Shown here: piece after piece, positions 1 through 64,000 of the stretch
Layout of the letters: each line of letters begins with the position of its first letter
Position numbering within the stretch: the stretch's first letter is position 1
From: Mobula birostris
Lineage: Eukaryota
Direction: 5' to 3'
NCBI RefSeq assembly: GCF_030028105.1
Contig: NC_092375.1
Location: 170,933,415 to 170,997,414 of the forward strand
DNA length: 64,000 nucleotides
Made by a program: the position numbers and the translations under genes
The notes under the pieces: model-generated
The model's input: the letters and a program-made list of their open reading frames with translations, nothing else
Told to the model about the DNA's origin: nothing
The model's database searches: none

Positions 1-1449
1 AGGCAGCCAACCAGAAAATCCTCCCCCCTTTATTCTCACTGTTTGCTTCCTGACAGCCAGCCAGTTATCGATCCATCTTTTCTGTAATACCATGGGCTCT
101 TAGTTTGTTAAACAGCCACAGTGTGTCATGTTGCCAAAGGTCTTCTGAAAATCCAAGTAAATTGCATCCACTGACTCTTTGAGAAAAGGAAAGCCTTTAC
201 CTTTTTAATAATATTTACTTTGAAATATTTAAATAGAGTTATAGAGAAGTACAGCACAGATATATTTCTTCAGCCCAGTAAGTCCATGGTGACAAAGGTG
301 CCCCTCAGTTATGTTCTGTAAATCCCTGAAAGGCTTGCCCCTCTGTGTACCTTTCCAAGTGGTTCTTAAATGATTCTATTGTACCTCCCTCAACCATTTC
401 CTCTGATAGCTTGTTCCATATACTGATCACCCTCTGTGTGTAAAAGTAGCCCCTCAGGTCCCTTTTTAAATCTTTTCCCTCCCACCCTAAACCTATGACC
501 CCTAGTTATGGTGTCCCCTACCCTGCGGAAACAATTGCTATCAGCAACTTTTACTGTGCCTCTCATAAATTTAAATGAAGTCATCTTTTATTCTCTTACA
601 TTCCAGGGAATAAAGACCTAACCAGGCCAACCTCTCCTTGTGACTCAGGCTTCTTGTCCTTTCAACATCCTCGTAAATCTTCTCTGCGTTCTTTTCTTTT
701 TTAACCACTTCTTTCCCCTAACAGGGTGACCAAAATTGTATGTAGTACTCCAAGTGTGTCCTCACCAGTCTGCTGTACAATTGCAACATACTGTCCCAAG
801 CCCTGTACTCAACACCCTGACTGACGAAAGCCAGTGTGCTAAACGGCTTTTTAACCACTCTGTCTGTCTGTGATGCTACTTTCAATGAACTATGCACCTG
901 TACTCCTATGTGTTTCTGTCTCACTACACTCTCTAGTGTCGTACCATTCATAGAACAAGTCTATACAGGTTTGACTTTCCAAAATGCATCACCTCATACT
1001 TATCTGTATTAAAATCCTCAGCCCACAACTCAAGCTAATCAAGATCTCCCCGTAACATGTAACAACCTTCTTGGCCGTGCTAAAATCCAAGTAGACAAAA
1101 TTCACTGCCATACCCTCAGCTACTTTTTTGGTTACTTCTTCAAATCAACATTAAAAGATTCATAAAGCATGACTTTCGACGCACAACGTGATCATTCTAT
1201 CTGTCCAAGTGCTATCCCTCAGAATTCCCTCTAGTAACTTCCTCTGTACTGATGTCAGGCTGACCAGTCTGTAGTTCCCTGGCTTGTCCTTGTTACCCTC
1301 CTAAACAAAACAGCATTAGCCACCTTTTAGTCTTTTGAGAACTTCACCACCAGTGGGGAACAATGAAGTAAATATCTCTCCAAGGGCTTCCATAAATTCC
1401 TCTCGGGAATTAACCACCTTAATATGCTATAAGGCTGCAAAAACCTCCT

Positions 1450-1597
1450 GAACACAAGAGATTCCACTGATGCTGAAAATCCAGAGAAACTCACCAGTCC
1501 TGATGAAGGGTTTTGGCCCGAAACCTTAACTGTTTATTCCCAACAATAGATTTTGCCTGGCCTGCTGAGTTCCTCCAGTGTTTTGCATGTGTTACTC
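1450..1597 (+). mobile_element. Short Penelope pseudo-LTR-derived element with degenerate hammerhead motif
   Basis: cagtc CTGATGA A GGGT tttg GCCC GAAA cctt aactg (1495-1532), followed by cctggcctgctgagttcctccag...tgtgtt, the same end as the Penelope at 14088-14736. Confidence 0.75.
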
Positions 1598-2401
1598 TGC
1601 AAAAACCTTTGCCCTGTTAGTATGAATGTTCTTCAGAACATCTCCACTTGTTTCCCTTTTTCTTGAGCCACATAATTTTATCCTCAGTCAGGAGAAATGT
1701 TCATTAATAATCCCACCCACGTTCTGTGGCTCAAGGCATAAGCCGCTCTGTTGATCTCTAAGGGAAGACTCTCTCATTAAATGCTCTTTTAATATAGCTA
1801 TAGAAACTCTTCGGATTTTCCTTAACCGTACATTGCAGATCTATCTCATACCTTACTTTGCCCTTCTGATTTTCCCTTTAAACATATTGTTAGTCTTTAT
1901 ATAGTATCAAGGGGTTCACTTAACCCAACCTTCTCAACCAATGTTCATTTTCTTTTTTTCCTGACCAGATCCTCAATATTCTCTACCAGGGTTCCTTAAA
2001 CATGTTAGGTTTACCCTCACCCTAATAGGAATATGTTGACCCTGGACATGATATCTTAAAAGCCTCCTGCTTGCCATCCATTCCTTTCCACTCAAGCAGG
2101 TTTATCCAATCAACCTCTGCTAGATCTTGTCTAATTTCCACTGCTCCAGTTTAGGATCCTTATCTGTGGACCTGTCCTAATCTTTTCCATCACTGTCTTA
2201 GAAGTAATAAAATCATGGTCACTGGATCCAAAGTGGTCCCTGACTGGCATTCAGTTTCTTACCCTACCTTGTTCCCAAAGAGAAGGTGCAATAATAAATC
2301 CTCCTTAGTAAGGCCCTTTAGGTATTGATTTCAGGAAACTATCCTGGACACACTTCACAAATTCCATCCTGACTGGGCCTCTAAGCTCAGAGTAGCCCAG
2401 T

Positions 2402-2931
2402 CAGAGTTCAAAGTAAATTTATTATCAAAGTACATGTATGTCACCACATACCACCTGGAGATTCATTTCTTGTGGGCATAGTCAATAAATCCAATAACCA
2501 TAATAGAATCAATGAAAGAACACACCAACTGGGCAGACAACCGGAGTGCAAAAGACAATAAACTGCAATTACAAAAAGAAAGATTAAAAAAAGGAAATAA
2601 TGATAAATAAACAAGCAAAAAATATCAAGAAGCTGAGGTTAAAAGTCCTTGAAAATGAGTCCATATGTTGTGGGAACATTTCACTGATGGGACAAGTGTA
2701 GTTCAGTGAGGGTATCCCCCTTGATTCAACAGCCTGATGGTTGAGGAATAATAACTGTTCCTGAACCTGGTGGTGTGAGTCCTGGGCTCCTGTATTTTCT
2801 TCCAGATGTCAGCAGCAAAAAGAGAGCATGATCTGGGCGGTGAGGGTCCTTGATGGTGGACACTGCTTTCCTGTGACAACGCTCCGTGTAGATGTGCTCA
2901 ATGGAGGGGAGGGCTTTAACTGTGGTGGACT
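2402..2931 (-). mobile_element. Rex1/Babar-type LINE 3' fragment
   Basis: Minus strand has ccatcaaggaccctcacc, gaacagttattattcctcaaccatcaggctg and an aataaatttactttgaactctga tail. Confidence 0.6.
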
Positions 2932-3627
2932 AATTAGTGCGAGCTTTTAATTTAAAACACCGTGGAAATTAAAAGCTCCCACTAATACAACCCTATTATT
3001 CTTACTACTATGAGCAATTTCTCTACACACCTGCTCCTCAAATCCTTGTCGCACAATATCCTTGTCACACCTGTAGCACCTGTCTTCTGAAATATTGAGC
3101 TGCCAGTCTTGCACTTCTCTCAGACACATTTCTCATCTAGCTATTACATCCTCGAGTTCAGAACCAATCTACGCTCTGAGTTCGCCTGCCTTACCTGTTA
3201 ACCCTCATGCATTAAAATAAAAGAAATTTCACTGAATATTCATTTCTCTCCCTTTGCTGTGCCCTGGCTATCCTCATTAATAAACTTGTTCTTGCAGTCT
3301 ACTGGGTTAACCCATGATTTGCTACCACTCAGAAATCCCGCCTCCTGCCAACCCTGTGTAGTAATAGCAAATTTCCCTGCAAGGACATTGGTCCCTCTCT
3401 GGTTCAAATGCAACCTATCCCTCTGTACAGGTCACCCCTGCCTCAAAAGAGATTCTAATGATCCATGGAACCTGAATCCCTGCCACCTGCAACAGGTCCT
3501 CAGCCTCACATTCATCAGGCCTGTGTTTCAGTTTCTGACATTGCTAGCGCGTGGCACTGGAAGTAATCTGGAGACCACTACCCTTGAGGCCTTGCTCATT
3601 AACACTTTACCTCATTTGGAGCTCGCT

Positions 3628-4142
3628 ACATGGAGCTTAGAGAAATAGAGGGCTATGTGGTAGGGTAATTCTGCCCAGATTCTAAAGTAGGTTACATGGT
3701 CGGCACAACATTGTGGGCTGAAGGGCCTGTAATGTGCTGTAGATTTCTATGTTTCTATATTTCTGTGTTTCTATCGAGCCTAGTGCTGTTCCTGACTGAA
3801 TTGAACTTTAGTAAGGTATTGGTTATGGTCTTTCTTTGAAGATCCTATGATAGCTATTAGATTTAAGACAACCTATAAGGTATTTGTGCAGTTACTTTAG
3901 TGATAATTGCTCTTAAGTTCCTTCCCCTTCTTTTTGCTTGATTTTTGTACTATTATTGTGAAGGTCACTAATGAAGGTAGTGGAAGTGGGTACTATAGGG
4001 TCTTTTAAGAGACTCTTGGAGCTTAGGAAAATAGAGGGCTATGTGGTAGGGTAATTCTAGGCAGTTTCTAGATTAGATTACATGCTTGGCACAACATTGT
4101 GGGCCGAAGGGCCTTTAATGTGCTGTAGATTTCTATGTTCTA
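3628..4142 (+). mobile_element. Two short 5'-truncated CR1 3'-end copies (about 3628-3775 and 3975-4142)
   Basis: Both read ggagcttag..aaatagagggctatgtggtagggtaattct...gtgctgtagatttctatgtt, similar to the 3' end of the CR1 at 27151-27996. Confidence 0.7.
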
Positions 4143-6164
4143 TATAATAATTTCTTATACTCATTCTGCAGGACCTTGTCTCCTGTTCTACCTATGTCAT
4201 TTGGACTAATGAGTACAACAAACTCTGCTATTTATCCTCCCCCTCAACAACCACTCAGAAACATCATTGATCCTGGCATCCACAAAGCAACACACTATTT
4301 TGGTGTCTCCTCTTCTAATACTTCTAAAATGTCTGTGGTCATCGCCCTTTAAAGGCCTTTTTTGAAGAACAAGCTTTCAGAAGAGCATGTGGGCAGTGCT
4401 TGCAGGACAGTGTAGCCACAGTTTGATAGAAATAGCATAGGAGCGGGTGGTGACAGGGTGTGGGGAGTGCACCGAACAGGCTAGATCAAGCGTAGGTAAT
4501 CTGTTAAATTCTCTTAATTTTGTGTTTTACATTGCATCATTTTAATTTGTAATAATTGTCATCTCTTGATATTAGCTACATAGATCATCTGAATGTCAGT
4601 AAAATTTAGCTTGCTTCCTCAAGGTGAAAAACCAGGAGATGAGCAGATATAACAACATACATTCCTAGAGCAGATTTACACCTACAAACATCTGAGCCCT
4701 TAAATCTTTAGAGATGCAATACAGATGCTGACCACTGATAGAAGTGTTTAAAAATAAATGACTAAAATCAAGAGTGATGAGTTTAAGGATCCTACACAAT
4801 TTCAAAAGAGAAATAACGAGAAGGAAAGGATTCATGGTGGAACGTGGGAGGGATAATTGCACAAGAATCTGGAGTTGAATGGATAAAGGACAAAGACCGA
4901 TGGAGCTCACCCAAAGTAAAGTTGAATAACATTAGAGATTTGTAGAGTATGAAGACTTTGATATAGCATTCGAGAGGAAACCAAGAAGGGAGGGCTGAAT
5001 TCTGTTTGGGTGTTGATTGATGTACTCTTGTCAAGAGTTGGCCGCATAGATAGGTGAGAACCATTTTACAACTGCGCACAGAGCCTAGGAGCTGCCGAAG
5101 GAGAAATCTGGTGGTTTTAGGAGGTGTGCTTATAATTTGCATTATTTTTCCCTTATTTTTTCCACGTTTCCTTCCAAAATATCATGATAGCAGCGCAGAT
5201 CAAACGGAGGACTTCAGAAATAGAATATATGCCACTAGCAATTATTCTTTCCAGATGCATGGATATCTCTCTATTTCTCCGAAGAAAATATGTCGTGCTG
5301 CCACATTAAAGAAATTTATCTGTGGTCTACTAATTGGGTGAGCAAATAAAACAGTTCGTGGCTGACAAAAAGTATAACCTTCAAATTCTTCATATGTCGC
5401 CTTTGTGCTCATAACAGTCAGTAGTAAAAAATTGCTTCACTTATGATCTTTGGCTTTTTTTAAAGCAACAGCAAGGTCTTGGAGTAGGTCTCCCTGGGAG
5501 CAGATCTTGACTTCAGTGCCTTGTAAATTAAATGATGGTGAATCAACAGACTGCTTTGCAACTTCCCATATTTTTGTTTCTGCTGATCTCAACCAACCAC
5601 AGATAAAGTCACAAATCTAAGAGCAGTTCTAATTGTTAGCCTTCTCTGCAAGCAACAATCTCTACCCCGCCCCCCAGTTGTGTGTTTTGTTGTGCATCCT
5701 TTAATTGGCTGCAGTGTTTCAAATATTACAGAACCATTCAACTAACATTTTACCAAATCTGCTCATCTCTCAAAAACTAGAGTCACTTCAGTCCTCTTTT
5801 TTAAAAATGTCTCTTGATCTTCACGAGATCTTTTTTGAACAGAGTCTACTCTCTGAAGATATAACTCTCTAGTTTATGTTCATATTCCCAGAGGTGGATT
5901 GCATTCTCTTTCAGGGCAAGGACAGTATTAACAATGAATGTCAAAGAAACTGTGATGCTAAATATTCTTGATACTGTCAACCAAATAGACCAAACTGGTG
6001 TGTTGGTGTATAAAACAGGTGGCAAGCATGTGGCTCGGTTTATTTCATTTGATAATGAAGCCACTGTGACAAGGCCATTACTTTTTTAAAGAGTAGTAGG
6101 TTTCTCAAAGATTACTGGGGTAATTAAAGTCCCATAAACAACCAGGCAACTGCTATGGAGACGT

Positions 6165-6350
6165 AGGAGACTGCAGATGCTGTAATCTGGAGCAATACAC
6201 AAAACGCTGGAGGAACTCAGCAGGTCAGTCAGCATCTATTGAGAGAAATGGACAGAGGAAGGATCTTGATCCACAACATCAGCTATTCATTTTCCTTCAC
6301 AGATGCTCCCCGACCTGCAGAGTTCCTTCAGCAGTTTGTGTGTTGTCCAA
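6165..6350. mobile_element. Palindromic (foldback) non-autonomous element made of inverted Penelope pseudo-LTR ends
   Basis: The arm caatacacaaaacgctggaggaactcagcaggtc..agcatct is inverted relative to agatgct..gacctgcagagttccttcagcagtttgtgtgttg. Confidence 0.75.
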
Positions 6351-7628
6351 GGAGCTGCTATGATTTGTATATCCTGGGATTACTTGGAATCCCTGATATT
6401 AGAAATGAATTCATTGAGTGACTTGCTTTGTACTAATCACTGCTCAAAAGAACAAGTTGTAGGTTGGTGAGGTGGCCTAATAACTTTACTCTGAATACAA
6501 TTGATTTTTAAATGTTATCTCTGAAGTATTCATCGTAAAACATGTGACATCATCTACCTTAAATTGTCCAAGTAACAAAACTTTAAAACATTATTGGACA
6601 AAATTTGACTCCTGCTCATGTTAAAGGAGAGGAAGCAGACCTAAAGTCAAGTTGGACACTCAGTGTCATTTTCCCAGCAGCCTTGCGTTGGTCACTGCCT
6701 AAACCCAGCAATAACCTCATCGGTCTGTGCTAGCCTGCATTTAGTATCACAGAAACATGTAACAGTTTTAATGTCCCTGTTGTGGCCTAATGCCTAAGGC
6801 GTGGAAATTTTGAGGGATCAATTACAATGTGATATTCACTGAATGACATTGCAGTTTGGTATTTAATTTCTAAGACCAGACCTTCTTTTTAGACTCACTT
6901 TGTTTTCTACTGATGTTGAAGATTTGCAATGAGACCTTTCATATTTTTTCCTTTGTAACATCTCCTTTGTACGCAATGAATATCATTATGTGCCGTGTCA
7001 TGACAACTATATTATAGAGTTTTTTTCATTTTTCAAATCTATCATAACTGAAGTTAATTAGACCAAAATAAACTCCAGATACTGGAAGTGCAAAACAAAT
7101 CTCCAAGTGCTGGAATATACAGGGGATCAAGCAGTGTCCATCGAGATAAAAAAACATTGGGCTAACATTTTAGATCAATGATTCTTCATCAGGATCAAAG
7201 TGGGGATAAAGGAGTTTCAAGTTGCAGAAAGGGGGATATGAAGAAAAGGGAGAGGATTTCTAAGATAGAGTGCAGGCTGGTGTTATCAAGATAACTCTGA
7301 CTTCAAATGCAGGCCATTAGAGAGATGAGAAAAACAGAAACAGAAACTGAACCTGTAATAGCCAGCAACATTTATAGAGAGAAGCAAAACATTTGAATCC
7401 AATACTGAGATCTGCAAAATAGCCATGCAGAAGATGAGGTGCCGTTCCCTGGGAATCTTTGGAATGTTTCAACACGACAAGGACAGGAGTCAAAGTGGAA
7501 ACTGGACAGGGAAGTGACCATGGCTTCTGACTACCATAGTTGACAAGAATCTCAACCATGTGTCTTCTTTTTCCTGCTCTTCGGCTTATAACATTGTTAA
7601 TAATTCATTTCCTTTTCACTTTGCACAG

Positions 7629-7697
7629 GGGCCTCCAGGACCTCAAGGTCTTCCAGGAGGTCGTGGTTTACCTGGTGAGGGTTGGCCAGGAATGAAG
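7629..7697 (+). CDS. COL28A1: Collagen exon A (69 nt) [23 protein letters not shown]
   Basis: ttgcacag|GGG...AAG|gtatat; phase 0-0. Confidence 0.93.
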
Positions 7698-10600
7698 GTA
7701 TATGTAATTCTATACATTAAATATACACATAGAATCTCTCTTTAACTACAAAAGATTCACCTAAAGCTACCTGAAGGTAATGTTAGAACATGTAGAAAAG
7801 AAATTTCCCACCAGCAGGATGCACCCAGCATGTTACATTTTTATCAAGGCCAATGTTTCTCTCGATGTTGAACAAGGTTATGCATATGCTAAAACTAATA
7901 TGTGTGTCTGCTACAGGCTATACAATATGTAGCTGAGGCAGCAAGAATTTTTAAAAGTATGCATAGGCCAGTTTATTATTCAATCTCCCTAGGAACATTT
8001 GAGGTGGATGCTAGGTAGGTAAATACAGGAGTGAGTTCTCAACCACTAGATTATGAAAGCTCAATATGGGGTGCCATGATGACATGCTGGTTAGTGCGCG
8101 CTGTTACAGTTCCTGAGTTTGGAGTTCAGTTCTGGGGTCGTACTGTAAAATATCTCTGTACATCACCCTCCTCATGGGCTTTCCCCAGGTGCTCTGGTTT
8201 CTTCCCTTAGTCCAAAGGCATAACAGGTATGTTAATTGGTCATTGTAAATTGCCCTGCAATTAGATTATGAAGACACGTAGTCCTCTTTTATTGTCATTT
8301 ACTAATGCATGCATTAAGAAATGATACAATATTTCCTCCGATGTGATATCACAAAACACAGAACAGACCAAGACTGAAAAACTGACAAAACCACATAATT
8401 ATAACATATAGTTACAACAGTACAACAATACCATAACTTGATGAAGAAGTCCATGAGCACAGTAGAAGTTCAAAGTCTCTCAAATGTCCCACATCTCACG
8501 CAGACGGGAGAAGGAAGAAAAACTCTCCCTGCCATGCCGACCACAGTCCGACTCTGAGTCATCTGAAAACTTCGAGCTCTGATCAGCTCTCCAACACCGA
8601 GTACTGAGCGCCATCTCTGTCCGAACGATTCAACCTCAACCTCGGTCGCTAAAAGCAGGCAAAGCTGAGGATTTTGAGGCCTACCCTCCGAAAGATTCTG
8701 GACCACACAGTAACGACAGCAGCGAACGAGCGTTTCAGAAATTTCTCCAGATGTTCCTCTGTGCTTTCACGTCCCTCTCCATCAAATCAGAATTGTCCAC
8801 GGCCCCTATCATTTTTCACCTGGGGGCTGCGCACGCGCAGGCGCGCTGCTCTCTCTCCTCCCGCCTTAGGTTAAGGTTAATCGGGTTCGTCGGGGGTTGC
8901 TGCTGTAGTGTGACTCAAAAGGCTGGAGGGGCCTAGTCAGTGTTGTACCACTAAAATAAAAAATATTTATGGCTGAAACATTATCTAACGTACCCAAGGA
9001 GGAATTGTTAAAATAAATTGCTAGTTGTTACTTTGTTGCACCCTTAGTTCCCAACCTTGTTGAGCGAAGGGCTGGCTTGTTCATACTCAGTAAAATATGA
9101 CTTCTCCTGAAATGAGCTTCTTTTGACATAAGGATACAAGAGACATAGATAAGGAAGAAGGTTAAAAATGGTAGGGATATCAAAAACAAGAGAACACAGG
9201 TTTAGGATGAGAGGAACCAGTCTCACAGAGGATCTAAGGCAAGGCACGCATGCCCAAAATGGCATGCATAAAATATTTTGTTGGCATGTGTCATGCAGTG
9301 CCGCACTCAATTCTTTAAACAGCTCACATACTGAAGAGAACAGTAACGATTATCTTAATGCTGAATGAAACAGCAAATGATTCTATTACAACTCGAGAGC
9401 AGTGACGTGTTTTCATGGGAAATATCTCACACTGGCTTGGCACCAGCTAAATAACTGCAAGAGCACATAGCATTGAATGATACGTTTTAAAACCCTCACA
9501 GATCTGGTGTACAGATCAGTATTTGTACAGTAAACAGTTACAATAACAATACTATTTAGAACTGATGTTATTATTCAATTGTCTTTTAAAGAACTTAATA
9601 TTAATAGTTTTTGAACAGATTTTCCAAAATGTTTCATTTATTTCCATCTGTCTCTGTTATACTTTTATTATCATAAAACATTGAATGCACGTAAATAAAC
9701 AACAGGATTCACCATTTTCTCTTAAAAGAAGTCCATAATTATTGTTACTAATTTATTAGAGAAATAATCACTAATCAATGATAATCTCTGCTCAAAATTA
9801 CCATAGCACACGAGAATTTTTAAGGGGATTATTGGCAATATGGATGCACACTCTCCAAAAACGTTTGCCAGCCCTGATCTGAGAGGAATATTTTTATACA
9901 GAGAGTGTGGTTGATACCTTGAACAAGCTGGAAAGGGAATGGTCAAATCAGATAATATTACTACATTTATGAGGCATTTAGACACACTTAAACAAGCAAG
10001 CATAAAAGGGTGTGGTTCTAATGCAGGCAAATAGGATTAGTGTAGATGGAGAAAAAAATCACCATATTCTGCTATACATCTCTGTGACTGTAGGACCTAC
10101 AGACTATTCCTCTTAATGAGATGTGGGTGTCTTAGAGTCTCAGAGACTGCTGGCAGCTCCCATGTGAGGGCAGTTTGTGTGAAGACTATACTTTACCTGT
10201 TGTATAAAGTTTAGTTACTAAGTTATCTCAACATCATTTCATCCTTGTGGACATCGTGTCAGTTTTGGTTCCCCACATGTTCCCACCAAACGGCATTCCC
10301 CTTCCTCTACCCATCCCTGCCCACCAAGTCCCCATAAGGCAAGGCATTACTGTATTACACAATTAGATTTGGAAGATATAAAATACTTACCCATATAGTG
10401 TAAAATAATTTAGATTTTTTAAAATCCAAATTCAGTGGCCACTTTATTAGGTACCGTACCTTCTGTACTTAATAAGGTGGTAACTGAGTGAACATCGTGA
10501 TCTTCGGCTGCTCTAGACCATCCACTTCAAGGTTCAACATGTTGTGCATTCAGAAATGCTCTTCTGAACCACTGTTGTAACGCCTGGTTATTTGAGTTAA

Positions 10601-13600
10601 CTGTCACCTTCCTGTCAGCTTGAATCAGTCTGGCCATTCTCCTCTGACAACCCTCATTAACAAGGCATTTTTGCCCATGGAACTACCACTCACTGGATTT
10701 TTTTTTTGTGTTTCACACCATTCTCCGTAATCTCTAGAGACTGTTCTGCTTGAAAACCCCAGGAGATCAGCAGCTTCCGAGATCTTCAAACCAGCCCATC
10801 TGATACCAAAAATCATTCCACGGTCAAAGTCACTTAGATTACGTTTCTTTCCTATTCTGATATTTGGTCTGAACCATTGAACTGAACCTCTTAACCATGC
10901 TTGCATGCTTTTATTCATTGAGTTGCTGCCATATGATTGGCTGATTAGATTTTGCATTACTGTAACATGCAGGTGTACAGGTGTACCTAATAAAGTGGCC
11001 ATTGTGTGTATATCCACTTGGTTTATTTTGACTGTGTTTTCCAGTCTAATCTGATCATTTTTTTTACACAAATATTATCTTTTGTTTTCATTTGTTCACT
11101 TCAATAACCTATTGTTAGGCTAATTGCACTCCCCCAGAGTACTGCTTCATTAATATTTGCTACACCAGGCAGCTAATAGAACTATATTCCATGCATCAAT
11201 TTGCAAACATGGTTCACCTAATTTGCACAGGGAACAAAATGGAACGTTTCAGTAACTGCCTGAGGGAGTGCAATGCCCCAACTTGTGTCAAAGAATTTGA
11301 TGATTGTTGAGGCTTGAGTTTTCACTTATGAAAGAGCGAATGGTGGATGGCAGTCAGAGATCATCTGTTTATTACCTTTGGTCCATAAGGATGTTGGCCC
11401 ATTGAGATGCCACAGGTGAGCTTGAAAAACAGGGTAAAGGCGAATTTTTACAGGAGCAAGTCCAGACCATAGGAGGCTACAGTAAGTAATTTTATGCCCT
11501 GAAGTAATGGGAACTGGACCAGAGTGCAGTTGGAGATGATTCCAGGCTCGATGATGGTCAAGTCGGAACAGAATGGAATCTCTGTATTGATATGAGACCC
11601 ACAATCAATTTCCAAATTTGATTAAAGCAGTCATATTGTAAGGTCACTTTGATTAGTGCTTCTCCTTTAATTGATGAGTGCTGCCTGGGGATGTTTATTC
11701 TGAATAAACTTCACTTTATATTTCAGCTTTGTGACACTCTCTGTTATTGGGCACTAACTGTTAAGGCTCTTTGGCACACAAATTGGAAGCATAGATCTCT
11801 TTACGCAACAGAGCTTACCTTCTGCAATCTTCCATTACCTTGTCCACTGCTTACAGCATGTGATCAAAAATTGTCCACTGATATGAAAATAACATTCCAT
11901 TTTATAAAACCTGATCAGCACTGATCTTAGAATAGCTGCACCAGATTTTCTCTGAAGAATTTGTGACAGCATGTCAGCCTTCTGTCTGCAGTCCTGAACA
12001 AAACTGTTCAGGACTGTACAGTCCTGTACAAAGCTGTACAGTTTGCACTTGTGGAATCTTGCAAGCCTCGGGCATTGCACAGCTGCACAGCTTTTAAGTT
12101 TCTAAGGTCACCTCAAGATAGAATTCCACATCAGATCAAGTTTCTTTGAGTTTAATCTACTGTTGCTATCTGACTTATTTTTCTTTATAATTTACTATAC
12201 TCTTAGGCATCAATTGGTGATGCCAAAGTTCTCTCAAACAACTCAATGAAGGATTATTTTCCTTTCATTTAAAGATTAGGGACAACAATGGAATGTAGTA
12301 TGATTGCTGTAACTTTTGTGTGACAGGGCGATCGTGGTTATGAAGGACCAAAGGGATCTCATGGAGCTCCAGGCGCAGGTATTAAGGGTGAAAAGGTGAG
12401 GAGCACATATGCCCAATTTATGATACAGTCTTAATTGCAACAGCGGCTGTAGATTGTGTGATTTGAAGTGAACATTTTAAGAACAAATAAGCTAAGTTTG
12501 TACAGTAGTAGATTTCTTTATAGTATATTTCTATTTGAAATAATGGAAACTGAATTTACCGTTTCATAAACTAGAGCTATAATATCCTGTATCCAGTATT
12601 TGAAACTGGCCTGTGCAATATGGGAGTAAACATGATTGTGCATTTGGAAGGTGCACTGGATTCTAATCATTTTGGTGAGAATCCAGCATCATAAGTGGCA
12701 AGCAGAATTTCTGAAATGCTGATTGGTGTAACATTAGAGATGATAATAGGAAATCAAGAATATTAAAATTAAATATTTACATAAAGGAGACTAAAACCAC
12801 ACAGACCACCGACACAATCTGAGTGTTTACCCTGATAATTCTGGCTCAGTTACATATCATAGATACCAGCTAAAGTCAACTAAATCTTGATAGTTTAAAT
12901 TGCTAACTATGATCCTTAGCTGAGTGTTGTTGTCGAGAGGACCATTCAGACTTTAAATCCACTCCTGTCAGGGACTGGGGGAAAATCTAAGTGGTGCGTC
13001 CACTCAGCGCTAATAATCCAAAGTACGAAATTCTGAAGTTCCCTACCGGAAGTAGTGATTTCTGTAAGCCTGAATTTAGAGAGTGTGGGAGAAATAGTCC
13101 AGGTGAGCCCCAAAGAAGAGAGTAAATCTGGGGCATTTGGAATGCGGATCCCAGCCCGCTTTAATGGCTGGCTCTTATTTCCATCATTTTTCCTGTTCAC
13201 CATTAAGCAAGACGTACCATCTGGTCAGCAGGTGGAAGGAGGAAACGAGGTCACAGCTGGAGAAACGTGGGAATCATTGTCTGCATTCAGAGGTGGAATG
13301 CGGCGGGTAGTCTGAAATCGACGCAGAAATAGGGGGAGCATATTGGTGAAGGGAGACCCAAGACATCCTCTTCAGTCCCCGAGGAGCACTACACTGCAAC
13401 TTGCCTCACAAGGAAATCTGAATTTATGTTTTACAACTCACCAGCCCATCTGTTTTGCCAGTCTAGCTGTTCTGATCTGCCTTAATATTTCAGGACTAGT
13501 CCTGAACTGCTAATCAAGACCCAGTCTGCCTATTTAAAGGTGGAGGCAACTTCCTTCCTGCAGGTTTCCTGCTCATATGGCCAAAAGTGCAGGCTGCCAC

Positions 13601-16600
13601 TGGGACCCTACAAGAGGTCAGAGGGATTAAGCAGTTAAACAACTACCTATAATTTAACCGCACTCCTCACCACTCACACATTAATCACAACCCTGGCTGA
13701 TGAGATTTAGTCCTGGGTAAACAACCAAAATTTTAGTTATAACAACAAGATCTTCAGGGTCAAATAATACAAGTATCAGATCATTTTATTCAAATGTTCT
13801 CTTAGTAGCGAGAGTCTTCCTTGGTAGATATATTCATCTCATGAACTGATTCCAACCTCTGTTTAAAAAAAGCAGAGCATCTTACAACAATGCCATATAC
13901 TTTAACCATTAAACTATCTGCTGGATACTTAAACTAATAAACAACCTGCTGGATACTTTAACCAATAAACAATCTGCTGGATATTTTAACCAATAAACAA
14001 TCTGCTGGAGGACCTCAGTGGGCCAAGCAGTATCAGTAAGAGGCAAGAAATTGTCAACGTTTTGGGTCAAAACACTGCATCAAATTGCCTTCTATATATT
14101 GGCAAGACCTGACACAGCCTGAGAGACCGTTTCGCTGAACACCTATGCTCTGTCCGCCAGAGAAAGCAAGATCTCCCAGTGGCCACACATTTTAATTCCA
14201 CATCCCATTCCCATTCTGATATGTCTATCCACAGCCTCCTCTACTGTAAAGATGAAGCCACACTCAGGTTGGAGGAACAATACCTTATATTCCGTCTGGG
14301 TAGCCTCGAACTTGATGGCATGAACATTGACTTCTCAAACTTCCGCTAATGCCCCACCTCCCCCTTGTACCCCATCCGTTATTTATTTATATACACACAT
14401 TCTTTCCCTCACTCTCCTTTTTCTCCCTCTGTCCCTCTGACTATACCTCTTGCCCATCCTTTGGGTTCCCCCCCCCACTTGTCATTCTCCCTGGGCCTCC
14501 TGTCCCATGATCGTCTCATATCCCTTTTGCCAATCACCTGCCCAGCTCTTGGCTCCATCCCTCCCCCTCCTGTCTTCTCCTATCATTTTGGATCTCCCCC
14601 TCCCCCTTTTAAATCTCTTACTAGCTCTTCCTTCAGTTAGTCCTGACGAAGGGTCCCGGCCTGAAACGTCGACTGAACTTCTTCCTAGAGATGCTGCCTG
14701 ACCTGCTGCATTCACCAGCAACTTTGATGTGTGTTGATCAAATTGTTTGTTGCTTCACATTTTAGCGTATGCAGTCTCTTGTGTTCCCCCACTCCACACA
14801 TATTTATATATCAGTATTGTTTGCATTGGAGCAAATTCAGTGGACTAAGCATCAATGCATTGACCAAATGATGTGACACTTTATAACTTTTAAAAGACAG
14901 TTCATGAGGGCTTGGTTATTGCCTCAGATCTCAAAAGCTAAATTGATAGCCTTAATTCTTTTATTTCGACGTGAGTTCCATTTCTGTGAACTACGGATTC
15001 AGCCTTCCTCCTGTATTAAAAACTTGCTCCAGTGGTGTGCAATTTTTTATTCTGAACAAAATTCTTAATTTTCCATGTAAGACTAAAGCACGATATCTGG
15101 GAATGTGAATGTTATCAAGGAAGTCGATTCAAAATGGAGATTAGAACAACATGAATATTTTGTAAATATTTCTCTCTGCAGAACTGAATCTTGAATTCAA
15201 GTAATAATTACCTAAACCAACATTTGATATATTGTTTGGTATACAAAAGTAAGTTCAGATATGGTATCTCTTGTTATTATTACATTTGTTAATGTACCAT
15301 TTCACTTCTGAAATGTAACTCATCAGGGTGAAATAGGTTTTCCTGGATTACCTGGCCCTGTTGGTCCTCCTGGAGTTGGTCTACAAGGTGAAAAGGTAAT
15401 TATTTTGCATTTACTCTTAATTCAGCAAGTAACTCCTGTGACTTTTTCAATATTGAGTGCATACCTCCTGAAGAATGTTTCCAATTGCTCCCTACATTGA
15501 TAAAGTTATTTTGGTGTAGAACTGGCTGAATGAGTTTTGTCTGTTAGATAACAAGCACATAGTAGAAAATGCTCGCAGATGTTTGCACGTAGTTGTCTAA
15601 GATACCAGTTATCTTCTGGTGTTTTAGTGAAAAAGGTATGTACTGTGTCCAGACAGCCTAAACTTTCCACTTGACATGCAACTTCCTTTACATGTACAAT
15701 TCAAACAATATAATTATTGTAGCAGTTATTTCCGGCATGTATTCTTATCTGTGTGAACTCAATTCGGGCATTGTTGGTGTGCAGAAAGATGTGGCCTTTG
15801 TCAGCCATATGTGGAGGTCTTCATTCTATGTTCTGTTGTAAGATGGTGTATTCGGTCAGTAGTTTCTGCAAAATAGATGGCAGGTCCCAATATTTGGCTA
15901 AGCTTCATTCATGTGCATGCTGAACCCTTAATACAGGTGTTCCCAACCTTTTTTATACTGCCATGGACCCCGACTTTAACTGAACAGTCTGTGGACCCCA
16001 AGTTGGGTACCCCTGATCTAAATGCTTTTAAATGTTGTAATCGTTTCCAGCTCCTTCCACTCACTTCCTCTGACTGACACACACACACACACACACACAC
16101 ACCCCACCATCATGTGAAAAGCTTGCCTTTCCGGACCCTTTTAAATCTTCCTCCGCTTTCACCTTAAAATTATGTACTTGTTTAACCTTGGAAAAAGACT
16201 GTGGGCATCCATCTTATCTACTGTACATCCCTTGCAATTTTATACATTTATGTAGGGTCACCACTCAGCAGGAGGCAGGATGAAGTCCCAGCCTATCCAA
16301 TCTCTCCTTTCAATTTAAGTACCCTCCCTCAACTCCCAACAATGTCCTTGCAACCCCATTCTGCATCCCTTCCAGCTCAATTTCTTTACTGCTATTTCCC
16401 ACCTTAAGCTCCTTCAGCTGCATTATCAATGATCTTCCTTCCATAGGGTAAGAAGCAGCACTATTTGTTGTTGATGCCACAATGTTTAATTCTATTAGCG
16501 ACTCCTTCGAAAATGAGGTAGTCCCTAGCCACATGGCCATGTGTGGCTGTTGGCAATGTTGCCATGTAAGTGCCAGGCACTAATGAGAGAACCAGCTACC

Positions 16601-19600
16601 CTTAACATTCAATGGCAGTAGCGTCACCAAGTCTCTCACTATTAACACTCCAGCTGTTGCCAGACACTCAGCTGGATCACCACATAAAACTGTGACAGCA
16701 GGAGCAGGTCAGAGGCTGGGTACCTCACCTCCTGATGGGTTCCTTCCCAGCCAGTGAAAATCTGTCATAATGAATTTCAAAATCTTTCTTGATGACTCCC
16801 GCACCTTGCTCTCAAACCTATTTTAGAGTAATGCAGAATTTCACTGGTCAAAATGCGTTAAATTGAGGCAATTTATTTTGTATAATCTGGTAGGGAGTCC
16901 TAGGTCCAAGAGGACCAGCTGGCCTGAGAGGACCTCCAGGTGAGGGCTCGCCTGGATCAAAGGTAAGAGAAGCAAAAAGCTGCTAAAACGATTTATTATT
17001 TTCACAAACTTTAACACAAATTCTGAAGTCTGCTGAGGCATTCAAGACCAGTGATCCAGAACTATAAAAGAATTCCAGGTATGACCTATGGTGCAATCTA
17101 CAGAAGGCTAGTTTAAGAGTGAAAAAAAAACCAATTTCAATTGAAGTTAGAGATGGAACTGGATGCACGTCCGCTCTGGCAGGGTTCTCAGGTCTTTACT
17201 TCCTACAAAGTGAAACCCTAACATCATGAACAGCTGTGATTCTTCACTCCCAGATGAGCTCAATGCCTTTTATGCACGCTTTGAAAGAGACAATAAAATC
17301 ACACCCATGCGAATCCCTGCAGCATCTGGTGACCCTGTGATCTCGGTCTCGAAGGCTGACGTCAGAACATCTTTCAAGAGGATGAACCCTTGCAAGGTGT
17401 CAGGCCTTGATGGTGTACCTCGTTTGCCACTGAAAACCTCTGCCAACCAACTGGCAGGAATGTCAAGGACATCTTCAGTTTCTAACTGCTGCAGTCAGAG
17501 GTTCCCTACTGCTTCAAAATCATGCCAGTGCCAAAGAAGATCAGGGCGAGCTGCCTCAATGACTATCGCCCAGTTACACTTACATCTACTGTGATGAAGT
17601 GCTTTGAGAGGTTGGACATGGCCAGGATCAACTCTTGCCTAAGCAAGGACCTGGACCTGCGGCAAATTAGAATAGGTCTACAGCAGACGCAATCTCTTTC
17701 AGCTTTGGATCACCTGGACAATAGCAATATCTATGTCAGGCTGCTGTTTATTGACTACAGCTCAACATTCAACACAGTCATACCCTCAGTTCTAATCAAC
17801 CAGCTCCAAAACATGGGCCTCTGTACCTCTCTCTGCAACTGGAGCTTTGACTTTGTCACTGGGAGACTAGAGACTGTACGGATCAAAAGTGACTGATAAT
17901 CAACACTGCCACACCCCAGGGATACATGCTAAGTCCAGAACTCTACTCTCTCTACATCCATGACTGTGTGGCTAGGCACAGCTCAAACACCATCTTTAAA
18001 TTTGCCAATGACACCATCTTTAAATTTTCAGATGTTGACGAGGAGGAGTACAGGAGCGAGATAGCTGAAAGACGAAAAGCAAATTACCTGAAACTGTAGG
18101 GTTGGATATTGAATACTGAAATCTGCAGTATGCTCAAAAGGAAGATGTGTTGTTCTTTACTGAAAGGACTAATTGTAACAGTGCAGGCCACCAGATAGAT
18201 GATTCAAAGTGGGAGTGGGCTGGAGAACTAAAGTGGCAGGCAAACAGAGCTCGAGGTCACTTCAATGTAGGTGCTTTGCAAAGCAATCGCCCAATCTTGT
18301 TATAAGGAGGTGGCTAGGAATGGACCCAAGTGCAAGACACAGACACTGAAGTACTAGGGACAGGACTAGGATACAGGGCAATGGCAAGGACATGGACAGG
18401 AAAACCAGGAACCTGGAACAGGACTGGACAAAAGAGCTAGGAGCCCAGGCTTGGACTCCGAGCCATAGACTGGACAAGGACCCAGTACCTGGGTCTTGCC
18501 TCTGGCTCGGACCCCAGAACTAGGCAAGGAAGAAGCTTGGCTGGCAGGCAAGACGAAGCTGGAGTCTTAGAGATTTGAGGCGAGGCTTGGCAGGAGGCAG
18601 GAGACGAGGCGAGGCTTGGCAGGAGGCAGGAGACGAGGCGAGGCTTGGCAGGAGGCAGGAGACGAGGCGAGGCTTGGCAGGAGGCAGGAGACGAAGCGAG
18701 GCTTGGCAGGAGGCAGGAGACGAGGCGAGGCTTGGCAGGATGCAGGAGACTTGAGACGAGGCTTGGCAGGAGGCAGGAGACGAGGCGAGGCTTGGCAGGA
18801 TGCAGGAGACGAGGCGAGGCTTGGCAGGATGCAGGAGACGAGGCGAGGCTTGGCAGGATGCAGGAGACGAGGCGAGGCTTGGCAGGATGCAGGAGACGAG
18901 GCGAGGCTTGGCAGGATGCAGGAGACTTGAGGCTAGAGACCTGAGGCGAGGCTTGGCAGGATGCAGGAGGCTGGAGTCTAGAGACCTGAGGCGAGGCTTG
19001 GCAGGATGCAGGAGACTTGAGGCTAGCGACTTGGCAGGAGGCAGGAGACTGGAGGCTAGAGACCTGAGGCGAGGCTTGGCAGGAGGCAGGAGGCTGGAGT
19101 CTAGAGACCTGAGGTGAGGCTTGGCAGGAGGCAGGAGGCTGGAGGCTAGAGACCTGAGGCAAGGCTTGGCAGGAGGCTAGAGACCTGAGGCGAGGCTCGG
19201 CAGGAGGCTAGAGTCTTCAGGCTTGAGGCTCGGCAGAAGGCTGGAGTCTTCAGGCTTGAGGCTCGGCAGAAGGCTGGAGTCTTCAGGCTTGAGGCTAGCT
19301 AGGCTCCTCCTGGGCAGGGTGCGGTTCACCCGGGCAGGGCACGGTACTCCTGGGCAGGGCGCAGATCACCCCTCGACAGAGGCAAGGGACAGGAAGGGAG
19401 CTAGGTACAGGGTGGCTCCAGGACAAGACTACGGGCGAGAGTTACCAGCAAGACAAGGCAAGGCTTCAGGCAATGCAAGGCGAGACAAGAACTTCAGGTG
19501 AGGCAAGAGTTACCGGCAAGACAAGGCAAGGCGGGACGAGAGCTTCAGGCGAGGTGAGAGTTACCGGCAAGACAAGGCAGGGCTTCAGGCGAGGAAACAG

Positions 19601-22600
19601 AAGGCAGAGCAAGGGATACAAGGAGTAAGGACAAGAACAATCCAGCAGCCACACCCTGGTCTCTGGAGGTATTTATGCAGCCAGCCCCAATGAGCATCAG
19701 CTGCCTCAATTAGAGCTAAACAAGAACAGAAACAGGGTAAACAGGAAAACCTGGAGCAAGGGTCGATGGACCGGACCATGAACCGGAATATGGATTTCAC
19801 GGACTGGACCATGACAAATCTGTGTTTGTTTTCACCATTTTTGGGGAAACCACCTTTTGAACAATAAATGCAGTGGACTACATTGGAGGAAAACATGCGC
19901 AGTATGCTAATGGAACTCAGCAGGTCAAGCAGCATCTATGGGAATGAATAAACGGTGGATGTTTCCAGCCAAGACCCTTCATCAGGACTGGAAAGGAAGG
20001 GGGTGGGGGAAGATGCCAGAACAAGAAGGTGGAGGGAGGGGGAGGTGGACAAGCTAGAAGGTGATAGGTGAAGCCAGGTGGGGCGGGGGAGGGCATGAGG
20101 TAAGAAGCTAAGGGGTGATTAAGTGGAAAACGCAAAGGGCTGAAGAAGAAGGAATCTGACAGGAAAGGACAGTGGATCGTGGAAGAAAGGGAAGGTTGGG
20201 GAGCAGTGTGGGAAGGTTATTGGCAGGTGAGGAGAAGAGGTAAGAAGCCAGAGTGGGGTAATTGAAGAAGAGGGGAGGGGGAGGGGTAGAAATTACCAGA
20301 AGTTGGAGAAATCAATGTTCATGCCATCAGGTCAGAGACTGCCTAGATAGATTATGAGTGCTGCTCCTCCAACCTGCATCATCATGCAGAAGAGGAAGCC
20401 ATGGACCGACATGTTGGAATGGGAATGGGGAATGGAATTGAAATGGTTGGCCAGTGAGAAATTAGGCCTTTTGCTAATGGAGCTGAGGTGCTCAACAAAG
20501 CAGTCCCCCAATGTACTCCCAGATTGGAAGAAATGCAAATGAATTGTTGTGTCACTGGAAAAGGAGTGATATTTCTCAGGGATCAAAAATGTAAAATGAC
20601 AAGTATTGCATCTCCAAGGTTGCATGGGAATGTGCTGTGGGAAGGGAAGAGATCAACGCTGATTTGAAAAGCTTGAAAAGGGAGCTGATAATGTGTCTGA
20701 TGGTGGAACCTCTTTGGAACCGGTGGAAATTGCAAAGGTTGTGGAGGCTAGTGGGCTGGAAGGTGAGGACCAGAGAAACTACCCTTACTCTGTTCAGGAG
20801 GGATGGGATAAGAGCAGTGTTGTGTGGAATAAAGCATTTATTGGACTTCAACAGAGATAGTAAGTGCCAGTCACTGCTTTCCTATTCCCAATGATTTGAA
20901 TTTACATTTCCTTGGTTGGCATGATAGGATCTGAACTCATGTCCCTCTACTATTATAAAAACCCTTTATAGAGTAGCCTATCTAAATAAGCTGCCATATC
21001 CTTGCATACCAATACATCGGACTAACTTATTAGGGCATTTCATTCAATGTACCAAGGCACCAATATGCTTCTTCGGCCTGATTGGCCCAAAACGATAGCT
21101 GTATGATGTGTGATTTATATCCACACCTTTGGACTAAGTGGGTAATTAAAGGTGGCATGTCCTGGTGCCTTCAAAACAAGGGGATTCCTTGCTCTTGGTC
21201 GAGGAGAGAGAGAGATCGAGCTGCCAGGAGTTCACATTGGACAAAGTATGGAGCTGCTATTGAGTTTTCTGGTAGATATATTTTTGTAAATATTGGCACT
21301 TTTCTTTTCACTATTTTCACTATTTGTTGTAAGTTTGATTTTTTGACGCACTGAACATCCTTGCATGAAAGTGCTAAGTGATTCTAGCCATCTTTTCTTT
21401 GATCGTAGCCCAAAATCTAACACGGTGCATTTCACAGAGTAAGTGCCTCTTGTCTGCTGCCACAAGCAAAAGACCCATCTAGATTGTTTAATTTATTTTT
21501 ATCTCCAGAATTTGGGTCAGAATAGTGAATAGAAGAGAATGTTTTGTCCCACTTTACTGACATCAGAAACACCTTTCTTGGCATCCTGTCAAAGTTGAAA
21601 TTGGTACTACTGCCACATTGAGTTGTTATAGACTTTTAAGTCTATAGCAAATTCACAATAACCATGATTACCAACCAAAGTGCCATGTACTCCCCTTCCA
21701 TGTGCTTCATACCTGTGGTGTGAGGCAATCACAACTGCAAGTTAAGTGATTGAGGGCAATTAAAAAATGTCTTGCCTGCTTGGAATTAAATTTAGTTTAC
21801 TTAGTTGTTGTATCATTTTTACTTCAGATTATTTGTATAAAGCATATATTTTAATTAAATTTGAACATAATTCTCAAACCATTCTGCAGGGCGATCAAGG
21901 TTTGCCTGGAGAAATTGGAGCTCCAGGAGAAAGAGGAATTGGAGAGCCAGGACCAAAAGTAAGTGAGAAAAATAAGTAAAAATAAGTGAGAGAGAAGTAA
22001 GAGAAACATCAAGGAGACTGGTGGATAGTTTTATTAACAGAAGACAAATAATACCTGTGAGAAATGTGTTTGAAATGACGTCCATTAACTTGAAATCATC
22101 AAATGTATTTCAAAATTATTCATAGCCATTTCTCTTGAGGCTGATGTTGCTTTAAAGAAAAGGTAGATGAGATTAGAAATTTTGACTAAATTCTTTTTAT
22201 CTTCTTTGTATATGCTAAAATTAACATAACAGGTTTCCTGTTAAAAATCTTGCGCTGTTGAGGACTACACAGCTGAACTGCTGATAAGTTGCTTTTGTCT
22301 TTGTGCAGAGTGCCATCTATTGGACATTTACAGGAACTGGACCTCAGTTTTGTCATGTTTAATGGCAACTAACATAAATTATACTTTTAATATTGAAGAA
22401 TGCTTTATGAATAAAAGGGCTAGCATTAAATTGAATGACCTATGATATTCCAACACAAGTAAGTTTTTTTCAGTTTTGTATTACCCGTCAAAACTGCTAC
22501 TGAATTTGCGATCTGGCCTAAACCGATGTGGTAGATTGGCAGTGGAAATTCATCCTGTTCTTTGTGTTTAAAATCAGGTAATGTCTGATTGAATCTAATT

Positions 22601-25600
22601 CCTTCTTTGAGGCAGAACAAATGTTAGAGTTATTTTATGTCTGTATAATTTCTTTTATGATCTATTTTCTTTTCTACTTTTTTGCCAAAGTTATTTCTAA
22701 TTTTCTTGCTTTTTATGTTTAATAAAATAATAGTATGTGAGTTGTTTTGGGTGTTTTGTCCTCAAAGGAAGCACTCCATAAAAATCAAAGCACTATTTCA
22801 AGAAACCCCTCTAGGATGCCCCTGCTACGTTGATAACTACCCCTCATGATGCTTTCAGTGGCGGTTCCCTCGTCATGTATTCCCTCCCTACATCAAATTA
22901 GAAGAAATAGAGCAAAACATGGGTGTTAGACTTTAACTAGATAATCATTGTATATATCCTACACTCTTCTGGTTTATGGCAGTGTCCTTCGCTCTCAACC
23001 AGTGAACGATACTCTGGCAAAGACTTTGGTATACTGTATTCCTATTGTTATATTGTTGTATATCCAGGCAAGGATCGTTGCATTTCTGGTTCTGCCAATG
23101 CAAATTTTGCCAATTTTGCCTGCATGATGCTGGCCCCAGTGTAACAGTTGGTCAGAATCATCGACTCTAAAACATTTATCTATGGACTTCCATGAAGCTG
23201 TTGTGTTTGTAGGGCGAGCCTGGCTCTTCAGGATTGGCAGGGCTCCCTGGTCTTCCAGGAGAAGATGGTGCGCCAGGACAAAAGGTAACTCTAAGGATAT
23301 AGTAACTTAGTTAAAATGGCTGTGAGGCACTCTAAAGTGGCTATCTGAATTTCACATTTATCCCAACCCTGTTATCTCTGGTAAGGTCATTTATTGAAGT
23401 TTTCTAGGTCCACAGGCATTTTCATCAAGGGGAGTGGCCTTATATTTTGATGTTTATTCCAGCAAAATGACCTATGTAGTTTCAGTTCATATAAACAACC
23501 ACATTACATTCTTTAGCCTCTGTTACAAGAGCACAGTGTCAATTAAATTCCAGCCATCTAATTTTAAAGAAGATGTGTGATGTTTTTCTTTCAAAAAAAG
23601 TTAATATTTTCATGCATTCTGATCATGTCTCTAATTAAGATTCTTTTTCGTCCATGGACGCCATAAATTAAAATTACACTGGTAGACCCATGGAACACTA
23701 AGTATAGAAACGGGCCCTTCAGCCCATCTAGTCTATTCCGAACTGTTATTTTGCCTGGTCCAATCAACCCACACCTGGACCATAGCCCTCTGATACCCTT
23801 CCCATCCAAGTACTTTTCCAACTCTTCTTAAATGTTGCAGCTGAACCTGTATCCACCACTTCTGCTGGTAGCTCATTCCACACTTGAACCACCTTCTGAG
23901 TGAAAAGTATTTCACCTTTCACTCTTAATCTGTGATCTCTAGTTCTAGTTTCTCCCAACCTCAGTGGAAAAAGCTTGTTTGCACTTCCCATATCTATGTC
24001 CCTCATGATTTTGTATACCTCTATCTAAATCAGCCCTCATTCTCTTACTCTCCAGGGAGTAAATTCCTAACCAATTAAACCTTTCCTTATAACTTAGATC
24101 CTCAGGCCCTAGCAACATCCTTGTAAAAGTTCTTTGTAATCTTTCAATCTTATACCTTCCTTGTAGGTAGGTAAACAGAACTGCAGACAATCCTCCAGAT
24201 TAGCCCTTGCTAATGCCTTATATAATTTCAACATAACATCCCTACTCCTGTACTGAATACTCTGATTTATGAAGGCCAATGTGCCAAAAGCTCTCTTTAT
24301 GACCACCTACCTGTGACTCCACTTTCAAGGAACTATGTATCTGTACTCCCAGATCCCTCTGTTCTACTGCATTTCTCAGTGCCCCACCATTCACTGTGTA
24401 AGTCCTTCCCTAGATTGTCCTTTCAAAGTACAACGCTGTAGGCTTTAAATCTATCTGCCACTTCTCAGCCTATTTTTCTGGCTGGCCCAGATGTGGCTGC
24501 AAGCAGTGAAAGCCTTCCTTGCCCCCAATCTTGGTGTCATCTACAAATTTGCTGATCTAGTTTACTACATCATCATGCAATTCATTAATACAGATGACAA
24601 ATAACTGTTCTCTGTGACACACCACTAGTCACAGGCCTCCAGTCAGAGTAGCAGACATCTACGCCCACCCTCTGGCTTCTCTTGCTGGCCAATGTTGAAT
24701 CCTATTTGCAACTTCATTCTGAATGCCAAGCGACTGAACATTCTGGACCAGTCTCCCATGTGGGGCTAAGTCAAAGTCCTTGCTAAGCCCATGCAGACAA
24801 CGTCCACCGCCTTTCCTTATCATCTTTCTTGATCTTCTCGAAAAACTCTATAATGGTAGATTTGATGATGATGGTACCCAAATCATCTAAGGCGTAATAA
24901 TTTTTTTATCCACTCATTCTCAATGCAGGTTTTCAACTGTAGGTTGGCTAACCTGGCATAATAATGGGATCCAAATGCCAAGAATCTCCACCACTGTCTC
25001 TGCTTGAGAATGCAGGATATGGGGAATATACTCAACTTTAAATATGTGATTCCTGGCTGCTGCCAAGCCCCTCTATCTCTAGTTCAATGTACATGAAGTT
25101 CTAAAGTGTGGAAACAGGCCTTTAAACCTGTTGATGCTGACTGAAGCACTTTCCTGAGCTCCTTTCATTTTCCAACCCACTGAGACCTGAGGCTATCCAT
25201 TGGTTGGGATCAACATGGGTGTCATGTCCTAGCTGTTTACATGATACACAAGACAATACGTAAACCAGGGCAGTACGACATGGAGAGCAAGCTGTTGCCC
25301 AGATAACATGCTCTCCTCTCCATGCAGCTGATGAATCCAAAGGAACGGCAGAGACCAATACAGTTTGATTCTGGTACCAGATTTTGTAGCCTGGGGAAAA
25401 GTACACACTCAGGACAACAAAGACTTTTTTGGGTTTTAATTCCTTTATCGGTTTTCAATGTTTAAGTGCCAGAAGAGGGTCGCGAAATAAAAGGAACGAA
25501 TTTACAACCAGTTCTTGCTGTTACAATCTCAGTTTAACTTTCGATTCACACCCTTGTGTATGGACAGAATTGCGTATGCAGTATAAAAATTACCAGAACT

Positions 25601-28600
25601 AATACGGAACTGATACGGTACAAATACGGTAGTGGCAATCCTACTTGGATGGTGAGGAACTTGGTATAAGCCACGCTACCCAGCATTGATTTCTTTACTC
25701 ATGGAAATCTTGCCTCACCATGCCCAGCACACTCTGGTGGAACTCAATTCCAATGCCCCAACGCGTCTTCAGCGGAAAGCAAAATGGTCTCCCCACTATC
25801 CCGCACGTGCGTAATGACATCACCGTCTCCCTTAAAGGCACAGACAACTATTCTAGCATTACCTGGATGGATGCCTAAGTACACTTTTAACGACACTGAA
25901 TAAGATCCGACGGTCACCCGGTTACACTAGCTGCGTTGCAGGAGTTGCCAGTCAGCATTGAACTCAATGTAGGACTGCCTTAGGGACTCCAGCTCTGGAT
26001 TTTCCTTAGGGTTTACTCCCAAAACCTTCCCCATGAGTGGGTATAGCCGCAGGACAGTGGAGGTATGAGATCAGAGTTTTCCTTCTCCTAGATGAGCTGC
26101 CAATGACAGCTGACAACCCCATTTGCCTGAAGTGACTGGTTTTAAGGCACTTAATTTATTTCCTTCTAAACCTTTTCTATCAATGTCCCTGTCCAAATGT
26201 CTTTTAAATGTTCTAATGTACCTGCCTTTACAACTTTCTCTTGTAGCTTGTTCCAATGCCCACCACAGTCTGTGTGGAAGAGCATGCCTCTATATCTTTC
26301 CCTTCTTACCTTAATCTAATTCCCTCTAGTTTTATACTCCCTGACCCTGGGAAAGAGACTGTGACTATCCACTCCATCTTATCCTCCTCGTGATTTCCTA
26401 AAGGTCATTCATCAATCATCTCTGCTCCAAGGATAACAGTCCCGGGCCCTCCAGTCTCAGCAACATCCTTAAGGACCCCCACCACCCTGGACATGCCCTC
26501 TTCACACTGTTACCATTGGGAAGGAGGTTCAGAAGCCCAAGGCACACACTCAGCAATTCAGGAACAGCTTCTTCTCCTCTGCCATCCAGTTTCTAAATGG
26601 ACATTGAACTGATTAACACTACCTCACTACCTTTTTATTTGTTATTTTGCACTTAACTATTTAATAGACATGTATATACATAATGTAACTCTTTTTTCTC
26701 TATATTTATTTATCATGTATTTCATTGTACTACTGCCTTAAAGTTTCATGACATATACTGGTGATATTAAATCTGATCCTGATTCTGAAATATCATAAGC
26801 TATAATTTTGTATTACTACTGTTGAATTTTGAATACTGTCTAGTGGGAAAAAATTGGTGAAATATAATTTGATTGCATTAATACTCTTGATAATCAATCA
26901 ATCTTGATAATTCTATGATGCAGATAAAAGTATTGATTTGTCTGTTCAATATTAAAAATATTCCAACACTCTTAATACATCTACTTTGATAGTCAGATTG
27001 GTGTATTAGTCATGATAAGTTGACACTGATTATTGTTTCCAATTTTTGGTAACATCTAACTGGTATTAGAACAATCCATTACACTACCTCTAAATTAAAT
27101 GCTGGTGAGATTATTACTGATATTCGCCAATCACTATTTTCTTTAATTACCTGTCAGAGGTTACAACGGGACATTGATAGGATGCAAAACTGGGCTGAGA
27201 AGTGGCAGATGGAGTTCAACCCAGATAAGTGTGAGGTGGTTCATTGGTAGGCCAAATATGATGGCAAAATATAGTATTAATGGTAAGTCTCTTGGCAGTG
27301 TGGAGTATCAAAGGAATCTTGAGGTCCAAGTCCATAGGACACTCAAAGCTGCTACGCAGGTTGACTCTGTGGTTAAGAAGGCATACGGTGCATTGGCCTT
27401 CATCAGTCATGGGATTGAGTTTAAGAGCCAAGAGGCAATGTTACAGCTATATAGGACCCTGGTCAGACCATACTTCAAGTACTGTGCTCAATTCTGGTTG
27501 CCTCACTATAGGAAGGTAATGGAAACCATAGAAAGGGTGCAGAGGAGATTTACAAGGATGTTGCCTGGAATGGGGAGCATGCCTTACGAGAATAGGTTGA
27601 GTGAACTCGGCCTTTTCTCCTTGGAGCGATGGAGGATGAGAGGTGATTTGATAGAGGTGTACAAGATAAGGGGAGGCATTGATCATGTGGATAGTTAGAG
27701 TCTTTTCCCCAGGGCTGAACTGGCTAGCATGAGAGGGCATAGTTCTAAGGTGCTTGGAAGTAGGTACAGAGGAGATGTCAGGTTAAGTTTTTTAATGCAG
27801 AGAGTGGTGAGTGCGTGGAATGGCTGCCAGTGGCGGAAACGATAGGGTCTTTTAAGAGACTCCTGGATGTCTACCTGGAGCTTAGAAAAATAGAGGGCTA
27901 TGGGTAAAGCCTAGGTAGTTCTAAGGTAGGGACATGTTCGGCACAGCTTCGTGGGCTGAAGGGCCTGTATTGCGTCGTATGTTTTCTATGTTTCTACTGT
28001 CACAGGGAGAACCTGGATTGCCAGGACCAAGAGGGGCTGAAGGAGCACTTGGCATAGGGATTCAAGGAGAGAAGGTAAATACTTTTCCTCTGAAATATGT
28101 GGTGTGATTTCTCCTGTTTTTCCTAGGATATAGGAAGATGTTTGCATTTTCTCCACCTTGGATCTGGAGGACATCTGCCAAATTGTTTGCTTCCAGTCCA
28201 TTGTGAAAGCAACATTATACATTAACATTGTTCTACTGATTCCCTGACAAACTGCATCACTGCATGGTACAGAAACTGAACTATGGATCTAGCTCTTTTA
28301 GAGCAATGACCCACCCCCTTAACACTACGTATTGACCTGTTGTCCATGCATGTGCATTGTTCTCTCTCTTGTTGCAATGTGAATACACCAGTTACAGCCC
28401 TCTTCCACGTGCATGCTTTTATTTAATTGATATGTTGTTGTGCACAGACACAATAAATTGGTGATGAGTATGAACCTGAATGTCAGAAAATATCAAAACT
28501 ACCACTAGTTACGGGACAAAACAATGAGAGTTAAGCAGCATGAGAAAGCCATCACGGGTGCAAGCAAATGAATGCATGTGTAAGATTGAAAGATGCACTG

Positions 28601-31600
28601 AATTTAAAATGAAAATAATGTGATGATGGCTTCAGTCAGGAAAGTTGATGAATTTGATAGTGCTGAGGAAGGCTGGGAATCCTACATCAGGAGGGTTGAA
28701 CTGTTTTGTAATGCGAACGACATGGAAGAGAAAAAGAAAGTCCTTGTGCTTCTTAGCTTAATAGGGGCAAGAACGTACAGTCTTTTACACAACTTAGTAA
28801 CCCCTGAAAAACTAGTGAGCAAGACATTCAATGAAATTGTTACAGTTTAACAAAATCACTTGACCCCTAAACCACTGGTTATAACTGAGAGATTTAGATT
28901 TTACAAAAGGAACCAGTCAAAGGATAAAAACCTTTCTGAATACATTGCAGAACTGCACAGATTTTCCCAGTACTGTGACTTTAGAAGTGGATTTTTTGAT
29001 GCACAGGACAGGATTGTATGTGGCATGCATAGTCAAAGCACTCAAAAGATGCTACTCTCTGAAAGAGACGGAACATTAGAATGGGCATTGACCATTGCAA
29101 TATTGTTTGAGACTACAGCAAAGGAGGTTAGAATGTGAAATGCGCAAAACATTCCTTAGTGGTACAAAAAGCCAAAATGTTATCAATGTGGCAAATCCTC
29201 CCATGATGCACATGACTGTTGGTTCAAGGAAAAAGTGTGCAGAAAGTGTCACAGACAAGGTCACAAAGAGTGTGCAAATCAAACAAAAAAGGACAATCAA
29301 AAAGAAAAACCACACCAAGTGAAGTGTTTTACACACAAAACTAAGCAAGTGCATAAAGTGAGTGAATGTGAAACAGACAACATAGAGTCTGATGAAGGTG
29401 AGCTGTCATGCCTAGAATTGCATAATATTACTGAAGCAGATCACAAAATCATTTGGATCACAATAGATGTGTCTGGTGTAAAACTTAAAATGGAGCTGGA
29501 TACAGGGTCAGATTTGTCTATGATTTCAGAGGCTGACTACAACAGACTGTTTTCTAAGATACCATTAGAAAAGACCTCAGTAATATTAAAGACCTACACA
29601 GGCAAAAATGTACCTCCCAAAGACAAACTAAAAGTGAACGTAACGTATGGAGGCCAAACACAGCAGTTAGAGGTTTATGTATTGAAAAAAGTGCCAGCAC
29701 TTTTTGGACGTGAATAGTTGAGAAAAATCAAACTAGACCGGCACTCAAACAAAGCTCTCAGTGTGACATCAACAGGAAATGGCAGCCCAAATGGTAGTAC
29801 TGCCCAGAGACTGGCACAACTGCTTAATGCTAATGAGACGGGCATTGTTAAACTCAGAGGCATGAAGGCCAGAATTGAACTGGATGAAACAGCAACACCA
29901 AGATTCCATAAAGTGCATCCAGTGCCTTACACACTACATCCTACAGTGGATGCTCTATGGCAGAGCTTGGAGGCATCTAGAATTCTCTCCAAGGTTGAGT
30001 GGAGCGATTAGACCACGACCATTGCCCCAGTGATCAAGGAAGGGAAGGCTGGAGTCATTTTCATGTGTGGGGATTTCAAGGTGAATATCATCCCTGTGCT
30101 GCGTACTGTGCAGTATCCTTTGCTGTGATTAGAAGACACTTTTGCATCTTTGGCAGGTGGGGAAAGGTTTTTCAAAGATTGACTTGTCACAAAGCTATTT
30201 GCAAATGGAGATTGAGGAATCAAGCAGGAAGTTCCTCACAAGGAACTGTTCCAGTATAATCGTCTTGTCATTGGCGTCGCATCAGCTCCTGCAATTTGGC
30301 AAAGAACAATGGACCAAGTGCTCCAAGATATCCCAGGAACACAGTGTGACCTCGATGACATCATTGTGACTGGCAAAAATGATGAAGAGCACCTCCAGAA
30401 CCTTGGTAGAGTGCTTACCAGGGTGATTGAATATGGTCTGTGCACACAGAGAGAGAAATGTGAGTTTTTCAAGATTGAAATCTCATATTGTGGACATGTC
30501 ATTAACAAGCAGGGTTTACATAAGTCACAAGTGAAGACTGAAGCAGTGCCACAGGCACCCAAACCAGAAAATGTGTCACAACTCAGATCATACTTGGGCC
30601 TTGTAAACTACTATCACTGGTTTCTCCCAAACATCACTACAGTGCTGCATCCATTCAATGCACTGTTACAGATAGGAGCAAAGTGGGAATGGTCAGAAAG
30701 ATGTGAAAAAGCATTCAAGGAAACGGAGACTAATAACTTCCAATGAACTGCTCACCTATTCTGACTCATCCCTGCCTATCAGACAGGTGTGCGATGCATC
30801 CTCGCCCATCAGACAGGTGTGCGATGAGTCCCCCTATGGCATTGAAGCCGTCTGGTCACACACTATGAAAAATAGATCTGAACGCTCAATTATGTTTGCT
30901 TCAAGATCACTGACAAGTGGACAATGCAACGACGCACATATTGACCGAGAGACCCTTAGTCTAGTATGGCGAATAAAGAAGTTCCACCACTACATCTACA
31001 GACAAAAGCTTACACTAGTGACAGGTCACCAGTGCTGTATGTCCATTTTCAATCCTTGGAAGGAAATTCCAGTGATGACTGCTACACAGTTACAACGTTG
31101 GGCACTGTTCCTACGATCTCACTCTTATGACATAGAGTTCAAGGGTACCAAACAACACAGCAACACTAATGGCTTGTCTCGTCTTCCACGGTTGGCAACT
31201 GAAGAAGGAAAGTCTTGTACTGTGACCCAGCAGAAGTGATCTGCACCTCATTGCTGGACCAGTTACTGAAATACAAAGAGAAACAAGGAATGACCCGACA
31301 TTGTCAAAAGTCTATGAAATCACCGTACAAAGATAGCCAGCTCATGGTAACTCTATGTTCCCAGAGTTCTCAGCAAGACGAGATGAACTGTTGGTATGTC
31401 AAAGGAAGCTGATGTGTGGATCTCATGTTGTGGTTCCTTCTAAACTGTACACCAAAGTGTTATAAAATATGCATGAAGGACACCTGGGTACGATCAAGGT
31501 GAAGAGTCTCACCCAGAGTGACATGTGGTGGCCAGGAATAGATAAGCAGATTGAAGACGTGGCCAAAAGCCGTTTGGGATGCCAAAACGTTCAAAATGCA

Positions 31601-34600
31601 CGCCCAGAGGCACCATTACACCCGTGGAAGTGGCCTTTGTCATCATGGCAAAGAGTGCAGATTGACTTTGTGGGGCATTCATGGACTCCATATTTCTGAT
31701 TGCTGTGGATCCTCATTCAAAGTGACTGGAGATTATACCAATGAAGTCAACCACCTCAGCAAAGACTGTCTCCATTCTGAAATGGCTTACACAAACAAAT
31801 TGTGAGTGACAACAGACCACAACACATGTCAGAAGCATTCTGAATGGTCATGAAGAAAAATGGCATCAGACATTTCAAGTCATCTCCTCACCGTCCAGCA
31901 ACGAATGGGTTAGCTGAAAAATCTATCCAGACCTTCAAGAGGTCCATTAAAGCATGGACAAGGAGGACATTTCTCTACAGCACAAGGTGGACAACTTCCT
32001 TTTTGTGTATCAGAACTCTGTTCATGCAATGACAAATCAAATACCTGCACTGCTGTTCATGAACAGGAATCTGAGAACTTGCATCGACCTCCTGAAACCA
32101 GATCTACGGAGGGAAGTGCAGAATAGCCAGTTCAGCCAGTTGCCAATTTAAGCAGCAAGGAGCTTCAAGATTGGACAGGAAGTCATAGCGTGTGATTACT
32201 GAGAGGAGAAGTGGACACCCGGTAGGACAGCTACAAGAACTGGACCACTGATGTACACGGTGGATGTTGGAGATCAGACATAGAGACGTCATGTGGACCA
32301 GAAACTGGATGTTCAACTGAAGAACACACCTGAGTTAATTGCATCCAACTAGTTGGACACATTACAAGCACCAGACTTATCTCTCAGTGATGATCATGGT
32401 CAGTGTCAGCAATGTGACACTAGAAACTGAGAACGTTGTCTTAGACAAGATACCTGCCAAACCTGATGCCACCCCACAGGACCAGAGGCGCTATCCTGAA
32501 AGAAACAGAATTCAAAAGACTGAACTTTTAGAACTGTGAAGTTAGTTATGGACTGTTATTGTGAAAGCATATTTATTTGGAATATGGGTTTATGAAAGGG
32601 AAACTGAATGTTTTGTACATAGACAGTTTTATGTTGCATTAATCTAAAGGGGGAGGAAGTGTAATGTATGGATCTGTTCCTTTTAGAGCAATGAACCCCC
32701 CACCCCCTTAGCACTATGTATTGATCTGTTGTCTGCACATATGCTGTTGTCCATGCACGTGCATTGTTCTTTCTCTCTCTCTCTCGTTGCAATGTAAACA
32801 CACCAGTTAAAATCATCTCCCGCATGTGTGCATTTATTTAATTGATATGTAACTGTGCACAGAGACAACATGCAAGTGCAACATGTGAAGGTTCTACAAC
32901 AGGTAGTCAAAACTGCCCAATGTGTCACTGGCACCAACCTACCCACCGTCAAGGACGTATATACACATACAGGGGAGGGAGAGGGAGAAGGAGAGAGAAA
33001 TCCTGATTGGTCTCTCTTTGTACTAAGTAGACCTATCAGTTTTGTCTGTGGGCAGGCTTTACAGTCAACCTCCCCCTCTCTTTCATTGTCCATCAGTTCA
33101 GTTTAGTGCCCTGCAGCGCCATGGCAGAGTGTTCCAAAAAAAGAAAATATAAAATGTACTTCACCCCAGACTACACTAAAGTGTACCCCGCCTAATAGGG
33201 GCCAAAAATAATGACAGTGTTGCTCGCTGCACTGTTTGCAACAGTGACTTTTCTATTGCCCATGGTGGGTTAAATGACTGTAAAAGACATGTTGAGGTGA
33301 GTCCTGGATTATGTCTCAACTAACTTTGAAGGACTGGTGCCAAACTACAAAAGTTTGCCAGTTGATGAGTTCTGGGGGAAGCTGTCCAAAGTAAAATCTG
33401 TGAGCACAGGGCACTTGAGATTCAAAAAGCTCTGCCAGTTGATGAAGCTGCTTTTGGTGCTGCCAAATTCTAATTGTGATGTAGAAAGGGCATTCAGCAT
33501 GATGCATCACATTAAGACAGAATTCAGAAGTTAGCTGTCTCACAAAACACTTGTGAATCTGACGTTTTGCAAAATTAACAAATTCATTGACACAGACTGC
33601 TATGAGGTTGAGACCTCCCTGAAATGAGTTTTTGCAGGGTGGGATGTCTGTATACAGAAAAGGGCCAGTAGCATCATGAAGGTTCTCATCCACCCTGCTC
33701 ATGTACCATAAGGTGGATCAACACTTCCACCCACTAACCCACCCCTCCAGACCCCCAACCACCACTACTTTATCATTTCCTGTCAGTCACATTGTATACA
33801 GACACTCTTGGGCCTAGCATCACTTTATGGACATACAATCAATCTATGTATGTAAGCTCTCTTACATATTTATAATTATTGTGTTTTTTAATTTTTATTA
33901 CATTCTTTATCCTATTGTATTTTTGGGCTGCATTGGATCGGGAGTAGCAATTATTTTGTTTGACTTACACTACTGTACTGGAAATGAGATTAAACACTCT
34001 TGAATCTTAGATCCTGAATTGCCACAGGATGACAAATGTAAATAATTACCCCCCCCCGCACCCCCAAGTCCAGAAATGCAAAAGGAAAAAGTTACTGCTT
34101 CTTCCTTACCGCCTCTTGTCTTTTTATTTCTTACAGGGTGATATAGGTCAGACTGGGCTGCGAGGTTTGATTGGTCCACCTGGAATAACAGGGCCAACAG
34201 GACCAAAGGCAAGTTGTAGTCTATATTGGTTGTTGTACACACTGGAATTTTAGAATTTCATCTAATTCTGCTACATGTACCTGATTAGACAGAAGATTTA
34301 TCAACTGCAAAGGAGGTGGGGATGAGAATAACAATGGAAATTTAAAGGTCACACTTACCTAGAGAAGGAAGGATGTTTTGGATTCCTAGCCCAACCCAAG
34401 ATGCATTGAGCTACATATACTGCCTATAAAAAGTATTCCACCCCCCACCCCCCGGAAGTTTTCATGTTTTATTGTTTTGCAACATTGACTTTAATTTGGC
34501 ATTTTTGACAGTGGTCAACAGAAAAAGACTAGTGTCAAAGTGAAAACCAACCTCTACAAAGTGATCTAAATTAATTGCAAATATAAAACACAAGACAATT

Positions 34601-37600
34601 GATTGTGTAAGTATTCACCCCTTTTAATACAACACACCAAACAATCACTGGTGCAGCCAATTGGTTTTAGAAATCACATAATTAATGAAATGGAGATCAA
34701 TCTGTGTGTAGTCAAGGTGTTTCAATTGATTGTAGTTAAAGTTCACCTGTATCTGGAAGGTCCAACTGGGATTAGATCAGTTATAGATTATGGTTGTATT
34801 GCTTATGGTTTTGCTGCTACGGCAGAGCTTGGAAAACTGGACACTGTGCAGTCCAAAGCACTTAGACTCTGTTGTGGAGCTTTTAGAACAGCATCAGTCC
34901 CGGCATTATGTGTGGAGATGGGAGAAGTGCCTCTGCATTTAAGACGAATTCAGTTGGGCCTGTAGTATTGGGTAAAACTAAATGGATTCAATCACAGCTG
35001 TCCGCTAAAGTGTCTTTTGCAGGGGAAGTCGGAGTGCCAAAGTAAAATTAAAAGATACCCATTTTTAGATTTGGTTAATAACTGGGCTGTGAAATTGAAA
35101 CTGACTGAGGAAGACATAGTTGACCAAATTTGCTTGCCACCCATCCCTTTTTGGCTCTTTCCAGAATCAGAAGTAAACCTATTTCTCCTTTTTCAGCTTA
35201 AAGGAAGCAGTGCAATTTCATCAGCGTTGATCACAAATGAATATTTAAATAATAAATATGGATCTTATCTGAAGATTTTTCCTGATGGCTCAGTGGACCC
35301 AGAGAGCAGTAGGGCAGGATTTGGGATGTATGTGTCTCAACTTGAAGTTAAGGTTGGTCACCGGGTTTCAGGTGGTGTTTCTGTCTTTGCAACAGAATTA
35401 TTAGCAATCCTCTGGGCTTTATGGTGAATAGAAGACTCTCGACCACATAGGGTTATCATCTGTTCGGATTCTGCTGCTGTCTTAGAGTCTGTAAAAGGAA
35501 GTAAATCAAAAGCTCGTCCTGACTTAGTTATTGAGATTCTCTTAGTGTTGTTTAGAGTAGGGAAGATGGGTTGTGCAATTAGATTTTCATGGATACCTGG
35601 GCATGCTGGGGTGGAGGGAAATGAAATTGTGGATGGCATTGCAAAGTCTTCCTTACAGAGCAGGCAAGTAGAAATTAGAGTTGCCCTAGGCAGAGCAGAG
35701 TTGAGAAGTAGGATTAAAAAAGGTATAGAGAAGAAGTGGCAGGAGGATTGGAAAAATGAATTAAGGGGCAGGCATTATTTTTCTAGTCACCCACTAGTTA
35801 AAAAGGTCTCAGACTGTTACCTTTTAAGTTGTAGAGATATGGTGAAATTTACAAGACTTAGGTTGGGGCATTGTGGGCTAAACTATTATTTAAATGTAAT
35901 AGGAAAATATCCTGCTGGATTATGTGACTGTGGTAGTCCAGAGACAGCCCAGCATGTTTTGCTGAGCTGTAATCGATACAAAATTGAAAGAAGCATGTTG
36001 TTCAAGAGGCTATCTGGCTTAAATTTATTTTGGTTTTCTATTAAATCTTTGTTTGGCCATCAAGAGAATCAATATCTGATTGAAGAGGCCATTATTCAGT
36101 TTATACGTGAGACTAGGTTGTATTCAAGAATTTGAGTTCCTTGAAGTTCTATAATTAATTATACATCCTGCGGAGGGCTGTAATACGCCTAGATGCGTCT
36201 AAACAGCCAGAAACAGAAGAAGAAGAAGAAGGCCCAACTGCTGGTGAGCCAGTATCCTGGCAAAAACTACACCACGAAGTCAAAAGAACACTCCAAACAA
36301 CTCCACAAAAAGGTTATGGAAAAGCACAAGTCAGGAGATGGATACAAGAAAATTTCCAATATCCCTTGCAGTACAGTTAAGTCAATCATCAAGAAATGGA
36401 AAGAATACAGCACAGCTGTAAATCTGCCTAGAGCAGGCTGTCCTCAAAAACTGAGTAACCGTGTAAGAAGGGGACAAATGAGGGAGGCCACCAAGAGACC
36501 TATGACAACTTTGAAGGAGTTGTAAGCTTCAGTGGCTGAGATGGGAGAGACTGCACATACAACAACTGTTGCCAGAGAAAGCCACTGTTGAAAAAACACT
36601 TACATGAAATGTCAGCCAGAGTTTGCCAGAAGACATGTGGAGTCAACTGGAAGAAGGTTCTATGGTTTGATGAAACCGAAATTGAGCTTCTTGGCCATCA
36701 GACTAAACACTACACATCATCACAAACACACCATCCCTACTGTGAACAATGGTGGCTTCATCGTGCTGTGAGGACATTTCACTGGATCTGGCCCTGGAAG
36801 GCTTGTGACAGTAGGAAGTAAAATGAATGCAACAAAATACATGGAAATCCTGGAGGAAAACCTGATGCACTCTGCAAAGGAACTGCGGCTCAGGAGAAGA
36901 TTTGCTTTCCAGCAAGACAATAACCCCAAGCATAAAGCCAAAGCCACACAAGAGTGGCTTAAAAGCAACAAAGTTAATGTCCTGGAGTGGCCAAATCAGA
37001 GTGCAGACCTCAATCCAACTTAGAATTTGTGGCTGAACTTAAAAGGTGCTGTTCACTCATGCCATCTGACAGAGCTTGTGCAGTTTAGTAAAAAAGAATG
37101 GGGAAAAATTGCAGTGTCCAGTGCAAAGCTGATAGAGACCTGTCCACAGAGACTCAAGGCTGTAATTGCTGCCAAAGGTGCATCTACTAAATACTGACCT
37201 GAAGGGGGTGAATACTTCTGCAGTCAATTATTTTGTGTTTTATATTTGTCATAAATTTAGACCAATTTGTAGAAATCTGTTTTCACTTTGACACGCAAGA
37301 GTCTTTTCTATTGATCAGTGTCAAAAAAGCCAAAGTAAATCCATTGTCATTCAATGTTGTACAATAGAACATGAAAACTTCCAAGTGGGGGGGGGGGGGT
37401 TGAATACTTTTTATCAGCACTGTAATTAATGCCAATGCGGACATCAACACTTTAGCTAGGATTTCCTTCAATATTTTCCCAGACATCATGTGTGGTAGAG
37501 ATTTGTCATAAATTTCAGAATTTTGAAGAGATAAGATGGCATGTTAATAAACATGTTGAGATCTTTTTGTAAAATCCAGTTCTAAAATTAAATGCACAAA

Positions 37601-40600
37601 TTAACATTCTACTGAATATCAACAAAAGAGCGCTAACATCATCAATTTAATGCAACGATCTGCTGGAAGAACTCAGGAGGTCGAGCAGCATCTGTGGGAA
37701 GAAAGGAATTATCAGTATTTTGGGTCAAAACTGTGCATCAGGACTTTTGCCCCCAAACATCAACAATTCCTTTCCTCACTCAGACACTGCTCAACCCACC
37801 GAATTGCTCCGGAAGATCACCTGTTGCTGCAGGTTCCAGTATTTGCTGTCTCTAGTGTCTCCATTATCAATTTGATGCTGACAGTATAAGATGTTGCCAG
37901 GAAAAAATACAAGATCAGGGCTTTAAACCATTGGCAGGAAAGAGGCAACCATGACCACAACTGGTGAGGCTGTTCCACAGTGAAGATTGACTACAAATAC
38001 GACTTCAGCAAAAGCAACAATCTGATCTGACTTCATGTCAATCATATTTGAGCTTAACCCATTTTTATTAAAGGAAATGGATCAAGGATTGACAGGTTAA
38101 GAATATAAGATCAATGACAGTCTGTTTGGTTTTGATTCATATTGTTAGGGTGAACCAGGTGCTACAGGACGCCTAGGAATGCCAGGCCTTCCAGGACGAG
38201 GCATTATCGGATTGAAGGTACACACGCTGTATTTTGGTAGAATATTAATATGTACCTGTGAAAATAAATGGCAAACAATTATAAATATTATAAAAAACAC
38301 TCTTCCAACTATTTATTCATAGCAATGAAAAACTAGTAATTTCTCACAAACTGGCTATTCATAAAACAAGATAAAAGATGTACCGTACACAGATTCCTTC
38401 TTTCCAGATCTCACATTAAAGATGAACTTTCTTTGATGACTCCTGCCTTTTTAAATGGATCTGTTAGGATAATTCTGGATGAGTCTCTAGCAATTTCCTT
38501 CACTTTGTGACCCAGTGAACAGAATTAAGTTACCAAGTATTTCGATTATGTACGTGCTACTGTCACAGAGGCTGTGGTAAGTAACATCGTTTCAAGTTAT
38601 CTTCAGAACCTGCAGTCTCGAGCCTCCAGACCACCGAGAGTGCAAGTGAAGCTCAGGGGATGTCTCCATTGTCTCAGGGAACGTGGCTGTCAGGGAGGCC
38701 AATATGTAAAACTGAAGACCTCAGAACAAGATTAAAGTACTAGAGGGGCATCAAGAACAGTTGTTTACTCTTCTTCTCAGAGGTCTGGTTCACTCCCAAC
38801 ACTCCTGACAGTGCTCCAACCCAAGGCTTCACCATCCACTCCATGGTAGCAGCATCAGGTAAAGGCAGCGGTATTTGCTTCATGTTGGCTTCATCGTGGT
38901 GCAGAGGCATGGCAGTCCTGTCTCAGTTCTGCCCCCATGACTTGTACCACCTGGTGGTCATGTATCACCCTTTCTGTTTGCCAAGGGAATTCACCGCTGC
39001 CATCCTGGTTGCAGTGTATGTTCCACCCTGGCAAATGTCAGGCTGGCACTGGAGTAGCTGAGTACTGTGATCAACAGTCTCAAGGCAGTGCACCCTGATC
39101 CTTCCTGAATATTGTAGGGGACTTCAAACAGGCCAGTTAGAAGAAGTCTCTGACAAACGACCACCAACCAGTCACCTGTGGAGCCAAAGGAGCCAACACA
39201 CACACTCGATCACTGTTACACCACCACTGAGAACGGTTACCGTGTCATCCCATGCCCGCACTTTGGCAAGTCTGATTGCCTGGCTGTACTCCTACTCCCA
39301 GCATACAGGCAGAGACCGAGGGCCTCAGCACCATGAAGACTATTTATAGGATTGTTTTGATTTGGTAGACTGGACCATATTCAGGCATTCATCTTCAGGA
39401 GCCTTGAAAGAATTAGATTTGCAATCTGTTGAGGGTTGCATTTATAGCATTCAAGACAGGCAATCCAGAACCCTACAAGGTCCAGATACAACCTACAGCA
39501 GGCTATCATGAGAGTGAAAAGGTAATTCCAGGCAAAGTTAGAGGCACAATAGCTGTGGTAGAGTTCCGTGCCAGCGGGTCGACTTCTTTAGGAGTTTAAG
39601 GAGGTTTGGTATGAACACAAAAGACTCCTGCAAATTTCTACAAATGTACAATGGAGGATATTCTGGTTGCATCACTGCCTTGCATGGATGATCTAAGGCA
39701 CAGGATCAAACAAGGCTGCAGAGGGCATCTCCATTGCAGGCACAACCCTCCCCACCGAGGAAATCTTCAAGAGGCAATGCCTCAAGAAAACGGCATCCTT
39801 CATTAAGGTCTCTCACCGTCCGTGTGTGCCCTCCTCTCATGACTACCATCAGAAATGAGTTACAGGAGCGGAAGACCCACACTCAGTGTTTTAGGAACAG
39901 CTTCTTCCCCTCCACCATCAGATTGCTAAATGGTCCATGAACCCACGAACACAAACTTGATATTCATCTTTTGCACTATTTATCTATTTTTGGAACTTTT
40001 AGTTAGTTTTATGTCTTGCACGGTTCTGCGGCACAAAGAATGATTTTCACAATATATGTCAGTGATAATAAACCTAATTCTGATTCTGACTCTGATAGTG
40101 CTTTATTGATCAATATTTTGTATAGGGCGATCCAGGTCCCCCAGGTCCCATGGGTCCTGTAGGTGAAACTGGAGTAGGAATCCCAGGTCCTAAGGTAGGA
40201 AATAAATACATTTTTAAGACTATTATAGACAGGACTAATGTCATAATTTTCTGGTTTTCAAAGTAGGACAGCAAAAGTGAGAATATAGATAAGATTTCAA
40301 GGAATTTCTGATTTCCAGTCATGCCTTCAGGGGATGTTGTTACTACTAAAGCCTGCTTTAACAGTTGATCCCTAAAGGTTGTTGGGCTATTTCAGAAGAC
40401 ACTGAAGAGTCTAACCACTATTAAGGGTCCAGAGTCACATTTATGGCAGATAAGGACTGATGACAGAGTCCCTTCCCTGAAAGACATTAAAGGCTCGATG
40501 GGGATAAGCATTACAGAGAATAGCAATGGCTTTCAGCAGGGCAGAGTCTGGAAAAAATCTTGCTGCACCCCTACCTCCAAACACTGTGTTTTTCTGCATT

Positions 40601-43600
40601 TAGTGTTTTATTATAAACGTACTTTGTTTTATTGTACATCATTTCTTTCTGCAATTCAGCTGTATTTTATAAAGTGAATCCCCAACAAAAGAGTAGACAA
40701 TAGACAATAGGCAATAGGTGCAGGAGTAGGCCATTCAGCCCTTCGAGCCAGCACCGCCATTCACTGTGATCATGGCTGATCATCCACTATCAGTATCCAG
40801 TTCCTGCCTTATCCCCATAACCTTTGATTCCGCTATCTTTAAGAGCTCTATCCATCTCTTTCTTGAAAGCATCCAGAGTCTTGGCCTCCACAGCCTTCTG
40901 GGGCAGAGCATTCTATATATCCACCACTCTTTGGGTGAAAAAGTTTTTCCTCAACTCCGTTCTAAATGGCCTACCCGTAATTCTTAAACTGTGGCCTCTG
41001 GTTCTGGACTCACCCATCAGCGGGAACATGCTTCCTGCCTGCAGCGCGTCCAATCCCTTAATAATCTTATATGTTTCAATAACATCCCATCTCAGCCTTC
41101 TAACTTCCAGAGTATTCAAGCCCAGTCGCTCCAATCTTTCGACATATGACAGTCCCGCCATCCCGGGAATTAACCTTGTGAACCTATGCTGCACTCCCTC
41201 AATAGCAAGAATGTCCTTCCTCAAATTTGGAGACCAAAACTGCACACAGTACTCCAGGTGTGGTCTCACCAGGGCCCTGTACAGCTGCAGAAGGACCTCT
41301 TTGCTCCTATACTCAATTCCCTTTGTTATGAAGGCCAGCATGCCATTAGCTTTCTTCATAGCCTGCTGTACTTGCATGCTTGCTTTCAGTGACTGATGTA
41401 CAAGAACACCTAGATCTCGTGGTGCTTCCCCTTTTCCTAACTTGACTCCATTTAGATAATAATCTGCCTTCCCATTCTTACCACCAAAGTGGATAACCTC
41501 ACATTTATCCACATTAAACTGCATCTGCCATGCATCTGCCCACTCACCCAGCCTGTCCAAGTCACCCTGCATTCTCATAACATCCTCCTCACATTTCACA
41601 CTGCCACCCAGCTTTGTGTCATTGGCAAATCTGCTAATGTTACTTTTAATTCCCTCATCTAAATCATTAATATATATTGTAAACAGCAGCAGTCCCAGCA
41701 CTGAACCCTGCGGTACTCCACTGGTCACTGCCTGCCATTCCGAAAGGGACCCGTTAATCACTACTCTTTGTTTTCTGTCAGCCAGCCAATTTTCAATCCA
41801 TGTCAGTACTCTGCCCCCAATACCATGTGCCCTAATTTTGCCCACTAATCTCCAATGTGGGACTTTAGCAAAGGCTTTCTGAAAGTCCAGGTACACTACA
41901 TCCACTGGCTCTCCCTTGTCCATTTTCATAGTTACATCCTCAAAAAATTCCAGAAGATTAGTTAAGCACGATTTCCCCTTCGTAAATCCATGCTGACTCG
42001 GACCAATCCTGTTACTACTATTCAGGTGTAGCTTCGTATTTAAATGATTAAAAAAAGAGCTGGCATTTTCTGCAGGTTTGACTGTGTGTGTGTTGAGGAA
42101 GGAGCATTTTTGTTCATTATTACTGTTTGATGTGAATTTAATATTTTGTGTACTTGAGTATTGTGGTCCAATAAGCAGGCACACAGTGCTGAATTTTCTT
42201 AGTAGTGCATAAAACTTGCGGAATTATGAAAAAATTATCTTTTGAAAAGAAACTGGTCAAGATTAAATATTAGAATGTAGGGGCAATTCTGACCAAAACA
42301 GTTGCCACTGCTGGCAACCCCATGTATTTGTTATACTTGCATTACCCTCAGCTCCAATGATTGTTCCAAAGTTGAAGATATGTATTCAATCCTTTATTGG
42401 CAATCAGCAAACATGCTATCTTGAAGCGATGAAACTAAGTGAAATTAAGCATGACTGAGTGATCAACAAAAGATACAACATCCGTCAGTCCCCAGCTGTA
42501 AACTGCCCTAAACAAAGCATGGATATATAACTTGTTCCCTTCACTTTTACCACGCCCCCCCACCCATGTGACTAGTTACCATAATAAATAATGATAAACA
42601 CGCGACACAGAATACAATGCTGATAGAGAACAGATGCAAGGCTCCTACATATAGGTTGTAGGAAGAAATCATGTCCTGGTATTTGGCACAGTTTGTGTAG
42701 AGCTAGTCACAATCTCACACACAACTTTACTTTATTAGATCTAGTCTCCGGGAAATTTGTCATCTTCGTTTCTTGCAGAACTGAAGAGAACACCTTTGAA
42801 GTGAACACTCCTGTGGGATCTTTTCATTCTATTGTACTTTTAGAGTCATACGATACAAAGCAAATCTCCTGCCCTACTGAGCCCACATTGACCATCAAGC
42901 ATTAATTCACACTATTCTTACTGTAATCTTCACACTTTCCCCATCAACTCTTCCTACGCTCCAGCACCACTACCCACCCTCCCAGATACTCCCTCTCACC
43001 TGCACATTAGGTCTTGGGGATGAGAAAGAAACCACAATGCGCTGAGGAAGCCACACATTCTCAGAGAAAAAGTGCAAACTCCAATTTTCATTTTAGGCTT
43101 GGATCATAAAAGATTATTTGCTTGTAATAATAAAAAAAATATTTATTTTGCAATGAAGTGTGAGAAAACACTTATAATCTACAATATGAAGTAATTTTTC
43201 CACATGTACGACCTTCAATATTAGGGTGAGCGTGGTCACCCAGGACCAGTTGGACCCATTGGACCTAAAGGAGAGGGCTTTCCAGGCTCACCTGTAAGTT
43301 ACAATGTTAAGTGTTAATTCACGAAATTTAACTTATCCATGTCTTTTCTCATTTTCCTATGTTTTTATGTTTTCCTATGCTTCCAGCATTTTACTACTGG
43401 CACATTCAAATACCTAGCACTTTGAAAACTGGGCCAGTGGAGGGAGCACTGGACCATTTCAAGTTCAAGTTTACTGTCATCTAAATGTACATACACACAA
43501 CCAAATGAAACAAAGTTCCTCCGGACATGGTGCACCCACAAAACATATATCACACACAGTAGATAAAACAAATTATGACCATAAATATGTTCATAAAATA

Positions 43601-46600
43601 TAATTCAAAATGCATGTAGTGCACAGGACAGGTAAGTAGTAAACAGTACAGTGAGCTGTGTGGCAGAAAGTGACAAGGCCTCGGTGGTAGCAGGGTATTC
43701 ATTAGTCTCACAGCAAGAGGGAAGAAGCTTTTACGCAGTCCTGATACTCCTGTATCAATGATGGTAGTAGGTCAAAGAGGTAGTGGGAAGAGTGGTGGGG
43801 GTCCTCAAGAATGCTTTATGCTCTTGGTCTACATCAGTGCTGGTAAATGTCACAAATAGTGTGATCAGCAACAGGCTGAGTACACAGCCCTGGGGGGCTT
43901 CAGTGTTCAGCATGACGGAGCTTGAGATGCTGCTGCCAACCTGAACTGACTGTGGTCTTTCCATCAAGAAGTCCAAGATCCAGTTACAGAGAGGGATGTT
44001 GAGCCCCAACAAGAACAGTATCCACCAGCCTCTGAGGAACGATCGTGTAAAACGCTGAGCTGAAGTTGATAAACAACATCCTGGCTAATGAGGCATCATT
44101 TTCTAGATGGGACCGGACAGAGTAAAGAGCCAAGGCTATGGCATCTTCAGTGGACCGGTTTGAGTGGAGGGTGAACTGGAAAGGATCCAATATGGCTGTA
44201 AGGTGGGATTTTATATGATCCATTACCAGCCACGCAAAGCAGTTGATGATTGTTGAAGTCAGTGTGACTGGGCAGTAATAGCTTAGGTCAGTTACCATCG
44301 CTCCCTTGGGCACCGGAAAGATAGTGGCTGTAGGGACAATGGACTGTTTCAAAGAGATATTAAAGGTGTCCATGAAGACCTCTGCTAGCTAGGCCGCACA
44401 ATCCCTCCACACCTGACTAGTGACGTTGTCAGTCCCTGCAGCTTTGCGTGGCTTTACCCTGGCTAGGATCCTCCTTACTTCGGCCGTAGCCAGACAGTGT
44501 GCCTGCTCTTCAGGGAGAGAGGGAGATTTCCTCAATGTCACATTATTTATCACGTCCAGCTGTGTGCAGACGGCAATCAGCCTAGAAGATCAGGAGGTGT
44601 CGCTGTCGTTAATGCACAGGGGGGGATTTATAATCTCTTTGATTAAATGGGATGTTTGACTGATTGGCCTCTGTCAATTCTAGCATATGTTGGATCACTG
44701 AGTTTTTTCTGCAAAAACCTGAAGGCAACTTGAGAACTACCTTTGAACACTTTTCCTTCAAAAAACAGTAAAAGCAATTTCATTCACCTTTAGTGCATTT
44801 CAGTAAGCTGGGCTAGTTTTTAATTTATCATCTTAATTAAACAATAACTTCCGTGTGTATCTAATGGAATCATGAGTTCTCAGTGGAAGTTTGTGAATAT
44901 AGATTGAAGAAAAACTAAATATTATTTTATTTTAATGAAAAGGGTCGACCAGGTCTTCCAGGGCCTCCAGGAGAGCAGGGTCATGTAGGAACTGGATTCC
45001 CAGGACCAAAGGTATCCTGTTATATTCACAAGAGAAAAAAACATTCCTTGTTCAATTTGTTAGTGTTTTGTTACTGTCTAATGATTTGCACATCATGGGA
45101 ACACTACCACCTGCAGATTCCCCATCAATTCACTCTCAAGTGAATATTGTTGTCCCATCATCACCATTAGGTATGACTCCTTACCTAACAACACTGTGGA
45201 AGTATCTTCAGTGGATGGACTGCAATGACTGAAGAAGATGGGTCGCCATTATTTTGCAAGGGCAATAAAGGATGAGCTCGCAACACCCTCATCCGTAAAG
45301 TGAATATATTTTTTTTAAGTGGTAACCTCTCCATTAAATGTTCTGGTATGTTTTGCTGTCAGGACTGTGTGACTGTTCAAAACATAATTTATTAAAGTAA
45401 ATGAATGTAAATTGAAACAAGACTGGAAGTCAGCGATTTTTGCACTATGTATTGTACACTTTGCCCTCCTGGATTCAATTGTGCTGTTATGTCACTGAAG
45501 TGGAAATAACAGTTAATCTAGATTCCTATGTATGTCACATGTAATTTTTATCTGGGACTACAATCTCAAAATATTCCTCACCATTTTTATTTTCCACCAA
45601 CTGGCAGGTGAAATATTGTGAGAAAGGGGTAGTCTAGTTTTACCTGCCTAATTTCCCCATTTCTGCTTGCTGGTCACTTTTTAAATGTGCTGTTCCCACA
45701 ACTTAAGGAGGGATGAGAATCTTGTACATTGAGATCACCCCCATCACTCTGTCTCCCTCCCTCCATTCCTTTCCACAGTGCCACCCTACTGGATTTCAAA
45801 CCACTCTCAAGAGGTTGTAACATCGAAACAGTGAGCTGTTGGCCTCCCCTCTTGCTGTGGCAGGAGCGATACCTCTCTCCCTCATTAGTGACAGAGAGAA
45901 TCTGTGGGATGTTGAAGTGTTGCAGTGGGTGGACAGTGGTTTTTCTGATGGACTCTAGATGGTGGTCTTTTTGGGGGCTTTGCTATTGCTGGCGGGTGGG
46001 GGGGGGTTGCTGCTTTCACTGAGGGAGGTGGGAGGAGGGGGAGGGTTGATGCTTGCTGCTACTTGTACCTGAGAGGGAAGCTTTGGGGTTCTAACATTTT
46101 TCCCACCAAAAAAATGAATTTCTCATTCATTCTTTGGGGTTTTTCTTCTGATTCATGGATGTTTGCAAAGAGCAAGAATTTCAGATTGCATACCATATAC
46201 ATTCTCTGATATTAAATTGAACCATTAAACCATGGAACTAGAGAAGTTGAAGGTCATGGCAAGCTGTTAGTGTTTGGAAGGTCAAAGAGTTTTCCAAGCT
46301 GTGTGAAAATCCTCACTAATAATTGTTATGTTTTAGGGAGATCCAGGAGTCAGAGGGCCAAGTGGTTTGGCTGGACCTCCAGGAAAAGGACTTCAAGGTC
46401 AGAAGGTACCACAAGTTGCATTTGGATTCCCATTTTCATCTACTCATTAAGCTCTCCCAAATTGACAAGCCCTTCAACTTTGAGATGAGTGGCAGGTCAA
46501 GTGTTTGGACAAAATATGACTAAAAGATTGATACAAAAAGAAGAAAATGAAGATAAAACACACCAGAAATGTAAAAATATAGTTGAAGTTTGTATAGATA

Positions 46601-49600
46601 TTTGGAAAAAGAGAGTTATAAGAGTGGTTGGTGGTCTAATAGAAAATGAGCCTGGGAAATTGGTTACGGAAAACAAGAATACAGTATAGCAGAAGAATTC
46701 AACAAAAATAATCCTTCTGTATAGATGATACAGGTAATATATTAAAATTAGCTGAAAAATACAAGCTGGAAGGAAGGCAAACATTCAGGAAAATTATAAT
46801 TTCTAGGGAAATTCTGAACAAGCTGCCCTCCAAGTGATTTCCGGATTCTAATGGACTTCATCTTTGAGTATTAAAAGTAAAGGCTAGTGAGATATTTGAT
46901 ACATTACTTTTAATTTCCAAAATTCCCTGCATTCTGAGAATGTTCCATTAAATAAGTGAGTAACAAATGTTAAGGCAACTGGCCAGTAGTTTCTTGTTTT
47001 CAACCCCTCTCTTTTGATGTGGAAACCATGAATTTTGGTTGTCAGTATCACATCAGTGCTAAGTGCATGAGGGGTGCAGTGAAGCACTGAATGAAACAGA
47101 GATTGACAGTCAATGAGCAAAGAGGACACCGTGAATTGAGTAGTGTCTGGGACTGGTAGCGAGATGGTAAGATATGGTATTTGATGTTATATTTCCTGAC
47201 ATTAACCACTCATGTGAGTCATTGAAATTCTTCTGACACCTTGTTCTGATTCTTAAGGCTGCAATCTTGTCCGATAACTTCAAGGTTGTCTGTATTTAGT
47301 GACTTCTAAGCATGTTCCTGATGTTCTTCTCATCCACCAAAACTACCCGTACAATGTTCACAAATCTCTCTCTCTCTCTCGCTCACTCTCTCCCTCTCTC
47401 CCTCTCCTATCCTTATTATGTTTCCCAGATCACCTTCACTTGAAGAATGCCAGCTAATAATAGCTTTAGTCAGATTGCATTTTCTTTTTATGAAATATAG
47501 ATCACCTAAGAGCAAAACTGACTTGTCTTAACTGGTGGTGGTGATACACTATTATCAGATCTCTACTCTTGGCTTTAATGAGCAAAGATTAAAAAGCATT
47601 AAACTCTGATAGGTTAATTATACATTATGTTCTCTGTTGCCATTTTCAGGGATTGTCAAATTTAAACACTGCCTTCAGATAATTGTTTTTGTGTGAAACA
47701 GATTGAGTCTTCTATTGCACTTTAGGGAGTAGCAGGAAGACCCGGACCACCTGGGCCCCAAGGTCCTCCAGGGGAAGGCATTCAGGGACCTAAGGTAGGT
47801 AGAATGAAACATATGCAAAATCAGATGTGTTATGAAAAATTTCAGAATTTCTACTTAACTGCAATACATCTGAATCATTTAAAAAGATAAAGGTTCTTTT
47901 TTATTAATGTTGAAAACAAAATTGAAACTATTTGTCTGATAGGGGGATCAAGGTTTTCAAGGACTGATAGGACCTCGTGGACCACCAGGGGAAGGGCTTT
48001 TGGGACCTAAGGTACGTGAGCAATTTATGGCTTTGTATTTGTCTTGTGCAATAGATTGATAGATACTTTATTGATCTCAAAGGAAATTACTGTGTCACAG
48101 TAGCATTACAAGTGCGCAGGTATACAAATAGACCAAAAGTGTCTCCTACCTACTGAGAATGACATCATTCCAATGCAGGTTGGAAGAACTATTGCCGACA
48201 GCAGTTAATGCATAGCCAACACTGCTGTTGCACGGTCTTTCTCACAGTGAACCCATGAGTCAAACAGATACAAAATAGTCTTCAAAGTTACCAGTCAGCT
48301 GGAGAATTATTACAGAAATTAAAGCTGCCTCAAAGAGCAGAAGCGCTAATTCTCTCACTGATAAGAGTCATGTAGCACAGAAACTGATAATTCAGCACAT
48401 CCTTTCCAGTCAACAATCCATTACCCTGTACCTGATGGTTGACATGGTTCTTGATCAGTTATTTCAGAAGCAATCAAGTGTAAGTTTATTATGTTTCTTG
48501 TCTGTATGGAAGGACTAATGTCGCTTGATTCGAGACCTTTTCCTGTTTACCAAGAAAATCGATACAAGTAATCCCAGGAGTAGAAGAAGTAATAAGGAAG
48601 CTGAGGAGAGGCACTGAAAAGCAGAAGTGGTAAACCCTAGTGGGAGTTCCTCACCCTACTCCCATTGTGTTTGTAGACTGTCCAGATGATGCCCTGGTCC
48701 CATGAAGTCCTATTTCATTTTTCATTAACTTTTCTGGATATGCATGTTGCTTAGAGTTGAAAGTTAATATCCTACTGGCCTTTAAACTGAGAAATAGAAT
48801 TATTTTCTGTAGCAAACATGAGACCTGATGATGTGAACAAGAAATTTACAAAATTAGAAACTGGGAGTAGTGACTTACTGAAAAATTTGGTTCAATTGGC
48901 ATTTTTAAGAGAGTCAAATTAATGTTGGCCAGCAAGACTTGAAATGTGACCCTCTATTGTAAAAGTCTATAATTCTAATACAGTGAGTTAATTGACACAT
49001 TGGTTAATCAGAGCAGCCACTCATTTGGGACAACTCTTAAAGAACAAAAACTAATCGAGAAAATAGCCGGGATTCCCTTCGTATACTTGGGACTCTACTG
49101 TTCCAGAACAGTTTTTACCAACGTCAGTCACAGACACTATACTGTGCTTAGATCAAACAGTTTTTAAATAGCTTCAGTTGCATGTGTTTGTGTTCAAAAG
49201 GCAGTGATTTTTGTCTCTGGTAGTTGGCGAGAAATAAGCAGTAAGCCAATTCAGAACTTTTTTGTTCACTGAGGTTTCAAGCTTTCAGGCTTGGAGATGC
49301 CAGGTACGGCCAGAAGTGAAAATAAAATGACTTCCCTAAGTTTCCACAAGTTAGGAACTATGAATAATTTGAATGTATTAACATGAATGTTACAATGAAA
49401 ATGAAGATATGGAGGATGCAATAATCGAAAGCATTGTATATGAAAGCAGTCCATTATCTGCATTAGGTGTCTGCACAGCAGCGTACACTGGATGAATTCC
49501 TCCATCGATGACCATTAGGAACTAATACACAGTTTTATAGTACTGTAGTAGTATTGGCAGAGTTCTAATTTGCACTGTATTTCATTTAAATACATAATTC

Positions 49601-52600
49601 ATTACTCAGTTTGTCTTTTTTTATAAGTCTAACTATTTCCATGAAACTTTGGATAATTGGGGCAGTTGTTTAATGTACTGGTTCTGATGTGTCCCAATTA
49701 ACTGGAATCCACTGTATACAAGGGGTGATTGATAAGTTTCTAGCCTAAGGTAGAAGGAGATGAGTTATTAACTTCAAACTTTCTGCATAATCACTCAAAG
49801 AGTTGACCTGCATGTGCATGTAACGAGAGTTGTATAACTCATCTCCTTCTACCTTAGGCCACGATCTTGTCAATCACACATCTGTGGACACTTCCTGGAG
49901 GTCCAAGATCCATATGCTCCACGACCACTGGACTAAGTGTGTAAATGTAGGAGGGGACTATGTTGAAAAATAAATGCGTTAGGTTTTCTAAAATTGATTC
50001 CTTCTATCTGAGGCCACGAACATATCAATCACCCCTCATATACAGTAATTAAAGGAAATATAAATTATTTTTAAAATATCGCTGACAGATTTTTTTCAAG
50101 GGAAGAAATGACTTTCATTTGACAGCATTGGCCTCCACATGTTCTGTTCAATGGAAGTGAATGGACCAAATGTTTAAAACTAAATACAACTTACGGACAT
50201 GGCTGTATTTGGTGCCAATGGCAAAGATGAATTTCTCTCCCCATTGTACTTGCTACTGGATTCATTAATGACAAATGTTTAGGGAAGGTAATTATCTGGT
50301 TAAATAATCTACAAGAATTGAGGTGGAGTTGGCTCTCTGAGTAAAAGCATCTGACGTTACATCAGACAGTTTATACTCTTATGAGAAAGAGATTTCTCTA
50401 GAAAATGTTGCAATGTCCAGCTATTTCTAACAATGTAATGTGAAATAAGTAGCTAAATTTATCCACTGTGTTTTAATCCTAGGTGTAGAAATGGAGAGAA
50501 TAAGTAAATTATTTCAATATTAATACCTCATTTTGCTGTGTCCTATAGGGTGACCGTGGATTGACAGGTGAACGAGGTCAGAAGGGAAGTAAAGGAGATG
50601 TTGGTGATACTGGTTCTGCTGGTGCAACTGTAAGTTAATAATTCTTCCTGTTTTGAATGAATTATTTTTATTCTTTCTTACTAGTATTTCACTGTAAATA
50701 AGTGATTTTGCAAACAGTTATGCAGTTGGAGTATTGTTAAGAGATCTGCCTTCTTCCCCTGTTCACCTTTCTTATATCAATCTGTTCAATATGCCTGATG
50801 TCTCTTATTCCTTACCTAATGCCTGTATTAAAGACATTTTCTTCTGAATTCCACTCTCCCTTGAGGATGTGGGTTGCTTGTAAGCCCTATTTGCCTCCGT
50901 TCACATTGATTCACCATAGATGGAGCAAAGGTTTTACAATGAGAGGGACTGACTAAAGAATTGGAAGCTGCAAAAAGTTGTGGTGGGTTTTATTCCATTC
51001 ATTGAGAAGCAGAGGAGTTAACCATATTTCCCAAGGGAATGGAGAAATATCTTGTTTCTTGTGTGCTGGTAGAGTAGGCTTTCACACATTTGGTTTAAAT
51101 AGTATAAACACAGAAATCCTACAGCACAGTACAGGCCCTTCAGCCCACAGAGTTGTGTTGAACATGTCCCTACCTTAGAAATTACTAGGCTTACCTATAG
51201 CCCTCCATTTCACTAAGCTCCATGTACCTATCTAAAAGTCTCTTAAAAGACCCTATCGTATCCGCCTCCACCACCATTGCCGGCAGCCCATTCCACACAC
51301 TCACCACTCTCCGAGTAAAAAACTTACCCCTGACATCTCTTCCGTACCTACTTCCCAGCACCTTAAACCTGTGTCCCCTTGTGGCAACCATTTCAGCCCT
51401 GGGAAAAAGCCTCTGACTATCCACACGATCAATGCCTCTCATCATCTCATACACCTCTATCAGGTCACCTCTGATCCTCCGTCACTCCAAGGAGAAAAGG
51501 CCGAGTTCGCTTAACCTATTCTCATAAGGCATGCTCCCCAATCCAGGCAACATCCTTGTAAATCTCCTTTGCCCCCTTTTTATGGCTTCCACATCCTTCC
51601 TGTAATATTTCAAATAATAAGTTATTTGAAATATTACAGAAAACTCTAGATCTAGATTCGAAAGACCTCCACCTAGTCAGAAATCTGTACAGTACTGGGA
51701 ACAAACTGCCACTGTAAGAATAGATGGAGAAGTGAGTCAGTTTACAAAAATCAAGATAGGCCTCAGACAAGGGTGTGTTTTCTCCCCTAATTTATGTGTA
51801 CAGTGCAACAATATTACAAAAAATAACAGACATCTTGGGAATCAAAGTTGGCAGTGAGAACATCAATATTTTCAGATATGCAGATGACACTGTTAATTGC
51901 AAGTACGGAGGAAGAGCTACAAAACTTAAATGATATAATTGTTGAAGAAAGTGCAAAAATGGGTCTATCTATCAATTGCAAAAAGACAGAATGTATGGTG
52001 ATATCCAAAAAGAAGGAGATTCCTGTCTGCAGGTTGAAGATAAACGGGGAAGACATAAAACAAGTACAGAACTTTTGCTACTTAGAAAGCTGGGTGATAT
52101 CAGATGGCAGGTGCGACTTGGACATCAAAAGAAGAATAGGGATGGCAAAAGACACCTTTACAAGAATGAAGAGTATACTGACCAGTACTAAACTAGGCAT
52201 GACAACCCACCTCAGAGTACTGAAATGTTATGTTTATCCAGTTATGTTATATGGCTGAGAATGTTGGACAATATCTAGTAACATGAGGAAACAAATTGTA
52301 GCAGCAGAGATGTGGTTTTTGAGGAAGATGCAAAGAACATCATGGATGAAACGAATATTTAACGAGGATGTCATGAACAGAGCAAACACAAAACGAGGAA
52401 TAATGTATGAGATCATGAAAAGGCAATGTAACTTCATTGGACATGTGATTAGGAAAGAGGAGTTAGAATGCACGGTAATAATGGGAAAGATTAAAGGGAA
52501 GAAAGCAAGAAAAAGACAATGATGATGGAGACTGCAGCCAGAGAAATGGAAATTAATACCAGTGAATTGATCCACTTGACCCGAAACAGGAGTGTGTGGG

Positions 52601-55600
52601 CCATGGCAGTCAAAGCTCAAACTGGGCATGGTACCTGATGATGATGATGACATCCCTCCTGTAGTGAGGCGACCAGAACTCAGTACTCCATGAGTGGTCT
52701 GACCAGGGTCCTATATATCTGCAACATTACCTCTCGGCTCCTAAATACAATTCCACAATTGATGAAAGCCAATACACCATACGGCTTCTTAACCACAGAT
52801 TCAACCTGCGCAGCTGCTTTGAGTGTGCTATGGACACGGACCCCAAGATCACTCTGTTCCTCCACATTGCCAAGAGCCTTACCATTAATACCATATTCTG
52901 ACATCATATTTGACCTACCAAGATGAACCACTTCACACTTATCTGGGTTGAACTGCATCTGCCACATCTCAGCCCAGTATTGCATCCTATCAATGACCTG
53001 CTGTAACCTCTGACAGCCCTCCACACTATCCACAACACCTCCAACCTTTGTATCATTAGCAAACTTACTAACCCATCCCTCCACTTCCTCATCCAGGTCA
53101 TTTATAAAAATCACAAAGAGTAAGGGTCCCAGAACAGATCCCTGAGGCACTCCGCTGGTGACCGACCTCCATGCAGAATATGACCCGTCTACAACCACTC
53201 TGCCTTCTGTGGGCAAGCCAGTTCTGGATCCACAAAGCGATGTCCCCTTGGATCCCATGCCTCCTTACTTTCTCAATAAGCCTTGCATGGGGTACCTTAT
53301 CAAATGCCTTGCTGAAATCCATATACACTACATCTACTGCTCTTCCTTCATCAATGTGTTTAGTCACATCCTCAAAAAATTCAATCAGGCTCGTAAGACA
53401 TAACCTGCCCTTGACAAAGCCATGCTGACTACTCCTAATCATATTATACCTCTCCAAATGTTCATAAATCCTGCCTCTCAGGATCTTCTCCAGCAACTTA
53501 CCAACCACTGAGGTAAGACTCACTGGTCTATAATTTCCTGGGCTATCTCTACTCCCTTTCTTGAATAAAGGAACAACATCTAAAACCCTCCAATCCTCCA
53601 GAACCTCATCAAAGATCATCGCCAGAGGCTCAGCAATCTCCTCCCTCACGTCCCACAGTGGCCTGGGGTACATCTCATCTGGTCCCAGTGACTTATCCAA
53701 CTTGATGCTTTCCAAAAGCTCCAGCATATCCTCTTTCTTAATATCTACATGCTCAAGCTATTAAATCTGCTGAAAGTCATCACTACAATCACCAAGATCC
53801 TTTTCCATAGTGAATACTGATGTAAAGTATTCATTAAGTACCTCTGCTATTTCCTCCGGTTCCATACACACTTTCCCACTGTCACATTTGATAGGTCCCA
53901 TTCTTTCGCGCCTTATCCTCTTGCTCTTCACATACTTGTAGAATGCCTTGGGGTTTTCCTTAATCCTGCCCACCAAGGCCTTTCTCATGGCCCCTTCTGG
54001 TTCTCCTAATTTCCTTCTTAAACTCCTTCCTATTAGCCTTATAATCTTCTAACTCACTAACATTACCTAGCTCTCTGAACCTTTCATAATAATTTGAATA
54101 ATTACAATAATTTGAAGAAAAAGTTGTGACAAGCATTTCAAAGCTGCTAAAGAAAACAAACAAAAGAAAAGAGCTCACCTAGATGAGGCCCATTAAAGTG
54201 GTTTCATTGTTTTAAGGTTTCATTATAGCTTGGGAGAAGTAGGGCTTGTCTTCTGAACACCAGCAAGAAATATTCAAGAGACCTCTCTTTTGATTTCACC
54301 TTGCAAAATCCTGCCCTTTTTTATTGGTAGCTGTGCTACTACTTAGTATTGAGGCAAATCAACTATCTTTTGTTTATGTTTTCATTCCTGTTGTTGTTGT
54401 TGAGTGCTGTCAGGTTGTTGTCTCACTGCGACCCTAAGGATAATGTATCTATGTCGACCCTAAGGATAGTCTAGTTGTCCATTGGGTTTTCATGGTAGGA
54501 TACGGAAGTAGATTGCCTGGCCTTTCTTCCTCACAGATACTGCTGCTTCCCAGGTGGATTCAAACTCAGAACCATCGGCCTCGAATTCCATTGCTGATGC
54601 CATTACACCATCAGCCACCCCATATTCCTGGTGCACCAAATGCATCATCTGTATCTTCATCTGCAGTATTCCTCACTCACTGTTACTCTTCCAAGTTAAA
54701 ATTATTACCAGTATTTTATTCATCACAGTGTGAGAAATGTAGTAAAATAGTTCATAGCACTATCCTTTTGTTGCTGCATTTTGTGCTAATTCTGCCTATT
54801 GTTTGTACTGACTTCAAATTGTTTAGGGAAGGCCTGGAGCAAAGGGTGATCCTGGCTTAACAGTGAGTTACTAATATTTTTGTGCATGGTTATATTATTA
54901 TCTACATATCAGAAAATAAGTTGACAATATATAACATACTAGATGTTAGCAAATTTAAAACCTAGTGGGCAGTGCCACGAACTCTCCAAGATAAATAATT
55001 TTCTGACAGTTTTTAGTTTGGGAGAAAACAAAATAGGGGCAGCCCATTAATTGTATACGAGCTCAGCATCTGCCTTTAAATTTTTGTTAAAATCATAAAT
55101 AAAAAATTAAACAATGACGGACATACACTTACTTCTTTTCATTTGGTGAGGGAAGATGTTGACACTTAATTATTGTTGGTACTGGGATCATAAAGCATTT
55201 CCTGGTCTCCTCATTTGCTGTCAGCAAAAATAATCACAAATGAACTGTTAATACTGACCAGCTGCAGTCAAAATACACTCTCTGTGCAATTATTGTATGG
55301 ATGAGCAATGAGTTATGTTGCTGGAGGGTTTCCAGGTTATATTAAGAGGTGGTAGAAAAAAGTAGAAGCAGAGTATTTTTTGAAGGTGAGAAATTGAAAG
55401 ATGTTGCATTTCGGAGTGAACTGGGTCCTTGTGCACAAATCAGTGAAAGTTAAGATGACAGTTCAGCAAACTATTAGGAAGACAACAGTATGTTGACATT
55501 TTAAAACAGGGTTTGAGTACGAGAGTAGAGATGTGTTGCCCCAATTAAAGAAAGCCCTAGTATACAGTGTTGAAAGTCTAGTCTTCATTCCTAAGGAAGG

Positions 55601-58600
55601 GCATAACTTTCAATACAGCGGGAGCAGTGAAGGTTCACCAGACTGATTCCTAGAATGCATGAAGGTCCTCTACTATCTTGAGTTTGCAAAACGAAAAAGG
55701 TGATCACATTGAAATGCTCAGAATTCTTTGAGGGCTTAACAATTAGATGCAAGAATGATGCTTCTTTTACCTGGGAAGTTTACAACTAGTAGTCACATCT
55801 CAAAGCAAGGAGATGCCATTTGTGATAGATTAATGAAGAAACTTTTATCTGCAGAATACTGACTCATTGTAATTCTCTACCGAGGAGAGCTGTGGTTGCT
55901 CAGTCACTGCATGTATTCGGTAAACAGATGAATAGTTTTTTAGAATATAAAGAGAGCCGTTAGTGCATGAAAATGGAAGAGAGGTTTAAAATTAATTATT
56001 TATTTAGAGATACAGCACCATAACAGGCCCATTGAGTGTGTTGCACACAATTACACCTATGTGACCAATTGCCTACTAACCCGTACGTCTTTGGAACGTG
56101 GGAGGCAACTGGAGCACCTGGCTACCAGCGGTGTAACAGCTACAGAACCATGCTGCCCCTGAAGGACCTCGCTGAGTGACCAAGTGGGTACAAGGAGCTG
56201 AATGGCGTACTCTTGCCACAATTCCAATAAAGAGAAAATAATCTGTTTTGCAGCACTGTCATTTTTTTCAATTACATTTTCACAATAGCATTTTGTTTAA
56301 TGTGATTCAAAGATTAACCTGTGAATATTGTCATGTGTTGTAATTTTTCATCGCTCTATCCCCAGTAATAATGTCATATGTCAATACAGAGACAGTGTCC
56401 GAAATAAATCTCTGTTTTCTAGTCATGAGATAAATAATTTACTTTTAACAGCAGAAAATAGTGTGCAAATATATTTCTTTTGTTTTCAAAATATTACTAG
56501 AGAGAGGACATCATCAGAATGATAAAAGAGATATGTGGTACGTACATGTCAATTCCTGGTTTACAAATATTAAATGTTTTCATCGTAATTATTGTTGATT
56601 TATACAATACAACAAGGCTGATCCTTACCAGAAAAAAGATAGAAATTTAAAAATATTATTCCACATGTTATTTCCCTAGATGTTTCTTTATATCCAGAAG
56701 TAAATTCCATTTTTTGTGTGTAAGAATATATTTTTGAACTTCATTTCTGATGAATCCTCCCAATGTATGATGACACAGTTGTGTGGGCACATGGCCAAGT
56801 GGTTAAGGCATTGGACTGGCGAGCTGTAGGACATGAGTTCGAGCCCCAGCCGAGGCAACGTGTTGTGCCGTTGAGCAAGGCACTTAATCACACATTGCTC
56901 TGTGACGACACTGGTGCCAAGTTGTATGGGTCCTAATGCCCTTCCCTTGGACAACATTGTGTCGTGGAGAGGGGAGACTTGCAGCATGGGCAACTGCTGG
57001 TCTTCCTTACAACCTTGCCCAGGCCTGCGCCCTGGAGAGTGAAGACTTTCCAGGCACAGATCCATGGTCTCGCAAGACTAATGGATGCCATAAAATGATG
57101 ACACACAGGTTGATAGAGATATGGATAGTGTGCAGAGTTGTTGTGGGTTGCAATGGGACATTGGTGGGATGCAGAGCTGGGCTGAAAGTGGCAGACTGAG
57201 ATCAACCCGGAAAAGTGTGAAATGATTCATTTTGGAAAGCTCAAAGTTCAAAGTGAATTTATTATCAAAGTAGATAAATGTCACCATATAAAACCCTGAG
57301 ATTCATTTTCTTGTGGACATACTTAGTAAATCCAATAACCAGAATGGGTGATAGTTTTTGAAGGTAGAATACAAGGCTAATGGCAGGAGCCTTGACAGTG
57401 TGGAAAAACACTGGGATCTTGGGGTCCACGTTCATAGATCCCTCAAAGTTGCTGCACAAGGTGATAGGGTTGTTCAGAAGGTGTATGGTGTGTTGGCATT
57501 CATTTGTTGGGGAAATCAGTTCAAGAGCCACAGAGCTCTTGAATGTTGCAGCTCTATAAAATCCTGGGTAGACCATACTTGGGAATGTTGTGTTCAGTTC
57601 TGGTTTCCACATCATAGGACAGATGGGGCAATTTTGGGGTGGGCACAAATAAGATTTACTAGAATGCCGTCTGGACTAGAGGACATGTTTTATGAAGATG
57701 GGTTGAATAAACTAGGGCTTTTCCCTTCAGAGAGATAAGAGGTGACTTGATAGGGGTGTACACGATGATAAGAGGCACAGTTTGAGTGGCTAGTCAAAGG
57801 CTTTTTCCCAGGACTGAAACAGCGAATATAAGGGAGCATATTCGCAAGGCGATTGGAGGGACGTATAGGGGGTATGTTAGAGGTAATTTTTCTTTCCCAC
57901 AGAGAGTGATGGGTGTGTGGAATGACCTGCCGGGAAGGTGATAGAGGCAAATACATTAGGGCACTTAAGAAAATCTTCAGCACATCGATGATAGAAAAAT
58001 GGAGGGCAATGTAGGAGGGAAAAGTTAAGTTGATCTTGGAGCAGATTAAAAATTTGGCATAACGTCATAGGCAGAAAGGTCTGTTCTGTGCTGTAATGTT
58101 CTATGTATAGTTAGCTCTCCTATCCAAGTTGTTGCTTGTCTTTCATCAATGTCTTAATATTTTTATGAAGTTTAGGAAGATTTTAATGGAAATTATTCAT
58201 TGAGAATATTAGGTACTTCTAAAAGTAGTGCTCTAGAAATCAATGATTCTAGCTTACCATTTTAGCATTTCAAATAGAAATTTGTTATGCTATTTTTGTT
58301 TAAACTAATCTGCTCCGATTTAATGAAATCATTTTATCATTCATTTATTTTTTTACAGGTTGTGGAATTAAATGTAAAGAAAGGCCAATGGAGCTTGTCT
58401 TCGTGATAGATAGCTCAGAAAGTGTGGGGCCAGACAACTTTGAAATTATAAAAGATTTTGTCACTGCACTTGTCGACAAAGTAACAGTTGGCAGGAATGC
58501 CACTCGAATTGGTCTCATCCTCTACAGCTTGGAAGTACGATTAGAGTTTGGTCTAAGTCGATACTTGACACAGCAAGATGTCAAACAGGCAATTAGGAAA

Positions 58601-60177
58601 ATGCTGTACATTGGGGAAGGCACATACACAGGAACGGCTATACGCAAAGCAACTCAGGAAGGATTCTATGGAGCTCGGCCTGGTGTGAAGAAAGTTGCTA
58701 TAGTGTTGACAGATGGGCAGGCAGACAGAAGGGAGACAGTCAAACTAGATGTTGCTGTTCGTGAAGCTCATGCTGCAAACATTGAGATGTTTGCAATTGG
58801 GATTGTAAATACATCTGACCCAACACAAGCTGAATTCTTGCGTGAACTGAACTTAATTGCCTCAGATCCTGATACTGAGCACATGTATCTCATTGATGAT
58901 TTCAATACTCTTACAGGTTTGTGCTATGTCTGTTTCATCATTTCATGCTTTTTCACAATAATGAAGGTACAAGCAAACTTTAATTGTACACTTAAGGTGA
59001 AACCAAGTAAATAGAACAACTACTGCATAGTTTACTAAAAAAAACAATAATTGCCGCACACTAGATCACTCTTAGTCTCTGTTACATTAGAACTGTATTC
59101 CAGGACATGAATGCATTGCAAAACCTTCTCATGTGTCATACACATTGTTTAATTTGTTAATCACACAGTGACTTCTGGATAGAGATCAAAAAATTGACGT
59201 TCTTGATTTGTAACTATTGTTATCTTGGGAATGTGATTGGGCCAGCTGGAATAAGAAATTGAGATGCTGGGGAAATTAGATCTTTATAAAAATATACCTG
59301 CCTGGAAATTCAGTTGCAAAATACTGTTCAACGATATAAAATTGAAAATTGTTCTTTACCAGTATAAGAAGTGATGATAGTTATTCTGAGTCATTTCATA
59401 TTACTCTAGATATGTGTTTGATTGCCTCCAATATGAGTAACCCTGGTGCCCTGAGGTTATTTACATGTCACGTTGATACCATACCCAGTAGAAATCCCCA
59501 ATTAGCATACTGAGGGAAACTTAGATCACCTTGTCTGGGGCCATCCATGGTGCCAGGACAATGTGGTATTCTTGGGTAAAATGATGATTGAGAATACCAA
59601 GGAAGTAAGTGAATTGTTTGCCATCATCCTTTGATCATCTTGCTCTTCACTGCACACGAACCACCTCTCTATCCACCTATTTCTCAGCTGGCTTTAACCT
59701 ATAATCACCTGAGTCTTCATTCCAAATCTTCTGCACTTTGACCAAACTTCTTCAACCGTCTGAGGTGAAAGAGGCACTGTTGTGCCTTTATCACCACACA
59801 GCCAGTATGTACAGACAACATGAGATCCTAGGTGATGTGTAAGCTGAGGAACTTAAGGCTGTTCACTCTCTCAATAGGTTTCAATAGGTACATTTAATGT
59901 CAGAGAAATGTATACAATATACATCCTGAAATTCTTTTTCTTCGTAAACATCCACGAAAACAGAGGAGTGCCCCAAAGAATGAATGACAGTTAAGTGTTA
60001 GAACCTCAAAGCCCCTCCCATGCATAAGCAAGGCAACAACCCCCCTCCCCCACCAACAAAAAAGCATTGGCACCCCCCACCAAGCACTCAAGCATGCAAC
60101 AAAGCATTAATAAAGACATAGACTTGCAGTACCCCAAAGACTACTCGCTCGCTCACCCAGTAATTTAACATACCACA

Positions 60178-60214
<37 letters not shown>

Positions 60215-62201
60215 GCTCTATCTCTCTAATAAGGAAAAAAGGGGTGTCCCCATTTCACAGCGAGAGGGGAGACATAACAAAACAACTTGCTGATTTATGG
60301 TGTTAGAAGTCTGTTGCATAGCTTTTTCCGAGCTCTGGGCCCAACTTGGGTCTCTGGACAAACAGCCAGCAGCGAGCTCACTGCTTCTGATCTTCTGTGT
60401 ACTGCCATGACACATCAGGCAGCACCAGCCTTGAATCAGCCCGCCTCCATAGCCATGAAAATCTGGCACCCTGAAGATCCGCAAGTCTTCCAGGCTACAT
60501 CATTGGCATATCGAAAAGCAGCCCGTCATGAGGCCCTGAAAGCAGGTCCCATTTCTGCAAAGAACTAAAGTCAGCATGTAACTCCAGGTCAGAGTCTTTA
60601 AAAGAACCCTGAAAGGGAAAAAAAGAGATATCAAACATAGAAATAGAGCTGTTTCTGAAGATGTAAGCAAAGGAGTCACTGTTAGGTGCCATTATCCTAA
60701 GCTCCGCCCCTTCAGGATCTCAACCCCAGATCCATTGATGTCAATAGGGTTAGCCTGTCTCCATTCCTCCTGTAGTCCACAACCAGCTCCTTTGTTTTTG
60801 CAGCTCTGTGGTTCCTGGGATGAAGGGCAACAGTTACAAGGATAGATTGGAGAGAATAGGACTGTTTTCTCACAGAAGGGAAGGCTGGGGGGATTTTGAT
60901 GGAATAATATAAAATTACATCGATTTCTTTTAGCAGAGCCATCAAGTGCTTGAGATATAAAATGAACGATTAAGGAATTCAGAGTGACATGAAAAAAATC
61001 TTTTTACACAGAGTGTAGTTAGAATCCGGAATAAAGATATGATAGATAAAGGTCTTCAAGAGGAGGGTGAATAAATATGGTGAAGAAAAATTGACGATTA
61101 TATGGAGAAAGGCCTTGGGGTTTGCTACACTGAATTTAAATTGTAAGTCGGGACACAATAAGATAAATCAACTCTCTTTCTATAATAACTGTCAATGTGT
61201 TACCCTTTTTTAAATTACTCCACAATTTTTCATTTTAGAAAGTTGCAAAGTGAGTGAACAGGACTTCAAGTTATGTCATTGAATATGGTAACTCAGCAAA
61301 TTGTGATTTACTTATAAAAAAATGTAACATGATGTTTGTGAATTCTCTAGTTGCCCATCAATGAGTAGCATAGCAGCCAAGGTGATAATGGCTGGGGTTC
61401 TGTTCCCTGAAAGGAGCTGCAAAAGGAATGTTTTCATGAAAGTGAGTTTGAATATAATGCAATTTACATATTTTTTCTCTTTCTTTTTTAGCTCTAGAGC
61501 TAAAATTGGTCAGACAGTTCTGTGAAGATGAAAATGGTGCTTTGATTTATAACCAAATTAGAAATGGTAAAATATCAAATAGAAACCCATTATATTCAGT
61601 AACTTCAAGTTCTACACATACCAGGAACCAAATTGGACCAATTGCTACAAAACCTAGAAAAACAATTGTATCTGAAAAGATGAAAGTAAATGCATCAGTG
61701 AAGCCTTTTCCATTTAGACCTACCTCAGTTGTAAAACCTCTGAAATTCAAAGAACAGGTAAAAAATTATCTTAACAGCTGTTTATGACATTTTATTTGCA
61801 TGTAGCGTATATTGTTCATCAATGTACCCCGATTTTTATATGTACCAAGTTATAACTAAACACTTGAGTAATTTAGCTGATAAAAGAAAAGGCAAATACT
61901 TTAATAAATAGAATTAATAGCAATGTTAATTTTGATTATAATCGATATTACCTTTTCAAATACAAAATACTTAAATAAATACTGATGACTGGCATTATGC
62001 AGGTGAAACAAAACTCAGAAAGAGCTGATGATGATTCTGATGAAGAAAAGGAACTGGAACTTGTAACCCCTTTTGTTCATTCGAAGGGCAGAAACAATCC
62101 ATCACTTAACAAAAGCTACTCAGGTATACACATGCAGTCTGTTAAGCCTGTGAAAGAAACTGTAGAGTCAGCAAACCTGCCACAAAAAAATACAGTTCCA
62201 G
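7629..62201 (+). CDS. COL28A1: Collagen type XXVIII alpha chain (COL28A1-like, possibly the paralog absent from mammals); partial gene, 21 exons in window
   Basis: The spliced exons give one open frame: Gly-X-Y domain with regular G-X-G imperfections, then [22 protein letters not shown], then a VWA domain ([18 protein letters not shown]...), then a S/T/P/K-rich linker. This is collagen XXVIII architecture. All acceptors are AG; donors are GT except one GC. N-terminal VWA1 and C-terminal Kunitz exons are not seen in the window. Confidence 0.93.
8068..8965 (+). mobile_element. tRNA-derived V-SINE (HE1-like) split by a ~600 bp minus-strand non-LTR insert (about 8268-8865)
   Basis: V-domain gggctttccccaggtgctctggtttcttcccttagtccaaag; insert flanked by ttagatt/ttaggtt; the SINE resumes at 8866. 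Confidence 0.65.
10427..11008 (-). mobile_element. Internally deleted Tc1/mariner DNA transposon
   Basis: TIRs cagtggccactttattaggtac / gtacctaataaagtggccattg; ORF 10625..11071 contains the transposase HTH ([33 protein letters not shown]). Confidence 0.85.
12327..12395 (+). CDS. COL28A1: Collagen exon B (69 nt) [23 protein letters not shown]
   Basis: tgacag|GGC...AAG|gtgagg. Confidence 0.93.
13897..14008. repeat. Tandem repeat, 4 x 28 bp
   Basis: Unit atactttaaccaataaacaatctgctgg at 13897, 13925, 13953 and 13981. Confidence 0.9.
14088..14736 (+). mobile_element. 5'-truncated Penelope-like retroelement (GIY-YIG C-terminal half plus pseudo-LTR)
   Basis: Translates [66 protein letters not shown]; flanked by 9-bp direct repeat atcaaattg (14079-14087, 14737-14745). 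Confidence 0.9.
14637..14676 (+). ncRNA. Minimal type I hammerhead ribozyme motif in the Penelope pseudo-LTR
   Basis: Stem I TTAGTC/GACTGA; core CTGACGA (14643-49); stem II GGGT-cccg-GCCT; GAAA (14663-66); palindromic ACGT in place of stem III; GUC cleavage triplet ending at 14670. Confidence 0.75.
15327..15395 (+). CDS. COL28A1: Collagen exon C (69 nt) [23 protein letters not shown]
   Basis: catcag|GGT...AAG|gtaatt. Confidence 0.93.
15934..16015. mobile_element. Short hAT (Charlie-like) MITE
   Basis: Termini caggtgttcccaac ... gttgggtacccctg; TSD not clearly preserved. Confidence 0.6.
16078..16101. repeat. (AC)n microsatellite
   Basis: Read directly from the sequence. Confidence 0.95.
16894..16962 (+). 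CDS. COL28A1: Collagen exon D (69 nt) [23 protein letters not shown]
   Basis: tggtag|GGA...AAG|gtaaga. Confidence 0.93.
17165..18065 (+). mobile_element. Rex1/Babar LINE reverse transcriptase fragment
   Basis: [49 protein letters not shown]; frameshifted. Confidence 0.85.
18298..19816 (-). mobile_element. Solo LTR (1519 bp) with an internal minisatellite expansion
   Basis: TGTTAT...ATGACA termini; 5-bp TSD aatct (18293-97, 19817-21); TATA-like cataaata on the minus strand near 19670. Confidence 0.8.
18577..19295. repeat. Purine-rich minisatellite, 29-bp unit gaggcgaggcttggcagga(g/t)gcaggagac grading into longer variants
   Basis: Read directly from the sequence; it produces the repetitive ORFs at 18437-19162. 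Confidence 0.95.
19890..20810 (-). mobile_element. Penelope-like element 3' part with pseudo-LTR and decayed hammerhead motif
   Basis: ORF 20332..20625 ([23 protein letters not shown]); minus strand 19990-19953 reads cagtc CTGATGA A GGGTCTTGGCTG GAAA CATC. Confidence 0.85.
21890..21958 (+). CDS. COL28A1: Collagen exon E (69 nt) [23 protein letters not shown]
   Basis: ctgcag|GGC...AAA|gtaagt. Confidence 0.93.
23213..23284 (+). CDS. COL28A1: Collagen exon F (72 nt) [24 protein letters not shown]
   Basis: ttgtag|GGC...AAG|gtaact; 8 uninterrupted triplets. Confidence 0.93.
23690..24850 (-). mobile_element. CR1-clade LINE, 5'-truncated and degenerate
   Basis: ORFs 23764..24306 ([35 protein letters not shown]). 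Confidence 0.85.
25170..26150 (-). mobile_element. RTE-related non-autonomous element (SINE-like) interrupted by a solo LTR
   Basis: Minus strand carries catctaggagaaggaaaactctgatctcatacc, resembling RTE 5'UTR sequence; its gggcaacagcttgctctcc..cgtactgccctgg block resembles the SINE at 56783. Confidence 0.5.
25385..25926. mobile_element. Putative solo LTR (~540 bp)
   Basis: Inverted termini TGTAGCCTGG...CCGGTTACA; interrupts the surrounding element; TSD unclear. Confidence 0.6.
26455..26788 (+). mobile_element. Rex1/Babar 3' end fragment
   Basis: aaggacccccaccaccctggacatgccctcttc...ttcaggaacagcttctt...attaaatctgatcctgattctga tail. Confidence 0.7.
27151..27996 (+). mobile_element. 5'-truncated CR1 LINE inserted into the exon G acceptor region
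   Basis: ORF 27174..27698 ([35 protein letters not shown]); tail ttctatgtttcta; ctgtca at both ends (27151-56, 27997-28002). Confidence 0.9.
28006..28074 (+). CDS. COL28A1: Collagen exon G (69 nt) [23 protein letters not shown]
   Basis: tcacag|GGA...AAG|gtaaat; the acceptor abuts a CR1 3' tail. Confidence 0.92.
28277..32870 (+). mobile_element. Full-length but decayed Gypsy/Ty3 LTR retrotransposon
   Basis: LTRs at about 28277-28455 and 32660-32870; PBS tggtgatgagtat (CpG-decayed TGGCGACGAGGAT, tRNA-Ser-like); PPT aaagggggaggaag; gag with Cys/His knuckle, protease MELDTGS, RT DLDDIIV, RNase H, integrase HEGHLG; many stops and frameshifts. Confidence 0.93.
32871..34010 (+). mobile_element. 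Rex1/Babar 3' fragment that hosts the Gypsy and hAT inserts (also about 28230-28276)
   Basis: CITAWYRN before the left LTR continues as [25 protein letters not shown] after the right LTR; resumes at about 33650 to a ttaaacactcttgaatcttag tail. Confidence 0.7.
32970..33649 (+). mobile_element. Internally deleted hAT transposon
   Basis: 33121-33296 [36 protein letters not shown] (BED-like finger); 33337-33534 [18 protein letters not shown] (hAT dimerisation domain). Confidence 0.8.
34137..34208 (+). CDS. COL28A1: Collagen exon H (72 nt) [26 protein letters not shown] donor
   Basis: ttacag|GGT...AAG|gcaagt. Confidence 0.88.
34418..37422 (+). mobile_element. Tc1-family transposon with ~210-bp IR/DR terminal repeats and a decayed transposase
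   Basis: Left 34418-34625 and right 37200-37422 are inverted, with repeated aagtattcacccc; TA follows 37422; peptides [51 protein letters not shown]. Confidence 0.92.
34769..36227 (+). mobile_element. 5'-truncated I-group (Nimb-like) LINE with RNase H, nested in the Tc1
   Basis: [13 protein letters not shown]; [39 protein letters not shown]; [16 protein letters not shown]; (GAA)n tail; TSD gaaggtccaactg/gaaggcccaactg (34756-68, 36228-40). Confidence 0.88.
37645..37862. mobile_element. Palindromic Penelope pseudo-LTR-derived element
   Basis: Inverted arms tctgctggaagaactcaggaggtcgagcagcatctg..gaaaggaatt / aattcctttcc..cagacactgctcaaccc; decayed antisense hammerhead (gtcCTGATGc..gacccAAAA) at the centre. 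Confidence 0.7.
38149..38217 (+). CDS. COL28A1: Collagen exon I (69 nt) [23 protein letters not shown]
   Basis: tgttag|GGT...AAG|gtacac. Confidence 0.92.
38640..40096 (+). mobile_element. Internally deleted Rex1/Babar LINE (APE region plus 3' end)
   Basis: [27 protein letters not shown]; [14 protein letters not shown]; aataaacctaattctgattctgactctga tail. Confidence 0.8.
40126..40194 (+). CDS. COL28A1: Collagen exon J (69 nt) [23 protein letters not shown]
   Basis: gtatag|GGC...AAG|gtagga. Confidence 0.93.
40694..42021 (-). mobile_element. Young 5'-truncated CR1 LINE with an open RT frame
   Basis: ORF 40913..42184: [59 protein letters not shown]; (ctattg)-type tail. Confidence 0.95.
43225..43293 (+). 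CDS. COL28A1: Collagen exon K (69 nt) [23 protein letters not shown]
   Basis: tattag|GGT...CCT|gtaagt. Confidence 0.93.
43455..44620 (-). mobile_element. Rex1/Babar LINE RT fragment
   Basis: ORFs 43755..44373 ([34 protein letters not shown]); (cttgaa)n tail. Confidence 0.85.
44943..45011 (+). CDS. COL28A1: Collagen exon L (69 nt) [23 protein letters not shown]
   Basis: gaaaag|GGT...AAG|gtatcc; weak AAG acceptor. Confidence 0.9.
45785..46230 (+). mobile_element. Non-autonomous non-LTR repeat, same family as 59875-60710
   Basis: Shares the 3' end gaatttcag(a/g)..tg.ata....tatacattctctga.attaaa and an internal GT-rich block with the minus-strand copy. Confidence 0.55.
46337..46405 (+). CDS. 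COL28A1: Collagen exon M (69 nt) [23 protein letters not shown]
   Basis: ttttag|GGA...AAG|gtacca. Confidence 0.92.
47726..47794 (+). CDS. COL28A1: Collagen exon N (69 nt) [23 protein letters not shown]
   Basis: ctttag|GGA...AAG|gtaggt. Confidence 0.93.
47943..48011 (+). CDS. COL28A1: Collagen exon O (69 nt) [23 protein letters not shown]
   Basis: tgatag|GGG...AAG|gtacgt. Confidence 0.93.
48981..49714. mobile_element. pogo/Tigger-like non-autonomous DNA element
   Basis: TA|cagtg..gttaattg.cac ... tgtcccaattaactggaatccactg|TA. Confidence 0.65.
49719..50038 (+). mobile_element. Mariner MITE retaining the transposase C-terminus
   Basis: TA-flanked TIRs caaggggtgattgataagtt / aacatatcaatcacccctca; encodes [14 protein letters not shown]; contains an internal palindrome. 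Confidence 0.85.
50549..50629 (+). CDS. COL28A1: Collagen exon P (81 nt) [27 protein letters not shown]
   Basis: ctatag|GGT...ACT|gtaagt. Confidence 0.92.
51105..54090 (-). mobile_element. CR1 LINE ORF2, interrupted by an RTE element
   Basis: ORFs 53761..53988, 53098..53727, 52680..53258 and 51191..51454 are collinear CR1 ORF2 segments. Confidence 0.95.
51605..52649 (+). mobile_element. 5'-truncated RTE-clade LINE
   Basis: [49 protein letters not shown]; (TGA)n tail; 14-bp TSD acatccttcctgta/acatccctcctgta (51591-604, 52650-63). Confidence 0.92.
54390..54620 (-). mobile_element. tRNA-derived SINE with (CAA)n tail
   Basis: Minus-strand head ggtggctgatggtgtaatggc...gagtttgaatcc (A/B box-like); the tail appears as gttgttgttgttg on +. 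Confidence 0.6.
54827..54862 (+). CDS. COL28A1: Collagen exon Q (36 nt) [12 protein letters not shown], end of triple helix
   Basis: gtttag|GGA...ACA|gtgagt. Confidence 0.88.
55340..56220 (+). mobile_element. Old CR1 3' fragment with a nested minus-strand V-SINE piece (about 55990-56160)
   Basis: aaggttcaccagactgattcc and cagtcactgcatgtattc blocks; cgtacgtctttggaacgtgggaggcaactggagcacc is an antisense V-domain. Confidence 0.55.
56501..56537 (+). CDS. COL28A1: Junction exon R (37 nt) [12 protein letters not shown](G)
   Basis: tactag|AGA...TGT G|gtacgt; phase 0-1; joins the next exon to give the ICGCG motif typical of collagen XXVIII. Confidence 0.87.
56783..57100 (+). mobile_element. tRNA-derived CORE-like SINE with an RTE-type 3' end
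   Basis: A box tggccaagtgg, B box gagttcgagccc, CORE-like ttgagcaaggcacttaatc, 3' hairpin gatccatggtctcgcaagac. Confidence 0.7.
57105..58110 (+). mobile_element. Degenerate CR1 3' fragment with a short nested Rex1-type tail (about 57243-57345, minus)
   Basis: ORF 57358..57738 ([23 protein letters not shown]); tail gtgctgtaatgttctatgt. Confidence 0.75.
58359..58916 (+). CDS. COL28A1: Exon S (558 nt): C-terminal von Willebrand factor A domain (VWA2)
   Basis: ttacag|GT TGT GGA...ACA G|gtttgt; in frame with ORF 58388..59014; MIDAS motifs DSSES, GEGTYTG, VLTDG. Confidence 0.96.
59730..60810 (-). mobile_element. Rex1-type fragment with a nested non-autonomous element (59875-60710) containing (CT)n at about 60180-60211
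   Basis: [11 protein letters not shown] in ORF 60712..60945; gaggcactgttgtgccttt (antisense Rex1 block) at about 59770. Confidence 0.6.
61492..61757 (+). CDS. COL28A1: Exon T (266 nt): VWA2 end and linker, (A)[21 protein letters not shown]...KFKEQ
   Basis: Long pyrimidine tract ttttag|CT...CAG|gtaaaa; phase 1-0; in frame with ORF 61506..61787. Confidence 0.85.
62003..62201 (+). CDS. COL28A1: Exon U (199 nt): linker [20 protein letters not shown]...NTVP
   Basis: atgcag|GTG...CCA G|gtaaga; phase 0-1 matches exon T; in frame with ORF 61985..62242. Confidence 0.72.
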
Positions 62202-62629
62202 GTAAGATATTAATTTGTTTATGTAGTATAATTGATGAATAACTGAAGAAGGAAATAAGGCCATTACATGTTAAACCTTTTCATTCTGAAATGGGTTCAA
62301 ATTTCAGCACATATTACTAGAATTATTTAAGGGTAGTCTCAAAAACATTTTACTGGATATAACTTCATAGCATACTGTAGAATCTCAATGATGCAACATT
62401 TAATTACAGTAGGGGGATGAAAGACTATAAGTTCCACAGACTTACTTCACTTACCACCTTCCTTGAAAATATATCAAGCTCAATGCTGGCCACTTACAAG
62501 TTAAATTCACTGTAACTAACCCCAGTGCCTTTCTCCATATCCTTGTCAAGTTTTCTTCATGATATTTATTCAAAGTGGCAGGTGGTGAAAGACTGTAGAC
62601 ACAAAATATATCGATCAGTTATATTGTCA

Positions 62630-64000
62630 TAGAATCACAGAGCAATACAACACCTTCAGCTTAGCGAGTCCATGCCCAGCAGGTCCCAGTTTCCTGTGTT
62701 CAACCTACATCCCACTAAGCCCCACCCTCTCAATCTACCTACCTTAAATGGTGCTAATGTACCTGCCTCAACCACTTCTTCCGGCAGCTCATTCTAAATA
62801 CTCACCGATCTCTGCATGATTAAGTTATCCCTGAAGTCCCTTTTCAATCTCTCCCCTCTTACCCTAAATCTCTGCCTCCTAGTTTTGGTCTCTCCTGCCC
62901 TGGGGAAAAGACTATTACCATGCACCGTTACCTATGCCTTGCATACTTTCAAATATTTCTATAAAGTCATCCCTCATTCTCCTCTGTTCCAGTGAATAAA
63001 GACCGAACCTGGTTAGCCTCTCCCTGTAACTCAGGTCCTCCAGTCCTTGCAACATCCTCATAAATCTTTTCTACACTCTTTGCAGTTTAGCCACATCTTT
63101 CCTATAACAGACTGAGCAAAACTGTACACAGTACCTCAAGTGTGGCTTCACCAACAACTTATACAAATGCAACATAATATTGCAACTCAATGGCATGACA
63201 ACTGAAGGTCAGCATGCTAAATGCCTTTTCACCACTCTGTATGTAACGCCAATTTCAACGAATGATACACTTGCATTTTTAGATTGCACTCCCCTAGTGC
63301 TCTACCATTCATAGTATAAGTGCTATACTGGTTTGACTTTCCAAAATGCACCCTGCCACACTTACCTAGTATTGAAATCCATTTGGCACTCCTTGGCTCA
63401 TTTCCATGACTGATCAAGATCCCCTTGTAGACTATGATAACTGTATTCATTGTCAACACCTTCTAATTTCATGTCATCCGCAAACTTGTGCACTTGTAAC
63501 CAAATCATTCATATAAAAAACAAATAACAAAGGTCCCAATACTGACCACCTACTGCACACCACCAGTCACTGGCTTCCATTCTGAGAAACAACTTTCAAC
63601 CATCATCTTCTGTAACCTACCTCAGGGAGGGAATGTCGACTCAGACCATGACACTTGCTATCACAATTTTAAAAGCTTTCCACTTGCCATTTACTTGTTT
63701 CCCCTCAAACAGATTACTAAGGCCTCGGTCATTGAAATAAATGCAGTTTAACGGAGTATTCCTTTCCCTGCTTTGACTATGTCCCAGCTAATCTGATTCC
63801 TAGACTTGCTCTCGCTGGCTACAGCTTTATCCCATGATTTGCTCCTGCCAGTGTAATTTAAACCTTTCTATGTATCACTAGTAAATTTCCCTGCAAAGAT
63901 ATTGGTTGCTGTCCAGTTCAAGTGCACCTGTCCCTCTCTCACAGTTCACCTCTACCCCAGAAGAGATCTCAGTGTTCCAAGAAACCGAATCCCTGAAGAA
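62630..64000 (-). mobile_element. Degenerate, internally deleted CR1 LINE running off the window end
   Basis: KCGRVHFGKSN in ORF 63229..63459; 63880-64000 matches the ORF1 esterase block at 3370-3480. Confidence 0.75.

Follow-up and report, generated by a model that had tools for sequence, protein, structure and literature searches.

Hammerhead-bearing foldbacks in the genome of Mobula birostris as likely truncated insertions of a Penelope-type element

Penelope-type ends in the introns of a collagen gene

The window, i.e., the whole 64-kb stretch analysed here as one piece of a 4.0-Gb genome, covers introns of a host collagen gene that can be recognised by its Gly-X-Y exons and a vWA exon. 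A profile of the pseudo-LTR (pLTR) end of Penelope-type elements matches it nine times, with two further short tail pieces. Numbering within the end takes C3 of the hammerhead core as its origin, which places the predicted cut after +27; an arm is termed tail-less if it ends near +95 and tailed if it ends near +130. The features are:

1435..1446 and again 1597..1608, + strand: target duplication CTGCAAAAACCT of the 1451 element, 12 nt, exact (score 12)
1451..1596, both strands: lopsided head-to-head insertion, found by profile match (fold z -1.0)
1451..1493, - strand: its tailed arm, about 42 nt, from about +87
1494..1596, + strand: its tail-less arm, from about -6, with hammerhead C3 at 1500 and the GUC triplet lost
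6142..6157 and 6347..6362: 16-nt duplication of the 6158 foldback with 3 mismatches (score 7, borderline)
6158..6348, both strands: foldback with decayed hammerhead core (fold z -8.0 for 6160-6350)
6158..6255, - strand: its tailed arm, from about +30
about 6256..6348, + strand: its tail-less arm
7066..7204, - strand: single decayed tailed pLTR end, found by profile match
13897..14008, + strand: four 28-bp tandem units, each of 14 nt of flank and the first 14 nt of the tail-less end
13995..14082, - strand: tail-less arm of an older foldback, of the same lineage as the one at 37654
14088..14736, + strand: young coding Penelope copy, truncated at its 5' end and comprising the endonuclease C-terminus with one stop, the 3' UTR and a tail-less end
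14746..14786, + strand: tail piece of the older foldback, with the nested copy between it and the other arm
19892..20520, - strand: second 5'-truncated coding Penelope copy, with a tail-less end and a near-intact hammerhead at 19985
37637..37653 and 37862..37878: 17-nt duplication of the 37654 foldback with 2 mismatches (score 11)
37654..37861, both strands: foldback with decayed hammerhead core (fold z -3.2 for 37645-37865)
37654..37748, - strand: its tail-less arm, from about -3
37749..37861, + strand: its tailed arm, from about +11
58307..59011, + strand: vWA exon of the collagen gene (Pfam VWA, E 9e-43); the elements lie between Gly-X-Y exons

The four elements that had been named from the letters alone, at 1451, 6158, 13995 and 37654, all carry the Penelope pLTR end, as was then proposed (profile E 3e-11 to 6e-32, with 0 matches in the false-positive control, the 1.06 Mb of arbitrary sequence described below in reversed form). 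They follow a common plan in which a tail-less arm stands head to head with a tailed arm, and they belong to different lineages with different junctions, the tailed and tail-less arms starting at about +87/-6 (1451), +30/+5 (6158), +83/+1 (13995) and +11/-3 (37654). The duplication score of the 1451 element stands against a maximum of 9 among 300 random flank pairs, and that of the 6158 foldback exceeds the 95th percentile of the null but not the 99th.

The long hairpins assigned to 6165 and 37645 are borne out, as is the hammerhead-derived sequence within them, with the qualification that an intact hammerhead core occurs on neither arm of either. For the element at 1450-1597 the same test gives no hairpin above chance against shuffles of 1454-1600, one of its arms measuring only about 40 nt. 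What had been read as an antisense hammerhead remnant at 7160-7197 belongs to a whole decayed tailed end at 7066-7204, in whose flanks neither a partner arm nor a duplication was found. The coding copy at 19892-20520, which was absent from the original prediction, is flanked by an 11-nt duplication with 1 mismatch. In an Rfam scan of the window, the hammerhead family had no match at E<=5 and hairpin matches arose only at chance level; four sub-threshold microRNA matches fall at 37665-37810.

Two observations concern the older elements. A contig of run X1, about 93% alike over 37400-37891, has the 37654 foldback at the same site and is gap-free within the element, so this insertion looks old and inherited. 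The core of the old lineage (37654-37748, 13995-14082 and loci L002-L030) has CTGATGCA in place of CTGATGAA, which amounts to a C in the place of A9 or of the extra base.

The four named elements are short and non-coding, as first proposed, with the exception of the one at 13990-14790, where a young truncated coding Penelope copy (14088-14736) occupies the centre of an older foldback (13995-14786). The inner copy is bounded by a 9-bp target duplication, ATCAAATTG, at 14079-14087 and 14737-14745, retains an intact minimal hammerhead core at 14643 and has 39 other scored copies at 92-94% identity; judged by its translation and by the Pfam-scanned frames of copies that are 92-94% identical in DNA, its segment 14092-14349 is a predicted endonuclease remnant. 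No outer duplication is recognisable in the flanks of the older foldback. The young copy sits at the junction of the foldback, which may be chance or may point to a preference for hairpin tips. The tandem at 13897-14008 has a 14+14 register that equals the duplication length and might be a trace of repeated priming or of later slippage.

The parent element and its hammerhead

Young copies of the parent have a monomer of 3.47-3.73 kb with an open frame of 1038 aa in one copy. In 2 of 4 frames matches are obtained to RVT_1 (E 1e-5) and GIY-YIG (E 2e-4), both just under the Pfam cut-offs, which agrees with the proposal that the Penelope RT/GIY-YIG machinery mobilises these ends. Among 15 loci picked by the 5' part of the ORF, 11 have the hammerhead-pLTR continuing directly into the 5' end of the ORF; therefore, both ends of the insertions are internal sites of the RNA. 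The full-length copies (L255-L263) come in two monomer lengths, about 3.47-3.49 kb and 3.64-3.73 kb, and what sets these apart is the repetition of a segment that lies some 2.5-2.7 kb before the hammerhead.

The minimal hammerhead core is intact in 27 of the 36 young arms that cover it; of 40 sampled pairs, only 2 keep an intact core on each arm. The antisense arm of a foldback is no ribozyme and would pair with the sense arm. The hammerhead is likely a passenger, and the foldback copies would be dead on arrival.

Abundance and layout across the genome

An arbitrary sample of 106 stretches of 10 kb each (1.06 Mb; 108 were fetched and 2 discarded as N) contains 249 pLTR ends and 40 head-to-head pairs, the density of pairs being about 38 per Mb. 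Scaled up to the whole genome, these counts would correspond to roughly 9 x 10^5 ends and 1.5 x 10^5 pairs. A single exact hammerhead 26-mer occurs 30,007 times genome-wide, and the very high copy number that had been anticipated is thereby confirmed; the density in the window itself, with nine ends in 64 kb, is below the average of the arbitrary sample. A symmetric pattern that uses exact centre anchors only matches 5,235 young foldbacks genome-wide. The first 40 among the matches listed form the centre-picked sample, and every one of the 40 has exactly one tailed and one tail-less arm. The 40 pairs of the arbitrary sample comprise 34 of a tailed with a tail-less arm, none of two tailed arms, 1 of two tail-less arms, 3 that are unclear and 2 at an edge, so that the one-tail rule holds in 34 of 35 clear pairs (binomial p 2e-9).

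Of 20 young pairs, 16 have both arms enclosed by a target duplication of at least 7 nt (mode 14 bp), against a control rate of 1.5%; across all ages it is found in only 38 of 80 pairs. An exact duplication of 12-17 nt accompanies 25 of the 40 centre-picked foldbacks. Sorting 103 young arms by the insertion to which they belong assigns 64 to inverted insertions and 11 to plain ones, the remainder being 20 for which no duplication was recognised and 8 of other kinds; the inverted form can thus be seen as the usual product. Direct neighbours in the same orientation are found for 5 of 235 ends.

In a set of 25 young pairs (8 from the arbitrary sample and 17 from selected loci), foldback length is continuous from 151 to 1476 bp and reaches into the ORF, many of these pairs having ORF sequence on one or both arms. 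Among the sampled pairs, 36 of 40 are shorter than 240 bp, a proportion in which long pairs are under-called given the profile length of 0.83 kb; further long pairs were seen in the set of full-length copies.

One insertion per site and its probable mechanism

We hold it probable, at about three chances in four, that each foldback is a single insertion of the coding Penelope element with one tailed and one tail-less pLTR arm and a duplication of about 14 bp, arising likely by twin priming. In such a scheme, an enzyme predicted to act as a dimer would nick both target strands about 14 nt apart; of the two internal start sites, the distal (+128..135) would serve for one cDNA and the proximal (+93..98) for the other, both cDNAs would end up truncated, and end-joining by the host would then link them head to head. 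Synthesis primed in the leading pLTR would run off at the 5' end of the RNA near -4, which would explain the hammerhead sequence at the centre of the foldbacks. We infer both the priming on the two strands and this run-off; an alternative to the latter is a stop of the reverse transcriptase at stem I. What the copies themselves display is a single duplication around both arms, two fixed outer ends, arms truncated independently at the centre and source variants common to the two arms. A parallel might be drawn with LINE-1 twin priming, wherein two target-primed cDNAs are joined head to head by microhomology within one duplication and the arms span non-overlapping parts of one RNA. Unlike in LINE-1, the foldback arms both span one and the same stretch of the pLTR, with a fixed start site for each.

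The arm ends at the centre are far from evenly placed. For 19 of the 40 centre-picked foldbacks (6.2 expected) the end of the longer arm falls within -5..-1, and for none does it lie beyond -13 (8.0 expected), which gives p 6e-8 against uniform truncation within the limits of the pattern. Seven of the 28 core-covering young arms in the arbitrary sample end at -5..-1, and one full-length copy starts exactly at -4. This edge matches YYAGTCC, which we take to be Inr-like. The junctions show 0-6 nt of overlap or short filler; in the centre-picked sample, a CpG variant of the reference makes the placement of junctions around +20 less sharp, and at 2 of the 40 loci the join is a GTCGAC palindrome within which the exact point is not placeable.

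Two other sources of the arm ends were tried and rejected. Hammerhead cleavage would place ends at the cut site, where 80 arms show no pile-up (arms stopping after +28 could not enter this set): one lies at +28, an alignment artefact at a deletion, and one at +26, to which come the two loci that join in GTCGAC. A spliced template was considered for the resemblance of the front edge to a splice acceptor; a sense 12-mer from elsewhere in the monomer precedes 0 of 36 arms starting at -8..-1.

The second arm could alternatively be made by self-priming, i.e., by fold-back copying of one strand, as was proposed on an antisense template for rotifer Penelopes in the available part of PMC3846280. The two arms do share source variants, at +33 and +45 (p 4e-5 and 1e-4; 35 of 40 pairs kept), and at some junctions the stems of the hammerhead itself form a perfect palindrome, as such copying would produce. 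With a fixed template polarity, however, one arm type should always be the longer at the centre, whereas either type is (22 vs 16 of 40). Hundreds of unpaired bases can lie on either side (e.g., tailed +62 with tail-less -499, or tailed -964 with tail-less -178), many junctions have filler instead of a hairpin tip, and self-priming alone gives no two fixed outer ends. We thus regard it as an unlikely origin of the second arm.

A bolder extension of twin priming, which we consider doubtful, would make an obligate asymmetric form of it the default insertion route, with a dedicated short RNA from the Inr at -4 to the tail serving in trans. A separate short pLTR RNA (about -4 to +135) made from solo ends, which would act as a SINE-like trans template and be twin-primed into foldbacks, appears quite improbable. 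It draws on the wall at -5..-1, on the small size of most sampled pairs (36 of 40 below 240 bp) and on the few ORF-bearing copies in the old lineages; against it, the full-length mRNA already begins with this segment, making an extra RNA unnecessary, and the 0.83-kb profile under-calls long pairs. The old lineage (37654 and 13995) has junctions clustered near -4..+11, among loci partly chosen by likeness to 37654, and the sign of a coding parent is weak, a single remnant of the endonuclease (E 1e-6) lying some 0.8 kb upstream of an end; for that lineage, a short template RNA is thus a possibility.

A copied family or independent insertions

The original prediction was of a non-autonomous, retrozyme-like palindromic family, for which shared fixed junctions were named as a test. 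The junctions vary, an outcome that the prediction itself had listed as contrary to a family: besides the four different ones in the window, all 25 junctions of the young pairs differ from one another, and the centre-picked copies have 36 kinds in 40 with 4 repeats. Copying of whole foldbacks from master loci, retrozyme- or MITE-like, might still be argued from the sheer density of about 38 pairs per Mb and the 5,235 young foldbacks with exact anchors, from one exact junction that occurs 9 times genome-wide and from the clustered junctions of the old lineage. Those 9 copies compare with 5,235 young foldbacks, and the recurrent junctions among the matches listed sit, as judged by eye, on short inverted matches within the hammerhead stems; they fit microhomology hot spots, to which small bursts of copying may add.

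The arms themselves also speak against copying as units. No arm-specific variants were found except at the tail-less-boundary columns, and the tailed-tailed, tail-less-tail-less and cross distances are alike. The same layout recurs with ORF-bearing arms, foldbacks are present in all four lineages with both arms of the same lineage in 34 of 36 sampled pairs, and two intact cores in only 2 of 40 pairs, together with the lack of the tandem repeats that retrozymes need (bioRxiv 2026.07.22.740005, as far as its available text goes), are at odds with a retrozyme. Thus, copying from master foldbacks is largely refuted for the young lineage and taken overall is very improbable. A conserved function of the hairpin was likewise tried and set aside, arm divergence within and between pairs being nearly equal (0.066 vs 0.070 in the young set and 0.301 vs 0.302 in the old). 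An origin as MITEs or other DNA transposons is rejected on the ends, which are unequal by about 35 nt, on the duplication mode of 14 bp and on the fact that no TA or 8-bp duplication, either of which had been offered as a sign of such transposons, was seen.

The foldbacks can thus be seen as real and abundant stubs, the shortest insertions of an ordinary Penelope-type element, likely formed afresh at each site; a new mobile or ribozyme family does not stand.

Relation to known systems

The layout of inverted pLTRs with a one-sided tail has been published and is described as typical of these elements in the available sections of PMC3846280 and PMC8557442. The EN+ Penelope-like insertions recounted there resemble ours in their head-to-head inverted 5'-truncated pLTR, one-sided tail of 30-40 bp and target duplication, and further in their partial tandems, heavy 5' truncation and extreme structural variety. 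In the same portions of these papers, the duplication cited for rotifer copies is 8-10 bp and the tail is called 'optional'. Unlike those insertions, as presented there, the arms here are mostly cut to 30-140 nt, the duplication mode is 14 bp, the tail is on exactly one arm and arm lengths speak against self-priming. The formation of the inverted ends and tail is termed undefined in the accessible part of PMC8557442.

The nearest experimental counterpart is the anole Poseidon element PAc, whose enzyme, according to the available part of PMC11167929, is a predicted dimer that in vitro cuts and extends both strands and uses two start sites, which there, too, are internal sites of the RNA. As in PAc so described, the pLTR overlaps the start of the unit, two RT start sites 30-40 nt apart follow the hammerhead at a distance of about 100-130 nt and hammerhead cleavage is not needed. 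The likeness is one of layout, and that part of the study derives neither inverted foldbacks nor a one-tail rule; since the enzyme in vitro had no strand difference in start site, the one-tail rule is unexplained by the anole work.

The hammerhead agrees with the minimal ones of metazoan PLE pLTRs, as reported in the accessible text of PMC4209133, in its type I core, lack of loop 3, extra base after A9 and dispersal in thousands; such hammerheads are expected there to be functional solely as dimers. As one of the two copies in a head-to-head pair is antisense, the other lacks a dimer partner. Non-LTR retrozymes, in the available text of bioRxiv 10.64898/2026.07.22.740005, are direct tandem repeats with an intact hammerhead per unit. 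The foldbacks share with them a non-coding, hammerhead-bearing sequence derived from PLE pLTRs and differ in that each is one inverted pair, its cores being broken and its junction varying from copy to copy. The openly accessible main texts searched yielded no account of a strict one-tail rule or of Penelope twin priming and no description of such foldbacks in cartilaginous fishes.

Implications and further observations

The foldbacks may serve as a test set for the mechanism of Penelope insertion, as the wall at -4, the rule of exactly one tail per pair and the duplication of 14 bp that encloses both arms lead to precise expectations for the in vitro system already established and speak against self-priming. 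At about 38 per Mb they also concern repeat annotation, in which they resemble MITEs or microRNA hairpins. Were the dedicated short RNA real, then the foldbacks, roughly 100,000 or more, would be what a SINE-like pLTR RNA has left behind in the DNA, and in cartilaginous fishes they would supply much double-stranded RNA within introns; inverted Penelope copies are reported to yield siRNA in flies in the available part of PMC3681739.

Two other repeats in the window may be mentioned. At 49711-50046 there are two nested inverted repeats of 44-48 nt that are unrelated to the Penelope ends and are probably a small DNA-transposon derivative, and at 18437-19296 there is a compound minisatellite with units of 29, 45 and 33 bp.

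Follow-up and report, generated by a model that had tools for sequence, protein, structure and literature searches.

A retroelement copy in an intron of col28a2a

The window (the whole 64,000-nucleotide stretch of Mobula birostris DNA that was analysed) carries exons of the gene for collagen XXVIII alpha 2a, col28a2a. When the ray col28a2a protein was mapped, all exons fell on the + strand, including a long exon at about 58350-58920 that encodes a VWA domain 99% identical to ray collagen XXVIII alpha 2a; the first VWA exon of the gene is found 37 kb upstream of the window. The hammerhead motif with which we are concerned sits 650 nt upstream of the 3' splice site of a 2.9-kb intron (12396-15326) between two Gly-X-Y exons, each bounded by AG and GT (Table 1), and since every mapped exon is on the + strand, the earlier note was right to place the motif on the transcribed strand of a collagen intron. 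Other introns of the gene contain coding remnants that, judged by eye, resemble LINE or LTR retrotransposons (17214-17896, 27147-27698, 29160-31239, 34603-36135, 40913-42223 and 52680-53757), and a purine-rich tandem repeat region at 18437-19207 has long open frames on both strands. Three contig sets from the same species, of uncertain kind, were compared with 12200-17100; they cover the repeat only and carry no information on RNA ends, strand or level.

Table 1. Features at the locus, in window coordinates, with their strand and the basis or detail of each call
Feature	Position	Strand	Basis or detail
Upstream Gly-X-Y exon of col28a2a, 69 nt	12327-12395	+	protein mapping and splice sites
Older, heavily decayed pLTR/hammerhead remnant	13996..14082	-	BLASTN to other window remnants; weak profile match, E 0.47
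Target-site duplication, left, 9 bp	14079..14087	+	direct repeat
5'-truncated Penelope-like retroelement copy, 649 bp	14088..14736	+	BLASTN to 15 long copies; bounded by target duplication
C-terminal remnant of GIY-YIG endonuclease ORF	14088..14349	+	translation; protein similarity
3' UTR / pseudo-LTR with hammerhead	14350..14736	+	BLASTN to long copies; comparison with tandem copy L195
Minimal type I hammerhead	14637..14676	+	read from sequence and column comparison with 34 young copies
Hammerhead stem I	14637-14642 with 14671-14676	+	six pairs, one of them U·G
Hammerhead core C3-A9	14643-14649	+
Extra A between 9 and 10.1	14650	+
Hammerhead stem II	14651-14662	+	G10.1·U11.1
G12-A15.1 (GAAA)	14663-14666	+
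ACGU palindrome, in place of helix III	14666-14669	+
C17	14670	+	predicted cut site 14670/14671
Target-site duplication, right, 9 bp	14737..14745	+	direct repeat
Downstream Gly-X-Y exon of col28a2a, 69 nt	15327-15395	+	protein mapping and splice sites

The motif belongs to the pseudo-LTR (pLTR) of a 5'-truncated Penelope-like element (PLE), as the earlier note had proposed for a minimal type I hammerhead, and several lines of evidence bear this out. One is the 9-bp target duplication that bounds the insertion (Table 1). Another is the endonuclease remnant, which lies 290 nt upstream of the motif on the same strand, is interrupted by an in-frame stop (14110-14112) before its natural stop (14347-14349), and is 72-89% identical to six ray proteins; the three of these proteins that were scanned have GIY-YIG matches, all below the Pfam cut-off, and a Pfam scan of the 78-aa window remnant gave no match. 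A third is that the 649-bp copy is approximately 90-92% identical by BLASTN to the 3' ends of 15 of 15 long, reverse transcriptase (RT)-bearing copies, which are 15 of the 99 listed, chosen by likeness to one protein and not independent. The open frames of these long copies encode an RT with a YIDD-type motif, then a CxxCxxC linker (11 of 15; in the other four loci the listed open frame ends before the linker is reached) and then GIY-YIG. In the two that were scanned, L191 and L195, RVT_1 was matched with E-values of 1.7e-4 and 1.4e-5 and GIY-YIG with 2.5e-4 and 6.6e-3, all below the Pfam cut-offs.

One of the 15 long loci, L195, has the canonical tandem pLTR-ORF-pLTR arrangement, in which an ORF is flanked by two hammerheads of the same strand at a distance of 3,728 nt (copy at 2367-6095, - strand, with a stop-to-stop frame of 1,114 codons); in one of the two hammerheads, both sides of the palindrome carry a CpG change. 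Several long loci (e.g., L194, L198, L202) have an inverted upstream pLTR. The first plausible ATG of L195 is about 166 nt downstream of C3, and the pLTR of the window copy ends 66 nt past the cut site, before the ORF start seen in tandem copies. With an RT, a zinc-finger-like CX2-5CxxC linker and GIY-YIG at the C-terminus in its long relatives, and with both tandem and inverted pLTRs, the element would be a Neptune-type EN+ PLE by the clade features in the accessible text of PMC8557442 only, the linker being common to Nematis; unlike complete elements of this type, the window copy keeps the last 649 bp only, with the tail of the endonuclease. This young element inserted right beside the older remnant on the opposite strand (Table 1), and a 28-bp tandem repeat of about four units (13897-14008) lies just 5' of it. 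Further decayed pLTR/hammerhead remnants occur in the window at 1494-1541 (+), 19944-19995 (-) and 37654-37740. Two database proteins that bear the names of host genes, P0124 and P0126 (a divergent kinase and ATP synthase C3-like), contain the endonuclease tail of the element and are likely to be gene-model chimeras with the repeat.

Layout of the hammerhead and its G·U lineage

Nucleotides are numbered here by the standard hammerhead scheme. The numbering is consistent with that of PMC4209133. On direct reading, the CUGANGA, GAAA and UH boxes are present in type I order and every catalytic core base is intact, helix III is absent and positions 15.2-16.2 form the palindrome ACGU; the earlier claims of a complete core, a short stem II and a palindrome in place of stem III thus describe the motif correctly. 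The stem I of 6 bp with one G-U that had also been described is found in the window copy but does not extend to the family: A14676, which makes the sixth pair, occurs in 1 of 34 young copies and is therefore a private substitution, and stem I of the family, as read from the aligned copies, is of 5 bp rather than 6. The extra nucleotide A14650, by comparison, is an A in 33 of the 34. The exact 40-mer (14637-14676) occurs twice in the genome; further bases private to this copy are at 14656 and 14679. Because position 11.1 (14662) is a U, the core is flanked by a G·U pair where the conserved one is G-C; an alternative A10.1-U11.1 register has a pair probability of 0.02, against 0.96 for G·U.

The motif was also reported to be the least decayed copy in the window, and it does score highest against a profile of the family (56.6 bits, against 42.4 at +1494 and 32.8 at -19991, the profile having been seeded partly from such copies as these two); the copies at +1494 and -19991 both lack the ACGU palindrome. 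The 64-kb window holds 19 matches to a loose core pattern, with 7.1 expected. A type I structure descriptor, one of the checks that had been suggested, gave 30 matches in 1,655,314 nt of introns and 0 in every one of 10 shuffled versions. A 33-nt degenerate pattern is matched exactly at 33,489 places in the 4.0-Gb genome, and its reversed control at 0; these numbers exclude chance as the origin of the motif. The other suggested search, with the Rfam hammerhead models, came back empty: at E<=10 there was no hammerhead family among the 9 matches in the whole window or the 2 in 14500-14800. The missing helix III is the likely cause, and the Rfam scan would be uninformative for motifs of this kind.

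Position 11.1 divides the family. It is a C in 6,917 of the 33,489 pattern matches and a U in 26,572 (79%), as in the window copy, and 19 of 19 hammerheads in the long loci have U11.1, these loci having been picked by likeness to one protein and not being independent. Simple CpG decay as the source of the U was considered and ruled out, because U11.1 is found in 22 of 34 young copies and other CpG positions are changed in 2-5 of 34; G12 is changed in 1 of 34. U11.1 therefore appears to have been inherited from the dominant, RT-bearing lineage. A bolder reading is that the top Penelope lineage spread to more than 26,000 copies after G10.1-C11.1 had become G·U, so that its hammerhead may be weakened or dispensable and, at the outer edge of the idea, that the element protein licenses sense copies, in their thousands, to nick host introns as trans-dimers; we consider this rather unlikely. 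In the accessible parts of the hammerhead literature searched, we found no data on the effect of a G·U at 10.1/11.1.

Orientation and decay of intronic copies

If hammerheads of this family cut the transcripts in which they lie, copies in sense orientation might be expected to be rarer than antisense ones. We compared the two orientations in 1,655,314 nt between same-strand exons of eight genes, namely six CUB-domain genes, whose orientation was inferred from same-strand CUB exons and not from annotation, and two collagen XXVIII genes. The descriptor found 18 sense and 18 antisense copies in these introns and the profile 98 and 106 (p=0.62, CI 0.41-0.55), with an intact core and palindrome in 20 of the 98 and 22 of the 106. 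Among the 204 hammerhead-like matches (L031-L190), 70 have an opposite-strand match within 1 kb. An inverted pLTR footprint is known for Penelope-like elements. With the 70 inverted-pair matches removed, the sense to antisense counts were 64:70, 21:23 and, in the strictest class of lone matches with intact core and palindrome, 12:15 (95% CI 0.25-0.65 sense). A set of 27 copies picked by their flanks comprised 10 sense and 17 antisense, with 8 of 10 and 11 of 17 intact. Sense copies are thus not depleted; strong purging of them is excluded, and mild purging is compatible with the counts.

In the 27 flank-picked copies, private non-CpG substitutions number 3 in 243 core sites, 6 in 378 stem sites and 29 in 1782 flank sites (p=0.85-1.0). 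Core and flanks accumulate private changes at the same pace, as in neutral decay, in a comparison that has few events and low power. A contrast seen earlier between core and flank (2/340 versus 32/714) was discarded as a sign of selection because the choice of copies had been based on core score and the flanks included subfamily variants; the difference disappeared when the comparison was repeated on flank-picked copies. Stem covariation across copies, the lack of which the earlier note had listed among its refuting results, is nearly absent and gives no support for the structure: with 138 of 204 copies in register, each pair of stem I has 0-5 two-sided changes and each pair of stem II has 0-1, and all 30 descriptor matches come from one family, which leaves no distant family for the comparison.

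These counts also bear on the idea that the window copy has been retained by the host for regulation, with nicks in the nascent transcript lowering or reshaping the output of col28a2a. The sense orientation of the copy, its standing as the best preserved in the window and the private substitution that adds a sixth stem I pair would all suit such a role. Set against this, 7 of 110 sites in the copy depart from the subfamily majority, when the median among the 27 copies is 4, and its preservation is for that reason nothing unusual; introns often hold intact sense copies, as counted above, and the core is no better conserved than its flanks. A retained regulator is, in our judgement, scarcely credible.

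Folding, precedents and the collagen transcript

The predicted fold of the 40-mer is a rod (-12.3 kcal/mol, z -1.4) in which core nucleotides G5-G8 pair with C15.2-C17. The probability of this pairing between the core and the cleavage triplet is 0.98 in the 40-mer and 0.6 in the pLTR context, in a model of secondary structure that omits tertiary contacts, magnesium and proteins. The locked rod would be a trait of the family, because typical copies are predicted to fold alike. The same secondary-structure model bears on the proposal that the motif cleaves as a dimer or in trans: the strand-swapped active dimer is predicted at -14.1 kcal/mol, more than 10 kcal/mol less favourable than two locked monomers (-24.6) and 18 less favourable than the best inactive dimer (-32.6), which speaks against it. 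The nearest intact partner on the same strand is a second sense hammerhead of col28a2a (L173), 23.4 kb upstream and four mapped exons away; it is located at approximately 170,924,697, 8.7 kb before the start of the window, and two antisense copies are found further upstream of it.

The window motif is a further copy of a hammerhead class already described. Cervera and De la Pena (2014; PMC4209133) reported minimal hammerheads (min-HHRs) in the pLTRs of metazoan PLEs, with thousands of mostly lone copies in vertebrates (about 4,000 in coelacanth and 9,000 in Xenopus). The motif shares with them the type I order, the lack of a real helix III, the palindromic 15.2-16.2, the extra nucleotide between 9 and 10.1, the short helix I and the pLTR location, and differs in the G·U at 10.1/11.1, where their G10.1-C11.1 pair is highly conserved (the search descriptor of that paper does not include this pair), in a stem II of 3-4 bp and in a higher copy number. 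Cartilaginous fish are not among the organisms named in its accessible text. The hammerhead of the Anolis element Poseidon (PMC11167929) likewise lies in a pLTR, with stems I and II just upstream of the ORF in tandem copies; it comes from another PLE clade, however, and its ORF starts inside stem II, whereas the ATG of L195 comes after the motif. Its activity was assayed, and our family is known from sequence and predicted folds. Non-LTR retrozymes (PMC7229834; bioRxiv 10.64898/2026.07.22.740005) also have type I hammerheads of PLE origin but are short non-coding tandem repeats, unlike the window copy, which is single and has an endonuclease remnant and a target duplication. The preprint describes retrozymes derived from PLEs in one cartilaginous fish and reports that they are under-represented in the introns of Xenopus, and the word 'orientation' does not occur in its accessible text. 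Our narrow literature search found no paper on Penelope hammerheads in elasmobranchs, and the family may still have been published.

The dimer model of PLE hammerheads has been reviewed (PMC6765202) and, by analogy with the literature, suggests what the motif might do in full elements. In the tandem pLTR-ORF-pLTR arrangement, the two hammerheads would pair through the ACGU palindrome, probably assisted by the element protein, and cut the RNA of the element out of a longer transcript. The window copy has no partner in its own intron. It also ends short of the ORF start found after the motif in tandem copies, its core is predicted to be locked against the cleavage triplet, and splicing would remove it together with the intron, to be degraded. 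The proposal that it nicks collagen pre-mRNA after C14670, possibly in trans, is not supported, and the undepleted sense copies, the neutral decay, the near absence of covariation and the predicted locked core speak against it. The folding models, the population pattern and the published assays together suggest an inactive copy, and we consider it very probable that the motif, a hammerhead in the 3' pLTR of a 5'-truncated PLE and one of tens of thousands, is silent in this col28a2a intron.

A milder version, in which the motif occasionally cuts together with another copy (the one 23.4 kb upstream, or element RNA in trans) and the element protein, the nick being harmless because the intron is still spliced, has to our mind a slim chance of being right. 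Core and palindrome are intact, the gene holds a second intact sense copy, the genome offers tens of thousands of potential partners and long copies with large open frames exist; moreover, cleavage by a slow hammerhead does not prevent an intron from being spliced in cells, according to work described second-hand in PMC2995048, and for that reason the even strand ratio is compatible with harmless cuts. Apart from the predicted energies, what weighs against it is that PLE hammerhead monomers did not cleave and dimers cleaved poorly even in cis, according to the accessible text of PMC4209133, that the copy has a G·U in place of G10.1-C11.1, and that it ends before the ORF start region, which by analogy with the Anolis element would be the proposed protein-binding part. 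In the accessible text of PMC11167929, the Anolis hammerhead is inactive without the protein of the element and is not required for insertion in vitro, and no RNA-seq ends are reported at its cut site.

Taken as a silent copy, the window locus matters little by itself, being transposon debris of a described class. If introns were cut, pre-mRNAs might be nicked at roughly one in two of the intronic copies, which number in the tens of thousands, a hidden cost of transposon load, and the even sense to antisense ratio argues that any such cost would be small. The purpose of PLE hammerheads could be approached cheaply through the G·U lineage, and the C11.1 and U11.1 lineages, present in one genome, would be a natural pair with which to ask whether these ribozymes matter for transposition.
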